From NCBI GenBank assembly GCA_965243205.1, contig CBDEUK010000002.1:64001-128000 (forward strand): a stretch of DNA of 64,000 nt, written 5' to 3'. How positions within the stretch are numbered: position 1 is the first letter of the stretch; each line of letters opens with the position of its first letter. Positions 1-64,000 of this stretch are shown piece by piece. Below the pieces are notes generated by a model, which saw only the letters and a list, made by a program, of their open reading frames with translations, did not search any database and was not told where the DNA came from. The DNA is from Gammaproteobacteria bacterium (lineage in GTDB: Bacteria; Pseudomonadota; Gammaproteobacteria; Eutrophobiales; Eutrophobiaceae). The position numbers were made by a program, and so were the translations under genes.

Positions 1-124
1 TGATGGCTTTTGCTTCAATATTGGTTTCAAGCGATGTATTGAAATAATGTTGAATGGATTCTATTAACTGATTTGAATCAGCGGGATAAAAATATCCAGC
101 AATGGCAGCAGGGCGTATATTCAT
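1..124 (-). CDS. amrB: AmmeMemoRadiSam system protein B (MEMO1 family), 5' part only, runs off the window
   Basis: Hand translation from ATG at 124: MNIRPAAIAGYFYPADSNQL..., which fits the MEMO1 N-terminal RxxAxAGxFYP motif; divergent from amrS. Confidence 0.8.
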   Translation of the reverse strand, partial: MNIRPAAIAGYFYPADSNQLIESIQHYFNTSLETNIEAKAI

Positions 125-189
125 AAATAGGGATCGTATGACTAATCGACTATAGTTATTTAAGTATACAAACCATTTAACGATTTGCA

Positions 190-1278
190 GTGGAAATTAA
201 TCAATTACAATCCGTTCATCCAACAAAATACTGGCATCGATTAGAAGATGGTCGAGTTCAGTGCAATCTTTGTCCAAGAGCCTGCAAGTTGAAAAATGGT
301 CAACGTGGATTATGTTTTGTTCGAGCGGCGGATAATGATGAAATTGTTTTAACCACTTATGGTCGATCCAGTGGCTTCTGCATTGATCCTATCGAGAAGA
401 AACCTTTAAATCATTTTCTACCAGGTACACCCGTTTTATCGTTTGGTACGGCCGGCTGTAACTTGGCATGTAAATTTTGTCAGAATTGGGATATTAGCAA
501 ATCACGTGAGATGGATACGCTAGCCGACCAAGCGACACCTGAAAAATTAGCGACAGCTGCTAAGCAAACAGGATGTCGAAGCATTGCCTTTACCTATAAC
601 GACCCAGTTATTTTTATGGAATACGCCATGGATGTCGCTGAGGCTTGTCGAGAGCAAGATATAAAAACAGTTGCTGTAACAGCGGGTTACATTACCGAAA
701 AAGCCCGTGAAGAGTTTTTTCAATCGATTGATGCCGCCAATATCGATCTAAAAGCATTTACTGACGATTTTTATCGAAAAATCACAGGTTCAGATTTACA
801 AACTGTATTGGATACCTTGGTGTATTTAAAACAGGAAACGAGTGTTTGGTTTGAAATTACCAACCTGATTATTCCTGGCGAGAATGATTCTGAGCAAGAA
901 TTACATAAAATGTGTGGATGGATCGCGGAAAATCTCGGTTTGGATGTGCCTGTCCATTTTTCAGCATTTCATCCCGATTGGAAAATGCTGGATCATCCGC
1001 GAACTCCAAAGTCGACTCTGATAAAAGCCAGAGAAATCGCAAAAGAATACGGTATACATTATATATATACAGGTAACGTGCATCATATCGAAGGCGATAC
1101 GACGTATTGCCCGAACTGTAATGCATCCCTGATCGTCCGTGATTGGTATGAATTACGACAATGGAATCTAGATTCAGGAAATTGTACAAAATGTAAGCAA
1201 TCAATTGCTGGCGTGTTTGAAAAACAACCAGGGGACTGGGGCAGCAAGCGCCAAAGGGTATTAATGAATTCTTTTTGA
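190..1278 (+). CDS. amrS: AmmeMemoRadiSam system radical SAM enzyme
   Basis: CxxxCxxC motif (CNLACKFC), N-terminal CxxCPxxC..CFVR, DPIEKKPL motif, C-terminal CPNC; adjacent to amrB. Confidence 0.9.
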   Translation: MEINQLQSVHPTKYWHRLEDGRVQCNLCPRACKLKNGQRGLCFVRAADNDEIVLTTYGRSSGFCIDPIEKKPLNHFLPGTPVLSFGTAGCNLACKFCQNWDISKSREMDTLADQATPEKLATAAKQTGCRSIAFTYNDPVIFMEYAMDVAEACREQDIKTVAVTAGYITEKAREEFFQSIDAANIDLKAFTDDFYRKITGSDLQTVLDTLVYLKQETSVWFEITNLIIPGENDSEQELHKMCGWIAENLGLDVPVHFSAFHPDWKMLDHPRTPKSTLIKAREIAKEYGIHYIYTGNVHHIEGDTTYCPNCNASLIVRDWYELRQWNLDSGNCTKCKQSIAGVFEKQPGDWGSKRQRVLMNSF

Positions 1279-1296
1279 ATGAATTGTTACAAGATG

Positions 1297-1330
1297 TTGA
1301 AAATTTAATGAAATATAGTACTATGCGCGC
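1297..1330 (+). promoter_or_regulatory. sigma70 stable-RNA promoter of tRNA-Met
   Basis: TTGAAA (1297-1302), 16-bp spacer, TACTAT (1319-1324), GC-rich discriminator GCGCGC. Confidence 0.65.
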
Positions 1331-1337
1331 TCGTTGT

Positions 1338-1414
1338 TGCGGGGTGGAGCAGTCTGGCAGCTCGTCGGGCTCATAACCCGAAGGTCGCAGGTTCAAATCC
1401 TGCCCCCGCTACCA
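1338..1414 (+). tRNA. tRNA-Met (initiator, CAT)
   Basis: 77-nt cloverleaf, anticodon loop CTCATAA with GGG/CCC stem, GGTTCAAATCC T-arm, unpaired 1:72, encoded CCA. Confidence 0.97.
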
Positions 1415-1710
1415 AGTAACTAATTGAAAAACAACGATATTTTTCCTATAAAAAATTCCAACTAAGCCTAAACTGTATTTTTTTTAGGCGGAAAGTCCGC
1501 CTAACAAATAATCTCTTCAAAACAATAGCTTGATGGTAGTTTCCTGTAGATCAGATTGTCCTAGAAATACATGGTTTAGTGCTAAACCAAGGCTTTTTAG
1601 AGAAACCTTCAGGCGGAAAAGGACTCAAATTTGCAGTGAACTAGTCGATAAAAACTGAGATAAATGCAACTTTTTTATTGATGCACACAAGGTTTGAGGT
1701 CTAAAATATT

Positions 1711-2046
1711 ATGTATAAAAACACTATACAGAGAGAGGAAAAGGAGATGATTAACATCATCAAGATGCGGATTAGCATCTGCGTGGAACGTGACGAGCAT
1801 AGTTTTTATGCGTATTGCCCGAATTTAAAAGGCGTTCATGTAGAAGGCAACACAGAACATGAAGCTGTAAATAATGCTAGTGATGCTGCAATTGCTTACA
1901 TAGAATCTATGATGGTTAATAAAGAACCGTTGCCTTTATGTGTAGAGAAGTATTCATTAAATCAAGCGTTTAAATATTTTCTAGAAAAGATTTTTAAACG
2001 AAAAACTACCTTTATACAGGATCTGGATCTTAATTTGGCACATTAA
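1711..2046 (+). CDS. hicB: HicB-family antitoxin (short form; start may be 1747 or 1765)
   Basis: FYAYCPNLKGVHVEGNTEHEAVNNASDAAIAYIES..EPLP matches the HicB RNase H-like fold; TAATG overlap with hicA. Confidence 0.8.
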   Translation: MYKNTIQREEKEMINIIKMRISICVERDEHSFYAYCPNLKGVHVEGNTEHEAVNNASDAAIAYIESMMVNKEPLPLCVEKYSLNQAFKYFLEKIFKRKTTFIQDLDLNLAH

Positions 2047-2309
2047 TGAGTTATTCCAAAAATGTCTGGAATCAACTCAAAAACACGACAGCACAAGATA
2101 TCCAGAAAGCCTTAACCAAGGACGGATGGGAACCAGAAGTTACAAAAGGAGCCATTCAAGCCTACCGAAAAGAAGTTAACGGAAACGTTAATCGAATAAC
2201 TATACATGTTCATCCTAAAAAAACTTATGGCGCAAAATTATTGCAGGGCTTATTAGCGGATATAGGATGGGATGAATCAGACTTAAAACGACTAAAGTTA
2301 ATAAAATAG
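2046..2309 (+). CDS. hicA: HicA-family mRNA interferase toxin
   Basis: 87 aa basic protein: DIQKALTKDGW..KG....ITIHVHPKK..GAKLLQGLLADIG; coupled to hicB. Confidence 0.75.
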   Translation: MSYSKNVWNQLKNTTAQDIQKALTKDGWEPEVTKGAIQAYRKEVNGNVNRITIHVHPKKTYGAKLLQGLLADIGWDESDLKRLKLIK

Positions 2310-2446
2310 CTTTTTTTTATGTCTGAATTTAGGTCAAAAATTTCCGCCTAAAACTCCGTAAGCTATTGATAAAACCACTATGAAAACGGGTGTTTTCCGC
2401 CTAAAAAAACAGCTAAGTAATTGATTTTAAAGGAATGCCGGAGTAA

Positions 2447-2492
2447 CTCATAACCCGAAGGTCGCAGGTTCAAATCCTGCCCCCGCTACCAA
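2447..2492 (+). repeat. 46-bp duplicate of tRNA-Met 3' half (att site)
   Basis: CTCATAACCCGAAGGTCGCAGGTTCAAATCCTGCCCCCGCTACCAA, identical to 1370-1415. Confidence 0.95.
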
Positions 2493-4139
2493 TTGAACAG
2501 ACGGCTCGAAGTTATCGTTGTCATTAACAGCCATAGCTTCGAGCCGTTTTTCTATCTTTCCTTTGTCTTTCATCGCTTTATCCTCTGTGGCTATCCTCAG
2601 GATGCCTGCCAAGTCGCCATAGAGGTCGATAGACAGCTCGTCCTCACCGTCTTTGGACGAGAGCACGATCTTCTCAATCAGTCCTCGAACCTGTTCTCTG
2701 GCTTCAGCAGCTTTGCCGTCGCTAAGCGCTTTCGTTAGAGCCTCAATCTCAGACCTATATCGACGCGACATAGTGGGATGGATTAGCGGGCGCGGTTCGT
2801 CGTGCTCGTTTTCCGTCTGCGCCGCCAGTTCATCCAGTCTCGCGCTTACTCGTGCCAAATCGTCCTTGATCATTGAGGCTGGAACACCGTCCTTAATCGC
2901 CTGTACGATGTTTTCCCGCTCCTTGGTCAGCTTGGCCGCTTCTGCTTGGCGGCTGGCCAGAGCGGCATTTTGGGCGGCTCTCAGCGCGTTCATGTGGCGG
3001 GCATATTCATCGCAGAAGACCTGCACCAGATCATCCCGCATCAGGTGGCTCTGGAGGGCATTCAGGACTTTGCCTTCCAGCACGCTGCGTTTGATCGTCT
3101 TCTTGTTGGTGCAGACACTCTCGCCCTTGTTTCGGGCAGACGAACAGCCGTAACGCTCGCTGTTGATCTTGGAGTACCCGCCACCGCAGCTTCCACAAAC
3201 CAGTAGACCGGAAAGCAGATATTGAGGGCGCTTTCTGCTACCCAAGTGGCCCGAGCGCTTGTCCAGCGCTTTTTGACGTGCTTTGGCAGCCTCCCAGAGG
3301 CTTTGCGGCACAATCCTCAAATCCGGCACATTCTGGCGTATCCATTCGGATTCAGGGTTAAATCGAGGGACACGGCGTCCTGTAGTCGGGTCTTTGATAA
3401 ACCGCTGGCGGTTCCAGATCAGTTCACCAATATAGAGGTGATTGTTCAAAATGCCCGTGCCGCGTTTGCGGTTGCCATTGATTGTTGACTGTCCCCACGC
3501 CTTGCCCGATGGGCATGGAATTCCGTCTTCGTTTAGGCCGGAGGCTATGGCTTTTGGCGATTTATTCGCATGGGCGTATTCGTGGAAGATGCGGCGCACG
3601 ATTTCCGCCTGATCTTCGTCAATTGCCCGATCCCCGCGAATGGCTTCGCCTTGAGCATTGAACTGCTTGACCACGCGGTAGCCATAGGCAAGGCCGCCAC
3701 CGGACTTGCCATTTTCGACTTTGCCACGCAGGCCACGGCGGGTCTTGTCCGCCAAGTCCTTCAGGAACATGGCATTCATTGTCCCTTTCAGGCCGATATG
3801 CAGTGACGAAATTTCGCCCTCAGAAAGCGTGATGATCTTGACGCCAGCGAACTCCATGCGCTTGAAGATGCCTGCGATGTCTTCCTGATCGCGGGAAAGC
3901 CTGTCCAAGGCTTCCGCCAGCAGGATGTCGAATTCGCCATTCATGGCGGCTGTTAGAAGAGACTGGATGCCAGGCCGCATCAGTGAGGCACCGGATATGC
4001 CTGCATCGGTGTAGCAGTTGACGACTTTCCAATTCTCAGAGTCGGCGCGTTCGGAGCACAGCCGGATTTGATCTTCAATGGAGGCATCGCTCTGAAGATC
4101 GCTGGAATAACGCGCATATATGCTAATGCGTTGTGTCAT
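2448..4139 (-). CDS. Large serine recombinase (integrase)
   Basis: YARYSS catalytic Ser, LDRLSRD, recombinase domain, CxxC...CxxxR..C zinc ribbon, coiled coil; C-terminus LVAGAGFEPATFGL is encoded antisense by the tRNA-derived att. Confidence 0.93.
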   Translation of the reverse strand: MTQRISIYARYSSDLQSDASIEDQIRLCSERADSENWKVVNCYTDAGISGASLMRPGIQSLLTAAMNGEFDILLAEALDRLSRDQEDIAGIFKRMEFAGVKIITLSEGEISSLHIGLKGTMNAMFLKDLADKTRRGLRGKVENGKSGGGLAYGYRVVKQFNAQGEAIRGDRAIDEDQAEIVRRIFHEYAHANKSPKAIASGLNEDGIPCPSGKAWGQSTINGNRKRGTGILNNHLYIGELIWNRQRFIKDPTTGRRVPRFNPESEWIRQNVPDLRIVPQSLWEAAKARQKALDKRSGHLGSRKRPQYLLSGLLVCGSCGGGYSKINSERYGCSSARNKGESVCTNKKTIKRSVLEGKVLNALQSHLMRDDLVQVFCDEYARHMNALRAAQNAALASRQAEAAKLTKERENIVQAIKDGVPASMIKDDLARVSARLDELAAQTENEHDEPRPLIHPTMSRRYRSEIEALTKALSDGKAAEAREQVRGLIEKIVLSSKDGEDELSIDLYGDLAGILRIATEDKAMKDKGKIEKRLEAMAVNDNDNFEPSVQLVAGAGFEPATFGL

Positions 4140-4338
4140 GATCTAGTCCACCTCGGTTCGGACGATGGGCGACGCACGCATTAAAATCAGCTTCAGCGGC
4201 ACGTCGTGCCATTAGTTTTACGAGCCGGATCAGGCGCTCGTCAGGTGAGATGTGATTATGACTCGCAATTCCATGAGTCTTCAAATCCATCGCCCCATCA
4301 CGTCCGTTTGCCTTGTCCTTTCTTGGAAGCTTGCTCAT
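4123..4338 (-). CDS. Small protein upstream of the serine recombinase (candidate directionality factor)
   Basis: GGAGG RBS before ATG at 4338; helical LIRLVKLMARRAAEADF segment; overlaps the recombinase start. Confidence 0.55.
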   Translation of the reverse strand: MSKLPRKDKANGRDGAMDLKTHGIASHNHISPDERLIRLVKLMARRAAEADFNACVAHRPNRGGLDHDTTH

Positions 4339-4630
4339 CGCAACCCTCCAAGAAAAAACAGCGAGAGGCATATACATGCTCTCGCTGAAGTTCGGGGCTT
4401 GTGCGCCAGAGTTCGCGGGTTGAGAGCGAGCGTGCGATGGGTGATCCACACGCATACGAACTTGGCGACCAAATAAAAAAGAGCACTGGACGTGAAGCTG
4501 TCCAAAAATGCTCTCTTACCATCCATGGTAGTGTTGAAAACCTTAATAAAAGGTAAATAACAGCCCGAAAACCCGCAGTATTCTGCGATTTTTTGCAAAA
4601 ACTTGGATGTTCGCGGCTGAAATACCATTC

Positions 4631-5047
4631 TCAGGCCGCCTTTTTCAGGGTGATGCGCAGCACAATCCACGCGCCAACGAGTGATCCAATCCACCAAGGG
4701 ATATCGGATACCGAGAATTGTTCTAGGATTGCCGCGAACGCTAACAGCACCATTCCAATCGAGGCATACTCCAAGATGCTGGTGCGTTGTACCGCGTTCT
4801 CTATGCGGTATTCACCACGGCTCAAGATGGGAATCGCTTGGCGCTGATGCACCATGCGTCGCCAGATGAAGCTCCGATACCATGCCTTGAGTGCGCCAAA
4901 GAGAAGTAACCAAGGCGAGGCGACATACAAGTAATACGGCCAGTGTGCAGGGGTATAACGGCTATCGGCATTCCCTAAAACGCCGTATGCGCCATAGGCG
5001 AGTGCCAAGAGCAAAATGATGTTGATCCAAACCCGTTTCATCATCAT
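4631..5047 (-). CDS. Hypothetical membrane protein (~4 TM)
   Basis: Several hydrophobic segments; start overlaps the stop of the VirD4-like gene. Confidence 0.7.
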   Translation of the reverse strand: MMMKRVWINIILLLALAYGAYGVLGNADSRYTPAHWPYYLYVASPWLLLFGALKAWYRSFIWRRMVHQRQAIPILSRGEYRIENAVQRTSILEYASIGMVLLAFAAILEQFSVSDIPWWIGSLVGAWIVLRITLKKAA

Positions 5048-6663
5048 TAGTCCCCGTCGAATACCTTATCGAGTGCCTTGCCGATATCGAAGCCGGCACG
5101 CTGAAAATTGACGGGCGACGCCAGAGGTCGATCCGCATAATGCGGATGGATATCGAACAACGGGCTGCCATCCTTTTTGCGGTAGCGCTTATCCAGAAAA
5201 TACGCGGTCTTGAAACACGCAACCGGATAGGCGTGCGACAGGATGAGAATTTGCGCCGCAGGGTGCATCGTTGTGACTTCATCGGGTGTAATCAGACTAC
5301 GGGAAATCAAGCCATCATCGCGGCTCAAATAGTACGGGTCGGACAACAATCCGGCACGCCGTTCGGCACTGGCGTGGCTAACGGATTCAACTGTACCGAT
5401 CCCGCAAAGGCGCGACGTATATTCGGACGTCATCAGATCGTTCGTTCCGAAGATCTGAATGACGCCGCTATTGGCAACGAAGGTCTGCCAGCGTTGTTGG
5501 TATAGGTCTGCGAGCTGATTGAAGTCCTGTACGATCATGTGAAGTTGCATACCGTATCCGGCCATTAGCCCGTAGGCTGTCTCGATAGTTTCCATGCGCC
5601 CCAAGGCCGCCGCTTCTTCAATCAAGAAGTAAACAGGCGGATCGGGCTTGGTCTTGAATCTCGTCACCGCCGTAATGGCGATGCTGATTAACATCCGCAG
5701 AAAGCGGTTGTACGTGAATAGGCGTCCAGCAGGCAGGACGATGAAAATACTTGTCTTGCCGTTTTCCAACTCATCGAATGAAAAGTCTGTTTCTGACAGC
5801 GCACGCTGGATACGTGGGCTTTCGAGAAAATGTGTGTTTTGCTGTGCCGTGGACATAACGCCGGACAGTTCCTTGGAAGCCTTGTTCAGGATACGCGCAG
5901 CCGCAGCGCGGACATACTCATTGCGGCTCTGCGCCATACCCGGATGCACAAGATGAACATTGTCGTCTTCGTCTTTCTCGAAACGACCGCCGACCATTGC
6001 TTTGAAGTCACGCGCAGACAGATTCAGCAATCGGCGAACTTGGGCAAGGTCACGCGATTTCTTGTCCGTTGGGATCAACGGCAGTGGCGTGGCCGCCACG
6101 TACAGGATCAACCCCATAATCAGGTTGCGGGCTTCGTCGTTCCAGAAGGGTTCCTTAACGCCTCGATCCGTAACTATGCTGTCTGCAATGAGAAGTGCGT
6201 CTTCCACAAAGTCATCTCTGTCAGGATCGAGCCAGTCAAGTGGGTTAAATCTTGCTGGTGACACTCCCAGATAGGAGCAGACTTCATCCCAAGGATCGAC
6301 GATGACCAACTTGTGGCCAAGAACATCGCGACGATATCGGCCACAGATTAGCGATAGTTCACCGTCCTTTACGTCAACACCCAAGAAAGAACCCCAATGA
6401 TCCATACAGCGCGGCGCCGAGCTGGTTAGCAGCTTGCCGCTGCGAGTAGGGGCGACGGTGAGCAGGTGGCGTTGCGTGTTTGAGGTAATAGCGAATGCAC
6501 TTCCTTTGGCATTATCCGGCAAGCCATAGCCGAGGAAAATTTTTCCATTTTCTCCATAGTGACGTGTTTTCAAATGCGCTTTGTCTGCCCAACGGGCGGA
6601 ACCGTGCATGTTCGGATCGCGACTATAAATACGCGCCGCTTCATATTGCTCACGGGTTTGCAT
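5047..6663 (-). CDS. Type IV coupling protein, VirD4/TraG family, without an obvious N-terminal TM anchor
   Basis: HGSARWA motif, Walker A APTRSGK, DVKDGEL, RFNPLDWL, Walker B FLIEEAAALG, IVQDFNQLADLY. Confidence 0.88.
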   Translation of the reverse strand: MQTREQYEAARIYSRDPNMHGSARWADKAHLKTRHYGENGKIFLGYGLPDNAKGSAFAITSNTQRHLLTVAPTRSGKLLTSSAPRCMDHWGSFLGVDVKDGELSLICGRYRRDVLGHKLVIVDPWDEVCSYLGVSPARFNPLDWLDPDRDDFVEDALLIADSIVTDRGVKEPFWNDEARNLIMGLILYVAATPLPLIPTDKKSRDLAQVRRLLNLSARDFKAMVGGRFEKDEDDNVHLVHPGMAQSRNEYVRAAAARILNKASKELSGVMSTAQQNTHFLESPRIQRALSETDFSFDELENGKTSIFIVLPAGRLFTYNRFLRMLISIAITAVTRFKTKPDPPVYFLIEEAAALGRMETIETAYGLMAGYGMQLHMIVQDFNQLADLYQQRWQTFVANSGVIQIFGTNDLMTSEYTSRLCGIGTVESVSHASAERRAGLLSDPYYLSRDDGLISRSLITPDEVTTMHPAAQILILSHAYPVACFKTAYFLDKRYRKKDGSPLFDIHPHYADRPLASPVNFQRAGFDIGKALDKVFDGD

Positions 6664-7702
6664 AGCTACCTCCCGCGCATTCCTGCACGCTCAAGACTTT
6701 CTGCGTCCGGTAAGCGGCGCTGAGGGAGTGAAAGTACCTTGTCAGGTTTTGGCTGATATCAGAGGTACTATGGAGAAAGGCATCTGCCAATCCAGTGAGA
6801 TAGCGGTCTTCACGCAGGCCAAGAAAATAGACAAAAGTCAGCGTATTGTTCTTGGCTGCTTCTACCTGTTGTCGGAGCGCGTCATCGGTGCCGATCTGTC
6901 CATCGGTTATGACAATGACCGCTTTTTGATGATTATCGAAATACGACTGATTCAGACTGTCATAGGCACTGGCGAGTGGGCGATACAAATCCGTCCCTCC
7001 CTCAGCGACCAGTGAATCCAGTTTGAAGTCTCCGGCGTTGCAATTTTGATAAACATTATTGTGATAGCTGTAGCCACTACTGAAGCTGGCAACGGCGCAC
7101 TCCGCTGTTGGCGGCAATCCCTTCAAGAACTCGTTAGCGCTTTGCTGGACATCGGAGACAACGCTGGCCATTGAGCCGGAACGATCTAGCAAGAGCGTAA
7201 AAGCCATTTTCGGCGCGGCGCTGGTAACGGTCTTGTAGTCAAAACAGAGTTTGCGCCCGCCGATGGTATAGACCGCCAAGCTGTCCGCAGGCGGTGAAAC
7301 GAAGTTTCCATTACTGTCCTTGAAGCTGGTGATAATCTGCAAACCGTTGGGGGTCTGCCTAGTCCTGATGATCTCGGACGTACCACCGCTGAAGGCGACG
7401 ACAAGATCATTATCCAGATCAATATCAAAGCCCGACGTTATGCGGATACCACGCGCATCGGTCATACCGATATTCGATACTGTTCGGATCAGGACATCGG
7501 ACGGCAGTAGCTTCGGATCAGTTCTGACTTTCAGCGATATGCTTTGTTCGAAGTCGTAACGGCTTCGAAGAACAATTGTCGGGGCTATGGCCTCAGTGCG
7601 GGACGTGATATTGATCGACGCATCCTGCGCAAGGCTAGCTGCCGAGATTAAGCCACCGACACACAAAGTGCCGATGGCCGCAGAAAGTTTTACACATTTC
7701 AT
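6650..7702 (-). CDS. Secreted/periplasmic vWA-domain protein
   Basis: Signal peptide; MIDAS DRSGS, GGTDL, VITDG. Confidence 0.85.
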   Translation of the reverse strand: MKCVKLSAAIGTLCVGGLISAASLAQDASINITSRTEAIAPTIVLRSRYDFEQSISLKVRTDPKLLPSDVLIRTVSNIGMTDARGIRITSGFDIDLDNDLVVAFSGGTSEIIRTRQTPNGLQIITSFKDSNGNFVSPPADSLAVYTIGGRKLCFDYKTVTSAAPKMAFTLLLDRSGSMASVVSDVQQSANEFLKGLPPTAECAVASFSSGYSYHNNVYQNCNAGDFKLDSLVAEGGTDLYRPLASAYDSLNQSYFDNHQKAVIVITDGQIGTDDALRQQVEAAKNNTLTFVYFLGLREDRYLTGLADAFLHSTSDISQNLTRYFHSLSAAYRTQKVLSVQECAGGSYANP

Positions 7703-7714
7703 AATCCAGACCCC

Positions 7715-8395
7715 CTATAGCAACGTCTTTAGACGCGAGCGGGTCTGGGCCTCGCCGAGCAGGTCAAAGTCCAATTCGCCGGAACGGGCGCGTCCCAGAA
7801 CGCCAATTGAAGCAAGGTAGGCTTGAAGCATCTGATCCTGATCGGGATGAACCCGCATGATTTTCAGGACGCTCAGCCGATCCGCAAAATTTGCCAAGGC
7901 CAGGTCACTTGGCACTTCTTGAGGCACCTGAACTTCAATTTCCTGATCCGCAGACTGAAACGGCACATGAACTGTCGATCCAAGCCAGTAAATACGCACT
8001 GCATCGGGCTGGGATAGGCTGATCGTGGTTTCGATCTGCTCAAACGCCATGACCAGATCGGAGAAGGATGGCTTGAAGTGAACCAGATTCTTGACCTCAC
8101 CAGCTTGATCCAAGAGCTGGCTTGGGGTTCCCGACCATGCAATGCGGTTCGATGATGCGCTCAGGACGATGTGAATTTGCGCGTCACGCGTTGCCCTGCG
8201 ACGTTCAAGCGAGGTGAGCTGCTGAAGCAGGTTCAGAGCTGTATTCATCGCTTCGTCGCGGTCGTCGTCGGCGACGGTGCCACCATTTTCGATCAAAACG
8301 AAAATAGCCTCAGAAGGCTGCACGACCGGGGCAGAGGTCTGATCTCCGCAGGCAACCAGAAAGAAAGACAGTGAAATGATTTTGAATGCTTTCAT
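7715..8395 (-). CDS. Putative lipoprotein, possibly a degenerate vWA-like fold
   Basis: MKAFK + hydrophobic stretch + LVACG lipobox; IFVLIENGGTV resembles the first vWA strand. Confidence 0.7.
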   Translation of the reverse strand: MKAFKIISLSFFLVACGDQTSAPVVQPSEAIFVLIENGGTVADDDRDEAMNTALNLLQQLTSLERRRATRDAQIHIVLSASSNRIAWSGTPSQLLDQAGEVKNLVHFKPSFSDLVMAFEQIETTISLSQPDAVRIYWLGSTVHVPFQSADQEIEVQVPQEVPSDLALANFADRLSVLKIMRVHPDQDQMLQAYLASIGVLGRARSGELDFDLLGEAQTRSRLKTLL

Positions 8396-8400
8396 GGCTG

Positions 8401-8994
8401 TTACTCCTGTGGTGACTTCAGATTGCGGAAGGCACGGGTGGTGAACATTGCGAGGACGATATTGATCACCGCAATGACGGCGCTCACGCCAATGGCGAGA
8501 CCCTTGTTCTCAGCCAGAAACGCCATGACGCCGCTTTGCTCGGTTTGAATCCCAAAACCCGATGGAGCAATTTCGCGGGCCACCAAGGTGTAGAGATTGA
8601 CGACTTCCAGTCCGATCACGAGGATCAGAATCAAGCCAGCAAAGGTCGCGATGATCTGGTTCTGCGGGTGTGAGAACCATTCTTGCGGATCGTCCAGTAT
8701 TTTCTGCCGATAGACTTCTGCCCAAATGAAGATCGGTGTACCGACCGAAAACGTTGCCAGCAACATCGAGATGATGTGAGAAGCATTGGCATCAGGATCG
8801 ATGGCATCAAATGCTGGGCCTATGACTGGCAGCTCCGATAAATAGGTTTCATTCATCAGACCGATGGTCTCGGTATATACGGCATAAAACATCGTCCACA
8901 TGGAGCCTTCCAGCACCAGATAGAACAATGTGGTGGCGATGGCTGCGAAGCTCGGTGGCCGCATTCCATCGAACGGGGATGCTTTATCAAACAT
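8401..8994 (-). CDS. Hypothetical integral membrane protein (~4 TM)
   Basis: Four hydrophobic segments; ATG at 8994 with purine-rich RBS overlaps the upstream ORF stop (ATGTTTGA). Confidence 0.72.
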   Translation of the reverse strand: MFDKASPFDGMRPPSFAAIATTLFYLVLEGSMWTMFYAVYTETIGLMNETYLSELPVIGPAFDAIDPDANASHIISMLLATFSVGTPIFIWAEVYRQKILDDPQEWFSHPQNQIIATFAGLILILVIGLEVVNLYTLVAREIAPSGFGIQTEQSGVMAFLAENKGLAIGVSAVIAVINIVLAMFTTRAFRNLKSPQE

Positions 8995-9184
8995 GATGCA
9001 CCCCCTTGGCCGACTTGCTGGCAATGTTCAGGCAGCCATGCTGGAAACAGCGCGGGTTTTCACACGTTACCCATAGTTCGCAGCGAAGCTGATCGGCGCA
9101 CGGGTCGGGCGGGGTTGGCTCGTAAACGGGATCGTTTGCCGCTTCAAGCGTGATGAGAACGGTGATGACTGGATAGTCAGACAT
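8987..9184 (-). CDS. Small Cys-rich hypothetical protein, first gene of the operon
   Basis: Strong AAGGAGG RBS; five Cys (C..C..C..CFQHGC); overlaps the next gene. Confidence 0.6.
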   Translation of the reverse strand: MSDYPVITVLITLEAANDPVYEPTPPDPCADQLRCELWVTCENPRCFQHGCLNIASKSAKGVHHV

Positions 9185-9369
9185 TTAAAGCCTCCTTGCC
9201 CTGCCAAGCAGGGCATTTGAACGGGTTGTTCGGTTAAGAGGCTTTGCGCAAAGCTCGTAAGAAATACTATTTCAGGCGTAGAAAGCTGGGAAGCGAAAAG
9301 AACACTTCTGGTTAAGTTTAGCGTACCGACGTAAAATGCTAATTCGAATTAGATGGTTAGGTATGCCTC

Positions 9370-9990
9370 GTGCCTAGAAAACAGTGGGATCAGAAAAATC
9401 CGTATTGCAGACGATCAAAGCTCACCAAGGAGGCTTTTGAGCATGTCGTGTTGCACTACTTTATTGAAGTTACTTCAGGTCGAACACGAGACGTCTACGT
9501 TCAGCAGTTGAAGTCTGGGGCTAATGGATTTTCCATTACGCGCCAGACATTGAGCAGATATTTCGACATGATCGGTCAGTACATCTGGGACAATATGATC
9601 GTTCCGACCGATCCTGAGTACGAAGATAAACACGCGCTTGATCCGCTGCTTGATTTTGTCTACGGGAAAATCGAGCGCCTGCCGCGTAACTACAATTTAC
9701 TCTACCGATACATGGACGACTTTCCTGTCAAAGCAAAACATCCAGATTTGCCCGTTCAACGCACACTCATGTTTCATCTGTTGTTACAGCGCTCGAAAAC
9801 ACTGAGAGGCTTTTCGAAAAAGCAGTTCTATCTGGAGTTCAGCCGAATTTTCTTTATGTGTTTCGTTGTTGAACAAAAAGGGCTGGATATGAGTCGTAAC
9901 GATAATTTTCATGAATATTTTATGACGAAGAAGATCAATCAAGTAGCCTACACATGGATGATTAGAATTCTCCGAGAACATCCACTATAG
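9370..9990 (+). CDS. Hypothetical protein resembling an IS1595-family transposase without its DDE core
   Basis: N-term NPYCRRSKLTKEAF...ITRQTLSRYF (HTH-like) and C-term RSKTLRGFSKKQFYLEF resemble the two ends of IS1595 transposases. Confidence 0.5.
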   Translation: MPRKQWDQKNPYCRRSKLTKEAFEHVVLHYFIEVTSGRTRDVYVQQLKSGANGFSITRQTLSRYFDMIGQYIWDNMIVPTDPEYEDKHALDPLLDFVYGKIERLPRNYNLLYRYMDDFPVKAKHPDLPVQRTLMFHLLLQRSKTLRGFSKKQFYLEFSRIFFMCFVVEQKGLDMSRNDNFHEYFMTKKINQVAYTWMIRILREHPL

Positions 9991-9991
9991 G

Positions 9992-10390
9992 TCAGGGTTC
10001 AAAATCAGGAGAGTCTTCTTCAGCTTCAGCCTTATAGACACGCTCAGCGAATTCCTGAAGATGTTCGGGCAGTTCCCACCCATCTTCTTCAGCGTCTATC
10101 TCTTCTTTCACCTTAAGCATCATATCCACGAGTTTTTGTGGAAACTGATATTCACCGCCTGCTATTTGTTGCGCGAGAGCGAAGCTCTGAAAATGTCTGA
10201 CTGTATCGTTTATTGGTTCGAGTTCACTTATCGCAGATCGAATTTCCGCCATTGAGAGCAAGTTTTTATATGCTTCAAGGTGCTCAGGTATTTCCTCGGC
10301 GCTTTCAAGGTCGGGGTTTTGTCTTGCCCAGTCTAAAAATGCTCTTTTGAATTCTTCTCTATAATCTGAACTTGTGTCTGTATCTGTCAT
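9992..10390 (-). CDS. Hypothetical acidic protein
   Basis: 132-aa ORF with AGGAAGG RBS-like sequence upstream. Confidence 0.6.
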   Translation of the reverse strand: MTDTDTSSDYREEFKRAFLDWARQNPDLESAEEIPEHLEAYKNLLSMAEIRSAISELEPINDTVRHFQSFALAQQIAGGEYQFPQKLVDMMLKVKEEIDAEEDGWELPEHLQEFAERVYKAEAEEDSPDFEP

Positions 10391-10478
10391 CCATAACTGC
10401 CTTCCTTAGTTATGGATATCAGAAAAAGATTAAGAAATTCAATAAAAAAGCAAAGGTGCAGTATGGCCAGTAAACGCG

Positions 10479-10808
10479 CTACTTCTTTGATTTCGTTTCG
10501 GCCTCGGCAATTCGTTCTCTTAGATTTCGCAGGTGATATACGGTGCGCTTGCCTTTCTCCTGCTTTTCGCCGCTTTTCATGTGAGGAATTGTTTGCTCAA
10601 CATAGTCGGCCAGTTTGTCGATGGCTTCGGCGCTAGAAACTTTTCTATCGGAGGGTTGCTGCGATTCAAGATACCTTTTCATAGGCGCGAGGATTTGCTG
10701 GAAAGCGCGCACGTCGATCTGAATTTTCGGAGTTTCCTCAAGCTCAAGGTTATCGGCGATTTTGGAAAGAATTTCCTTGATATCGTTTGGATCAATCGGC
10801 TTTTTCAA
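10479..10808 (-). CDS. Hypothetical protein directly downstream of hipA
   Basis: 109-aa ORF starting (TTG) 9 bp after the hipA stop, same strand. Confidence 0.55.
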   Translation of the reverse strand: MKKPIDPNDIKEILSKIADNLELEETPKIQIDVRAFQQILAPMKRYLESQQPSDRKVSSAEAIDKLADYVEQTIPHMKSGEKQEKGKRTVYHLRNLRERIAEAETKSKK

Positions 10809-10817
10809 GGCAATTGC

Positions 10818-12077
10818 CTATTGTTCAGTCGAGTAGGGGTTTAGAAACTGCCGTCGCCAAAAAAGTTTCTTATCCACTTTGCTGAGTTCTGCTTCTTCGC
10901 AGACCGCGCCCCAATTGTTTTCAATCGTGCCTATCAGGTGTGCGAAGATGGCGCGGGCATCGTCGTCCGAAAGCAGGAAGTGGTTTGCCGCTTCAACACA
11001 GGATTTGAGTTGGCTCATATTATTGTTGCCCGATATCAGCATGGCCTGAGATGCCTCATTGCCTGCCCGCCCTTGCGGGCAAATGTCATATGCAGGCGTC
11101 AGAGTCAGCGATCCACCGTCCCAAAAGGCTGCGTGGTTGCGGGCGTGGTCATCGGTATTGCCGCACAGGATATTAAAAGCGAGCCGTGAGAACAGTTCCC
11201 GCAGCGTGTCTTTCGGATCGGTGAAACGGTGGCGAATAATCTCAGCCAGTGTTTCGTAACTGGCGTATCGCGCCATCATGTCGTCCAGTCCGAGCAACGT
11301 CAGTGCTGATACCATGGCCTTGCGAGACCAGTTTCCGCCTTTTGGTTGACGGTCGAAACGCTCGATCAGCAGCACGTCCTTGTTGGCGGCCTTGACCAGT
11401 TTGACTGGCGCGACATTCAATCCGGCAATGTCCGCCAGCCGCATAGCAATAAATTCGGCTTTGACGACGCTATAGAGGTCTGTACTGGATGAAAACTTGG
11501 CGACGTATTTCCTGCCCTGATCTTGAATCAACGCTTTTGGACGCGCCCCGCCAATGGAGCTGCCGTGGAACAACGCCTGATCCAGCTCAGGCGTCAATGG
11601 AACACCTTTCTCGACCCGTTCAGCGGACTCGATAAGCTCTTCCATACTGACGTTATTTGCAGAGCGCGGCACATACTCAGTTGGGGAGCGCTGAAAATCC
11701 AGCGCACCGATCCGGTCGGAGCCGGATTCCAGCAGATAGGTCAATTCGTCCAGCTCGGCTGTATCCGTATCAGCGCCTCTTAGTCCCAGCTTCTTGTTGA
11801 TAATCACGCGCCGACCCCACGCATCGGGAGCAGCGTCCCGAATACAGCCGGGCATGGTCAAACCTTCGGGCAACGGCAACGCTCCGGCTTGCAACGGCAA
11901 TTCAGGTTCGTAAATTGGCATTGCTGCGGGCTGGCCGCCAATACGGTCGAGGTAGCTCTTACCGTAGTTGAACAGAACATTGCCGTTATCCGCCTCCAGC
12001 CGTCCGGCGACCACTGGCGTGGTTTCGTCCGGCAGCCAAATCCAAACGAAGGCTTCTCTTTCGCTGTTAGAAGTCAT
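10818..12077 (-). CDS. hipA: HipA-family Ser/Thr kinase toxin
   Basis: HipA N-terminal coupling domain, P-loop GSSIGGARPKA, VAKF, ERFDR, NTDDHARNH, PAYDI. Confidence 0.92.
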   Translation of the reverse strand: MTSNSEREAFVWIWLPDETTPVVAGRLEADNGNVLFNYGKSYLDRIGGQPAAMPIYEPELPLQAGALPLPEGLTMPGCIRDAAPDAWGRRVIINKKLGLRGADTDTAELDELTYLLESGSDRIGALDFQRSPTEYVPRSANNVSMEELIESAERVEKGVPLTPELDQALFHGSSIGGARPKALIQDQGRKYVAKFSSSTDLYSVVKAEFIAMRLADIAGLNVAPVKLVKAANKDVLLIERFDRQPKGGNWSRKAMVSALTLLGLDDMMARYASYETLAEIIRHRFTDPKDTLRELFSRLAFNILCGNTDDHARNHAAFWDGGSLTLTPAYDICPQGRAGNEASQAMLISGNNNMSQLKSCVEAANHFLLSDDDARAIFAHLIGTIENNWGAVCEEAELSKVDKKLFWRRQFLNPYSTEQ

Positions 12078-12405
12078 CGCGTACCGCCTTCGATTTCTTG
12101 CGAATGGACTTCGGTAGCAGTGCTAGTTTGTCCTTGGTCTGGTTCAGGTGTTTGGAAAGCGTGGTTTCATCAGCGTCAAAGAGCTTTACCCTGACAATGG
12201 TGGCCACTTCAAACATCGCGCCGATTTCGCACTTAAGGTCGCCTTTTTCAATGCGTTGCAGCAGACCTCTGGAAATGCCCGCACGGTCGGCCACTTCCTG
12301 AGCGGTTAGCTTGCGTTCTTTGCGTGCTTCACGGATCAGTGCGCCAAGCAATGCAGTTGCATCGCGGCTGTATCGAGAATAGGTACGTGTAATTGACTTT
12401 GGCAT
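12067..12405 (-). CDS. XRE-family HTH antitoxin (HipB-like)
   Basis: IREARKERKLTAQEVADRAGISRGLLQRIEKG HTH; overlaps the hipA start. Confidence 0.88.
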   Translation of the reverse strand: MPKSITRTYSRYSRDATALLGALIREARKERKLTAQEVADRAGISRGLLQRIEKGDLKCEIGAMFEVATIVRVKLFDADETTLSKHLNQTKDKLALLPKSIRKKSKAVRDDF

Positions 12406-12416
12406 CGCTCAAAAAC

Positions 12417-12550
12417 TGATCTGTATATAGCCCACAAAACTGCCTCATGGGCTTTCTATGAACCAAAATAGTAGCTCTGAATGATTTTGTCAAGATAAAA
12501 ATGATCCTTATATAGATCATAAAACGCTTTTGTGATCTATATGTAGTGCA
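12417..12550. promoter_or_regulatory. Four putative HipB-type operators (TGATC-N8-GATCA consensus)
   Basis: Sites at 12417-12434, 12448-12465, 12502-12519 (perfect) and 12533-12550, upstream of the antitoxin; same 5-8-5 geometry as E. coli hip operators. Confidence 0.6.
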
Positions 12551-12553
12551 TTT

Positions 12554-13867
12554 CTAGTGAGTAGAGCTTATCGTCTCCACGACCAGAGCGATCTTCTGAA
12601 GCCATTTGAGCTTTTGCTTCAGACTCGGACCATCCCCATAACGGGGACGGTCGTAGCGATGTCCCATCAACGCAGCCTGAACCTTGTCAGGGGGTTCTAC
12701 GGCGGTCAGTCGATCTTCGAAGCTGTGGCGGAGGCTGTAAACGGTATGGTTTTCGCTCGGCAGTAAGCCGTGATCGCGAAGGTACTTATTCAAATTCGCT
12801 GATAGCTGGTCTGGTTTGCGGTAGTACCGATCAAAGCCGTTGCCTAATTCTCGGAAGGCATAGAGCGAAGCGCCGACCAGCGGAATTTGCCTCTTGCTGT
12901 AGCGATTCTTGATTTCTTTGGTTTCGTCAGGCCGGATAAAAATAAACGGAATTTCAGTATCCAGCCTAATATCTCCGGCTTCAGGGTTCAGGCCAACCAA
13001 CTCGGACGGCCTTGCCCCTGTATCGGCGAACGCAAAAAGGAAATACTTTGCTTCGCTGTTCAACCCCTTCAGATTTTTGTGATTGAGCAGTGTGTTGGCG
13101 ATAAAGTCCGTCTCAAACGGCTTTTTCTCACTGTCACCTTCTTTGAAGTGGATACGAGCAAAGAGCGCGTCCACATCAAAGGGGACATCCTTGTTATCTT
13201 GCGCAAAGGTGAGCAGGGACTTCAGATGCGTTAAATCCTTGTTCGGCGAATTGGGCGACATGCGTTCTTCCTGAAGGCGATCAGCCCACCATGCCCGAAA
13301 TGTCAGGATATGATCGCGGCTGATTTCATCGGCTGATAAATCGCCGCAAACGTTCAGAAAGTTCCGAAACGCCTTGATGCGCGGGTTTCTCCACTTGCGA
13401 AGCTGGTTCTCGGTCTTGCCGATCAGGTTCGGCTTCGTGAAGGCGTAGTAGTCTTCCCATAGTTCATCCAATGGCAAACGTGGCTTGTCGAAGACACCGA
13501 GCAATGCGCCTACTGTTTCCTCGTCCAGTGTTTCTTGCGCGGCGAGCGTGTTGGTTCGGTTGATGATCTTGTGCAGCTCGTCCTGCGCCAATTCATCGAC
13601 GGATTTGTATGAGAAGTCGTAAGCCTGCGCGATCTCAATCGCACGCTGAAAAGCCCGATCTTTATCGTAGGAGGGGCGGTCGGACAATCTCGACCATATT
13701 CTTTCGATTTCTTTGTCGAGAATAGAAGCGCGTTGTATAGCGACGGATTCTGCATCGGTCTTTAACGCTACTTGCAGAAACTGCTTTCCATTGTAGTGTT
13801 CTCGATGTTGTTTTGGTATTCGTCTCTTGTAGTGAAACCATTTCCCTATTTTTATGTATCGCCGCAT
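12554..13867 (-). CDS. Tyrosine recombinase/integrase
   Basis: N-terminal arm-binding WFHYKRRIP domain; catalytic TGARPSE, YSLRHSF, LMGH..RY. Confidence 0.92.
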   Translation of the reverse strand: MRRYIKIGKWFHYKRRIPKQHREHYNGKQFLQVALKTDAESVAIQRASILDKEIERIWSRLSDRPSYDKDRAFQRAIEIAQAYDFSYKSVDELAQDELHKIINRTNTLAAQETLDEETVGALLGVFDKPRLPLDELWEDYYAFTKPNLIGKTENQLRKWRNPRIKAFRNFLNVCGDLSADEISRDHILTFRAWWADRLQEERMSPNSPNKDLTHLKSLLTFAQDNKDVPFDVDALFARIHFKEGDSEKKPFETDFIANTLLNHKNLKGLNSEAKYFLFAFADTGARPSELVGLNPEAGDIRLDTEIPFIFIRPDETKEIKNRYSKRQIPLVGASLYAFRELGNGFDRYYRKPDQLSANLNKYLRDHGLLPSENHTVYSLRHSFEDRLTAVEPPDKVQAALMGHRYDRPRYGDGPSLKQKLKWLQKIALVVETISSTH

Positions 13868-14131
13868 GTGTCAAAAAACGTGTGAAAATTGTGTGAAAAT
13901 TTCAATATACAGCGAATACGTAAAGATACCCTTTACGTCAATGGCTTAATCGAAACACACAGTGAGCAAGCGTTTGGTTTTTAGCGGTGAATGTTGGGAA
14001 TTGTGTGAAAATGGCTCCCCGGGCCGGATTGGAAATGCTCTTTTGAGGCAGGCTAGAGCATTGAAATAGCTTTCTTATTATTCTTCGCTAAGTTTCTGTG
14101 TGTGAAAATTGTGTCAAAAAGTGTGTGAAAA
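13867..14131 (+). repeat. attP-like region: seven direct TGTGT(G/C)AAAA repeats around a tRNA 3'-end-like core
   Basis: Repeats at ~13867, 13880, 13890, 14002, 14099, 14110, 14122; core 14012-14030 reads AATCCGGCCCGGGGAGCCA on the minus strand (tRNA-Asn-like 3' end with CCA). Confidence 0.75.
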
Positions 14132-14133
14132 AA

Positions 14134-14445
14134 TTATGTCGCTCTGCCCGTCATGAAAATTGTGGATAACCTTTCTTGAGCTACCTGTTTGGCAAGCTGC
14201 AACAGATCGTTTTGGTCTTCGTATTTCTTGACTTCGCGGTGAAGTCTTTCGAATAGTGGCAGGTATTTGTCACCATATTTGCTGACGATCCTCGCAAGTA
14301 ACTGGTACGCCTGAGCAACATCATTATAGTTGATGTCGCCTTTCTCCAGCCTTGCCTCAATTGTAGCGATCAGAGTGCTGCTTAATTCTTGGTGCGGCCT
14401 GCACTTCGATAAACAATATCTAAGACTCCAGTCGCTTCTTGCCAT
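14134..14445 (-). CDS. Hypothetical protein coupled to alpA
   Basis: TAATG overlap with the AlpA stop; helical protein (YGDKYLPLFERLHREV). Confidence 0.6.
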   Translation of the reverse strand: MARSDWSLRYCLSKCRPHQELSSTLIATIEARLEKGDINYNDVAQAYQLLARIVSKYGDKYLPLFERLHREVKKYEDQNDLLQLAKQVAQERLSTIFMTGRAT

Positions 14446-14735
14446 TAGGTGGCCTCCTGCTGGATAGACTGGTGGTATCGGTGAGGGTTCTTGATCCATT
14501 CGTGCAAGTCCCGCAGATAGAAGGCCTTGTAGTTTGAATTTCTTTTTCTGGATATCTTACGAGGCGCGGGAAAAGTACCGCACTCTATCCGGCGGTTAAT
14601 TTCTCGACGGGATATACCGCAGAGCTTCACGGCCAGCTTTATCGGTATCAGCGCATTGCTTTGAATCATCAAAGCGGCAGTGACTTGCGCTTCAAAATCG
14701 GCTTTGATACTTCTGCCCTTCAGAATCTCTTCCAT
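14445..14735 (-). CDS. AlpA-family regulator/excisionase
   Basis: LIPIKLAVKLCGISRREINRRIECGTFPAPRKIS...DLHEWI is the AlpA pattern; AAGGA RBS before ATG at 14735. Confidence 0.8.
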   Translation of the reverse strand: MEEILKGRSIKADFEAQVTAALMIQSNALIPIKLAVKLCGISRREINRRIECGTFPAPRKISRKRNSNYKAFYLRDLHEWIKNPHRYHQSIQQEAT

Positions 14736-15205
14736 GGTGCAATCCTTTCGCAAATTAACGAGCGGCATTGCCGCTTATCTTCACTGCACCCATGTCTGAA
14801 AATGAGGCAAACCGTCAATGACGGGAAGTGGTTCGTGCTCTCGAAGAAGCCACACCTCTACCCTAATGCTACGCTGAGTCTCTTAATAATTCGTTAATAC
14901 CTGCCGAAAAATGCACGCTCACAGCGGCTTTCGATCTAGCGGGTCAGTTCAGAGCATGTCATTCAGTCCTTTTGCTTTGCGAACCGAAGAATAGTTATTT
15001 CGTGCCTTATTGCGTGAACGCTACCCGACAGGTGGCTCGAATCAAATCATTTTTCCCGTAAACGGCTGTAAAGGCGATAAATCGCCAACAGCCGCTAACA
15101 GTCCCCCACAAAATATTTTGACACGAGCCTATCTCCTGACGGGTTGATCGCTGTTCACAAGGCCGAAATACCTCGGTTCTTGAAACAAGCAAAAGGAGAT
15201 TACTC

Positions 15206-15436
15206 ATGACAACTCAAGAAAACACTGCAACGCAGAAAGCCAGCTCGAAGCCTACTCATAACCTTCGTAAGAAGATCGGCTACGGCAAGCAAACCGAATT
15301 CGAAACTATCGGTGTCGCATGGGCACGAGAAGACGGTGGCTTCTACGTCAAGCTCTACGGAACGCAGGTCATTGATGGCGGCTTTTACGCCGTTCCAGTG
15401 AAGCAGGATGCAGAAGAGACAGAGAGCGGCAACTAA
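15206..15436 (+). CDS. Small mobile-element protein (IGVAW..DGG motif; possibly ssDNA-binding)
   Basis: AGGAG RBS; beta-rich ETIGVAWAREDGGFYVKL; acidic tail; own terminator. Confidence 0.65.
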   Translation: MTTQENTATQKASSKPTHNLRKKIGYGKQTEFETIGVAWAREDGGFYVKLYGTQVIDGGFYAVPVKQDAEETESGN

Positions 15437-15449
15437 GCCGCTCTTTTTT
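15423..15449. terminator. Intrinsic terminator between convergent genes
   Basis: AGAGCGGC-aactaa-GCCGCTCT followed by a T run. Confidence 0.7.
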
Positions 15450-16254
15450 ACTGGAGTTTCGGGAGGCCATTACTGATGACATCTCGAAACAATCCGTCTA
15501 CGTCTGCACTTTCAGAAATTCCCGCAGAGATATTGATCATATGACTTTTTCCGAATTGATCGCCTAGGGTTGTGAACTCACTAGCCGTGCAAGAGTTCGG
15601 GTCATTTTCCCTCAAATTCGCGAGCGCAACATTCGTATGAATTATGCCAATGGAATGACCGAATTCGTGCGTAATTGTGTCTTGCACTTTTTCGAGCAAC
15701 GAAAATCGCTGGCTGACTGTGTGCTCCTGCATGAATCGCTGCGCACCCATGTCTATGCCAATGACTGGTTCAGATAGACTTGAATATGATTTTCTTCCTA
15801 ATTCGTCGAGTTCCTCATTGTCATTTGTTGGGAAACTGGCAAAGCCACTTATATGGCTATTGCCATCAAAAGCAAATATGCGTAGGTCGGGATTCTGGTC
15901 GATAGGTACGAATTCGATTTTCCCTGTGTACCAAAATCCAATCGCTTGCCGCACAGCGTCCTGAATGCCATTGGGGAAAGTGTCTGGCTCGCCCAGATCG
16001 AATTGCTTCTCGTCGAGATAAGAAGATAATTCTTCGGTCATTAGCTCAGGTGGAAAGTCGCCCTCTACAATTGCGATCTTCATTGTAGGGAGCGTCATAA
16101 GAGGCTTACCCGCAGGTTCGTCGCCATTCATCAGAATGCCGTGCTCCAGAACCGCCTGCCTACATTGATCACTAATATTCATAATTATGGATACTGTGAT
16201 TGCACGATCACTGTCAAGTTTTGACCACGGCCTAATGCCCCAGAGCGTTTTCAT
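15448..16254 (-). CDS. Metzincin-type zinc metalloprotease (matrixin-like)
   Basis: HEFGHSIGIIH zinc motif, upstream GFASFP strand, downstream candidate Met-turn (SHM). Confidence 0.7.
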   Translation of the reverse strand: MKTLWGIRPWSKLDSDRAITVSIIMNISDQCRQAVLEHGILMNGDEPAGKPLMTLPTMKIAIVEGDFPPELMTEELSSYLDEKQFDLGEPDTFPNGIQDAVRQAIGFWYTGKIEFVPIDQNPDLRIFAFDGNSHISGFASFPTNDNEELDELGRKSYSSLSEPVIGIDMGAQRFMQEHTVSQRFSLLEKVQDTITHEFGHSIGIIHTNVALANLRENDPNSCTASEFTTLGDQFGKSHMINISAGISESADVDGLFRDVISNGLPKLQ

Positions 16255-16917
16255 TGTTCGTCCTCGGAAAGGTGTCGGTATATATTCCTATTGCCGTCAG
16301 GTTAGTGCTTGGGGCATAGTCCGGCACAACCGTCATCGCGCATCTAGCATCTGTGTCTAACGGTGCGACGCGAGTGCAGCATAGTTTCGGTTTTGGCGAA
16401 AACCCGTGTCTGCGATGACCGCAAGATGTGTGCGTGTAGTACAAAATCTTCGATTTCGTCCTCCCCGCACCATCTTGGCAAGGGAGATAGCTAGCCGCTC
16501 TCCCGTTGCATCCCTCATGGCCGCTCTAGGCTTCAGCCGCAGGAAACCTGCATCTTCAGGCAAGAGCTGAGTGGTGCATACAAGGCATCGAGCCTTTGCT
16601 GCACCAGCGAACGTGTGGCCGTTCGATCACCATTGGGGAGTCTTCAGCGCTCCCGCAAACCCCATCGACCAGAGCTTGGAGAAGTGCCTCTCCATCTGGA
16701 CTGAACCATGCACCAACCGTCCGCCGTTTGGATACCGTGAACAGGTCGCTGTTCAATCACGACCAACCCTACGCGGATTGGATGCCGTAAGCGTTCTGCC
16801 GCTTAACCACAGCCAAGGAGCGTCCTTGGATGCGTGTATGACCGCTCATTTCGGCTCTAATTGTCTATTCCGTAATTTTCCATTATTCTCTCACCCATCA
16901 TTCGAGTGGATAAAAAA

Positions 16918-17100
16918 ATGAGTGATGAAATTATGACCTTGAAAGAGGTCGCTGAATATCTCAAGTTGAATGAGAAGACGGCATACCGTCTCGCCGCAGA
17001 AAACAAATTACCCGGCTTCAAAGCTGGTGGCAGTTGGCGCTTCAAACGGACAGATATTGAGCAGTGGATCGCCGCTCAAATATCGAATGAAAAAAAGTAA
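16918..17100 (+). CDS. Excisionase-like HTH (HTH_17) DNA-binding protein
   Basis: IMTLKEVAEYLKLNEKTAYRLA...LPGFKAGGSWRF; leads the R-M operon. Confidence 0.88.
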   Translation: MSDEIMTLKEVAEYLKLNEKTAYRLAAENKLPGFKAGGSWRFKRTDIEQWIAAQISNEKK

Positions 17101-17112
17101 CGGGATAATTTG

Positions 17113-20100
17113 ATGACAGCACTTCAAAAACTACTTGATTCATTTCGAACGGCGGCAGTGACCGAGCGAGAGAAAGGCACATATTTTGAAGAGCTGACAA
17201 GAACATATCTGCGCCATGAAGCGACCTATAGAGACCTGTATAGCGATGTCTGGCTTTACGCTGATTGGGCAAAAGAACAAGGCATTGACGGCAAAGATAC
17301 CGGCATAGATTTAGTCGCGAAAACCAATGGAACTGACGAATTCCATGCCATTCAGAGCAAGTTCTATGCAGAGGACTATCGCGTCCAAAAGTCAGACATC
17401 GATAGCTTCTTTACGGCTTCCGGCAAAAAGCCTTTCACGCACCGCATCATCGTCACGACGACCAATAATTGGAGTGAAAACGCCGAAGATGCTTTGCAGG
17501 GGCAGCAACCGCCAGTCTCAAAAATAGACCTATTTGATTTGGAAAACAGCCAGATCGATTGGTCTAAGTTCCAGCCCAACCAAAAGCCGGTACTGAAAGA
17601 AAAATATGGTCTACGAGCGCATCAGAAAAAGGCGCTCAGTGAAGTTAAGGCAAATCTAAAAAACGCTGATCGCGGCAAAATGATCATGGCTTGTGGCACG
17701 GGAAAAACCTTTACAAGTCTACGGGTGGCCGAGGATTTGGCCGGTAGCGGTAAACGTGTCTTGTTCTTGGTGCCGAGCTTGGCTTTGCTGTCCCAAACGC
17801 TAACGGAATGGACGCAACAAAGCCTTATTCCTCTTCATAGCTTTGCGGTTTGCTCAGACAGCGATATCGGTAAGAAACGTAAGAAAGATGACGATGTTGT
17901 GCAGACCTTTATGCACGAACTTCGCTATCCGGCGACCACGAATGCCAAATCGCTTGCCGATGAGATGGCGAAACGGCATGACGCAGCGCACATGAGCGTC
18001 GTGTTTTCGACCTATCACTCTATTGCTGTTATCAGCGAGGCACAAAAAAAGCATGGTCTTGGCGACTTCGACTTGATTATCTGTGACGAGGCGCACCGCA
18101 CAACCGGAGCGACCTTTGAAGGGGAAGAAGAAAGCAAATTCGTCAAGATTCACGATAACAGCTTCATTCGTGGCAAGAAGCGAATTTACATGACTGCCAC
18201 CCCGCGTATCTATGGAGATAGCGCACAGGCCTCGGCGGAAAAAGACAACGTCGCACTTTGCTCAATGGATGATGAATCCCTTTATGGCAAGGATTTGCAT
18301 GTTATTACGTTTTCCGAGGCGGTCGAACGTGGCCTCTTGGTGGACTACAAGGTCATTGTATTGACCGTAGATGAAGCGCATATCAGCAAGCGACTGCAAA
18401 GCCTTTTGGCAAACGAAAATAATCAGCTCAAGGTCGATGATGCGGCCAAAATCGTAGGGTGTTGGAAGGCACTCAGTAAACAGGATCAGGAAGACGGACT
18501 TGCCGATGATAGTGATCCTATGCAACGCGCCGTTGCATTTTGTCAGGTCATTGAAGCAACAACCGGAAAAAAGACCCACAAAGTCAGTTCAAAGAATATA
18601 GCCAACATGTTTCAGGCTGTTGTGGAGGCGTATCAGGAGCAGGAAGAAGATCACAATACGCTTGTCTGCGAAGCGGCACATGTAGATGGCAGCATGAACG
18701 CTACGGAAAAGGAGGCGAAGCTCCAATGGTTAAAGCAGGAAACCCCTAAAGACACATGCCGAATTCTTAGTAATGTTCGCTGTCTTTCCGAAGGTGTAGA
18801 TGTTCCGGCGCTCGATGCCGTCCTCTTCCTAACGCCGCGCAATTCACAGGTTGATGTTGTTCAGTCTGTCGGGCGCATTATGCGAAAAGCCCCAAACAAG
18901 ACGCGGGGCTATGTAATTCTGCCCGTTGTGATCCCAACCGGTATGGAGCCTTCTAAGGCGCTAAACGACAACAAAATCTACAAAGTGGTCTGGGAAGTTC
19001 TGCAAGCCTTGCGCTCACATGATGATCGCTTTGACGCGATGATCAACAAGCTGGACTTAATCGGAAAAGACAATCGCAAAATGGAAGTGATTGCGATTAC
19101 AGACAAGATTAAGCCGAAAGCAAAGAAAACCACGGGAACGAAAAACAAAGATGCGGGAAAGCGAAGCTATTCGATAGGCGAGAAGGAAGCCGAGTATCAA
19201 CCCAGTCAAAGTGAATTGCAGTTCGAAGTTGGAGAAATTGAACGCGCCCTCTATGCCAAGGTTGTTCAGAAATGCGGCAACCGTAGTCACTGGGAAGACT
19301 GGGCAAAGGACATTGCGAAGATCGCAAAAACCCATATTACGCGTATTACAACCATTGTCACGGATTCAAAGAACAAGAAAGAAGTGGCGGCATTTCAGTC
19401 TTTCGCCAAGGAACTACGGGATGACCTGAACGACAGCATTACGGATGGCGAGGTGATAGAGATGCTAGCGCAACACCTCATTACCAAGCCCGTGTTTGAT
19501 GCCTTGTTCAAGGAGTATAGCTTCGCCAGCCATAACCCAGTATCGCAAGCGATGCAAAAGGTTCTGGATATATTGCAAGAACACAGGCTGGACAAAGAGG
19601 CCGATACCCTTGAGAAGTTCTACAACAGCGTCCAGATGCGAGCGGAGGATATTGATAGCGCGGAAGGGAAGCAAAAGATCGTAGTCGAGCTATACGACAA
19701 ATTCTTCCGGAACGCATTTCCGAGAATGACCGAACGACTCGGCATTGTTTATACGCCGGTTGAGGTCGTGGATTTCATCATTCACAGCGTTAATGACGTG
19801 CTGCAATCCGAATTCGGCCAAACATTAGGAAGCAAAGGCGTTCACATTATTGATCCGTTCACGGGAACCGGCACGTTTATTACGCGGATGTTGCAAAGCG
19901 GGCTTATCAGTAAGGAACAGCTACCTCATAAGTACAAGAACGAAATTCATGCAAACGAAATTATCTTGCTGGCTTATTACATCGCAGCGATAAATATTGA
20001 AGCGGTTTATCACAGTCTCGTTGGCGGCGACTATCAACCCTTTGAAGGCATTTGCCTGACCGATACGTTCCAGCTCTATGAAAAAGACGACATGGTGAGC

Positions 20101-22005
20101 AAGTTGATGGTGGACAACAGCGCTCGACGGACTCGGCAAAAAGAGTTGGATATTCGGGTGATCATGAGCAACCCGCCATACTCCGCCGGTCAAAAAAGTG
20201 AAAATGATAATAATGCAAACATAGCCTACAGCAATTTGGATGGGCGCATTCACGATACATACGCAGCGCATTCAACAGCTACTACTACCAAAACTTTGTT
20301 GGATTCATATATTCGTTCGATGCGTTGGGGAAGCGACCGTTTGGGTGACAGTGGCGTTATGGCATATGTCAGCAATGCTAGTTATTTGGATGGCAACTCT
20401 ATGGATGGATTACGAAAGTGCTTACGCGAAGAATATAGCAGTCTCTATGTATTTCATCTGCGAGGCAATCAGCGCACATCTGGAGAGCAGTCGCGTAAAG
20501 AGGGAGGAAAAATATTTGGGTCTGGGAGTCGCGCCCCTATAGCGATAAGCCTGTTTATCAAAAATCCAAATAAAGAAAAACGCGGGAATATTCACTTTTA
20601 CGATATCGGCGACTATCTAAGCCAAGATGAAAAGCTTGCAATCGTTTCTGAGTTTAAGAGCATAAATGGTATTGCCGCTGATGATGCTTGGCAAACCATT
20701 AAGCCCGATAAACACAATGACTGGCTTAACCAACGAGATGACAGTTTTGACGAGCATATAGCGCTAGGGAGCAAAAAGGATAAGACTGCTAAAGCGTTAT
20801 TTGAAACATATTCACAGGGATTGCAAACGAGCAGGGATGCGTGGTGTTTTAACGCTTCGAAAAAAGTTCTTCAATCCTGCGTCAAAAGAATGATCGACTT
20901 TTACAACTCAGAAATTGTTCGACTTGAAGAATATAGAAAGGAACATCCAGATACAAAAGCTAGCCAATTTGTCACTAAAGATTCAAAGAAAATAAGTTGG
21001 TCGAGTAGCCTTTATCCAAAAGTGGACAAGGGAATTTTGGCTTCGTTATCACTGAAAAGCATCGTCAAATCGCACTACAGGCCTTTTGAAAAACAGTGGC
21101 TTTTTTATGATGACATGTTCAATCACCGACAAAGCAAAATACCGAATATATTTCCGGCAGAAGGTTTTGACAATTTGGTGATTTGTGTAACCGGCACTGG
21201 GGAAAGCAAGGAGTTTTCTGTATTCATCAGTGATTCCATACCAGAGTATAAGACGCATTATAACTGCCAAAATTTTCCGCTAAAAATATATGAAAAAAAT
21301 ACGGAGACCTCTGCCAATGATCTTTTCGCGCCAGAGGCGGGGGAAGAGGATTATATTGTCAAAGACGGAATTACAGATGTTGGGCTTGCGCATTTCGAAT
21401 CGGCTTATCCAAAGGAAAATATCACTAAGGAAGATATTTTCTTCTATATCTATGGCTTGCTACATTCGAAAGACTATCGAACTCGCTATGAAGATAACTT
21501 ATCAAAGCAACTGCCGCGCATACCATTTGTAAACACCGCTAAAGACTTTTGGGCATTTAGCGAAGCAGGAAGAAAGCTTAGTGAATTACATGTGGGATAT
21601 GAAGACGCTGATCTTTACCCAGTAAAGTTGGAGGGCAATCCCAATACCGATAAAGATTACTATGTTACAAAAATGAAGTTCGGTAAGTCTGGCAAAGAAA
21701 AGGACAAAACCACGATCATCTATAACGAGCATATCACTATCAAAAACATTCCGGTCGAAGCGTATGAGTACGTAGTGAATGGGAAGCCCGCTCTCGAATG
21801 GGTCATGGAACGCCAATCCGTTAAGACTGACAAAGCCAGCGGAATAATTAACGACGCCAATCTCTACGCTATTGAAACAGTTGGCAATGCGAAGTATCCC
21901 TTAGAATTACTTCAACGAGTGATAACGGTAAGTCTGGAAACGATGAAGATCGTAAAGACGTTGCCACCGTTAGATATTGACGTTGCCGGTCAGGGGGGCG
22001 CATGA
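17113..22005 (+). CDS. Type ISP restriction-modification enzyme (LlaGI/LlaBIII-like)
   Basis: Mrr-like nuclease (DTGIDLV..IQSK), SF2 helicase (MACGTGKT, DEAH, TATP, QSVGR), N6-MTase (DPFTGTG, NPPY) and C-terminal TRD in one polypeptide. Confidence 0.92.
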   Translation: MTALQKLLDSFRTAAVTEREKGTYFEELTRTYLRHEATYRDLYSDVWLYADWAKEQGIDGKDTGIDLVAKTNGTDEFHAIQSKFYAEDYRVQKSDIDSFFTASGKKPFTHRIIVTTTNNWSENAEDALQGQQPPVSKIDLFDLENSQIDWSKFQPNQKPVLKEKYGLRAHQKKALSEVKANLKNADRGKMIMACGTGKTFTSLRVAEDLAGSGKRVLFLVPSLALLSQTLTEWTQQSLIPLHSFAVCSDSDIGKKRKKDDDVVQTFMHELRYPATTNAKSLADEMAKRHDAAHMSVVFSTYHSIAVISEAQKKHGLGDFDLIICDEAHRTTGATFEGEEESKFVKIHDNSFIRGKKRIYMTATPRIYGDSAQASAEKDNVALCSMDDESLYGKDLHVITFSEAVERGLLVDYKVIVLTVDEAHISKRLQSLLANENNQLKVDDAAKIVGCWKALSKQDQEDGLADDSDPMQRAVAFCQVIEATTGKKTHKVSSKNIANMFQAVVEAYQEQEEDHNTLVCEAAHVDGSMNATEKEAKLQWLKQETPKDTCRILSNVRCLSEGVDVPALDAVLFLTPRNSQVDVVQSVGRIMRKAPNKTRGYVILPVVIPTGMEPSKALNDNKIYKVVWEVLQALRSHDDRFDAMINKLDLIGKDNRKMEVIAITDKIKPKAKKTTGTKNKDAGKRSYSIGEKEAEYQPSQSELQFEVGEIERALYAKVVQKCGNRSHWEDWAKDIAKIAKTHITRITTIVTDSKNKKEVAAFQSFAKELRDDLNDSITDGEVIEMLAQHLITKPVFDALFKEYSFASHNPVSQAMQKVLDILQEHRLDKEADTLEKFYNSVQMRAEDIDSAEGKQKIVVELYDKFFRNAFPRMTERLGIVYTPVEVVDFIIHSVNDVLQSEFGQTLGSKGVHIIDPFTGTGTFITRMLQSGLISKEQLPHKYKNEIHANEIILLAYYIAAINIEAVYHSLVGGDYQPFEGICLTDTFQLYEKDDMVSKLMVDNSARRTRQKELDIRVIMSNPPYSAGQKSENDNNANIAYSNLDGRIHDTYAAHSTATTTKTLLDSYIRSMRWGSDRLGDSGVMAYVSNASYLDGNSMDGLRKCLREEYSSLYVFHLRGNQRTSGEQSRKEGGKIFGSGSRAPIAISLFIKNPNKEKRGNIHFYDIGDYLSQDEKLAIVSEFKSINGIAADDAWQTIKPDKHNDWLNQRDDSFDEHIALGSKKDKTAKALFETYSQGLQTSRDAWCFNASKKVLQSCVKRMIDFYNSEIVRLEEYRKEHPDTKASQFVTKDSKKISWSSSLYPKVDKGILASLSLKSIVKSHYRPFEKQWLFYDDMFNHRQSKIPNIFPAEGFDNLVICVTGTGESKEFSVFISDSIPEYKTHYNCQNFPLKIYEKNTETSANDLFAPEAGEEDYIVKDGITDVGLAHFESAYPKENITKEDIFFYIYGLLHSKDYRTRYEDNLSKQLPRIPFVNTAKDFWAFSEAGRKLSELHVGYEDADLYPVKLEGNPNTDKDYYVTKMKFGKSGKEKDKTTIIYNEHITIKNIPVEAYEYVVNGKPALEWVMERQSVKTDKASGIINDANLYAIETVGNAKYPLELLQRVITVSLETMKIVKTLPPLDIDVAGQGGA

Positions 22006-24005
22006 GTAATGTCAATATAAAAAGGGCTGTAGAAAACATACGTTCTGGCACGACCGTCTATACGCCGCTTGTCGAGATGATCGTTAATGCGATTCAGGCC
22101 ATCGACAGTAAAAAGACAGAGGACGGTGAAGTTCAGGTAATCGTCAAGCGCTCCGGCCAAGAGGACATAGAAAACAAAATCCCGCCGGTAGAGAGCTTCC
22201 TAATCACGGATAACGGTATCGGATTTACCGATGAAAATCGGGATTCATTTGATACGTTGTACTCAGACTTCAAGATTTCGCAGGGCGGAAAAGGTTTCGG
22301 GCGTTTTACATGCTTACGATACTTTGAGGATTTGCACGTCGATAGCATTTATTCCGAAGGTCAGGCATTCAAACGCCGAAAATTTTCGATGGGGAGAGAC
22401 AATGACATCATTGTTAGTGAAAAAATCGAAGATACAGGCGAAAAGAGTTCTAAAACAACCGTAACGCTTTCATCGGCCAAGGACGGCAAGTTCACCGATA
22501 AGAAGCTATCAACCATTGCCAGAGTCTTGGTTGAGAAGTTGTTGCCGTATTTCATTGCACAAGACTATTCCTGTCCGAAAATATCGCTCATAGATGAGGG
22601 GAAATCGGAGGGCATTATCCTCAATGAGTTCGTCAGCAATGAGCTATCCGGCTTGATTAAGGAGATGAATGTTGCCGATGGCCACTATTCACTGAAAGGT
22701 ACACACGCGGATCATCAATTTTCAGTGCGCGTGTTCAAGTTCTATTCACCCAAGAGCCAGCGTAGCAAGATTAGCTTGGTGGCTCATAGGAGGGAGGCGA
22801 CTGATACAGCTATTCACAACTACATTCCAGAGTTTATCGATGAGTTTTACGATAAGGACGATACCGGATCGGATGACGTCGAGAAAAACTATATCGTAAA
22901 GGCGTATGTGTTTAGCGATTATCTCGATGACAACGTATCGCTGGAACGTGGTGGCTTCGAATTCCAAAAAGACAATGATCTTTTACTGGGCGTTTCTCAA
23001 AGTGATATTGAAAGTGCTGCCGCACAGATCGCCAAAGAAGCTGTTGGCGAAGATATTGTGGCGCGTCAGGAACGGAAGGTGGAGCGTGTTCGCTCATACG
23101 TTGAAGAGGAAGCACCGTGGCACAAGGCGATCATAGCAAGCGTTGATCTATCAACAATGCCGTACAAACCCTCTGATGCGGAAATAGAGGCTTTGCTACA
23201 AAAGGAGAAATACAAGCAAGAGGTTCAAATAAAGGGCAAGGTCAATAAGTTGCTCAATGAAGCCACGATTGACGATCTAAAGACCGATGTGCGCGAGATC
23301 GTCAATCAGATATCCGAAACAAGCAAGAATGACCTCATCCACTACATTGCCTTGCGCCGTGATGTGCTGAACCTCTTCGAAAGAAACTTGGAGCTTGATC
23401 CAGACGGTCAGTATTCGTCCGAAGGCACAGTGCATGACATCATCTTTCCGCGACGGCAAGACGACGAAGGCACATTCTTTGAAGAACACAACTTATGGAT
23501 CATTGATGAACGTCTGAATTTTACCAACTACGTTTCGTCGGACTTGCCCCTCAATGGAGGCAACTCGGAAAGACCGGATTTACTGGCCTACGATAACCGT
23601 GTGCTATTCAGGGGTGACAATGAGGCCAGCAATCCCGTCACAATCTTTGAGTTTAAGAAACCGCAGAGAGATGACTTCGTAAATCCTTCATCCAAGGAAG
23701 ATCCGGTTCAGCAAATCGTCCGGTACGTGAATAGCATTAAGGCCGGTGATTACAAAACACCAAAAGGCCGGAAAATACTGGTTGCTGAAAATACGCCATT
23801 CTATGGCTATGTGGTTTGTGATTTAACCAGCAAGGTAGAAAAGTGGCTTGAAACTGAGAAGGACTTCAAGCCGATGCCGGATGGCCTTGGATGGTTTCGC
23901 TGGCATGGAAATATCAACTTGTATATCGAAGTCATTAGTTGGGACAAAGTTCTGAAAGATGCAGGTATGAGAAACAAAATATTCTTCAAGAAGTTGGGAA
24001 TATAA
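22002..24005 (+). CDS. GHKL (HATPase_c/MORC-like) ATPase with C-terminal PD-(D/E)XK nuclease
   Basis: EMIVNAIQA, DNGIGF, GGKGFGRF Bergerat motifs; C-terminal ERPDLL...IFEFKKP; ATGA overlap with the R-M gene. Confidence 0.82.
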   Translation: MSNVNIKRAVENIRSGTTVYTPLVEMIVNAIQAIDSKKTEDGEVQVIVKRSGQEDIENKIPPVESFLITDNGIGFTDENRDSFDTLYSDFKISQGGKGFGRFTCLRYFEDLHVDSIYSEGQAFKRRKFSMGRDNDIIVSEKIEDTGEKSSKTTVTLSSAKDGKFTDKKLSTIARVLVEKLLPYFIAQDYSCPKISLIDEGKSEGIILNEFVSNELSGLIKEMNVADGHYSLKGTHADHQFSVRVFKFYSPKSQRSKISLVAHRREATDTAIHNYIPEFIDEFYDKDDTGSDDVEKNYIVKAYVFSDYLDDNVSLERGGFEFQKDNDLLLGVSQSDIESAAAQIAKEAVGEDIVARQERKVERVRSYVEEEAPWHKAIIASVDLSTMPYKPSDAEIEALLQKEKYKQEVQIKGKVNKLLNEATIDDLKTDVREIVNQISETSKNDLIHYIALRRDVLNLFERNLELDPDGQYSSEGTVHDIIFPRRQDDEGTFFEEHNLWIIDERLNFTNYVSSDLPLNGGNSERPDLLAYDNRVLFRGDNEASNPVTIFEFKKPQRDDFVNPSSKEDPVQQIVRYVNSIKAGDYKTPKGRKILVAENTPFYGYVVCDLTSKVEKWLETEKDFKPMPDGLGWFRWHGNINLYIEVISWDKVLKDAGMRNKIFFKKLGI

Positions 24006-24020
24006 GTAGATGAGGAAGCA

Positions 24021-26615
24021 GTGTCCGTCCTGAAAGAAATACTTGAGTGGTCTTCCGAGCGCCCAACTTGGCAGCGTGATGCTTTACGCCGCCTAGTTCT
24101 CAACGACGAGCTTTCGGAGGATGATGTTCGAGAGCTTGGGAAAATCTGCAAAGGGGCGCACGGTCTGAGTGAACAACAGGATGCTTTGCCCCTAACGAAA
24201 GATCATATACCTACAGCAGACACCACCTCATCTCAAGTTGTCCTAGACTCAATCTTTCATCATCGCGGGGTCAACGCGCTGGCCGAAAACCAGACCTTGC
24301 ATTTTTCTCCTGCTCTTACGGTTGTATATGGTGACAATGCCGCAGGTAAGACCGGATACATCAGGATTCTGAAAAGCGCCTGCCGTGCTAGAGGGCAAGA
24401 GAACATACTTGGTAATGTTGTGTCCGGTAGTACCCCTCATACACCAACCGTTTCAATCAAATACAAGATTGGAAACCAGTCGGAATTGCAGGAATGGGCT
24501 GGTGAAGGCGAAGATGATTTTATCGCTCGCGTAAGTGTTTTCGACACTCAATCTGCGGCTGTCTATCTAACAGAGAAAACAGATGTTGCATTCAGGCCAT
24601 TCGGTCTTGATCTTTTCGATAAACTGGTAAAAGCATGCAAGGCTGTTCGGTCAAATCTGGAAAGGGAACAACGTGCACTAAACACAAACGATCTGTTTGC
24701 ATTACAGAGTCAGATACCAGACGGTACGCGGGTTGCAAAACTGCTTACGGGTATTTCATCGTTGACAAAACCAGAGGCCGTGCAGTCACTTTCACAATTT
24801 TCCGAGGAAGAAAAATCTCGCTTTGCATTGCTGGAAAAATCTTTGCAGGATTTGCAAGCCAATGATCCGGAAAAGTTAGCACGGCAAATGACACTCCGTG
24901 TAAGTCGCATACGAACCCTTGTTAAACATCTTCAATCAGTAGAAAGGATTCTTTCGGAAGAATCGATTTCCACAGTGTTCGATGCCAGAACGGAGGGGCG
25001 TCGCAAGAGTGAAGAAGCAAAAAGGCTTCGTGAAGCAACATTTCCAAAAGGAGTGCTTGAGGGAACAGGCTCGGAGATTTGGTCCCAACTATGGGACGCT
25101 GCACAACGATTTTCCGAAGAATCAGCCTATCAGGGTCAAGAGTATCCAGTTGTCGAAAATGATGCCCAGTGCGTTCTATGCCAACAGGAGCTAGATGACG
25201 CAGCGACCCTGAGACTCAAACAGTTCCAGACATTTGTAACGTCTACAACTGAGCGTGAGCTTCGTGAGTTGCGCGAGAAATACGCCAAAGCGAAACAGGA
25301 GTTTGTGGATTTTCAGACCAATAATGAAGTAATCCAAGAGACGATCAAGGAAATCCGTATTGAGGACGAAGAATTTGCGAATGCCGTGTCCACCGCATTA
25401 GATAGCAATGATCACCGTCGCACAAATATCGTAAACGCTTTGAATGAAAATCAGGATATTTCATCGGATTGTCCAGAAATGGTAGCAATATCTGGTGAGG
25501 TTGAGGCATTAGCTGGCCAGCTTGAAGAACGTATTAAAACTCTTAGTGGCAGTATCAAAGCGGACGAGAAAAAGCGCATGGACGCAGAGGTGCTGGAGTT
25601 TCGTGCCCGCAAGATACTAGCGGAGCATGAGGAAATCGTACTTAATGAAATCGAGCGAAAGAAAAAGTTGGCAGCGTATGAGCTATGCCTCAATGATACT
25701 AAGACGCAATCAATTACCCAGAAAAGCACGGCTGTTACAAAAAAATTCGTCACAAGTAAGCTTAAGGACAGTTTCAGCGACGAATTGGAAAATCTTGCTT
25801 TTCGTCATGTTGAGGTGGAATTGAAAGAAGCCGGAGGTACAGAAGGAGTTCTGTATCACAAGCTTATTTTGACTCGCGCACCAGGCGTGGAATTACCGCG
25901 TGTGGTGAGTGAAGGTGAGCAGAGGTGCTTGTCTATTGCAGCGTTTTTTGCGGAATTAAGTACCGCAGATGATCCGTCAGGTATTGTGTTTGACGATCCT
26001 GTTTCATCGCTTGATTACAAATGGCGCGAAGGTGTTGCTAAACGACTTGTCTTAGAATCGCAGCAACGCCAAGTTATTGTCTTTACCCATGATGTTGTAT
26101 TTTTGCTTCTGCTTAAGCAGTTTTCGGAAGAGTTGGATGTTGACCAACTAGATCAACATGTAAGGCAACTTTCTATCGGCGCGGGTGTTTGTGCGGAAGA
26201 GCTACCGTGGGTTGCATTACCGATAAGGAAGAAGATTGGATTCCTAAAAAACCAGTATCAGGGCGCGGAAAAGTTGCATCGAGATGGACACCAAGGAGCT
26301 TACGAAAAGGAGGCTAGTTATATATATGGCCTTCTTCGAGAGGCATGGGAGCGAGCGCTCGAAGAGGTGCTGTTAGGAGGGGTAGTAGAAAGGTATCGCC
26401 CTAGTGTCCAGACGCAGCAGGTTATACAAGTTGCAGACATAACGGACGATGACTGCAAGGCTTTAAGCGCGGCAATGACGAAATGCTCCAAATGGTTGAC
26501 CGGTCACGATCAAGCAGCGGCAGCAAGAGCAGAACTTCCTGAGCCAGATGCTCTAAAGGCGGATATCGAAGAGTTGGAAAACTGGGTATCAGCCATTCGC
26601 AAGCGCCGCAATTAG
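24021..26615 (+). CDS. SMC/Rad50-like ABC ATPase (AAA_13, RloC-like architecture)
   Basis: Walker A GDNAAGKT, coiled coils with CVLC zinc hook, signature SEGEQR, Walker B FDDPVSSLD, H-loop FTHD, helical C-terminal domain. Confidence 0.8.
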   Translation: MSVLKEILEWSSERPTWQRDALRRLVLNDELSEDDVRELGKICKGAHGLSEQQDALPLTKDHIPTADTTSSQVVLDSIFHHRGVNALAENQTLHFSPALTVVYGDNAAGKTGYIRILKSACRARGQENILGNVVSGSTPHTPTVSIKYKIGNQSELQEWAGEGEDDFIARVSVFDTQSAAVYLTEKTDVAFRPFGLDLFDKLVKACKAVRSNLEREQRALNTNDLFALQSQIPDGTRVAKLLTGISSLTKPEAVQSLSQFSEEEKSRFALLEKSLQDLQANDPEKLARQMTLRVSRIRTLVKHLQSVERILSEESISTVFDARTEGRRKSEEAKRLREATFPKGVLEGTGSEIWSQLWDAAQRFSEESAYQGQEYPVVENDAQCVLCQQELDDAATLRLKQFQTFVTSTTERELRELREKYAKAKQEFVDFQTNNEVIQETIKEIRIEDEEFANAVSTALDSNDHRRTNIVNALNENQDISSDCPEMVAISGEVEALAGQLEERIKTLSGSIKADEKKRMDAEVLEFRARKILAEHEEIVLNEIERKKKLAAYELCLNDTKTQSITQKSTAVTKKFVTSKLKDSFSDELENLAFRHVEVELKEAGGTEGVLYHKLILTRAPGVELPRVVSEGEQRCLSIAAFFAELSTADDPSGIVFDDPVSSLDYKWREGVAKRLVLESQQRQVIVFTHDVVFLLLLKQFSEELDVDQLDQHVRQLSIGAGVCAEELPWVALPIRKKIGFLKNQYQGAEKLHRDGHQGAYEKEASYIYGLLREAWERALEEVLLGGVVERYRPSVQTQQVIQVADITDDDCKALSAAMTKCSKWLTGHDQAAAARAELPEPDALKADIEELENWVSAIRKRRN

Positions 26616-26621
26616 AGTAGC

Positions 26622-26801
26622 TCAAGGGCATGGTGCCCTTGAAGCCAGTTCATTTTGAATATTCTCGATGGATGCCAGTGCGTTTCTGCGCTGATGAGTA
26701 TCAGGCTCACTTCTCGCAAGTTCGTTAAACGCCTCTCTCAAATATGCGTGCAGCTCGTTTTTGTTCTTGGCTGCCAGTTCAAATCGCGTAACCAGTGTCA
26801 T
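26622..26801 (-). CDS. Small hypothetical protein (59 aa, absent from the ORF track)
   Basis: CAGGAGG RBS; MTLVTRFELAAKNKNELHAYLREAFNELARSEPDTHQRRNALASIENIQNELASRAPCP*. Confidence 0.65.
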   Translation of the reverse strand: MTLVTRFELAAKNKNELHAYLREAFNELARSEPDTHQRRNALASIENIQNELASRAPCP

Positions 26802-27299
26802 TGTTACCTCCTGTTCTTGGAGGCCGCGACCATCGCGGCCTTATCAGTGGCCGCTTGTGCGCAGGAGGTCATGATTTGCACCTATGGTCGAAATATATGG
26901 AGAAGCGTGTCCGAACAGGATCGGCACGCTTGCTGGTCTATGGCTTACTGATGCAACGAATAGGTCACTCGAAAAGGCCGCAGGTTGCGGCTGGAAAGGA
27001 TGGAGCGTTACGAGTAATCGGTACGCATTGAAGGACAGTCATCGAAGATGAGCGGCCATCAATGGAAGAGAAGGAAGTATTCACCTTGCAGGTGAGCATG
27101 ATAGATCGAGAAGCAATTGAGGGGCATTGCATCCCCTCTGAATAAAGAAAAATGACGGTTTCCAGCGGAGCCAGACCCTCCGCAATTTTTCTGGATTCTT
27201 TCACCCCCGCCTAGTCGGCCTAGTCGCCAGAGGTTCATGAGCAGCGCACCACAAGCGGTGCTTGTAAGAACCTCAACAGCGAATTTAGGAGCAAAGACG

Positions 27300-27815
27300 A
27301 TGAGTGAAGAAATCAGAATTTATGTGGCAGACCTCGCAGCCTATAACAACGGCAAGTTACACGGCGTATGGATAGATGCGACCCAAGACATTAACGACAT
27401 TCAAGACCAGATTAACGCCATGCTGGCCGAAAGCCCCGAAGGCTTCGCGGAAGAATACGCCATTCACGACTACGAAGGGTTCGGTGGTTATTCTGTGAGC
27501 GAATACGAAGGTATTCAGTCATTGCATGAAATTGCCTGTTTCATTGAAGAGTATCCCGACCTTGCAGGGGAATTGCTGAGCCACTTTGGCGGACATCTTG
27601 AGGATGCCAGAAAGGCTATCGAAGAGAATTATTCCGGTTGCTACAAGTCCCTTGCGGACTATGCCGAGGAACTTACCGAAGGCACCAGCCAGATTCCTGA
27701 AAATCTCGCTTACTACATCGACTATGAGCGCATGGGGCGTGATATGGATTTAAGTGGGGATATTTACACCATCGAAACGGCCTATGAAGAAGTACACGTT
27801 TTCTGGAGTCATTGA
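27300..27815 (+). CDS. ardA: Antirestriction protein ArdA
   Basis: IYVADLAAYNNGKLHGVWID, EEYAIHDYEGF, YYIDYERMGRD; very acidic; AGGAG RBS. Confidence 0.93.
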   Translation: MSEEIRIYVADLAAYNNGKLHGVWIDATQDINDIQDQINAMLAESPEGFAEEYAIHDYEGFGGYSVSEYEGIQSLHEIACFIEEYPDLAGELLSHFGGHLEDARKAIEENYSGCYKSLADYAEELTEGTSQIPENLAYYIDYERMGRDMDLSGDIYTIETAYEEVHVFWSH

Positions 27816-27945
27816 TCGCTGAGAGTGATGCCGCCGGATCATCCGGCGGCAAATTTTCGTTTTCGTCCTGTTTCAGGGGAGGAAAAAATTTGCGCCGCCA
27901 AGCCTTGTTCCGGCTTGGCGGCCTGTCGCGGCTTACAGAGGCCGC

Positions 27946-29289
27946 TCAGAGTTCCGGCTCCATGTCTATATCGGGATCGTCCATGTCTAGATCGTTATCG
28001 AATTCCCGCTCGAACTCGCCGCGCTGATCGAATTCAAGGTCATGGAGCCAGTTTTTTTCAAGAGCTTCATTGCCCTTGGCCTGTTCCTGCAACGTGAATT
28101 GTGACAGATCGCGAAACAGGTCTTTGCGTTCCTTGTCCTGTTTTTCGCGTAGCAGGTTGATCTGCACTTGCAGGTTTTGACGTTGCGTAAGCTGTTTATG
28201 GATCAGTGCTTCGCGCTCTTTCTGATCGCGTTTGTGCGCCTGCCATGTTTCCTGCTCATTGCGCTTTCTGGTTTTCCAGTAGCGACCGTTGATCTTGTCC
28301 CATAATCCCTTGAAACCTTTGCGAACGCGGGAAGAACGCTTCAGTTCTTCGGCCTGCCAGCGTTCCTGTTGAGTGGCTTCCAGATTCGCACGCTCTTTTC
28401 GCTGCATCGTGACCATTTCCAGCTTTGCAGCCTTGAGCGGCTGCTTTGCCTTTCGGTGTTCACGGGCAAGGTCATCTGTATAGTTCCGAAAGAGTTTGCT
28501 AAGCCTGCCATGGATGTTGGTTTTGATGTCATCGACGGAAGGCAGGCTTTCAGCCTTTCCGAGACGCGCTTCCAGTGCTTTCTTTTTCTGACCAAGCTGG
28601 CGGGTCAGCGAATAGACCTCGCCATGCAGGTCAACGGCGACGTGGCCACGTTTTCCTTTCGCTAGATAGTAGCCTTGCTCTTGCAGAGCATTGGAAAAAC
28701 TCTGTTTGCTGTCCGATATCGCCCAGCTTTCCTGTAATTCGCGCTTGATGTCGGACGGCTTGCGGCCAATGCGTAAAGCCTGTTGCCATTCGGCGCGGGT
28801 GTAGTTAAGAGGGTTCTTGCGGCTTTTGTCCCGAAACCCGTCCGGCATCTGCCAGCCGTTTTCCAGATAGAGCGATTTGGCTATCTCGTTCAGCTTGATC
28901 TTGGGGTGCGAAATATTGATGGCCTTCATTTCCTCGGTATCAATCCGGCTCCAGACACAGTGAGCGTGACGGCGGCCTTCCTTCTCATGGAAAACGACAA
29001 CACGCGGCTGACCTTCCAGTCCGAGCTTCTTTTCAACCCGATCCAACGTGGTCTCGAACGTGTCGATGGAAACCCGCTCGTTCTGCGGAGGGTTCAGGCT
29101 CAGGGCATACATGAATTGCCTGCATTGCGTGCCCTTGGACAGGGCATAGGCTTCGTTCAGTGCCCCCAATACGTCAGAAGCAATAAACCCACGAACCTCG
29201 TGGACATTCACATGCTCGTTTTGCTCGCCGTTGAGCAGGTGTAGCGCCATTTGCCGCCCTCCGGCACGCTGGTTGCCTTTAAGGATCAT
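27946..29289 (-). CDS. Relaxase/mobilization nuclease (MOBP/VirD2-like)
   Basis: MILKGNQR N-terminus, LSLNPP, HUH motif FHEKEGRRHAHCVWSRID, coiled-coil C-terminus. Confidence 0.88.
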   Translation of the reverse strand: MILKGNQRAGGRQMALHLLNGEQNEHVNVHEVRGFIASDVLGALNEAYALSKGTQCRQFMYALSLNPPQNERVSIDTFETTLDRVEKKLGLEGQPRVVVFHEKEGRRHAHCVWSRIDTEEMKAINISHPKIKLNEIAKSLYLENGWQMPDGFRDKSRKNPLNYTRAEWQQALRIGRKPSDIKRELQESWAISDSKQSFSNALQEQGYYLAKGKRGHVAVDLHGEVYSLTRQLGQKKKALEARLGKAESLPSVDDIKTNIHGRLSKLFRNYTDDLAREHRKAKQPLKAAKLEMVTMQRKERANLEATQQERWQAEELKRSSRVRKGFKGLWDKINGRYWKTRKRNEQETWQAHKRDQKEREALIHKQLTQRQNLQVQINLLREKQDKERKDLFRDLSQFTLQEQAKGNEALEKNWLHDLEFDQRGEFEREFDNDLDMDDPDIDMEPEL

Positions 29290-29710
29290 CGCTCGACCCC
29301 TCGAATGGCTCTGGTGGCGGTTGCTGGCTTTGCGGCTTCAGCCCCATTCCTTCTATTAAGGTGTCGCGCATCCAGCGAATGGCCGCTACCGCATCATGCA
29401 GGCTTTGCAGCACTTCCTCGTTGACGGGCAGGGAGCCTGAGTTGGCCGCCTTTGCGAGCTGGTTGATGTTGCTGGCGATACGGGATTGCCCCAACGCGCC
29501 AAGCAGCTTGGCCAGCAACTTCTGATCCTGAATCCTTGGCTTGCGGGAAGGCGGTGGCCGGACGCCGTTTTGCAGTATCGCGTCCTTGATAAACTGCCCC
29601 AACGGCTGGCCATCGGCCAGTTTTGTCAATTCAGCACGTTCCTGTTCAGTCAGGCGAACCGAGAACGGCGCTGGATAGGTCTTCTTAGAGGGAGGACGCT
29701 TTCTAGCCAT
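29279..29710 (-). CDS. mobC: Relaxosome accessory protein MobC
   Basis: RHH N-terminus PFSVRLTEQERAEL and SRIASNINQLAKAAN motif; overlaps the relaxase start. Confidence 0.88.
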   Translation of the reverse strand: MARKRPPSKKTYPAPFSVRLTEQERAELTKLADGQPLGQFIKDAILQNGVRPPPSRKPRIQDQKLLAKLLGALGQSRIASNINQLAKAANSGSLPVNEEVLQSLHDAVAAIRWMRDTLIEGMGLKPQSQQPPPEPFEGSSDDP

Positions 29711-29865
29711 TTTTTCGCCCTCCCATTGATGCAGAAGGGGTTTTTCGGTTAGGATTCGCGCCCAGAACGGTGCGGGCTCCCTCTAAGCTAGACAGTAACG
29801 CACTAAGGGGTTGCGGCTTAGAGGCGATATCAAAGGCAGTGACTAACGGTAGATACCGTTGGCAG

Positions 29866-29882
29866 CCTGCCCCCGCTACCAA
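29866..29882 (+). repeat. 17-bp tRNA-Met 3'-end repeat (distal att of the island)
   Basis: CCTGCCCCCGCTACCAA, identical to 2476-2492 and 1399-1415; composition turns AT-rich right after it. Confidence 0.9.
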
Positions 29883-29962
29883 ATAAATCAACGACTTGTC
29901 TTCAGTTCTGAAACTTTCTGACAATATTGGCAATAAATTTTGTCATATTATTTATAAAATCA

Positions 29963-29990
29963 AATTGGCACCAAAAAGCTGATGCCAATT
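29963..29990. terminator. Hairpin, probable terminator
   Basis: AATTGGCA...TGCCAATT inverted repeat just beyond the stop of the large minus-strand gene. Confidence 0.45.
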
Positions 29991-30006
29991 ATTGTGATTA
30001 ATTTTC

Positions 30007-33000
30007 TCAATGACTTTCAAGTAATACTAATTCAATTAGGCCAATAGATAAATCAATGTAGATTTGATTATTATCGAGTGTTGTTGAGAGCGTGTGATTT
30101 CCAGCATTACCTAAAACTTGTTCAAATGCGCTATAACTTACACCTATAGCACCCATCGAAATAGTCTTATCAATAAGTTCTGCAGAAGGAGTACTTGGTT
30201 CCCATGTAAGTTGCCCTCCATGACTACTGGTAGCAAATCCTATTACCATACTATTATTGTGTGTAGTCGTAATCGTTTCGGAAATAAAGCCATTGGCATT
30301 ATTATCGATATTTTTGGTAGCAGTAGCTCCAATACTTGCAACACCTTCATAAACAAAACAATCCGTACTTAAATAACTTCCTGAATTAACTACGGATATG
30401 CTTAGTGAATTAATTCCTGAAATACCATTTAACGACATGCCATAAATATAGAGGTCATCTCCAGTACTGTTCCCTTGTTTAGGCTGTACATGTAATAGTT
30501 CTGACATAGTTTGCCCTGCATAAGTAACATTTCCTGTTATTGAGTTAGGAGCGGGGAATCCTATGCTGCATAACAAGTAGCCACCTGAACCAGGAGAGCC
30601 AACATCAAGATTTGATGTATTCGTTTGATTTGGATTATTAATAGTATTAAATACTGAGTCGCTGCTAATATGATTTACCAATGGTAGTAACTCTATCAGT
30701 CCAATGGATAAATCGAGAAAGCTTGCTTGGTCACTCAACGTTGCGGAGAGAGTGTAATCTGCAATATTAGAAGTGGCTTGGTCAAACATACCGTATGTAA
30801 CACCAGCACTTCCTATCCATATCGCATCTGAGATGCGTTCTTCAGAAGGATCTGCTGCAGTCCATGTTTGAGTATTACCACCTAATACGCCGTGACTGCT
30901 TGTAACATACCCTACAATCATACTATTTTCGCGTGTTGTAGTAATCGTGTCAGAAATTAAACCTGCATCAGTGTTATCCTTGTTACTTGTTACCGTTGCT
31001 CCAACTCCTGAAATACCTTCATAGACAAAACAATCTGTACCTAGGTAGTCTCCACTGGAAGTTAGTGGGACTGAAAGTGTATTAGAACCACTAACTCCAT
31101 CCAAGGTTATTCCATAAAGATAGACATCATCACCAGTTTGATTATTCTTTTTAGGCATAATGTGTAGTAATTCAGTCATTGCAGAACCTCCATAGGTTAC
31201 TTGCCCGACAATAGAATTAGGCGCAGGAAACACAATACTACAGAGTAAATACCCTCCCTGATTTGGAGTGCCAACGTTAAAGTTAGCTTGTGTGGTTGCA
31301 TTTGTAGTTGCAGTTGTGTCAATGACTGAACCGCTACTGATTAAGTCTGGTAGAGAAGGGTTATCTGGAAGTACAGAAATATTTAAGATTTGTTGGCCAA
31401 CATTACTACCATCAGATACTTGTACAATAACCTCGTAAATATTATCAGCGTTTTGGTCTAGTGGGTTTTCAAAATCAGGCAGAGTATTAAAAGAAAGTTG
31501 AGCAGAGTTACCTGCAGATGAATTAATAGCGAATAATGACTGATCAACTCCACCGCTAACGCTGAAAGATAATGTATCTTCTGGAATATCTGCATCGCTT
31601 GCTTGACAGGTTGTCACGTCGGATTGATTTTCAATAACAGAAAGTTCTATACCGCAATCTATAGTGGGAGAGTTATCATTCACAGGGGTGAGATTGATTG
31701 TTAGTGTTGCTGTATCAGTTGAATTTGTTTGTCCTTGTCCATCATCTGCCATCACATGTACGCTTAATTCTTGTAGTGTGCCTTGATTATTATCTGCATC
31801 GAGTAATGAACTATCTAGTATAGAAATCTCACCATTAGTACTATTTATCTGGAAAGCACCTTCTGGAGATTGGCTAGTTATAGAATAGTTAATCGAATTA
31901 GGGCTATTTATTGTTTCTGAATCAATATCTATGCCCGTAATATGATCATTAAAGTCAAACACAACGGTTCCATTGGCTTGTTCTTCATCAATCGATATTG
32001 TGCTATCTACAATAATCGGGCTTATGTTTGATACTGTTTGAATAGGACCAATGTAACCATCTGCAATAACGAGATCATCAAAATAAATATAGCCTTTTGC
32101 ATCGTTTGTATTTTGGAAGTTACCCATAAAAGAGAATGTACTGCTATCACCAAAGGTCATATTTTCTCTTACATATTCTGGAATATCGTCTTCTTCTCCC
32201 AGTTTATCAATATGAATTCTTTGAGCGCCATCGGTGCCTCCTAATGTAGATTCTCGAACCCGAACTTCTTCAATGTAATACCATGTGTCGTATTCGAGTA
32301 TAATGCCAGTTTTTCTTTCAGGTACTCCATTCGTTTCTTTCATTACAGTTGTGACCTCTAAATTACTCATTTGTATTTTAAGAGAACCTTCGTCATAGCC
32401 ATCAACTTTCCAATAACCAAGTTTGGTGGTTATGTTTGGATAAACTTGATTGCTAGAAGGTGATGGTAAGTAGAGATAAAAGCGACGAGATAATGTATCA
32501 CCTGGTTCAAATTGATTAGGAAAGTCATGGCCTGTGAAATAATTGATACAGGCGTTGCAATCACTCCTTTTTTCATTTGCATCACAAGTGTGAAATACAA
32601 GTACTTCATCATTTGAATCAAAATCACATTCTCCTCCCATGTCATTCTGAATAGGAACATCATTAATAAAATTTGCTATGTTAAAATTACTTCCTTCAAA
32701 TGATTCAACTTCCCACTTACAAAATTGATCATCTTTGTTATAAACAAAATCAACTGGGTTGTTGTTAGAGAATAATGTAAGTAGATTTGTATCAGTTTCT
32801 AACTGATTAGAATCGTCTCCACCAACATGAATCAAAGTATCTTGATATTTTTCTATTCCGTTTTCTTTAGTTGGTAAGCATTCATTGAAACGGTTATTTC
32901 TTCCATCAAACTGAAGTCTTAAACTGTAGTTACCATCATTAACAACAGTATTACTTCTTACCCACATATCTGCATCAGTATTGATGGAATTTTTTGAAAA

Positions 33001-34158
33001 CATAAATCCATCAGACCATTTCCAAAGTTTTGTTGGGTCTTGAGAATTAGGGTAGGGTGCTCCTAATAATTCAGTTTCATCTTCAAAATTTTCATTAACG
33101 AAACGTGTAGGTTCGACGAAATCATCCACATTACCAACTGGTATTGTAATTACGCCTTGATCATTTCCAGAAACTGAAGCGATATAGGTAATTTCAGTAA
33201 ACCGTTCATAATCAAACATAGCTGAATTATCGATTGTTACGACACCTGTATTTGGATTCATGCTTAAACAATTACATTCATCAAATATTTCTGTATAGGT
33301 ACCTACGTCGTTATCCAAATTGGCGTCGTTATAATCATAAATAAGAGTGGCATTAGGCATATGTTCATCGATACTATTTATATAAGCATCGTTAATCGTA
33401 TTGGTAGGTGCTTCAGCTATTTCATACATTACTAAACCTTTAGTGCCCTTGTTTCCTTCTGGGCCTCTATTTCTACACAGATATGAGTCAATAATAGATG
33501 TGTCTATCTGGTTTACGATATAAGAAAAGCCTGTAACGTTTCCTGCACCATTAATATTATCCTCATTCGCAAGGATAACATTGCCATCTCCTTCCATTGT
33601 CCATAAATTTGCATAGGTATTCGATTTAGTATCTGTACTACTACAATAAATAGTACTATTCGCTGTGGTTGTATTTATGCTTGATTCAATGACTGGATCA
33701 GTTCCTGTATTATTTTTTTGGCCAATCGAAGAAACTGCTCCAATATCACCAGCATCATTTAAAGTCATACACCACGCAGCTGCATTTCCATTTGTTGTTT
33801 GAAGATTAAAACTTAATTGGTTTGAACCTGTTGGAGGTGCATCTAATTTAAATACTTGTGTGTTGGGATTACTTTCTCCATAAGTATTATTCATACTAAT
33901 GATATTATCCATTGGAATGCCTGCATAAGTAACATCAGAAACCTGTTGCAGACCCGGTTCGAACATAATATGACAAATTAATTTTCTGTCATCTGCAATA
34001 ATCCCAGTATCGTATTGGCAGGTTTGTGGATTAGAACCAGCTGCGCTTGTTTCAAGACACTCAGCTGAGTTTTGAACTGATATTTGAGCAGAAACATTTA
34101 AACTAATTAAGAATATTAATGTGGATAAGATTTTATACATAGTAAATTCCTTGTTCAT
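30007..34158 (-). CDS. Large secreted/surface protein with cadherin-like domains, a central jelly-roll-like domain and three copies of an unknown repeat
   Basis: Signal peptide; cadherin-like motifs (FDYE, VNDNSP, DADIP, PDFENPLDQNADNIYEVIVQVSDG); repeat marked by VTY(A/G)GxxM at the N-terminus and twice at the C-terminus. Confidence 0.75.
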   Translation of the reverse strand: MNKEFTMYKILSTLIFLISLNVSAQISVQNSAECLETSAAGSNPQTCQYDTGIIADDRKLICHIMFEPGLQQVSDVTYAGIPMDNIISMNNTYGESNPNTQVFKLDAPPTGSNQLSFNLQTTNGNAAAWCMTLNDAGDIGAVSSIGQKNNTGTDPVIESSINTTTANSTIYCSSTDTKSNTYANLWTMEGDGNVILANEDNINGAGNVTGFSYIVNQIDTSIIDSYLCRNRGPEGNKGTKGLVMYEIAEAPTNTINDAYINSIDEHMPNATLIYDYNDANLDNDVGTYTEIFDECNCLSMNPNTGVVTIDNSAMFDYERFTEITYIASVSGNDQGVITIPVGNVDDFVEPTRFVNENFEDETELLGAPYPNSQDPTKLWKWSDGFMFSKNSINTDADMWVRSNTVVNDGNYSLRLQFDGRNNRFNECLPTKENGIEKYQDTLIHVGGDDSNQLETDTNLLTLFSNNNPVDFVYNKDDQFCKWEVESFEGSNFNIANFINDVPIQNDMGGECDFDSNDEVLVFHTCDANEKRSDCNACINYFTGHDFPNQFEPGDTLSRRFYLYLPSPSSNQVYPNITTKLGYWKVDGYDEGSLKIQMSNLEVTTVMKETNGVPERKTGIILEYDTWYYIEEVRVRESTLGGTDGAQRIHIDKLGEEDDIPEYVRENMTFGDSSTFSFMGNFQNTNDAKGYIYFDDLVIADGYIGPIQTVSNISPIIVDSTISIDEEQANGTVVFDFNDHITGIDIDSETINSPNSINYSITSQSPEGAFQINSTNGEISILDSSLLDADNNQGTLQELSVHVMADDGQGQTNSTDTATLTINLTPVNDNSPTIDCGIELSVIENQSDVTTCQASDADIPEDTLSFSVSGGVDQSLFAINSSAGNSAQLSFNTLPDFENPLDQNADNIYEVIVQVSDGSNVGQQILNISVLPDNPSLPDLISSGSVIDTTATTNATTQANFNVGTPNQGGYLLCSIVFPAPNSIVGQVTYGGSAMTELLHIMPKKNNQTGDDVYLYGITLDGVSGSNTLSVPLTSSGDYLGTDCFVYEGISGVGATVTSNKDNTDAGLISDTITTTRENSMIVGYVTSSHGVLGGNTQTWTAADPSEERISDAIWIGSAGVTYGMFDQATSNIADYTLSATLSDQASFLDLSIGLIELLPLVNHISSDSVFNTINNPNQTNTSNLDVGSPGSGGYLLCSIGFPAPNSITGNVTYAGQTMSELLHVQPKQGNSTGDDLYIYGMSLNGISGINSLSISVVNSGSYLSTDCFVYEGVASIGATATKNIDNNANGFISETITTTHNNSMVIGFATSSHGGQLTWEPSTPSAELIDKTISMGAIGVSYSAFEQVLGNAGNHTLSTTLDNNQIYIDLSIGLIELVLLESH

Positions 34159-34669
34159 GACGAGTGTAGGTTTAGAGAAAGGAAATTTGAGATTTGGAAT
34201 GAATGTGCACAGAGTATGTTTGATTTAATCGGGTGTTATGTCTATTAAAAAACATAGATGATGATATCTTGTTTATGTACACCATACTCTTAATTTCCCT
34301 AGAAAAAATCTGTACGAGAGTGTCGTTAATAATTCAATATAAATATTAAATTAAGATTACAAAAATATTAAATATGTAGTAACTTTTATTTAAAGTAATT
34401 TAAATAACTTTTTTATAATTTATCCTATGAATTTATCTTTTCTTTCGCAGTAATTTTTCCCCTAACTAAACCTCAAATATTAAGGGGATTATCACTATCA
34501 TATTCAGGAAAAATTCATAGCTTTATATTTTTTATATTCATTCAATGGATTTTTTGTAAATCAAATAAGGATACATTCCTGATAGGCTTATGAATCTTTC
34601 AAGCTTTTTCCATATCTCTTATCAACATAGATATTAAAACTTATAATTTTAAAAATGTTGTTATAAAAA

Positions 34670-35716
34670 TTGATTTATATGGATACTGCAATTTCAAAAA
34701 ACTTAATTGAAAAAAACGAACCGAATTCTGGCTTTCTTTATAAAGAGCGATTGTCGAATAAGGCTTATTTTGATTTGGCGATCGTTCTATTCATTAGTTT
34801 GGTTTTCCTATTATTTTCTATTGAATTCGATTTTTATGAAAAGGTATATATATGGAGTCGACAGTACGATCTTTTTGAAATTGATGAGTTATTGATCGCA
34901 ACGTTTATATTTTTTCCTGGTTTGATATGGTTCGCTATTCGTCGTTGGCAAGAAGCATCATTATCTTATAAAAAAAGTAATGAAGCTTTTCATGCATTAG
35001 AAAAAACACAAGTAAACTTGCAGAAGACGTTAAAGGAAAATCGTTCATTAGTAAAACGTTTAGATAAAATTCAAGAAGAAGAGCGTCAGAGAATTGCTGT
35101 GGATCTTCATGATATATTTGGACAGCATTTAACGGCTATTCATGCCAATGCATCAACTCTGCAGTTAAAACTGGATAAAAATGAAAATTTAAAAACATTA
35201 ACCAAACGAATTTCTTCTAGCTCTGAACAGCTGTCTCAGTTAACACGATTAATGTTCAATGAATTAAGACCGCCTGTTTTGGAAAATATTGGTTTAACTG
35301 CAGCATTAAAAAACTATATTTCAAATTGGTTAGAAAGCCATCATGAATATAAAGTGGAATTTAATTCTGAGGGCTGCGACAAAAATATACCTATATCTAA
35401 AGGCTTAATATTATATCGTGCTCTGCAAGAAGCTCTAACTAATATTATCAAACATTCTAATGCAAAAAATATTCAAGTTAGTATTAAACATGGAATTATG
35501 GAATCAAAAAATATTGATTCTTATACAGTTCTTGAGATTGTTGATGATGGAGTTGGGTTTGATAATGCATCACAAAATTTAGGGCTTGGTTTAATCGGAA
35601 TGCGAGAAAGAGTATTGAATTCTAATGGGGAATTTAAAATAGATTCTAAGAAAAAGATTGGTACACGCATATGGATGAAAATTCCAGAGAAATATCAGGG
35701 GGAATATGATGAATAA
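34670..35716 (+). CDS. Membrane sensor histidine kinase (HisKA_3, NarX/UhpB type)
   Basis: Two TM helices, EEERQRIAVDLHDIFGQ H-box, QEALTNIIKHS, DDGVGF, GLGLIGMRERV. Confidence 0.92.
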   Translation: MIYMDTAISKNLIEKNEPNSGFLYKERLSNKAYFDLAIVLFISLVFLLFSIEFDFYEKVYIWSRQYDLFEIDELLIATFIFFPGLIWFAIRRWQEASLSYKKSNEAFHALEKTQVNLQKTLKENRSLVKRLDKIQEEERQRIAVDLHDIFGQHLTAIHANASTLQLKLDKNENLKTLTKRISSSSEQLSQLTRLMFNELRPPVLENIGLTAALKNYISNWLESHHEYKVEFNSEGCDKNIPISKGLILYRALQEALTNIIKHSNAKNIQVSIKHGIMESKNIDSYTVLEIVDDGVGFDNASQNLGLGLIGMRERVLNSNGEFKIDSKKKIGTRIWMKIPEKYQGEYDE

Positions 35717-36398
35717 TACTATTTCAATTTTATTAATTGATGATCATCAGATTGTTTTAGAAGGTTATCGTAATTTATTTGAAGCAGAAGGATTCAATGT
35801 CGTTGCTACATGTGAAAATGCAATGGATGGTTTTGAAGCCTATAAACAATTTAACCCAGATGTGACATTGTTGGATATTTCAATGCCAGGGAAGAGTGGT
35901 CTAAATTGTATCGAAATGATTTTAGGCTTTAATAATAAGGCAAAAGTTATATTTTCAACCATGTATGATGATATTGAACTTGTTGTGCAAGCGATGAAAT
36001 TAGGTGCAAAGGGGTTTGTGACAAAAGTTAATCCTATTGAAACATTAACTTCAGCAATAAAAAAAGTTTATGAAGGTGGTTTTTATTTAAGCCCTAAACA
36101 TGCTCACTCTATTGCGATATTAAATGATGAGATTTCAAAATCTAATAATAATGGGCAAGATACTTTTAAAGTTTTAGATTCTCTTACTGAAAAAGAAATA
36201 ACAATTGTAAAATTAGTAGCTAGTGGAATGGAGACAAAAGAAATAGCTAAGGAAATTGGACTGTCATCAAACACAATAGCAAATTATCGTTCAAAGATTA
36301 TGTCTAAATTAAAAGTTAAGAACTCAAGAGAATTAACGGTTTTTGCAATTCAAAATGGACTTTCAGAATCTGGTGAAGAATTAATTGCCGCAATATAG
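35706..36398 (+). CDS. NarL/LuxR-family response regulator
   Basis: IDDH, LDISMPG, LuxR HTH. Confidence 0.93.
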   Translation: MMNNTISILLIDDHQIVLEGYRNLFEAEGFNVVATCENAMDGFEAYKQFNPDVTLLDISMPGKSGLNCIEMILGFNNKAKVIFSTMYDDIELVVQAMKLGAKGFVTKVNPIETLTSAIKKVYEGGFYLSPKHAHSIAILNDEISKSNNNGQDTFKVLDSLTEKEITIVKLVASGMETKEIAKEIGLSSNTIANYRSKIMSKLKVKNSRELTVFAIQNGLSESGEELIAAI

Positions 36399-36409
36399 AG
36401 ATAAAAAAT

Positions 36410-36850
36410 ATGAATTCTATCTATATACACATATTTAAAATAATTTCATTATCGATTTTATTAAGCCTAATAAACGTAGCTAATGCAAAAGGTAATTTAA
36501 TAGCGCGTTGTGAAAAATTAGATGGCCAAGTTTTAGGTGTTGATGATTCAGGGTTTGAAGTGAAAAATTCTGTTTATAAAATTGAAACAGGAAAATGCTA
36601 TAAGTTGACAATTCATTCTACTGGAAAACATGAATATATTTTAGAAGGTGCGGATTTTTTTTCTAATATCTTTATAAGGAAATTAGACATAGGAAAAATC
36701 GAATTGAAAATAAACAGTCTCCATTCAATCGACTTTGATGATGAAGTTTCAGCAAAGCTCTATTTCTTACCAGTAAAGCCTGGCAAATACACGATTTATG
36801 ATAAATATATGTCTGATAAAGGTACTCAATTTGTTTTTGAAATAGAGTGA
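36410..36850 (+). CDS. Periplasmic cupredoxin-fold-like protein
   Basis: Signal peptide; ETGKCYKLTI, FLPVKPGKYTIY strands; a type often found beside PQQ dehydrogenase genes. Confidence 0.6.
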   Translation: MNSIYIHIFKIISLSILLSLINVANAKGNLIARCEKLDGQVLGVDDSGFEVKNSVYKIETGKCYKLTIHSTGKHEYILEGADFFSNIFIRKLDIGKIELKINSLHSIDFDDEVSAKLYFLPVKPGKYTIYDKYMSDKGTQFVFEIE

Positions 36851-36996
36851 TTTAGGTAAATTTCCGAGTCATTCCTGGAATTTTTCTTATTAAATACAAG
36901 GAAGTTTATACCTATTATTAAAAACTCTGAGTGAAATAATATTAATGGCCCTAATATAACCTCACTCCTCTAGTATTATTTATATGAAAGGCTGTC

Positions 36997-37029
36997 TAAT
37001 GATGCCTCTCATCTAGAGAGGCATCATTA
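36997..37029. terminator. 14-bp perfect inverted repeat (terminator-like)
   Basis: TAATGATGCCTCTC-atcta-GAGAGGCATCATTA. Confidence 0.55.
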
Positions 37030-37070
37030 ACTATTAAACGTTATGAAATTCACTTATTAATCAAACCATA

Positions 37071-37430
37071 ATGAAAATAACTATTAATAAAATTATTATA
37101 TCCATGCTTATCTTTCTGTATACAAATTTTTGTTTTTCAATTGAATCTCCCAATGAATATCCAACCAGTTGCCAAGAAGCGATTGACTTAGTGGTAGAAA
37201 ACATTGATGAAGAAAGTAAAAAGCTTCTGCTTTCTATCGAAAAAGAAGAACTGCAATCCAGACGTTTTATTACAGGTTGGGGTAAAGGAATACGTGATGG
37301 ATTTGGCTTAACAGAAGGAAATTTTGAGTTGATGGAATCTTGTCAGGCTTTACGAGAAGATGCTGCTTTTCATCCAATTAATATTTCTGGAATCATCATG
37401 GAAGAAGTCTGGCAGGCTCTAAGAAAATAA
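37071..37430 (+). CDS. Exported hypothetical protein
   Basis: Signal peptide; YPTSCQEAI..GWGKGIRDGFGL..HPINISGII. Confidence 0.65.
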   Translation: MKITINKIIISMLIFLYTNFCFSIESPNEYPTSCQEAIDLVVENIDEESKKLLLSIEKEELQSRRFITGWGKGIRDGFGLTEGNFELMESCQALREDAAFHPINISGIIMEEVWQALRK

Positions 37431-37707
37431 TTATTAATCATTATTTTAGTGGCGGGAATAACTTCTTAAAATCATAAATAGTTTGGGTTTTTTTCCCAGC
37501 CGTATTGAGGTAAAACTTACCTTATTACTTGATCCAAATACTCCTATTCTTCAAAACTGCAAAAGCCTTCGGGTTATCTTCTTAAAGATTCAACCATATA
37601 GCTTAAATGCTAGATGTTAAATCAGAAAGAAGCTTTGCAAACCTTACGTAAATATTTCTAGAAATATTTGTACATAACATAACAATAGTAACTGGAGGGT
37701 AGTTGAT

Positions 37708-39669
37708 ATGTTTAATCACTCATATCTGCACCGGATTGCTGCAACAGCTTTAACCGCAGCACTATGTTTAACCGGCGCAAACGCTGGGGCGGTAACTGCA
37801 TCTGAAGAGATTGATGCACGCGCGGAAAACCCCAATCTTTGGCCAGCTCCTGGTCGAGATAATCAATTAACACGCTATAGTAAGTTGGATCAAATCAACA
37901 CAGCTAATGTTAAACGACTTAACTATGCATGGAGCCAATCAACCGGTTCTCTACGTGGTCATGAAGGCCAGCCTGTAGTGGTTGAAGTTGATGGAACACC
38001 AATGATGTATTTTTCAAGTAGTTGGCCAAACATCATTCAAGCTTTAGATTTAACCGATCCTGATAATCCAAAGCAAATTTGGAACTATGAAAAACAAACT
38101 GACCGTGATGAAACTGCAGTACCTCGTGCTTGTTGTGACGTTGTACACCGTGGTGTTAACTATGCAAAAGGCATGGTTATCTTCCATACATTAGATGGAT
38201 TCATCATTGCATTGGATGCAAAAACCGGTGAAGAAAAATGGGTAACCAAACATGCTTATCCGCCTAAAGGTGAAACTCATACTGGTCCTACCATTATTGC
38301 TGAAGACTTAGTCATTGGTGGTTTCGGTGGTGATGAGTTCGCTGCGCGTGGTCGTATGGTTGCTTATGACATTAATACTGGTAAAGAAGTATGGAAATGT
38401 CATTCAACTGGTTCTGATGATGATGTTTGTATGTCTAAAAACACCAACAAAGCGAATCCACACTTTGGTACATACGGTAAAAACCTAGGTATCAACTCTT
38501 ACCCTGAAGGTGAGTGGAAAATCGGTGGTGGTGCTCAATGGGCATGGTTATCTTATGATCCAAAACTAAAAATCGTTTACGCTTCAACTGGTAACCCAGG
38601 TCACTGGAGTCCTTCTTACCGTTGTGGTTACACTGGCGATGATCTTACTCATGAAAAGTGTAACGATGGTAAATACGACAACAAATGGTCAATGACCACA
38701 TTTGCTCGTAAAGTTGATACTGGTGAAGTTGTTTGGGCTTATCAAATGACTCCATTTGATCAATGGGACTATGATGGTGTAAACGAAAACATCTTAGTTG
38801 AAATGGAAATCGATGGTGAGAAAAACCGTCCTGTTCTAGTTCACTTCGACCGTAATGGTTTCGTATATGTTCATGACCGTCGTGATGGTACTTTATTACG
38901 TGCTCACAAATTTGTGACCGTAAACTGGGCTGAGAAAGTTGATCTTAAAACAGGTCGTCCTGTTAAAGTGAAAAAACACTCTCCTTTCGCAGTAGGTGTT
39001 AACACTCAAGCTTGTCCATCTGCTATGGGTGGTAAAGACCAACAACCATGTTCAGTCGATCCTAATGAATCTCATATGTTCTACTGCCCAACTAACAACT
39101 GGTGTATGGAAGACGAACCTCAAAAACGTACTCATACCCAACAAGGTACTGTTTATGTTTTTGCAAACGTTTACATGTATCCTGAAGTTCCAGGTATTAC
39201 CGGTAAGATCAAAAAGTTTGATGTTCGTACTGGTAAAACAGCTTGGGAAATTCCTGACCCATATCCAAACTGGGGTGGAACTATGGTCACAGATGGTGGC
39301 TTAATGTTCTACGGTAGTAAAAGTGGACACTTCCGAGCTGTTGACCGTAATACCGGTAAAGTTGTTTGGCAGCGTAAATTAGGTTCAGGCATCATCGGTA
39401 ATCCTATTACATGGAGTGTTGAAGGTAAGCAATACATTTCAATCTTTGCTGGTTTAGGTGGTTGGATTGGCTTACCAGTAACTGCTGGCCTTGATATGGA
39501 TGATAAATATGGTGCTATTGGTGCTACTGCTATGGCGAAAGCTACCGGGTTAAATAAGATCCCTCAAGGTGGTGAGTTATATACTTTTCGTTTGTTTTCT
39601 CCAAATGAAGGTTTAACAAATGTGCCTCAGCCAGTAATGCCTGATGAAGCACAAGTAGTATCACAATAA
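37708..39669 (+). CDS. xoxF: PQQ-dependent methanol/ethanol-family dehydrogenase, lanthanide-dependent type (XoxF-like; clade not determined)
   Basis: Signal peptide, GHEGQP, vicinal ACCDVVHRG, TGNP, WDYDGVNE (DxD with the extra lanthanide-binding Asp), HFDRNGF; GGAGG RBS and strongly biased codons. Confidence 0.82.
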   Translation: MFNHSYLHRIAATALTAALCLTGANAGAVTASEEIDARAENPNLWPAPGRDNQLTRYSKLDQINTANVKRLNYAWSQSTGSLRGHEGQPVVVEVDGTPMMYFSSSWPNIIQALDLTDPDNPKQIWNYEKQTDRDETAVPRACCDVVHRGVNYAKGMVIFHTLDGFIIALDAKTGEEKWVTKHAYPPKGETHTGPTIIAEDLVIGGFGGDEFAARGRMVAYDINTGKEVWKCHSTGSDDDVCMSKNTNKANPHFGTYGKNLGINSYPEGEWKIGGGAQWAWLSYDPKLKIVYASTGNPGHWSPSYRCGYTGDDLTHEKCNDGKYDNKWSMTTFARKVDTGEVVWAYQMTPFDQWDYDGVNENILVEMEIDGEKNRPVLVHFDRNGFVYVHDRRDGTLLRAHKFVTVNWAEKVDLKTGRPVKVKKHSPFAVGVNTQACPSAMGGKDQQPCSVDPNESHMFYCPTNNWCMEDEPQKRTHTQQGTVYVFANVYMYPEVPGITGKIKKFDVRTGKTAWEIPDPYPNWGGTMVTDGGLMFYGSKSGHFRAVDRNTGKVVWQRKLGSGIIGNPITWSVEGKQYISIFAGLGGWIGLPVTAGLDMDDKYGAIGATAMAKATGLNKIPQGGELYTFRLFSPNEGLTNVPQPVMPDEAQVVSQ

Positions 39670-39693
39670 AACTAATTTAATTAGTTAATTGTA

Positions 39694-39723
39694 AATGGTC
39701 GGCGCCTTTTGGCGCCGGCCATT
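39694..39723 (+). terminator. Hairpin after the dehydrogenase gene
   Basis: AATGGTCGGCGCC-tttt-GGCGCCGGCCATT. Confidence 0.65.
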
Positions 39724-39758
39724 CTTCGTTTGTAGAATTAGAAAGGGGTAGGTGTGCT

Positions 39759-41576
39759 ATGCAAACAGATTTAATAAAAAAAATAATTATAATCTCTCTT
39801 TGTATTTGTTTTTCATTATCTATTGAAGCACGTAATCGTGAATTCAATTCATATCGTTATCAAAAAAACTTTGATGAATTAACTCAAGCAGAACATACAA
39901 AAGCCAAGCGAACTGCAGCTACGGCTGACATTCGTCCATTAATAGCCTGTGCCGATCCAGGTAACATGCCAATGTCGAATATGAAAGAAGAAGGTTATGA
40001 TAATCAGATCATAAAATTGTTGGCTGAATCTATGGGGACTACTGTTTCATTTTTTTGGCGTCCATATTTAGAACGTGGATTGAATCGAGAAACATTTGAT
40101 AACAAAGAATGTGATTTATTGTTAGGGATGCCTCATGGCTATAATCAATTATTAACTACCGATCCGATATATAGAAGTACTTATGTTTTTGCCTACCGTG
40201 AAGATAAAAATTACAAAATAGAAAGTTTAGATGAACCGATTCTTTCTGACTTAACGATTGGAACTTATCAGCATTCAGGACTTCGTGAAGCATTAAGCCG
40301 ATACGGTCATACAAACAATATTGAAGTGCACGTCATACGACAAGACACAGATCTAGTTCCAGAGACACAACAATGGCGTCAAGTGCAAAAAGTAGCTGAT
40401 GGTAATCTTGATATAGCAGGTGTTTGGGGGCCATTTGCAGGCTATGTCAAAACAGTTAAAAAAGAGCCATTAGTGATTCAACCTGTGAATATGATGGAAG
40501 ATAAAACACCTTTAGAATTTTCTTTATCAATTGGAATGCGTGAGAAGGATGTTATATTAAAATACGCATTGGATCTGGCAATAGAAAAAAATGCTGAAAA
40601 AATTGAAGAAATTCTTAAAGGATTTGGCGTGCCTTTGGTTTCATGTAGTGATTGTTTTATTCAAGGTGATATTCCTTCACATGGCTCTTATTATGAACGT
40701 TTTCTAGCAGAAGCTAAGTCTCGTTATTTAGAACCTATAGAAGAAGATTTAAAAACATTGGATGAAAGTAAAGCCAGCGCTGATCAAGTTGTTACAGAGG
40801 AACGTATAGAAAATTGGTTAGAAGAGGGTGCTGATGTTAATGATGAATTGGCTAATGCGGTTTTAGCAGGTGACCCAAAAAGAATTAAATTTGTTCTCGA
40901 CCATGGGGCGAATATTAATCATATTAATGCACAGGGCTATGGCTTATTGCATGAAGCTGCGCGGTATCGAGATTCAGAAACATTGCAATTGTTACTAGAC
41001 CTTGGAGCTAACCCTGATATTCAAGACATTAATGGTTGGACACCACTTATTCATGCAGCTTATAGAAACCATGTTCCTTCGATTGAGATATTAGTGAATA
41101 AAAATGCAAATCTTGAGCTAACAACAAAAAATAATTATACGGCTTTAGCAATTGCTTTAGGTGAGCGAAAATTTTGGGCAACACGTGCCTTAGTTGAAGC
41201 TGGAGCAAATGTTAATGCACTAATTGGTGATAAAAATATGACACCATTAATGATTGCAGCGATTCATCACAAATCAAAAGATCGAGAAAAAAATATCATT
41301 GAGGGTACTGAGCCTATTGATATTGCTAAATTACTACTTGAACATGGCGCTAAGATAGATGCGCAAACTACGCATGGGGAAACTCCCGTTATGTTTGCTG
41401 CTGCACATGATAATTCACCAATCATCGCTTTTTTAGTTGAGAATGGTGCTGATTTATTAATTAAATCAAATTCGGGTGAGACTGCTTTAGATGTTGCAAA
41501 AGAAAATCGTAGTGATGGAGCTATTAAATCCTTGGAATTGTTTATGAGTTTAAACAAAACCAAGAGTAAAACTTAA
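39759..41576 (+). CDS. XoxJ/MxaJ-like periplasmic binding protein fused to ankyrin repeats
   Basis: CADPGNMPMSN, YRSTYVFAY, WGPFAGY, FGVPLV in the N-terminal half; GYGLLHEAA, GWTPLIHAA, MTPLMIAA, GETPVMFAA, GETALDVA ankyrin repeats. Confidence 0.85.
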   Translation: MQTDLIKKIIIISLCICFSLSIEARNREFNSYRYQKNFDELTQAEHTKAKRTAATADIRPLIACADPGNMPMSNMKEEGYDNQIIKLLAESMGTTVSFFWRPYLERGLNRETFDNKECDLLLGMPHGYNQLLTTDPIYRSTYVFAYREDKNYKIESLDEPILSDLTIGTYQHSGLREALSRYGHTNNIEVHVIRQDTDLVPETQQWRQVQKVADGNLDIAGVWGPFAGYVKTVKKEPLVIQPVNMMEDKTPLEFSLSIGMREKDVILKYALDLAIEKNAEKIEEILKGFGVPLVSCSDCFIQGDIPSHGSYYERFLAEAKSRYLEPIEEDLKTLDESKASADQVVTEERIENWLEEGADVNDELANAVLAGDPKRIKFVLDHGANINHINAQGYGLLHEAARYRDSETLQLLLDLGANPDIQDINGWTPLIHAAYRNHVPSIEILVNKNANLELTTKNNYTALAIALGERKFWATRALVEAGANVNALIGDKNMTPLMIAAIHHKSKDREKNIIEGTEPIDIAKLLLEHGAKIDAQTTHGETPVMFAAAHDNSPIIAFLVENGADLLIKSNSGETALDVAKENRSDGAIKSLELFMSLNKTKSKT

Positions 41577-42778
41577 TGAGATTAAGGTTTAATTCTCTAC
41601 TCATCTTAATTAGTTTCTTCTTTTTCAGTGGATTTATAATATCCGCTGAAAAAGAAGCTGTTTCTCATACGATAGTTTATTTGGGAAAGAAGTATGAGGA
41701 ACCACCACCGTTATCGTTATTGGAAAAGATATTAATCGATGAAGGTGTTCAAGGCTCTCGTCTTGCTTTAAAAAATACAAACTTAACTGGGCGTTTGCTC
41801 AATACTGAATTTAATCTAATTGAGAAAAAATTAGAACTTAATGAGTCACCTAAAGATGCATTCATCAATTTCATTAACTCTGGCTACAAATATTTTATCC
41901 TTGATCTAAATGCTGAGGATATATTAGGGATAACATCTTTAAATGAATCACAAGATACAATTTTAATTAATGTTAAGGCGGAAGACGATTATTTAAGAGT
42001 ATCTGAATGCAATTCTAGTTTGTTTCATGTGATACCTAGCCGAGCTATGCGTACTGATGCCTTGGCGCAATATTTAATTTGGAAAAAATGGCGATTATGG
42101 TTTTTAGTCAGTGGTAAGTATTCATCTGACGCGGCCTATGTTAATGCAGTTAAACGTTCTGCTAAACGTTTTGGAGGAAAAATTGTTGAAGAACGTTCAT
42201 ATAAACTTGAAACAGGAAATAATCGCGTAGACAGCGGCCACCAACAAATACAAACTCAAATGCCAATGTTAACTCGTAATGCGAAGAAACATGATGTTGT
42301 GTTTGTGGCGGACGAGAACGAATCTTTTGGTCTTTATTTGCCTTATAGGACAGCAGAACCAAGACCTGTTGTTGGAACTTATGGTTTAGTTGCAACAGCT
42401 TGGCATCGTTCTTATGAACAATATGCAGGCACACAGATGCAAAACTCTTTTGAAGAATTTTCTGGAAGGATTATGACTGAAAAAGATTATATGGGATGGC
42501 TAGCTTTAAAGATTATTGGAAAAGCTGTTATGCAATCGAAATCTTCAGATATTAAATCGCTTAAAGATTACATGATATCGGAAAAATTAAGTTTGGCAGC
42601 ATACAAAGGTAGGCCATTAACATTTCGCCGTTGGAATCAACAAATGCGTCAACCATTACTCATATCAAGTGATAGAGCATTAGTTACAATGGCACCTTTA
42701 GATGAATTTTTGCATCCAAAATATTATACGGACACGCTTGGTTTTGATGAAAAAGATTCAGAATGTAAATTAAATTAA
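41576..42778 (+). CDS. PQQ-system ABC substrate-binding protein (PedA1-like)
   Basis: PSRAMRTDALAQYL, AYKGRPLTFRRWNQQMRQP, DTLGFD..SEC motifs. Confidence 0.85.
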   Translation: MRLRFNSLLILISFFFFSGFIISAEKEAVSHTIVYLGKKYEEPPPLSLLEKILIDEGVQGSRLALKNTNLTGRLLNTEFNLIEKKLELNESPKDAFINFINSGYKYFILDLNAEDILGITSLNESQDTILINVKAEDDYLRVSECNSSLFHVIPSRAMRTDALAQYLIWKKWRLWFLVSGKYSSDAAYVNAVKRSAKRFGGKIVEERSYKLETGNNRVDSGHQQIQTQMPMLTRNAKKHDVVFVADENESFGLYLPYRTAEPRPVVGTYGLVATAWHRSYEQYAGTQMQNSFEEFSGRIMTEKDYMGWLALKIIGKAVMQSKSSDIKSLKDYMISEKLSLAAYKGRPLTFRRWNQQMRQPLLISSDRALVTMAPLDEFLHPKYYTDTLGFDEKDSECKLN

Positions 42779-42800
42779 TTTAGTTTAAAAAATTATAATT

Positions 42801-43769
42801 ATGAAAATATTAATAAAAAATAAAATCGTAATTTCATTATTGCTCTTTAGTAGTCAATTAACGGCAGGTACCTTATTTGTTTCTAATGAACGCGACAATA
42901 CAGTTACTGTTGTCGATAGTGATACTTATGAAATTATTAAAACTATTAAAACTGGACGAAGACCACGTGGTTTAATTTCTTCTCCAGATGGTAAAGAGAT
43001 TTTTGTTTGTGTTGGGGATGACCATAGGATTGATGTAATTGATGTTGCTACGTTAGAAATCTCAAGAGAACTGAGTTCAGGACCTGATCCTGAATTATTA
43101 GATGTTGATCCTGTAGGAAATCGTATTTATATAGCAAACGAAGATGATGCTATGGTTACCGTTTTGTCTATAAAAGATAATGAAATGTTAGCAGAGATCC
43201 CGGTTGGGGTTGAGCCTGAAGGTATGCGCGTCCATCCAAATAATAAATTAACCGTAGCGACATCAGAAGAAACCAGCATGGCGCACTTTATTGATACCGA
43301 ATCATTAGAGCTAAAGGCAAATATACTTGTCGATACGCGTCCTCGACATGCTGAATATACTAAAGATGGTAAACAAGTATGGGTTTCTTCAGAAATTGGT
43401 GGCACGGTTTCAATTATAGATATAGAACAACAAGCCATTGTTCATAAAATCATATTTGAAATAGATGGTGTGCGCTCTGAATTAATTCAGCCTATTGGTA
43501 TGCGCATGTCGAAAGACGGCAGTATGGCATTTGTTGCCTTAGGGCCAGCGAATCGTATTGCCGTTGTTGATACCAATAGCTACGAAGTTAAAAAATATAT
43601 TCTAGTTGGCCAAAGACCTTGGCATATAGAAATTAACCCTGATGGTAAATCACTCTATGTTGCGAATGGACTTACCAATGATATGACTATTATTGATCTA
43701 GAGTCACTTAAAGCGAAAAAATCAGTACCCGTAGGACGATTGCCTTGGGGTATTGCTTACGTGGATTAA
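42801..43769 (+). CDS. PQQ-catabolism-associated YVTN beta-propeller protein (PedA2-like)
   Basis: FVSNERDNTVTV, SGPDPE, VGVEPEGM, YVANGLTND, VGRLPWG repeats. Confidence 0.88.
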   Translation: MKILIKNKIVISLLLFSSQLTAGTLFVSNERDNTVTVVDSDTYEIIKTIKTGRRPRGLISSPDGKEIFVCVGDDHRIDVIDVATLEISRELSSGPDPELLDVDPVGNRIYIANEDDAMVTVLSIKDNEMLAEIPVGVEPEGMRVHPNNKLTVATSEETSMAHFIDTESLELKANILVDTRPRHAEYTKDGKQVWVSSEIGGTVSIIDIEQQAIVHKIIFEIDGVRSELIQPIGMRMSKDGSMAFVALGPANRIAVVDTNSYEVKKYILVGQRPWHIEINPDGKSLYVANGLTNDMTIIDLESLKAKKSVPVGRLPWGIAYVD

Positions 43770-44086
43770 TGAATATTAGTTTTAAAATTAGTATTTCTAT
43801 TTTTTTATTGATTGTATCTTTTAAACTTATATCAGAAACCAACCCTTGGTCTTAGCCGATATGGAAAATCCCACCTTTACCGACTAATCCAAATGCAGAA
43901 TTTGATAGCCATGATCCTTATGGGTTAAGTGTTGGTTTGTATATAAAAACCGATTGTTCTATACGTTTTGTTTGGCATGGAGATAACAAAATTTATTGTT
44001 TTAATAGTTTAACATCGAAATCATTTTTTATAGATAATCCTAAAAAGTATATTGATAGTTCTAATGCATTCTTAAATTCTCAATAG
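43769..44086 (+). pseudogene. Exported YHS-like protein gene interrupted by one in-frame TAG (43853-43855)
   Basis: ATG overlaps the upstream stop; signal peptide, TAG at codon 29, then the same frame continues EFDSHDPYGL..TDCSI..DNKIYCFNSLTSKSFFIDNPKKYI. Confidence 0.65.
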
Positions 44087-44245
44087 CAATTATTGCTAAA
44101 TAAAGATTATGAATTTTTCACAGTTGACCAGGGAAAAAAACATAAAACATTTATTATTTACTCATAAATCAATATTTAACGAATTATTGTAGTATCGCTC
44201 TTGTCATAAAAAGACGATATGTAAAATAATATATTGAGGTGAACA

Positions 44246-44788
44246 ATGAAGTCGAATAATTCGTTGAGTAATAGTTTTATAAAAATATTTATCGCTTGCT
44301 TTTTACTCGTTCCTTTTTCTATCAATGCTTCTAGTGCAGAAAACACTGAAGCAGAAGCAAAATCTTCTGACTCTTCGAGCGTTGATATTCTGTCAATGAC
44401 ACCTGCAGAAGTAGTTGAAAAAATTCCACAAGGAGAAATCAAAAGCCCTTTCGTGCCGACAGATGCAAAAGTAGCTGAAGAGGGTCATACAGTATTTATG
44501 GAAACAAGTTGTAACGGTTGTCATGGTGGTACTGGTGGCGGTGGCATGGGACCTCCATTATCAAATCAAAGATGGGTATATGGAAATGATGTTGATACTT
44601 TATTCCGTCTTATTACTTTGGGTACTATTGAATTACAAGCAAAAGGTTATACCCGTAAAGCACGTGAAAATGTTCGAGCGCCTATGCCAGCACAAGCTTC
44701 TGGTGCAATTGTAATCGAAAGTCTTACCACTGAAAGAATCTTGAAAATCATTAATTGGATTCAATCACTACACGTTGATAAAAAATAA
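44246..44788 (+). CDS. c-type cytochrome (XoxG/cytochrome cL-like electron acceptor)
   Basis: Signal peptide, CNGCH heme motif, GGGGMGPPL, WVYG..D..LF, distal PMP. Confidence 0.88.
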   Translation: MKSNNSLSNSFIKIFIACFLLVPFSINASSAENTEAEAKSSDSSSVDILSMTPAEVVEKIPQGEIKSPFVPTDAKVAEEGHTVFMETSCNGCHGGTGGGGMGPPLSNQRWVYGNDVDTLFRLITLGTIELQAKGYTRKARENVRAPMPAQASGAIVIESLTTERILKIINWIQSLHVDKK

Positions 44789-44801
44789 TAATTAAAAAAT
44801 A

Positions 44802-44833
44802 AGCGTCTTAGTTTTATATAAAATTAAGACGCT
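44802..44833 (+). terminator. Hairpin after cytochrome c
   Basis: AGCGTCTTA...TAAGACGCT inverted repeat. Confidence 0.55.
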
Positions 44834-44926
44834 CTAATTTATAAGAACTATCTTGGAGGAGTGTTTATGAGATGTCTAATACTCTTTCTAATTTCTCCAT
44901 GAATTATAACTATAACGGTAGTATTT

Positions 44927-45754
44927 ATGTTTTATATATTCTTAAAAAAACAATATGAATTTTCACATTTATTTTTAACATGTTTAATTTTCATTTCGTC
45001 AGTTATGCCAATCAAATTAATTGCTAACGATAATATAGAAATCATTTACTATGGCCATCGTGATGAAATGGCATTTATAGGGCTAGGGCAGGGCTTAGAA
45101 GATAGCAGTGAAAAACATGGGGGTTTAAAATTTAGACTGAACACTGAATTAGAAAACTTTCGACCTTATAAAGATCCGAAAGTCGATGCACTGTTTGTTT
45201 CAATGGGTGTTGAGGCGATTCGAATATTAAGTATGTTGAATCCTCAAATACCAATTTTTAATTTGGTTGACGATTCAGAAGAAATTAGAAGCATGTGCTT
45301 ACCTAATGTTTTTCATTTGCTGCCTTCAAAAAGCATGAGAGGGAAAGCTATTTCTGAATGGAAACAGAAAAATTCAGATGAATCTAATACTTCATTAGAT
45401 GCTAAAGCATGGGATCCTACTTTTAATGACGGTAAAGCCTATGTTCTCAATATTAAATTTAAAGAAAAACGTTCTATTGAATTATCTGAGCAAGGCTGGG
45501 CTGGATGGGTTGCTGCAACGGCGCTTTCTGATGCACTAGTAAAATCTAAAAAAGACAATTCAAATATCATTGATATTCTGAAAAATGATTTCAATATAAA
45601 CGTTTATAAAGGTATTGATTCCCACTTTGGCAAAGATGGTCAATTAAAACAAATTGTTCTTATAAAAAATGAAGAAAAGGTAGTCGGTCAAATACCAGTT
45701 AAAGATAGTGGAAAAGATACATTAGATTCTATTGTTGAAACATATTGTCAGTAA
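44927..45754 (+). CDS. Second, shorter PQQ-system periplasmic binding-like protein
   Basis: CLPNVFHLLPSKSMR, AWDP, WAGWVA, YKG..F..DGQLKQ resemble the PedA1-like protein at 41576. Confidence 0.65.
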   Translation: MFYIFLKKQYEFSHLFLTCLIFISSVMPIKLIANDNIEIIYYGHRDEMAFIGLGQGLEDSSEKHGGLKFRLNTELENFRPYKDPKVDALFVSMGVEAIRILSMLNPQIPIFNLVDDSEEIRSMCLPNVFHLLPSKSMRGKAISEWKQKNSDESNTSLDAKAWDPTFNDGKAYVLNIKFKEKRSIELSEQGWAGWVAATALSDALVKSKKDNSNIIDILKNDFNINVYKGIDSHFGKDGQLKQIVLIKNEEKVVGQIPVKDSGKDTLDSIVETYCQ

Positions 45755-45756
45755 TT

Positions 45757-46737
45757 ATGTTTCGTTTGTATTCAGGCAAAACACCAAGACCATTTTTTAT
45801 TATTCTGATGATATTGGCGCCTGTTATTTCAGCCGCTGATGATTTTAGAGTTGCAGTATTACAGTTTGGTACTGTTAGCTGGGAGATGGATGTTATAAAA
45901 CATCATGGCCTGGATAAAAAACATAATTTTAATTTAGAAATTGTATCCTTAGGCTCTGCGAATGCGGTTAATGTGCGTTTGCAAAGTAAGGATGTTGACG
46001 CAGTTGTTGGTGACTGGATCTGGGTATCTCGACAAAGAGATATGGGTAATAATTATACATCCTTTCCTTATTCATTAGCGGCTGGAGAAGTAATAGTCAA
46101 TCCAGAATTAAATATTTCTACTTTAGAAGATTTGAATAATAAAAAAATAGGTGTTGCTGGTGGCCCAACAAATAAAAATTGGCTGATATATAAAGCATAT
46201 ACACATAAAAAATTTGGTATAAATTATCAAGAATTATTAGAAATATCATTTGCAGCTCCACCTTTATTAAACAAATTATTTCTGAAAGGTGATTTTTCAG
46301 CAGTTATAAATTTTTGGCATTATGCAGCTAAGTTAAAACATTTAGGAATGGTAAAGCTTATTAGCATAAAAGAAATGTTGACCGAGCTTGAAGTAAATGA
46401 ATCTACACCATTATTAGCTTGGGTGTTCCCTGAAAATAAAAATATTGAATTGATTAATAGTTTTTTATCCGCATCATTTGAAGCAAAAAAAATATTAAAA
46501 ACTTCAGATAACGAATGGAATCGTATCAAAAATTTGCTCCATGTTAAGAACGAAGGTGAATTGATATTGTTACGTGATTATTATCGAGAATCAATTCCAG
46601 ACAGTTTTGGAGAATCAGAAATAGTATCTGCTAAAAAATTGTATGAAATATTGAAAGAATATGGAGGCAGTGATTTTGGTAGAAGTTCAAAGGAATTGAA
46701 TCAAGGTACATTTTATACAGAGTACACGATACTTTAA
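45757..46737 (+). CDS. NitT/TauT-family ABC substrate-binding protein (LutA-like context)
   Basis: VLQFGTVSWEMDVIK, DWIWVSRQR, AGGP..KNW, APPLL, NFWHY. Confidence 0.82.
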   Translation: MFRLYSGKTPRPFFIILMILAPVISAADDFRVAVLQFGTVSWEMDVIKHHGLDKKHNFNLEIVSLGSANAVNVRLQSKDVDAVVGDWIWVSRQRDMGNNYTSFPYSLAAGEVIVNPELNISTLEDLNNKKIGVAGGPTNKNWLIYKAYTHKKFGINYQELLEISFAAPPLLNKLFLKGDFSAVINFWHYAAKLKHLGMVKLISIKEMLTELEVNESTPLLAWVFPENKNIELINSFLSASFEAKKILKTSDNEWNRIKNLLHVKNEGELILLRDYYRESIPDSFGESEIVSAKKLYEILKEYGGSDFGRSSKELNQGTFYTEYTIL

Positions 46738-46751
46738 TGACGTCATAAATA

Positions 46752-47492
46752 ATGAATGCTGATTCACTATTAAAAATCGGATCTATTATTTTCTTTATTA
46801 TTTTATGGCAAATAATATCGTTAATACTAAAAAATGATTTATTGCCTTCACCAACTATTGTTTTCAATAGCCTATTTATACATATAACTCAGAATGATCT
46901 AGTTAATCAATTATTGATCACACTGCGCAGAGTGTTTGTTAGTTTTATGATTGCAATGGTTTTTGGAGTTGCAATAGGAATAATGATGGGAAAGTACCGC
47001 TATATAAATTCTTTTTTGGATAGCTTGCTTACGTTGGCATTAAATATTCCGGCTTTAGTAACAATCATATTATTGTATGTATGGCTAGGTTTAACTGAAT
47101 ATGCAGCGATTCTAGCTGTAGTTGTTAATAAACTACCAACAGTTATTGTTACGATTAGAGAAGGTGCACGTTCTGTTGATAACAAATTATTACAAGTAGG
47201 CGAGGCTTTTCGAATTTCGCCTTTTACTCGACTTTTTAAATTATACTTTCCTCAACTTTATCCATATATATTTGCTGCGGCTAGAAATGGTTTGTCATTA
47301 ATTTGGAAAATTGTATTAGTAGTTGAGTTGTTAGGGCAAAGTAATGGTGTTGGGTTTAAATTGGGCACCTTTTTTCAGTTTTTTGATATTACTAGTATTC
47401 TCGCTTATACCATTGCTTTTGCCTCTGTCATTCTGTTATTTGAGTTAGTGTTAGTTCAGCCATTAGAAAGACGTTTAAATAGGTGGCGATAA
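46752..47492 (+). CDS. NitT/TauT-family ABC permease
   Basis: LPSP, multiple TM helices, EAA-like loop, WKIVLVVELLG. Confidence 0.88.
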   Translation: MNADSLLKIGSIIFFIILWQIISLILKNDLLPSPTIVFNSLFIHITQNDLVNQLLITLRRVFVSFMIAMVFGVAIGIMMGKYRYINSFLDSLLTLALNIPALVTIILLYVWLGLTEYAAILAVVVNKLPTVIVTIREGARSVDNKLLQVGEAFRISPFTRLFKLYFPQLYPYIFAAARNGLSLIWKIVLVVELLGQSNGVGFKLGTFFQFFDITSILAYTIAFASVILLFELVLVQPLERRLNRWR

Positions 47493-48244
47493 TGATGCAT
47501 TGTGAAATTAATATAAAAGAAAAAGTATTTTCTAAAAAATTTATTTTAAATAATTTGATTTTAAATATTAAAAACAATGAGTTTATTAGCATTGTCGGAC
47601 CATCTGGAACGGGTAAAACTACATTATTAAATATTATTGGTGGTTTGGATTCAGATTATTCAGGTGGAATACAATTTAATCATGATATTCAAAATCACAA
47701 TGCTATTTCTTATGTGTTTCAAGAACCAAGATTGATGCCTTGGCTCACTGTCTATGAGAATATTGATATAGTTATACCAAAGCATATTAGTAATAGAGAA
47801 GCTTTGATTAATGATCTACTAATCAATACAAATTTGTCTGAATATAAAAGTTCTTTTCCAAATCAATTGTCTGGTGGTATGCAAAGACGAGTTGGCCTTG
47901 CTAGAGCTTTTTCAATTAAACCTTCAATGTTGTTGATGGATGAGCCATTTATATCATTAGATTTACCAACTGCAAATTCTTTAAGACAGTTTTTAATTAA
48001 TATATTAACTGATTATAAACCGACAATTTTATTCGTAACTCATGATCTAATGGAAGCTTTAGCTCTGTCTGATAGGGTAATATTTCTTTCACAGAAACCC
48101 ACTCATATTATTCATGAGATAAAAATAAAACATGGTAGTAGTACTATGTATGAACGTGAGCAAACAGCTAAAGCATTACATGAAAATTTGAATGATGAAC
48201 ATCCAAATATATTAGATGGTGTATTAAAACAAACAATAAATTAA
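47492..48244 (+). CDS. NitT/TauT-family ABC ATP-binding protein
   Basis: GPSGTGKT, FQEPRLMPW, LSGGM, MDEPF, VTHD. Confidence 0.92.
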   Translation: MMHCEINIKEKVFSKKFILNNLILNIKNNEFISIVGPSGTGKTTLLNIIGGLDSDYSGGIQFNHDIQNHNAISYVFQEPRLMPWLTVYENIDIVIPKHISNREALINDLLINTNLSEYKSSFPNQLSGGMQRRVGLARAFSIKPSMLLMDEPFISLDLPTANSLRQFLINILTDYKPTILFVTHDLMEALALSDRVIFLSQKPTHIIHEIKIKHGSSTMYEREQTAKALHENLNDEHPNILDGVLKQTIN

Positions 48245-48265
48245 CTAATAAATTTTAAACTAATA

Positions 48266-49012
48266 ATGATTTTAGATATAAAACAACTTACAAAATATTA
48301 TGGAAAAAGAAAAGCGCTCAATGCAATCAGTTTTGATATTGAGAAGGGCACCTTTGCTGCCTTATTAGGGCAAAACGGAGCTGGAAAAACAACATTATTT
48401 CAACTTTTAACTGGCTTGTTTGTACCAGATTCAGGCAGCATAGCGATTGATGGGAATGATATAACTAAATCTGCAGTAAAAGCGTTAGCTGGTATCGGTG
48501 TCGTATTTCAACAAATAACCTTAGACATGGATTTAAGTATTAAAGCCAATCTGAAATTACATACTAGATTGCATGGCATCAATGATAAGGTAGCAAACTA
48601 TCGTATACAAAAAGAGTTAGAGCGCCTTGAATTATTTGATCGTCTTAATGAACCTGTTCGTAGTTTGAGTGGTGGAAATAAACGTAAAGTCGAATTGGCA
48701 CGTTCTCTTTTACATGAACCACATATATTGTTTATGGATGAAGCATCCGTTGGATTAGACCCAGCAGCGAGACAATCTTTGGTCGATTATGTTTATGAAC
48801 TAAAAGATACTCGAAAAGTATCTATCTTATGGGCGACCCATCTAGTTGATGAAGTGAACAATGCGGATAAATTAATTGTTTTACATCAAGGACATTTATT
48901 AATGTCTGGCGAACCTCAAGAATTATTGAATAGAACGAATGAAAATAATCTTTCTGATGCTTTTCTAAATCTCACGTCATTATTTATTAATGAGGGAGCG
49001 AAAGCATCATGA
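48266..49012 (+). CDS. ABC ATP-binding protein, PQQ system (PedB-like)
   Basis: GQNGAGKT, LSGG, MDEA, LWATHL. Confidence 0.88.
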   Translation: MILDIKQLTKYYGKRKALNAISFDIEKGTFAALLGQNGAGKTTLFQLLTGLFVPDSGSIAIDGNDITKSAVKALAGIGVVFQQITLDMDLSIKANLKLHTRLHGINDKVANYRIQKELERLELFDRLNEPVRSLSGGNKRKVELARSLLHEPHILFMDEASVGLDPAARQSLVDYVYELKDTRKVSILWATHLVDEVNNADKLIVLHQGHLLMSGEPQELLNRTNENNLSDAFLNLTSLFINEGAKAS

Positions 49013-49818
49013 ATATAAATCATGCAATCATGGCTTTACGTGCCCTAAGTAGCCGTGAAATTACAAAATTTGTACATCAAAAAGGCCGATTATTTTCTGC
49101 GTTGGTAAGACCTGCTTTATGGTTATTTGTTTTTGCAGTTGGATTTCAAAATGTATTAGGTATTTCGATCATACCGCCATATGAAACTTATATTGAATAT
49201 CAAGTTTATATTGTGCCTGGTTTGTTAGGGATTATTTTATTATTCAATGGTATGCAATCGTCATTAGCGATGGTGTATGACCGAGAGATGGGTTTGATGA
49301 GATTATTACTGACTTCTCCATTGCCAAGATGGTATTTGTTATTTTGTAAATTAATCTCAGGAACGGTTCTTTCTATTTTACAAGCGTACGCATTTTTAAT
49401 TTTATGTGTCATTTTTAATATTGAATTACCATTTGAAGGAATATTAAATATATTTCCTGCTCTATTATTAGGTGGCATGATGCTAGGAGCAATTGGTTTG
49501 GCGCTTTCGGTACATATCAAACAATTAGAAAATTTTGCTGGCACTATGAACTTCGTCATATTCCCGATGTTTTTTATTTCTTCAGCTTTATACCCATTAT
49601 GGAAGTTACAAGATGCTGGAGCTGAAATTTTATATAAAATAGCTCATGTCAATCCTTTTACTCATGCAGTGGAGCTCATACGTTTTGCTATGTATTCAAA
49701 ATTTACGCTTGTTAGTTTTCTTGTAGTTATAGCTTGTATCGTTCTTTTCTTTTCTTTAGCAGTTTGGGGTTATGACCCACAAAGAAGTTTGAGTAAGAAG
49801 GGGGGTAAAGCCAAGTAA
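49009..49818 (+). CDS. ABC-2 permease, PQQ system (PedC-like)
   Basis: IIPPYETYI, NGMQSSL.MVYDREMG, QLENFAG.MNFVIFPM. Confidence 0.88.
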   Translation: MNINHAIMALRALSSREITKFVHQKGRLFSALVRPALWLFVFAVGFQNVLGISIIPPYETYIEYQVYIVPGLLGIILLFNGMQSSLAMVYDREMGLMRLLLTSPLPRWYLLFCKLISGTVLSILQAYAFLILCVIFNIELPFEGILNIFPALLLGGMMLGAIGLALSVHIKQLENFAGTMNFVIFPMFFISSALYPLWKLQDAGAEILYKIAHVNPFTHAVELIRFAMYSKFTLVSFLVVIACIVLFFSLAVWGYDPQRSLSKKGGKAK

Positions 49819-49829
49819 GTAGTTCAGAA

Positions 49830-50477
49830 TCAGGAATCAAGATCAATACCATGACAGATCGCTATTTTTATTAAGTCTGGAATATTACGAGCTCCGAGCT
49901 TTTGTTTTATCTTATAAAGATGCGAAGACACAGATTTAGTCGATATCTCTAAGTTTTTTCCGATGGTAGTAGAATTCAAGCCGCGTACTGCTTGTATGAA
50001 TACATTAGCCTCTTGATTGGTTAGTGTGGATAGAAGATTTTTGTCAATATTAATATTGTTATAATAATTTTGGTTATCAATATCTTCGCTAAGAAAATAT
50101 TTACCTTTCATAACGGATTTTATGGCTTTAGTTAAGTTTGATGGTTCACTGGTTTTTGTAATATAACCAAATACACCATATTGTAATGCTCTTTTTATGA
50201 ACATTGGATCATTATGCATAGAGAATACAATGATTTTAGCCGTTTGATCATAGGTAGATATATTTTCTATTGTATCTAGGCCACTGGTGCCTTCAATAGA
50301 AAGATCAATGATACATAAATTAGGTTGGTATTGTTTATAAGCTTCAAATGCATCATCACCATTTTCGCCTTCCCAACAGATTAGGAATTTTTCCTTTTCC
50401 AATAATGAACGGCATGAATGACGAATGATTATATGATCATCGAGTAATAATGCTGTTTTAGATTCTTTATAATTCAT
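49830..50477 (-). CDS. NarL/LuxR-family response regulator
   Basis: LDDH, IIDLS, FSMH, LuxR HTH. Confidence 0.9.
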   Translation of the reverse strand: MNYKESKTALLLDDHIIIRHSCRSLLEKEKFLICWEGENGDDAFEAYKQYQPNLCIIDLSIEGTSGLDTIENISTYDQTAKIIVFSMHNDPMFIKRALQYGVFGYITKTSEPSNLTKAIKSVMKGKYFLSEDIDNQNYYNNINIDKNLLSTLTNQEANVFIQAVRGLNSTTIGKNLEISTKSVSSHLYKIKQKLGARNIPDLIKIAICHGIDLDS

Positions 50478-50590
50478 ACATACGAGTGATTTTAATATGG
50501 TTATAGATTCAGCTATATAGAGACTGAGTCTTTATGTTTATTATAAATAGTATAAAAATTATTTAATGAGAAAAAATCTGGATAATAGTA

Positions 50591-51925
50591 ATGAAAATAT
50601 CACTAAAAACTCGACTAACTATAATCGTTAGTTTTATTGTGATAATTACCTTGTTAGGACAAGGTGTTTTATTAATTCATAATTGGAAACAGGCAATACG
50701 TTCTGAAGTTGATTCGAGTTATAACTTGGCAAAACGACTTGTCGGTAGCAGTTTTATTACACCTAAATCATCATTAAGTGATGTAGAAAAAAAAGAAATT
50801 GTTGGTGTTCTCGAGGGTATGCGACATATACAAGTGATGGTTACTTATGATGGAAAAAAAACTACAACATTAAAAAATAATAACTCAAAAGATACGGCAG
50901 ATGTTCCCGAATGGTTTTCAAAAATCATCTATCCTTATGAACAAGCTCTTCCAAAAGTAAAAATTTATAGTTTTGATAATGCTTCTCAATTGACGATACA
51001 AGCTGATACGGATGATGAGATAGAAGAGGTTTGGGAAGATTTCAAAATTCAATCTTTAATTACAATTGCTTTTTCTGTATTTATTATTTTTCTGATGTAT
51101 CTGGGGCTATATTTTGGCCTTTATCCATTAAATCAATTACAGAGTGGATTTGAGAAACTTGAACAGGGTGACTTTAATACTAAAGTAGATGAAGACGTTT
51201 CTCAGGAATTATCTATTATTAATAAAAAATTCAATCATATGGTCACGGTATTAAAAAACACCTCTTATGATAATTCCTTATTAGTTAAAAAATTAGTTAA
51301 TATCCAAGAAGAAGAACGAAAATCTATTTCACGAGAACTTCATGATGAAATGGGTCCCCATTTGTTTGGTATTCGAGTAAATGCCTCGAAAGCTAGATCG
51401 CTATTAAAAGAAAACCAATATTCTGAAATTGATAATCAACTTACGGTAATTGACAATAGTGTTGTAAATTTACAAACGCATATGCGTAAACTTTTAAAAG
51501 AATTAAGACCATTAATATTAGATGATTTAACAATAGAAGAGGCCATTCACTCAATTGTCGATGCTGGAGAAATCAGTAGTTTAAACATTGATTGGAAAAT
51601 CGATTTGAGTAATTTAATTATAGAATTAGATGATACTTTAACGGTTACTTTATACAGAATTGCGCAAGAATGTGTTACCAATATAGTTCGGCACTCGCAA
51701 GCCACGAAAGCTAAAATAGTCGTTGCTAGTGATTACAAAGATAATACACATTCAAACCTTATAATTGTTGTTGAAGATAATGGTAAGGGCTTGAACCCAG
51801 ATAATTCATATGGCTTTGGCTTGATAGGAATGAGAGAAAGAGTTGTTGCTCTTGGGGGAGTTTTAGAGCTAACTAAGAGTGAATTTGGTGGTGTAAAGCT
51901 AGAGGTAAATATCCCAATTGGCTAA
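50591..51925 (+). CDS. HAMP + HisKA_3 sensor histidine kinase (MxcQ/MxbD/PedS2-like)
   Basis: TM-periplasmic-TM, MRHI and VPEWF motifs, HAMP, EEERKSISRELHDEMGPHL, QECVTNIVRH. Confidence 0.9.
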   Translation: MKISLKTRLTIIVSFIVIITLLGQGVLLIHNWKQAIRSEVDSSYNLAKRLVGSSFITPKSSLSDVEKKEIVGVLEGMRHIQVMVTYDGKKTTTLKNNNSKDTADVPEWFSKIIYPYEQALPKVKIYSFDNASQLTIQADTDDEIEEVWEDFKIQSLITIAFSVFIIFLMYLGLYFGLYPLNQLQSGFEKLEQGDFNTKVDEDVSQELSIINKKFNHMVTVLKNTSYDNSLLVKKLVNIQEEERKSISRELHDEMGPHLFGIRVNASKARSLLKENQYSEIDNQLTVIDNSVVNLQTHMRKLLKELRPLILDDLTIEEAIHSIVDAGEISSLNIDWKIDLSNLIIELDDTLTVTLYRIAQECVTNIVRHSQATKAKIVVASDYKDNTHSNLIIVVEDNGKGLNPDNSYGFGLIGMRERVVALGGVLELTKSEFGGVKLEVNIPIG

Positions 51926-52043
51926 ATAACTAATAAATCAATGAAAAGGAAATATGCATGACTGCATAGGGAAAAGTTCATATTTATTGCATTTATAAAT
52001 TCATTATCATATAGGGTCTTATAAATATATCAATGAGTTATAA

Positions 52044-52703
52044 ATGATTGATCCTAATATCCCTATATTATTAATAGATGACCATACGATTGTTTTGGAA
52101 GGCTGTGTCATTCTATTAAAACAACATGGTTTTAAAAATATCCATGTCGCTTCAAATTGTGAAGAAGGCTTGCAGTTTTTAGTCAAAACCCAACCAATGT
52201 TAGCCATAATTGATATTTCTATGCCGGGTATGGGCGGATTAGGTATTGTTAGACGGATCCAAAAGAAACAACTCAGGACCAAAGTCATTGTATTTTCTAT
52301 GCATGATGATCCAAGTATCGTTTCAAGGACATTGAACGCAGGTGTGAATGGTTACATAAGTAAAACTAACTCACCTGAAAGTTTAATAGATGCGGTAAAA
52401 AGTGTATTAGCAGGGAATATCTATTTATCTCAAGATATAGCCCAAATATTAGCCTTAGATAAACTTAACCCAACTCGTTCACGACTAGATTCATTGACCC
52501 CGAAAGAGTACGAAATCTTTGAAATGCTGGTTAATGGTAATGATATATCCGAAATAGCATTAACGTTATATCTCAGTTCAAAGTCTGTGAGTAATTATGT
52601 CACTAAGATAAAATCAAAATTGGAAGTTACTTCTGTAGCCGATATGGTTCATCTTGGTTATAAATATAATGTGACTCAACCTGACCTTCAGATGTCAGAG
52701 TAA
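52044..52703 (+). CDS. NarL/LuxR-family response regulator
   Basis: IDDH, IDISMPG, FSMH, LuxR HTH. Confidence 0.92.
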   Translation: MIDPNIPILLIDDHTIVLEGCVILLKQHGFKNIHVASNCEEGLQFLVKTQPMLAIIDISMPGMGGLGIVRRIQKKQLRTKVIVFSMHDDPSIVSRTLNAGVNGYISKTNSPESLIDAVKSVLAGNIYLSQDIAQILALDKLNPTRSRLDSLTPKEYEIFEMLVNGNDISEIALTLYLSSKSVSNYVTKIKSKLEVTSVADMVHLGYKYNVTQPDLQMSE

Positions 52704-52816
52704 ACCTATATATAATTTTGTTTTAGGAAAAACTCACTCAATCTGTTGGATGTCATCTCATATTAATAAGATGGTAATTTTTTTATGATTACTTTTTTAT
52801 TATAGGAGATTTAGCC

Positions 52817-53293
52817 ATGTTTTATAGCCGTATAATATCTATTGCAGCTTGCTTAGTAATTTCACTCAACGCCTATTCGGGGCAATCTTTACAAGTCACA
52901 AAAACCATACAGATTGATGCTAGTCCAGAAAAAGTTTGGGAATATGTGGGTGATTTTTGTGCTATCAAAGATTGGCATCCTGCCGTAAAAAATTGTGAAA
53001 TTGTTGAAGAGAACCATGAGAAATTCCGCATTCTCACATTGCAAGATGACGCAACAATTAAAGAAGCAAAAGGTGGAAAAAATCCAATGGGTTATATGTA
53101 TACGATTACTGAAAGCCCACTACCAGTAAAAGACTACAATGCTTTATTTGATGTTGAGAAAAAAGATAATGGAACTCTTATTACTTGGACGGCCACTTTT
53201 CTAGCAAATGGAAAGCCAGATCAAGAGGCTAAAGATGTCATCAGTGGGATTTTTGAAGCGGGCTTGAATTCTATTAACGATAAATTTAAGTAA
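52817..53293 (+). CDS. Periplasmic SRPBCC/MxaD-like protein
   Basis: Signal peptide; IDASPEKVW..WHPAV, RILTL, SPLPVKDY, IFEAGL. Confidence 0.82.
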   Translation: MFYSRIISIAACLVISLNAYSGQSLQVTKTIQIDASPEKVWEYVGDFCAIKDWHPAVKNCEIVEENHEKFRILTLQDDATIKEAKGGKNPMGYMYTITESPLPVKDYNALFDVEKKDNGTLITWTATFLANGKPDQEAKDVISGIFEAGLNSINDKFK

Positions 53294-53310
53294 GAGATAA
53301 ATTATATTTA

Positions 53311-53343
53311 TATACCATCTTATGTTTAAACTAAGATGGTATA
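53311..53343. terminator. Bidirectional terminator
   Basis: TATACCATCTTA...TAAGATGGTATA between convergent genes. Confidence 0.7.
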
Positions 53344-53346
53344 GTT

Positions 53347-54141
53347 TTAATGTTTAGATTTAAAAATTGAATTCTTACTATCCATAGCCTCTACAACAAT
53401 AAACTCTTCAGTATTTGAATTAAAATCAAATCTGAATGATGGGTTTTCTGAGATAGTGATCCCAGAATGAATTATCATCATTGGTGTCTCGCCATATTTA
53501 ACTAATACTTTATTTATATATCTAGCTGGAATAAAACCATCTTCATTTTTGCTAGTAGGTTGCATCCCAGTAAAGTTAGGATGGCGTATCTTTATGATTG
53601 CTTGTCGCCAGTTTTCACTGATATTCGTATCTTGTAACATTTTAATTTTTATCTTTCCAAGGTCTTTCAAAGCATCTTCAAGATTCATTGATGGTGGTGA
53701 CGAACAACCACCTGAACCTGCTACAAAGCTGGTATCCATATATAGTTTTTTATCTTTTGTTTCTAGCACCGCTCTTATTTCAGAAAAATTATTGACTCGT
53801 ACACGAGTATTAATGGTTCTTTCATTATCACTTTTAATTTGCTCAAACCCTTCTTGAAATTCTATTTCCATTGCATAAGGGTCTGGATTTCTATCGATAA
53901 TTAAATAGAGTTTTTTTAAATCCCTTATAATTTCTGGTGATAGTCGAATACTTATAGGAACCAATGATGCATCAGCGGCTAATTCAGGTGTGTATAATTT
54001 TACATAAGAGCTATTTTCATTAATATCGCGGTTTTGAAAATATTGCTTATGTAAATATGGCCATGGGTCAATATCAGAAAGAGCATTTTTTGAAAAAATA
54101 ATAAATAAAATAAATAGTGACTTGAAAAGAAAATGTTTCAT
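53347..54141 (-). CDS. Quinoprotein-dehydrogenase-associated SoxYZ-like fused carrier
   Basis: AADASLVPI, IDRNP.P, TRVRVN, internal GGCSSP, then SoxZ-like IRHPNFTGMQ, ISENP. Confidence 0.85.
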   Translation of the reverse strand: MKHFLFKSLFILFIIFSKNALSDIDPWPYLHKQYFQNRDINENSSYVKLYTPELAADASLVPISIRLSPEIIRDLKKLYLIIDRNPDPYAMEIEFQEGFEQIKSDNERTINTRVRVNNFSEIRAVLETKDKKLYMDTSFVAGSGGCSSPPSMNLEDALKDLGKIKIKMLQDTNISENWRQAIIKIRHPNFTGMQPTSKNEDGFIPARYINKVLVKYGETPMMIIHSGITISENPSFRFDFNSNTEEFIVVEAMDSKNSIFKSKH

Positions 54142-54146
54142 GATTT

Positions 54147-55547
54147 TTATTCTCCTAAAGCAAGAGGGTAAAGTTTAGGAAGTTGTGAAGAAGAAATTGA
54201 TTTAAATAGATGCTTATTTTGTTTTTTCCATTTTTTTAAAGCTTCTGCTGTATTATCCCCATTCCAATTTATATTTTTTGAACTATATATATAAGAATTT
54301 AATAACAATAACTCTTGTTTGAATTCTTCATTAACTTTAAATGCTAACTCTGAAAGTGAACGAATTTTAAAGTCAGTATTATAATTGTTAATAAAATTAA
54401 TTAGGTGTTTTTCTGCAGATTTAGCATCGTTCTGATTGCAGGCATGTAAAAATTTTCGATAGGCAACTGAAGATTGATTCCTTCGGACATGATATAAATT
54501 CTTTTTAATTAAGAATAAATACGTACTGAACAATATTGCTATGCTAACAATAGTTAGAACTATATATTTAAGATTATTTTTAATAATTAATTTGTTTTTG
54601 CTGCTATTAGTAAAAATTGACTGAATACTATCAGCAATACCTCCACCACGTTTTTTCTGAGCTGATTCAGTATCTTTGGTCGGTAAAATTTTTAATGTTT
54701 TGCCTGGGAAATACGCTATCTCTTCTTTGTCCTTTATTGTATTCCACCAAGGAACTGAAATTTCAGGTACTTCGAATGTACCTTCAACGGTAGGTACGAA
54801 TACGATCTCTTGTTGTAATACTGCAATCAATCCTGATTCAGCATGTTCTAATTCTTTTCTTTCCGTTTGTCTCGGATAGACTCTAAACCCAGTAGATTGA
54901 GGTGGCTTAAATGATGGGATATGGCCACTTCCAAGACCTGTAGCAGATAGAAATAAGTTTCGAGAAATAGGTTTCCCTACTTCTAAAGAAGACGATGGAG
55001 GTTGAAAATCTTGGTAAAGCTCTACTGATCTTGCAGGTATCCAAATATTACCTGAATATGTCTGAGGTATTGGTCTTACATCAAGATTTATAATATTAGA
55101 TTCAACTTCTACAAAACTAATTGTTCCGCCTTTGACAATATGTCCTTGAAATATTGAAGGTCCAATTATTAATTCGCCACTTTGTTCAGGATATAACACG
55201 TATTCCTGTTCAGTAACAACATATAATCGATTATTTTTATACATTCTATAACGACGTTTATTGATACCAATATTACGAAGCATGACATTTTTGCTTGTAA
55301 TTGGATCAGATAATTCAGGATAGGACATAGCTGCATCAAAACTCGTTGCATCACGAAACAGTCTTAGTTTTATAATCGTTTGTGCCTGAATATATGGACT
55401 TAATGTATTGGCCTCCAATTCAACAATGATAGTTTCTTTGCTTACGTCATCATTCACATAAACCGTATCATCATTATTGTTATCAGCTATAGCGATTTTT
55501 GGAATTACTAATAGAAAGAAGGCTAGGCGATATATGGTTTTCACCAT
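54147..55547 (-). CDS. BatD-family protein
   Basis: Ig-like BatD segments (YPEQSGEL.I, WIPA, VPWWNT), C-terminal TM and LPKLYP. Confidence 0.8.
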   Translation of the reverse strand: MVKTIYRLAFFLLVIPKIAIADNNNDDTVYVNDDVSKETIIVELEANTLSPYIQAQTIIKLRLFRDATSFDAAMSYPELSDPITSKNVMLRNIGINKRRYRMYKNNRLYVVTEQEYVLYPEQSGELIIGPSIFQGHIVKGGTISFVEVESNIINLDVRPIPQTYSGNIWIPARSVELYQDFQPPSSSLEVGKPISRNLFLSATGLGSGHIPSFKPPQSTGFRVYPRQTERKELEHAESGLIAVLQQEIVFVPTVEGTFEVPEISVPWWNTIKDKEEIAYFPGKTLKILPTKDTESAQKKRGGGIADSIQSIFTNSSKNKLIIKNNLKYIVLTIVSIAILFSTYLFLIKKNLYHVRRNQSSVAYRKFLHACNQNDAKSAEKHLINFINNYNTDFKIRSLSELAFKVNEEFKQELLLLNSYIYSSKNINWNGDNTAEALKKWKKQNKHLFKSISSSQLPKLYPLALGE

Positions 55548-57286
55548 GGGTCACCCTCGTAAGTATTTTTTTTATTACGAGATTGTTCTCGAAATTTACG
55601 TCGCATCAGTCCAGCAGGATCATCTTTAATTCTTCTTAGCCATTGTTCTTCAGCAAGATTATTTTCAGCTATATCTTGTTCAACCTCACCAACTTCAGCA
55701 GTATTTGCATCATCAGTTTCACTAGGTTTAGTTGCAGTATTCTCTATAGGTATATCATCTGGGTTACCAGACGATTGATTAGAATCATTATCTTGATTAG
55801 GTTGATTCGGAGGATTATTTTCCTGATTTTCAGAATCACTCTGTTTAGAATCATTGGATTTTTCTTTAGGATTTGTTTTATCTTTATTCTGAATGCTGCT
55901 GTCTTTATTCTCATTAGATAGTTTTTCCAACAATCTCAATACTTCAGACTTATTAAATAAAGCATCTTCATGTTGAGGGTTACGCTTTAATACTTGATTG
56001 TAAGCAATAACGGCTTCTTCTAAACGAGCTAAAAATACTAAGGTGTTGCCACGGTTGTAGATTGATTCAACATCATTAAGTTGTTTATATAAATCTAAGG
56101 CTGTTTCCCAGTTGTTTAGACGGTAAGCAGTTGCTGCTTGCCAACGGATATCAGAAAATAATTTTTCAGCAGTTTGAAAGTCCTTTCTGTCAAAGGCTTG
56201 TTTGCCTTGTTGATTTTTATTTAAAAATAAATTATTTGATTCCGCAGCGATAACTTCTTTATGGGGCGACAAACTTATTGCAATCAATACAATGAAAATG
56301 GCATTTTTTCGAAACAATAATGCCATAAAGGCTAAGCATAATAAGCTTATCCAAAAACCTTTATCATTCCAGTGAGAATCGCCTAGCTCATCACTGTCTT
56401 GATGTTCATTATTCACATTCAACAAATGTTTTATTAATTCATTAATATCTTTAATATCGGATCGAGACTGTATATATTTTCCATCAGTCCCTTGTGCTAA
56501 AGAAGACAATGATTCTGATTCCAAACGCGATTGAATTAATTCACCAGTGCTATTTTTGATAAAATCAATATCATTCATCTCAGGAATGTTAGCGCCAATC
56601 TCTGTACCGACCCCTAATATTGAAACACGTAAGTTAGCTTGTTTTGCAAAAGATATGAGTTCGTCAATATTATTACTACCAATACCATCTGTTACCAGAA
56701 CAATGTCACCACTATCCAATTCACTACGTTTTAAAAGTTCTTTTGATAATTGTAATGCAGCATAGACATTACTGCCTCTGCCTGGCATGATTTTGGGTGT
56801 TAAAGCAGGTACAAGAGATTTCAATGTTTCAACATCATGAGTTAATGGTGTTACAGCATAAGCATTTGCCGCATATGCAATCAATGCAACATTACCTTTT
56901 TGGTAATTATTCAGTAGGTCTTCAATTTTAAATCGAGCCCTCACATATCGCGCTGGCTTCACATCACGCACCAGCATGGAATTTGATAAATCAAAAGCGA
57001 TCAGTAATGCATTTTTATTACGTAATAAAGGATTAGGATCTTTATCCCAGGCAGGACCAGAAAGGGCGAGGATTGATAATAAACCAATGATAAAAAATAA
57101 ATTATTTCGATTTGATAATTGATTGCCACCACTATTCTCAACCAGTAATGCTTTTGTTAGTGCTGTATCACATACATTGTTCCAGATTGAATGAGCCGTT
57201 TGATTATTTTTATTTTGCCACCAAATATAAATAACCACTGGTATTAATAATAAGAAAACAGGACGGACAAAGTGAAAAAAATCCAT
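55541..57286 (-). CDS. vWA + TPR membrane protein (BatB/BatC-like)
   Basis: DLSNSM MIDAS, PLTHD, VTDG; TPR YNRGN; EQWLRRIKDDPAGLMRRKF. Confidence 0.88.
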   Translation of the reverse strand: MDFFHFVRPVFLLLIPVVIYIWWQNKNNQTAHSIWNNVCDTALTKALLVENSGGNQLSNRNNLFFIIGLLSILALSGPAWDKDPNPLLRNKNALLIAFDLSNSMLVRDVKPARYVRARFKIEDLLNNYQKGNVALIAYAANAYAVTPLTHDVETLKSLVPALTPKIMPGRGSNVYAALQLSKELLKRSELDSGDIVLVTDGIGSNNIDELISFAKQANLRVSILGVGTEIGANIPEMNDIDFIKNSTGELIQSRLESESLSSLAQGTDGKYIQSRSDIKDINELIKHLLNVNNEHQDSDELGDSHWNDKGFWISLLCLAFMALLFRKNAIFIVLIAISLSPHKEVIAAESNNLFLNKNQQGKQAFDRKDFQTAEKLFSDIRWQAATAYRLNNWETALDLYKQLNDVESIYNRGNTLVFLARLEEAVIAYNQVLKRNPQHEDALFNKSEVLRLLEKLSNENKDSSIQNKDKTNPKEKSNDSKQSDSENQENNPPNQPNQDNDSNQSSGNPDDIPIENTATKPSETDDANTAEVGEVEQDIAENNLAEEQWLRRIKDDPAGLMRRKFREQSRNKKNTYEGDPW

Positions 57287-57294
57287 TATTTATC

Positions 57295-58275
57295 TTAACT
57301 CCATATCCTGGTAAAACGTAGACAGATAATAATAATCAGTAAGGCAATGCCTAATGGCCAAACATACAGTTCTTTGTATAAATATAATTGTTCACCTTCA
57401 CTTACGACGGGTTCTAGTAAATTAATTTCATCGTAAATATTTTTTAGTTCTTCAGTATCACTGGCTAAGTAATATTTGCCGCCTGTCAAATAAGATATAT
57501 GTCTTAAAGTTTTTTCATCCAAGCCATAAGAATTAGGGCCAATCGATTGTTCTTCTCTAATAATTTCTGATTCGTTGCCTATGCCAATCGTATAAATTTT
57601 TAATCCTGCAGTTGCCGCAAGCCTAGCCGCGACAATGGGTCCAACTTCGCCAGCAGTATTTGCACCATCCGTCATTAGGATCAATACTCTTTCTTTAGCA
57701 TCGGATTCGCGTAATCGTTTAACCGCCAATCCAATCGCATCGCCAATCGCCGTTTTACTACCGGCTAGGCCAATCGAGGTTTCATCTAATAAGATTTGCA
57801 CTGTTTTACGATCTAAAGTTAAAGGGGTTTGAATATAGGCTTGAGTACCAAATACAATTAAACCAATACGATCACCTTCGCGTTTACTTATAAAATCTTT
57901 AGCAACTAATTTACTGGCTTCAAGTCGATTAATGATGCCATCATCTAATTCAAAATCGGTTTGTCGCATACTTTCAGAGAGATCAACTGCAACTACTAGA
58001 TCTCGACCACTGATGGGTTGTCCCTCGGCTTCAATGACCCACTGTGGTCTTGAGGCTGCAAATATTAATAATAGCCAAATCAATATTGATAAAATTAATG
58101 GCCAATTGATGGTTTTGTTTTTTATGGGATCACTGAGTCTTTGAAAATCATCTAGATAAGGTAGCCAAATTGCGTCTTGAGAATTACTTAGTGGTGGAAG
58201 TACATATCGAATCAAAAATGGCAAAGGAATAATCAATAATACAATAGGCCAGGCGATGTGTAAGTTAGGAACCAT
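57295..58275 (-). CDS. vWA domain protein (BatA-like)
   Basis: DLSESM, GDRIGLIVFG, TAIGDAIG, LMTDGAN. Confidence 0.9.
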   Translation of the reverse strand: MVPNLHIAWPIVLLIIPLPFLIRYVLPPLSNSQDAIWLPYLDDFQRLSDPIKNKTINWPLILSILIWLLLIFAASRPQWVIEAEGQPISGRDLVVAVDLSESMRQTDFELDDGIINRLEASKLVAKDFISKREGDRIGLIVFGTQAYIQTPLTLDRKTVQILLDETSIGLAGSKTAIGDAIGLAVKRLRESDAKERVLILMTDGANTAGEVGPIVAARLAATAGLKIYTIGIGNESEIIREEQSIGPNSYGLDEKTLRHISYLTGGKYYLASDTEELKNIYDEINLLEPVVSEGEQLYLYKELYVWPLGIALLIIIICLRFTRIWS

Positions 58276-58802
58276 TAATGACCTACAACTTTTAGTTTAT
58301 TGTAAGAATGATGAATGGGATATTCAGGCAGTCCATTAATGATATTTTGCGTAAAACAAAGCAACTCATTAGTTTCTGGTATTTGATCTATTTGATAAGG
58401 AATGGTTAAGAGTTGGCGTTTCAACTCTATTGAACAAGCATCTACATTTAATTCTTCAGTTAGCCAATCTATCCAAAGCCCTTTGGTATCTCGATTAAAA
58501 GTTTCTGAGCCAGGTAATAGATTAGATACTCTGCGTAATAGCAAATGTAATGCTTTGAACAGTTCATGATTACTTAATGTCTGTTGCTGTAGCAGGTTGA
58601 ATTCGTATTTAGCAAGTGCTCGCAGTGATTTGACTTGTTTATTTTTTTGATACCAATAATAAATAATTAATGTGAGTATTAATAAACTAGCACCTAACAT
58701 CCACCAACCTGTTGCTAGCGGCCACCAAGGAACATCATTTGGTAAATGAATATCTCGCAAATCAATATTGATCATTGCTTCAGAATTCATTCCACCCATC
58801 AT
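58275..58802 (-). CDS. DUF4381-family protein
   Basis: LRDIHLP..VPWWPLA.GWW followed by a TM helix. Confidence 0.85.
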   Translation of the reverse strand: MMGGMNSEAMINIDLRDIHLPNDVPWWPLATGWWMLGASLLILTLIIYYWYQKNKQVKSLRALAKYEFNLLQQQTLSNHELFKALHLLLRRVSNLLPGSETFNRDTKGLWIDWLTEELNVDACSIELKRQLLTIPYQIDQIPETNELLCFTQNIINGLPEYPIHHSYNKLKVVGH

Positions 58803-59731
58803 TAATACCTAAATAATTTCCTTAATTCGTCAGCGGGTTCACAGTCTGTTGTTAAATTTAATATAGGTGAACGCATTGAGCTGACTAAGCTTTCGATGTT
58901 TTCTTTCTGCAAATTTGCAATCTCATCAAGCTCTGCTTGCATCTTATTATTATCACCCAGTACCGAAACTTGTGCTCTTGCATTTATCATTCGATACAGA
59001 CCTTTGGTTTTCGGTAGAGATGATTCAAGATGATCCGAAACTTGCGCTAACACAAAATCACATCGACTGCGTAATTGAGTGAATTCTGTAATATGGTTTG
59101 AATTAAGCCCTTGAAAGTCGCTAATAAAAAAAACTAATGAACCTGGAGTGATATACTTGCGTAACTTACTCAAAGCAACAGATAAACTATTAGATAATTC
59201 CTGATTTGAAATACTTGCACGGCGACTAGAGCGGCCGAGTTCTTTAACAAATTTCATAACTGCGCGACGACCACGAGCAGATTTTATAATGATTTGTTGT
59301 TGTTCATTAAATATAAACCCAGCAATTCTTTCTCCTTGAAAAAATGCTTTCCACGCAATAATGGCCGCAGTGTTTGCAGCAACGGTGCGTTTATAACGTG
59401 TTCTTGTACCAAAATGCATAGACGCTCGATCATCGACACATATATAAACAGGGCGCTCTCGTTCTTCACGAAAAACTTTGGTAAATGCTTCGCCACGTCT
59501 AGCGGTAGTACGAGAATCAAGATAACGAATATCATCACCAGCTTGATATACTCTGGATTCATCGTATTCCATACCTCGACCGCGTGATAAAGATAAATAC
59601 TGTCCGCCTTTATTGGCTCGAATCGACTTTACCCATGAAGGTAAGCGTTTTGCAATGCGCGCTAGCTGTACTAATTCTATTGGATCAGCGATAGTGATTC
59701 CGACAATATCGTTAATGTTGTCACTTCGCAT
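58802..59731 (-). CDS. DUF58 domain protein
   Basis: GRGMEYDESRVYQAGDDIR, FREERER, SMHFG, ISDF. Confidence 0.9.
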   Translation of the reverse strand: MRSDNINDIVGITIADPIELVQLARIAKRLPSWVKSIRANKGGQYLSLSRGRGMEYDESRVYQAGDDIRYLDSRTTARRGEAFTKVFREERERPVYICVDDRASMHFGTRTRYKRTVAANTAAIIAWKAFFQGERIAGFIFNEQQQIIIKSARGRRAVMKFVKELGRSSRRASISNQELSNSLSVALSKLRKYITPGSLVFFISDFQGLNSNHITEFTQLRSRCDFVLAQVSDHLESSLPKTKGLYRMINARAQVSVLGDNNKMQAELDEIANLQKENIESLVSSMRSPILNLTTDCEPADELRKLFRY

Positions 59732-59746
59732 AAGAGATACCTTAGT

Positions 59747-60715
59747 TTAAGGCGTTGTAACGCGATCTAATAATGTATCGATACATTGTTCAACTGATAT
59801 ATCTTCGCTTTCAGCTTCGTAACTTAATACCAATCGATGACTCAAGATATCGGGTAATAATGTTTGTATATCATCGGGTCCTACAAAATCTCTATTGTTT
59901 AACCATGCATTGGCTCGTGCACAAATATCCAGTGCAAGTGTTGCACGTGGACTAGCGCCATATTCGATCCATCGAGCAAGATCATCTCCGTAACGTTGAG
60001 GTTTTCTAGTCGCTAGTATCAACTCGATTAAGTATTGTTCTACTGATTCAGCAAGATGTACTTCTGTTACTTGTTTACGTGCTTGAGTGATCTCTTCATG
60101 AGTGATACTGATCCGTTGTTTTTTTTCTTTTTCTGTATTGACATATTGTTCAATCCTCTCCTGATTCGCTAAAGCCAAAATTGTTTTCTCGTCTTCTGCT
60201 TTAGGGTAATCAACCACCGTTTTCATTAGAAAGCGATCGAGCTGCGCTTCGGGTAAAGGATAGGTACCTTCATGTTCCAATGGATTTTGTGTTGCCATAA
60301 CTAAAAATAATTCTGGCATCCCATACGTATTGTTACCTATAGTAATTTGCCGTTCGCCCATCGCTTCTAATAATGCTGATTGGACTTTTGGTGGTGCGCG
60401 GTTAACTTCATCGGCTAAGATGATTTGATAAAACAATGGCCCAGGTTGAAAATCAAATTCCCCCGTCTGTGGCCGAAATACATCGGAACCAGTTAAATCA
60501 GCTGGTAATAAATCTGGTGTGAATTGAATACGATGAAATTCAGCATCGATACATTCACTAAGTAACTTAATGGCCTTGGTTTTAGCCAAACCAGGCGCAC
60601 CTTCAACTAATAAATGTCCATCGGCTAAAAGTGAAATTAGGAGTCTGTCGATGAGTTTTGGTTGGCCTATAATATTGGCTGAAAGGTATTCAACCAGGCT
60701 TGATAAATTATTCAT
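59747..60715 (-). CDS. moxR: MoxR-family AAA+ ATPase
   Basis: EGAPGLAKT, RIQFTPDLLPAD, ADEVNRAPPKVQSALLEAM, ATQNP, GASPRA. Confidence 0.93.
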   Translation of the reverse strand: MNNLSSLVEYLSANIIGQPKLIDRLLISLLADGHLLVEGAPGLAKTKAIKLLSECIDAEFHRIQFTPDLLPADLTGSDVFRPQTGEFDFQPGPLFYQIILADEVNRAPPKVQSALLEAMGERQITIGNNTYGMPELFLVMATQNPLEHEGTYPLPEAQLDRFLMKTVVDYPKAEDEKTILALANQERIEQYVNTEKEKKQRISITHEEITQARKQVTEVHLAESVEQYLIELILATRKPQRYGDDLARWIEYGASPRATLALDICARANAWLNNRDFVGPDDIQTLLPDILSHRLVLSYEAESEDISVEQCIDTLLDRVTTP

Positions 60716-61048
60716 TTATACCCTCAATAATGGCTTTGAACAAATCATCAGCGTCACAACAGAATGGGTAGAAAATGAATGAAAAGACAATCAAAAATAA
60801 TTATTTTATTTCGTTTATCTACCTTCAAAATCTAGGTAACTTTTGAATTATTTAGAAAACAATCCCTCATTTCATGCAGCTGATTATCTATTATTGAAGC
60901 TGCCGGAATGCTCTTATATAGTCAATTACAAGACATCGAATTAGGAAAAATTCATTATGATTTTTGGGTAATTATTACCATTTTAAAGGATAAATTTTCA
61001 AATAGCAGTTTCTGGTTCAATAGCTGGAAGGTTTTAAAAACTTTATTA

Positions 61049-63109
61049 TCAAGCAACTTTAAATATATTCACTTCTGATTGTAAATCATTTGATAGTTTT
61101 TGCAGTTGGTGAATAGACTGTAGTAGTTCATTACTGTTTTCATTTGTTTGCTGAGCAGTATCACTAATATGAACAATATTTTGGTTTATATCTTCACCAA
61201 CAGTTTTTTGATTATCGGTTGTATTAGCTATTTCATTGGTCATGGTTGAAAGTTTTGACATTGAACTATCGATTTTTTCAAGTGACTTGGAAGCATTGTC
61301 AGATACAGTGACACTTTCGTTACTCTTTTCTAAACCATCTTTCATAATGGAGACTGCTTCTTTAGAAGTAGTTTGTAATTTTTCTATGATAGTTTGAATC
61401 TCATGTGTTGAGTCATGAGAGCGTTGTGCTAATGTTCTTACTTCATCTGCCACAACGGCAAATCCGCGTCCTTGTTCACCAGCTCTTGCTGCTTCGATTG
61501 CAGCATTAAGTGCTAATAAATTGGTTTGTTCAGCGATATCTTGGATGACATCTAAGACTGTTGAAATAGAATTTGAATCTTGATCAACACGGTCGATCAT
61601 TGTTGCTGTTTGTTCGATCGTTTGTGAAAGAGATTGTGCAGTGGTAGCGGATACACCGACAATTTCTTGGCCTTCTATAACCATACTACCAACACCTTGA
61701 GTTTCATTTGCGACATTTTTTGTAAAGTTTGCAATTTCTTGGCTAGATGCAACCATTTCAGTTATTGCTGTTGCTAGACTATCTGCATCTCTTTTTTGTG
61801 CCTCAACATTTTTGAAATTCTTATTAGCAATTTCATTTAAACTTTCAGTAGCAGAACCAACAGAGTTTGCTGAAGAGGAAATTTGTTTTACTAATTTATT
61901 CAGATTTATCAATAATTGATTGATGTCTTTATTTAATAAATCTATTTCGTTGTTTGTATCAGTTGCCGCATTTGTGTTTGTTTGTATTTGTAAGTCACCT
62001 TTACTTATATTTTTTATGGTTTCACTGACTTGGTTTAATGGTTTAAGACCCAAACGTAATGTTAAAATGGTTAACCAAACGACGACCATGCAACAAACAA
62101 TACCCGTTACGATTAAAATATTTCTTATAGCAGTACTAGCAGATGCAAGTTCATCAACGTATCCTTTAGAAACAACCATAACATTCCAAGGTTCGAATAT
62201 AGTGTAAGATGCAATCATTTCACGAGAGTTTATTGATTCAATATCTTGCCAATGATATGAAATAGATCCGCGTTGATTCTCATACATATTTCGATATAGA
62301 GATGTTCCATCTGCATCGTTCATATCTATAATCGTTTTATCTTTTAGAGCATGATCTACTAATACTCTACCAAAACTATCACCTTTCTTTGTGCTAAAGA
62401 CTAATACATTCCCATTTTCACCGAAACGTAGTTCATCCAGAGTTTGATAAAGCGATTTCAAGCCTTCTGTAAAATCAAAACCAATATAAAGAATAGCAAT
62501 GGTATTACCACTTGCATCCTGAATTGGAGAATAAACGGTCATATAATCACGGCCAAATAAATGTGCGCGGCCAATATATTTTTTACCATCCATTAATTTT
62601 TTATATCCAGGATGGTTCTGACCTAACAATGTACCAATAGCACGTTCACCATTTGTTTTACGTAACGAAGTTGTTGCTCTTAAAAAATCGTCTTCATAAC
62701 GGACAAAAATTGTAGCAGTACCACCAGTGAGCTTTGTAAACTGATCAGGATATGTAAAATCAAGATTTAATGGAACTGAATTGAGTAAAAGCAATGGGCT
62801 TTCATATTTTCCAATAGAAATGGTTTGAGATGTATCAAGTTGAAACTTTCCATCGACCATTGAGAAGAAAGCATTGCTTAAACGGTCTGCATTATTTCTT
62901 AATGTCTCATCATAAAAACGTAATTTTTCAACAATTAAATTAGTATCACGTTCTAGAGCTTCTTCCGCTTGTGTGATTAGTGCGTTTTTTGAATAAAAAT
63001 AAGCAATGCTGGCAAATGCGAAAAAAAAAGTAAGTATCACCACAATTAATGGTAATACAGTTTGTTTGATCAAAGACATATGTTGAAACTGTTTCATAAC
63101 GTGACCCAT
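61049..63109 (-). CDS. Methyl-accepting chemotaxis protein with Cache-type sensor
   Basis: TM-Cache (ATIFVR..DFLR.TTSL..G.RAIGT.L)-TM-HAMP; [34 protein letters not shown]. Confidence 0.95.
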
Positions 63110-63115
63110 TTCAAA

Positions 63116-63484
63116 TTATATTCCTAGGCAGTTTTGTTCCATTACTTCATTCCTAGAAATCGTGGATAAAATTTTATTCAGTAGAATTTTTTTTTGCATT
63201 TCCATTTTATGAAACTTCAGTCCTATGCTGGAATCTGTCATCCAACAAATTTGTATACGAGAGATAAAAGTACTCGGCTTAGCCATATCATTGATATTTA
63301 TTTTTAATAAATATTCAGGTTTAGTTTCCCAATTTTGTGGTCGAATGACTTCAATACCACCTTGAGAAAGATTCCTGATTGGTACTCTATATACCGTTTT
63401 GTTTGTAAGTATTTCAGCTGTATAACTAACTTCTCTTCTTGGAAACTTACGCCTATCTTTCACTAAATTTTGCCTGATATTCAA
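63116..63484 (-). CDS. PilZ domain protein
   Basis: RxxxR (RKFPR) and NLSxGG motifs, GLKF. Confidence 0.85.
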   Translation of the reverse strand: MNIRQNLVKDRRKFPRREVSYTAEILTNKTVYRVPIRNLSQGGIEVIRPQNWETKPEYLLKININDMAKPSTFISRIQICWMTDSSIGLKFHKMEMQKKILLNKILSTISRNEVMEQNCLGI

Positions 63485-63720
63485 TTATCTAGGTCTTTTT
63501 ATCGGCTATTAATGCTAATAATTTAATAAAAATACCTCATTGAGAGTTCAATTAATTACGATAAAGTGATTTCCTTAGACGTAATGAATCTTGTGAAATA
63601 AGTAATACTTAAACGTATATAAAACTTAACTCTCAATTGAAAATCTATCTTTAAGTACTTCTTCGCTTCCAGTATTTTTAAGGAATAAGGGAATTTTCAC
63701 TCGAATCTATCAGAGAATTG

Positions 63721-63762
63721 ATATTCATAAATGATATGTTATAACATATCATTTATGAATAT
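63721..63762. promoter_or_regulatory. Putative Zur box within a 42-bp perfect palindrome
   Basis: Core GATATGTTATAACATATC resembles proteobacterial Zur boxes; the palindrome ends 33 bp before the zur ATG. Confidence 0.7.
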
Positions 63763-63795
63763 GAGTGAATTCAAAATCCTCTTCTAGGTATTCCA

Positions 63796-64000
63796 ATGCA
63801 ATTGACCACAAATCAACAAAATGTGCTTGCCGCGCTTGAGCAAGCAAGCAGTCCACTCAGTGCCTATGAGTTACTCAAACAGTTGAGTAAACCAGGATTC
63901 AACGCACCGGCACAAGTTTATCGTGCCTTGAGCAGGTTGGTAGAACATGGTCTGGTACACCGGCTGGAAACGTTGAATGCATACATTGCCTGCTCGCACC
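63796..64000 (+). CDS. zur: Fur-family zinc uptake regulator Zur (partial, runs off the window)
   Basis: Hand translation MQLTTNQQNVLAALEQASSPLSAYELL...PAQVYRALSRLVEHGLVHRLETLNAYIACSH. Confidence 0.82.
   Translation, partial: MQLTTNQQNVLAALEQASSPLSAYELLKQLSKPGFNAPAQVYRALSRLVEHGLVHRLETLNAYIACSH

Follow-up and report, generated by a model that had tools for sequence, protein, structure and literature searches.

The att core of a probable integrative mobilizable element lies inside the 3' end of its own integrase gene (int) in the window, that is the whole stretch of 64,000 nucleotides analysed here, and excision of the element probably lengthens the integrase (Int), couples int to the mobC and relaxase genes and leaves the relaxosome to be produced mainly on the excised element. 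The layout is present in the window, it is conserved among related loci, and the joined form occurs as DNA in other samples. The element measures 27.4 kb with about 50% GC and is bounded by two 17-bp copies of a tRNA-Met 3' end (2476-2492 and 29866-29882); the GC content per kb steps at both element ends, being 0.42-0.56 within 2-30 kb as against 0.28-0.40 in the flanks. It encodes a site-specific recombinase of its own, is flanked by att repeats at a specific site and carries genes for a relaxase, MobC and a coupling protein; a candidate inverted repeat is the sole indication of an oriT. No type IV secretion families were detected among the 22 element ORFs scanned against Pfam.

The chromosomal target is a tRNA-Met (CAT) gene on the plus strand (1338-1414, ARAGORN), the last 17 bases of which form the att core (1399-1415). 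The 17-mer CCTGCCCCCGCTACCAA has exactly three copies in the window (1399-1415, 2476-2492 and 29866-29882), compared with a mean of 0.00 in 100 shuffles, and its first 16 bases have no further copy in the 2,793,537-bp genome. The left core (attL, 2476-2492) closes a partial tRNA copy on the plus strand that starts in the anticodon loop and reaches the CCA end (2447-2492) and repeats the 3' half of the tRNA (1370-1415) perfectly over 46 nt. The right core (attR, 29866-29882) lies within an imperfect palindrome, TTGGCAGC-N8-GCTACCAA (29859-29882). The near-perfect inverted repeat that had been claimed across the core holds, with 7 of 8 positions complementary between TTGGCAGC (29859-29866) and GCTACCAA (29875-29882) when read directly from the sequence; the repeat finder omitted it as it offers no 6-nt exact seed. 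Serine integrases recombine at a central dinucleotide in short att sites without host factors, and the sole feature of this kind in the window is this imperfect palindrome, which is centred in the core. Between the tRNA gene and its partial copy, a 1-kb islet of host-like GC (1416-2446, plus strand) encodes a HicB-like protein (1711-2046) and HicA (2046-2309; Pfam PF15919 and PF07927). This islet has the 46-nt repeat on either side and no recombinase, and looks like a second insertion in the same tRNA, older or later.

The integrated, short form of Int is a large serine recombinase of 563 aa (2448-4139, minus strand). Its catalytic domain (PF00239, E 5.9e-25) and its recombinase and zinc-ribbon domains with coiled coil (PF07508, PF13408) all score above their cut-offs, and the model of the long-form homologue P0050 has long helices at 370-446. 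The motif R10 Y11 S12 S13, which we take to contain the catalytic residue, is at least 90% conserved among 84 recombinase homologues, and the nearest NCBIfam model, CcrB, scores far below its cut-off. The gene crosses the left core, and the short form ends in SVQLVAGAGFEPATFGL, i.e. ..LVAGAG-FEPATFGL and stop. Its last 14 codons and the TGA are the antisense of the partial tRNA copy (2447-2492), the TGA (2450-2448) being the complement of the TCA in the anticodon loop CTCATAA and hence the antisense of tRNA U33-C34-A35. At the far end, the ORF 29703-29933 on the minus strand reads ..LVAGAGCQRYLPLVTAFDIASKP...GGRKNG, with LVAGAG on the repeat in the same register followed by 53 codons. The original prediction of a tail and stop supplied by the antisense tRNA, and of the same frame staying open for 53 codons past the right core, is borne out on these two ORFs and the loop. 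The tail-coding stretch (29703-29865, minus strand) consists of 53 codons and TAG, continues the int frame past the core and lacks its own start codon within the element, and homologous tails occur at 44 other loci and in 18 long Int proteins. Its TAG begins 5 nt past the A of the mobC ATG on the coding strand ATGGCTAG (plus strand 29703-29710, CTAGCCAT), which agrees with the overlap that had been noted. The joined Int is predicted to have 608 aa compared with 563 aa in the integrated form. The int ORF encloses the att core, as in the Mx8 type, and the 3' end of int differs between the integrated and the free state.

Next to the tail, mobC (29279-29710, minus strand, PF05713) encodes a MobC-type relaxosome accessory protein and its end is overlapped by 11 nt by the start of the relaxase gene (27946-29289, minus strand), the product of which has a MobA/VirD2 nuclease domain (PF03432, 49.9 bits with a cut-off of 24.6; NCBIfam TraI_MobP_relax, 52.4 bits with a cut-off of 250). 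A predicted RNA hairpin (29690-29724, minus strand, inverted repeat I2) pairs the mobC Shine-Dalgarno (SD) GGGAGGGCG with CGUCCUCCC inside mobC (MFE -19.8 kcal/mol, z -2.7, P(SD paired) 0.88) and holds the ATG and the tail TAG in its loop. The SD was paired with a mean probability of 0.77 (z -2.1) in 43 family loci with varying arm sequences, compared with 0.53 (z -0.8) for 33 loci outside the family and 0.60 (z 0.06) for 17 other element genes; each hairpin is predicted from a single sequence, the registers differ, and the leaders of the controls are fairly paired too (0.53-0.60). A terminator-like hairpin of the upstream host gene (12 pairs and a T run; 29963-29990, minus strand) stands between that gene and attR, and a crude consensus scan of the mobC strand between this hairpin and mobC gave no sigma-70-like match. 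Co-orientation, overlapping ends, the host hairpin and the lack of a promoter-like match are indirect signs that may point towards circularisation-dependent expression.

Apart from these, a small ORF overlapping the int start (4123-4455, minus strand) has a C-terminal motif that relatives keep immediately upstream of int, with tblastn matches directly upstream of int in L027, L038, L014 and L036. The Pfam scan assigned it to no family, and it could serve as a regulator or directionality factor. The genes for orf138 (4631-5047), a type IV coupling protein (T4CP, 5047-6663) and a VWA protein (6650-7702) together occupy 4631-7702 on the minus strand (PF02534, PF12696, PF10412, PF13519), in the same orientation as int and with mutually overlapping ends. 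The cargo region (10818-27815, Pfam scan) encodes a HipA/HTH pair (10818-12405), a tyrosine-recombinase-like DUF6538 protein (12554-13867), a Type ISP restriction-modification enzyme (17110-22005), a HATPase protein (22002-24005), an AAA_13 protein (24021-26615) and ArdA (27237-27815).

As the original prediction named early stops after the core in homologous elements as its refutation, and the keeping of the open frame and the mobC overlap as its check, we examined 82 mobC loci (80 from metagenomes, that of the window and one from a genome) chosen by MobC similarity alone. The tail is present in 45 of the 82, and at all 45 the frame is open up to the mobC start with no early stop, counts which overstate independence as the loci are related to each other. 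The tail stop falls between -9 and +5 nt relative to the mobC start (+5 in 19 loci, -4 in 17, -3 in six, +1 in two and -9 in one). A frame-blind DNA profile matched 44 of the 45 tail loci and revealed no further, broken tail copies. For the stretch in the window, one of two usable frames is open in 21% of composition-preserving shuffles; the length of the open run alone is not rare, and its significance rests on the comparison with relatives, where the shuffles predict 7.6 open frames in the 37 tails tested. Clustering at 80% nt identity divides the 32 aligned tails into 22 groups, and in four lineages with tails cut to 28-35 codons the end is still at the mobC start. As a control, none of 11 tail-less loci with another tRNA-like core (10 of the TTGGTTGCGGGGG type and L043) has an open frame ending at the mobC start. 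It could be argued that the open frame is a by-product, with the DNA from core to mobC kept as att arm and oriT, no meaningful translation, and mobC served by its own promoter and ribosome-binding site. The coincidence of inverted repeats with conserved motifs, the conservation of att-proximal DNA across two reading frames and the 0 pairs obtained by consensus folding of 26 aligned mobC leaders would fit such a view, yet frames open at every tail locus where about 20% are expected from composition, stops at most 9 nt from the mobC start in five different configurations, a pN/pS lowest in the Int frame and the related mobC loci with another core and no such frame make it highly improbable.

Tails made of antisense tRNA were found in 95 of the 120 closest Int homologues, 72 of them ..GFEPxTFGL-like and 23 ..GSGG[WR]I (one reassigned by eye), and among 400 genomes of the class, the three others that gave a match all have int abutting tRNA-Met; the element family targets tRNA-Met. 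Within the tail, pN/pS was 0.44-0.59 in the Int frame compared with 0.68-1.91 in the two shifted frames, and differences per codon position were 0.38, 0.35 and 0.52, which shows a weak constraint at the protein level. The tail also contains a 9-bp perfect inverted repeat, CCTCTAAGC-N27-GCTTAGAGG (29780-29824), the arms of which code for the conserved motifs SKP and LEG. The repeat recurs in L027, L030 and L032, with shorter versions in L019, L051 and L055, and may be an oriT or protein-binding site. As SKP and LEG are inverted-repeat arms in several loci and the two Int subfamilies use different frames in the stretch just past the core, part of the conservation lies at the DNA level, e.g. as an att half-site or perhaps oriT.

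The two Int isoforms could differ in activity, and a switch between a long (attP) and a short (attL) form differing in activity, specificity or stability might itself be the selected function, the ending at mobC being secondary. Such a switch would agree with the purifying selection, albeit weak, that acts on the tail in the Int frame and with tail motifs common to alpha- and gammaproteobacterial long forms, and it has precedents in Mx8 IntP/IntX (PMC6070905) and in BPs-type phages with an ssrA-tagged repressor (PMC9262239), as far as the excerpted texts describe them. We nevertheless consider it unlikely, as disorder is predicted for the tail and for the 35 residues that precede it (pLDDT <50 at P0050 residues 520-612), the four lineages with shortened tails still finish at the mobC start, the two subfamilies read the beginning of the tail in different frames, an ssrA-like ..LAA ending occurs in none of 38 tails inspected, and the last tail residues (GG..) come from reading the ribosome-binding site of mobC as codons. 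Owing to the predicted disorder, the gene coupling looks more important than the tail peptide itself.

Long Int forms with a tail homologous to that of the window account for 18 of the 120 closest homologues (604-633 aa and one N-terminally incomplete form of 554 aa; one assigned by eye), e.g. P0050 with LVAGAGCQRYLPLFVAHDIASKPP..MGGRKNG. The order T4CP-orf138-Int(long)-mobC-relaxase stands on four metagenome contigs (L027, L036, L038 and L050) with 608-638 open codons in Int, so that the int-mobC-relaxase junction claimed for circularisation exists as DNA; L018 and L033 show the same layout interrupted by a contig end. Fourteen of the 18 long forms are on contigs below 75 kb and four on two contigs of 0.88 and 1.2 Mb. 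Owing to the latter, the long form is not a strict marker of the excised circle, and the joint can also stand within chromosomes, probably between tandem elements. Decayed neighbours were also observed, namely fragments of int located upstream of the core (L017, L022 and L044) and a truncated int in G396. These neighbours, the four long forms on Mb-scale contigs and the finding of neither joint nor empty site in public runs, searched as Logan contigs, would suit a window copy that is a fixed relic with excision lost, the long forms elsewhere being solely tandem arrays or assemblies across repeats and no switch existing. We find this doubtful, since int, T4CP, mobC and relaxase are full-length ORFs in the window, the cores at the two element ends are identical, rare circles are invisible in Logan contigs, and most long forms are on the short contigs.

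Known relatives of the proposed coupling, by analogy, are Mx8 IntP/IntX, Dehalococcoides DsiB, mycobacteriophage integration-dependent immunity and Tn916. The integrase of Tn916 is of the tyrosine type, and so is Int of the phage Mx8; the window element works like the Mx8 type, but its Int, a serine recombinase, stands outside that protein family. In Mx8, attP inside the int coding sequence gives the integrated gene a new 3' end and a changed protein, the effect being on enzyme specificity, with no coupling to a downstream transfer operon in the part of PMC6070905 drawn upon. In the ssrA-specific islands of Dehalococcoides (McMurdie et al. 2011, PMC3146451), the CcrB-like large serine recombinase DsiB is likewise encoded at the margin of a mobilizable island; the 3' end of its ORF overlaps attL in every case, and its stop is found only beyond the island, antisense to a small-RNA gene. 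According to the authors' speculation, DsiB is perhaps fully functional only on a circle or beside another island. However, the target there is ssrA and not tRNA-Met, the overlap region is reported to diverge in length and sequence with no conserved circle-form tail shown, and the excerpted text describes a second small recombinase, DsiA, and no mobC-relaxase operon link; the likeness drawn here is one of described layout.

In BPs-type integration-dependent immunity, the attP core common to the tRNA 3' end is likewise inside a gene, and integration swaps the C-terminus with a stop codon from host DNA beside the core, but that gene encodes the repressor, the integrase is of the tyrosine type, and the switch acts via an ssrA-like degradation tag that the window-family tails lack (PMC9262239, in excerpt). 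Tn916's genes for processing DNA and for conjugation are promoterless when integrated, as would be the case here, and are expressed only after circularisation from a promoter at one end reading across the joint, a terminator insulating the element from host transcription (PMC11658703, citing Celli and Trieu-Cuot 1998). That link is transcriptional through an antiterminator RNA, and the available portion of PMC11658703 describes no reading frame across the joint. Besides, the C089B-type Ni islands and IMEMlR88B-like elements of Mesorhizobium share the tRNA-Met 3' end, a direct repeat (14 bp), a serine recombinase and mobilization genes but carry traACD and measure 53-172 kb (PMC10990125, in part), and the closest Mesorhizobium plasmid match to Int had 34.7% identity with P0050 as query. 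Serine-recombinase IMEs of Firmicutes such as Tn4451 are also mobilizable and moved by a large serine recombinase, but in the excerpt of PMC5704250 they have very short flanking repeats (2 bp in Tn4451) and disrupt dispensable genes or show low site specificity, whereas the 17-bp repeat of the window element restores the tRNA gene.

We propose that in the integrated state Int would be read into the antisense tRNA and stop at the anticodon after 563 aa, with mobC and the relaxase gene severed from int, preceded by the start-less 53-codon stump and the host terminator-like hairpin alone, and the mobC ribosome-binding site predicted to be folded away. At the joint of a circle or of tandem copies, the int frame would pass attP, run for 53 more codons and end on the mobC start codon, giving a co-oriented chain with overlapping ends that comprises VWA, T4CP and orf138, followed across a gap of 175 nt by orf110, the 608-aa Int, MobC and the relaxase. 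Transcripts starting upstream of int would then cross attP and reach mobC, and ribosomes completing Int would open the hairpin and initiate MobC. The window copy may be active at present with mobC silent while integrated, and mobC and the relaxase might be expressed only after excision. The relaxosome would be made mainly on the excised element, where nicking is useful.

The last 17 bases of the tRNA-Met gene at 1338-1414 (CCTGCCCCCGCTACCAA) were found in three copies in the window, at 1399-1415, 2476-2492 and 29866-29882 (shuffle mean 0.00, n = 100), and the first 16 bases of this core had no further occurrence in the 2.79-Mb genome. The middle copy closes a longer duplicate of the tRNA 3' half, 46 nt in length and without a mismatch (2447-2492 against 1370-1415). 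The GC content per kb was 0.42-0.56 between ~2.5 and 29.9 kb and 0.28-0.40 outside, and from this profile together with the repeat copies we delineated two tandem insertions in one tRNA gene. The first is an islet of 1 kb (1416-2446) with host-like GC, bounded by the perfect 46-nt tRNA 3'-half copies, which encodes a HicB/HicA pair and has no recombinase of its own; the second is an island of 27.4 kb between the second and third 17-bp copies (attL and attR). The anticodon stem of the target tRNA is closed by three G-C pairs and its 1:72 position is unpaired (T/T); in these features it looks like an initiator tRNA. In the one genus relative, locus L005 (G001:C27), two extra partial copies of the tRNA-Met 3' end (37-41 nt) lie just downstream of the same radical-SAM/tRNA-Met locus, which makes the site an apparent hot spot for insertion in relatives as well. 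A secreted-looking protein of 1383 aa with a cadherin domain (30007-34158, minus strand) immediately adjoins attR.

The left end of the island encodes on the minus strand, in order, the large serine recombinase Int (2448-4139; PF00239, PF07508 and PF13408), a small ORF overlapping the int start (orf110), orf138 (4631-5047), a type IV coupling protein (T4CP) and a VWA protein. The relaxase (27946-29289) and mobC (29279-29710) are located at the right end, also on the minus strand, while the mid-island cargo comprises HipA with an HTH partner, a weak tyrosine-recombinase-like protein, a Type ISP restriction-modification enzyme, two ATPase-type proteins and ArdA. As none of the 22 island ORFs scanned against Pfam matched a mating-pore family, the island looks like an integrative mobilizable element. 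The cargo at 17110-26615 (plus strand) forms a defence block in which the Type ISP enzyme (1631 aa) is followed by HATPase_c and AAA_13 proteins, and the anti-restriction protein ArdA adjoins the relaxase. The tyrosine-recombinase-like gene at 12554-13867 was considered as the island integrase and rejected on account of its mid-element position and weak integrase-family matches, and also because in all relatives seen it is the serine recombinase gene that contains the att core. Its product, a DUF6538 protein encoded on the minus strand beside HipA/HTH, could be the sign of an element that is nested or fused. A small ORF is found at the int start, overlapping or abutting it, in the window (4123-4455, minus strand) and in loci L027 (1854-2189), L038 (1890-2144), L014 (3132-3251) and L036 (2034-2117). 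It has the conserved C-terminal motif SHN..S.DE.I.LV+.+ARRAA.EDY and belongs to no Pfam family, and may be a regulator or directionality factor.

The original prediction placed the att site inside the int reading frame, and the two ends of the island bear this out. The C-terminus of the integrated recombinase reads SVQLVAGAG followed by FEPATFGL and a stop, and this end is indeed supplied by the antisense tRNA copy, which provides the last 14 codons and a TGA complementary to anticodon-loop U33-C34-A35. The right-hand core reads LVAGAG in the same register, and 53 further codons (the tail) stay open up to a TAG that overlaps the mobC start, lying 5 nt past the A of the mobC ATG (ATGGCTAG). Thus an int frame that crosses the att core and runs into the mobC start was confirmed in the window, and by their coordinates the joined ends put int, mobC and relaxase in one co-oriented, head-to-tail layout, as had been anticipated. 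Joining the island ends would give an Int of 608 aa and the predicted order VWA, T4CP, orf138, 175-nt gap, orf110, int, mobC and relaxase, with junction overlaps of 14, 1, 17, 8 and 11 nt, in order. An open run of such length arises by chance in 21% of shuffles and is not rare alone. A 21-nt inverted repeat (2501-2547; 86% complementary, 5-nt loop) lies in the 3' end of int at a distance of 9 nt from the core. The conserved RLE and FEP residues are encoded by its outer arms, and a hairpin in DNA or RNA may therefore underlie what look like 'protein' motifs.

To follow the frame in other elements, metagenome contigs were scanned with a MobC alignment and 80 loci were kept, which together with the window and genome locus L017 gave 82. 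As the loci were chosen on MobC alone, the state of the upstream frame was not prejudged. The tail was present upstream of mobC in 45 of the 82 (one of them, L056, cut by the contig start), and it was uninterrupted in all 45, so that homologous elements keep both the open frame and the mobC overlap, as the check proposed at the outset had asked; shuffles would leave 7.6 of 37 tested tails open. The tail stop lies at +5 relative to the mobC start in 19 loci, at -4 in 17, at -3 in 6, at +1 in 2 and at -9 in 1, where the position for L040 is counted with GTG as the mobC start. When the tail DNA was used as an nhmmer profile blind to frame, it matched 44 of the 45 tail loci and no other locus, and therefore broken tail copies had not been overlooked. 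The 32 aligned tails fell into 22 clusters at 80% nucleotide identity, and in four lineages the tail is shortened to 28-35 codons with its end still at the mobC start. A natural control is given by eleven loci that have another tRNA-like core and lack the tail; none of them had an open frame ending at the mobC start. In more distant tail-less mobC loci (L088-L090, L092, L096, L097, L070, L094, L095 and others) a different conserved small ORF, ..ETSNR..LEEWNDYLK.., stops mostly 1-2 nt from the mobC start, and gives a second and independent example of an upstream frame that has its end there. Duplications at the joint were observed in L031 (3690-3830), with a ~114-bp direct repeat containing the exact core and further antisense tRNA sequence, and in L060 (647-970), with two cores 153 nt (51 codons) apart in one open frame. 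Loci L045 and L046 carry the tail motif behind a different core (..HRGGLSLLPTLS..), and therefore the tail module may have moved to another target site.

The predicted joint exists as DNA in other samples. Four loci (L027, L036, L038 and L050) have the order T4CP-orf138-Int-mobC-relaxase, in which a single frame of 610-638 open codons, counted from the preceding stop, spans Int and tail, and L018 and L033 have the same joined layout cut by the contig start. The attR type, with at least 170 nt of unrelated DNA ahead of the core, was found in the window and 24 metagenome loci, and just an int 3'-end fragment precedes the core in L017, L022 and L044, which suggests decayed neighbours. Two contigs, of 0.88 and 1.2 Mb, encode four of the long-form proteins; the joint is also present within chromosomes, where the simplest setting is between elements in tandem. 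In the search for an empty site the right flank matched none of 30 relatives, and the nearest genus member was only ~71% identical in the left flank. The public runs, searched as Logan contigs that break at tRNA copies, revealed neither a joint across the element nor an empty site, and a run with the same species label yielded tRNA-like pieces only.

When the 120 closest Int homologues (63-97% identical) were sorted by their C-terminal end, two of them assigned by eye and not by pattern, 72 ended in ..GFEPxTFGL-like sequences, 23 in ..GSGG[WR]I, 18 were long forms and 7 were other. In the long forms the tail is homologous to the hypothetical tail of the window; 17 of these proteins are 604-633 aa in length and the other, P0110, is N-terminally incomplete at 554 aa. 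Both short classes come from a single antisense tRNA 3' end read in two frames: in one, TTG GTA GCG GGG GCA GGA TTT GAA CC.. gives LVAGAGFEP, and in the other, GGT AGC GGG GGC (A/T)GG ATT TGA gives GSGG(R/W)I and a stop. The 563-aa database proteins are the integrated isoform, in which tRNA antisense encodes the last 8 residues, or the last 2 in the second subfamily. One homologue, P0089, is annotated in Aurantivibrio plasticivorans. A match at E <= 1e-100 was obtained in three of 400 other genomes of the class, and the gene abuts tRNA-Met in all three. Viral contigs searched with the 612-aa long form P0050 gave no relative. In the plasmid collection Int relatives were detected in 65 records, with at most 54% identity among the matches listed; the 612-aa long form matched 68 records, none past residue 578 among the matches listed and with no long form seen, and MobC had one matching record only. 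Run X9, labelled as another organism, contains contigs of a close int relative (window 2465-4200) with ~68 differences over 870 bases.

We weighed whether the tail is kept as a protein segment or as open, conserved DNA. The pN/pS of the tail in the Int frame was 0.44, 0.54 and 0.59 in three identity bands, as compared with 0.68-0.88 and 1.07-1.91 in the two shifted frames, and differences at codon positions 1, 2 and 3 were 0.38, 0.35 and 0.52, highest at the third, which together count as evidence for a coding tail. Against a purely protein-level reading, the two Int subfamilies differ in the frame in which they read the post-core stretch and come together only at the A.DI.SKP motif; several loci have the SKP and LEG motifs as arms of an inverted repeat of 9 bp; and the mobC ribosome-binding site, when read as codons, gives the C-terminal GG residues of the tail. 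Likewise, in an AlphaFold2 model of P0050 (84-sequence alignment) the last folded element lies at about residue 519, residues 520-612 have pLDDT below 50 and no folded tail is predicted. We concluded from these patterns that the tail frame is kept open and probably translated, with the peptide itself under weak constraint.

Folding predictions for 43 family loci gave a mean probability of 0.77 for pairing of the mobC Shine-Dalgarno sequence and a mean fold-energy z of -2.1; the control values were 0.53 (z -0.8) in 33 non-family mobC loci and 0.60 (z 0.06) in 17 other island genes. The hairpin arms vary among loci (UUCUGCCC/GGGCAGAA, AAGCCCC/GGGGCUU, CCCCUCC/GGAGGGG), and because the registers differ, the consensus fold of 26 aligned mobC leaders had 0 pairs. 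In view of this null consensus, the per-locus pairing predictions are moderate evidence for coupling. A terminator-like hairpin (29990-29963) lies between the upstream host gene and attR, and no promoter-like match was found on the mobC strand from this hairpin to mobC. The promoter scan of 2300-5100 gave 1 match against 2.1 expected, which says nothing on an int promoter.

An excision-linked coupling of int to mobC is supported by these comparisons of sequence; transcription across the joint, translational coupling and excision itself are what we infer from the conserved layout. In the integrated state, the tRNA-Met anticodon loop would supply the int stop and give the short Int, while mobC and relaxase would be separated from int and the mobC ribosome-binding site masked. 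In the joined state, the mobC start region would instead supply the stop and give the long Int. On the circle, ribosomes ending Int at the mobC start would open the hairpin hiding the mobC ribosome-binding site so that MobC is made, and relaxase translation would be fed after MobC through the 11-nt overlap. Synthesis of MobC and relaxase would in this way keep pace with that of Int and be confined to transferable molecules, and both Int subfamilies would arrive at this outcome, each with its own reading frame through the shared att core. We put at just short of even the chance that this recombination-gated translational relay from int to mobC to relaxase exists and is widespread in marine Proteobacteria, in two subfamilies that use two frames.

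Parts of this arrangement have precedents in earlier work. In the ssrA islands of Dehalococcoides the gene for the CcrB-like DsiB was noted to overlap attL in every case, and its function from the circle was speculated upon, with the overlap region described as divergent (McMurdie 2011, PMC3146451). In Mx8 attP lies within int (PMC6070905), in BPs-type mycobacteriophages it lies within the repressor gene with a degradation tag (PMC9262239), and in Tn916 the transfer genes are expressed only after circularisation (PMC11658703). A serine recombinase is associated with tRNA-Met in the Mesorhizobium Ni islands (PMC10990125). Serine-recombinase integrative mobilizable elements are described with very short flanking repeats, the site-specific ones disrupting dispensable genes (PMC5704250); unlike the Firmicute examples reviewed there, the island family has a serine integrase that restores the tRNA gene through a 17-bp core. 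A search of the open-access literature returned no description of this Int family or of an int-mobC reading-frame joint. If true, the relay would be a simple, protein-free way to silence the DNA-nicking machinery of the element in the chromosome and to turn it on at excision, and the junction would serve as a coding joint and not just a promoter joint. The question raised in 2011 for Dehalococcoides, of why a serine recombinase gene crosses its own att site, is now testable, as the family offers many natural variants.
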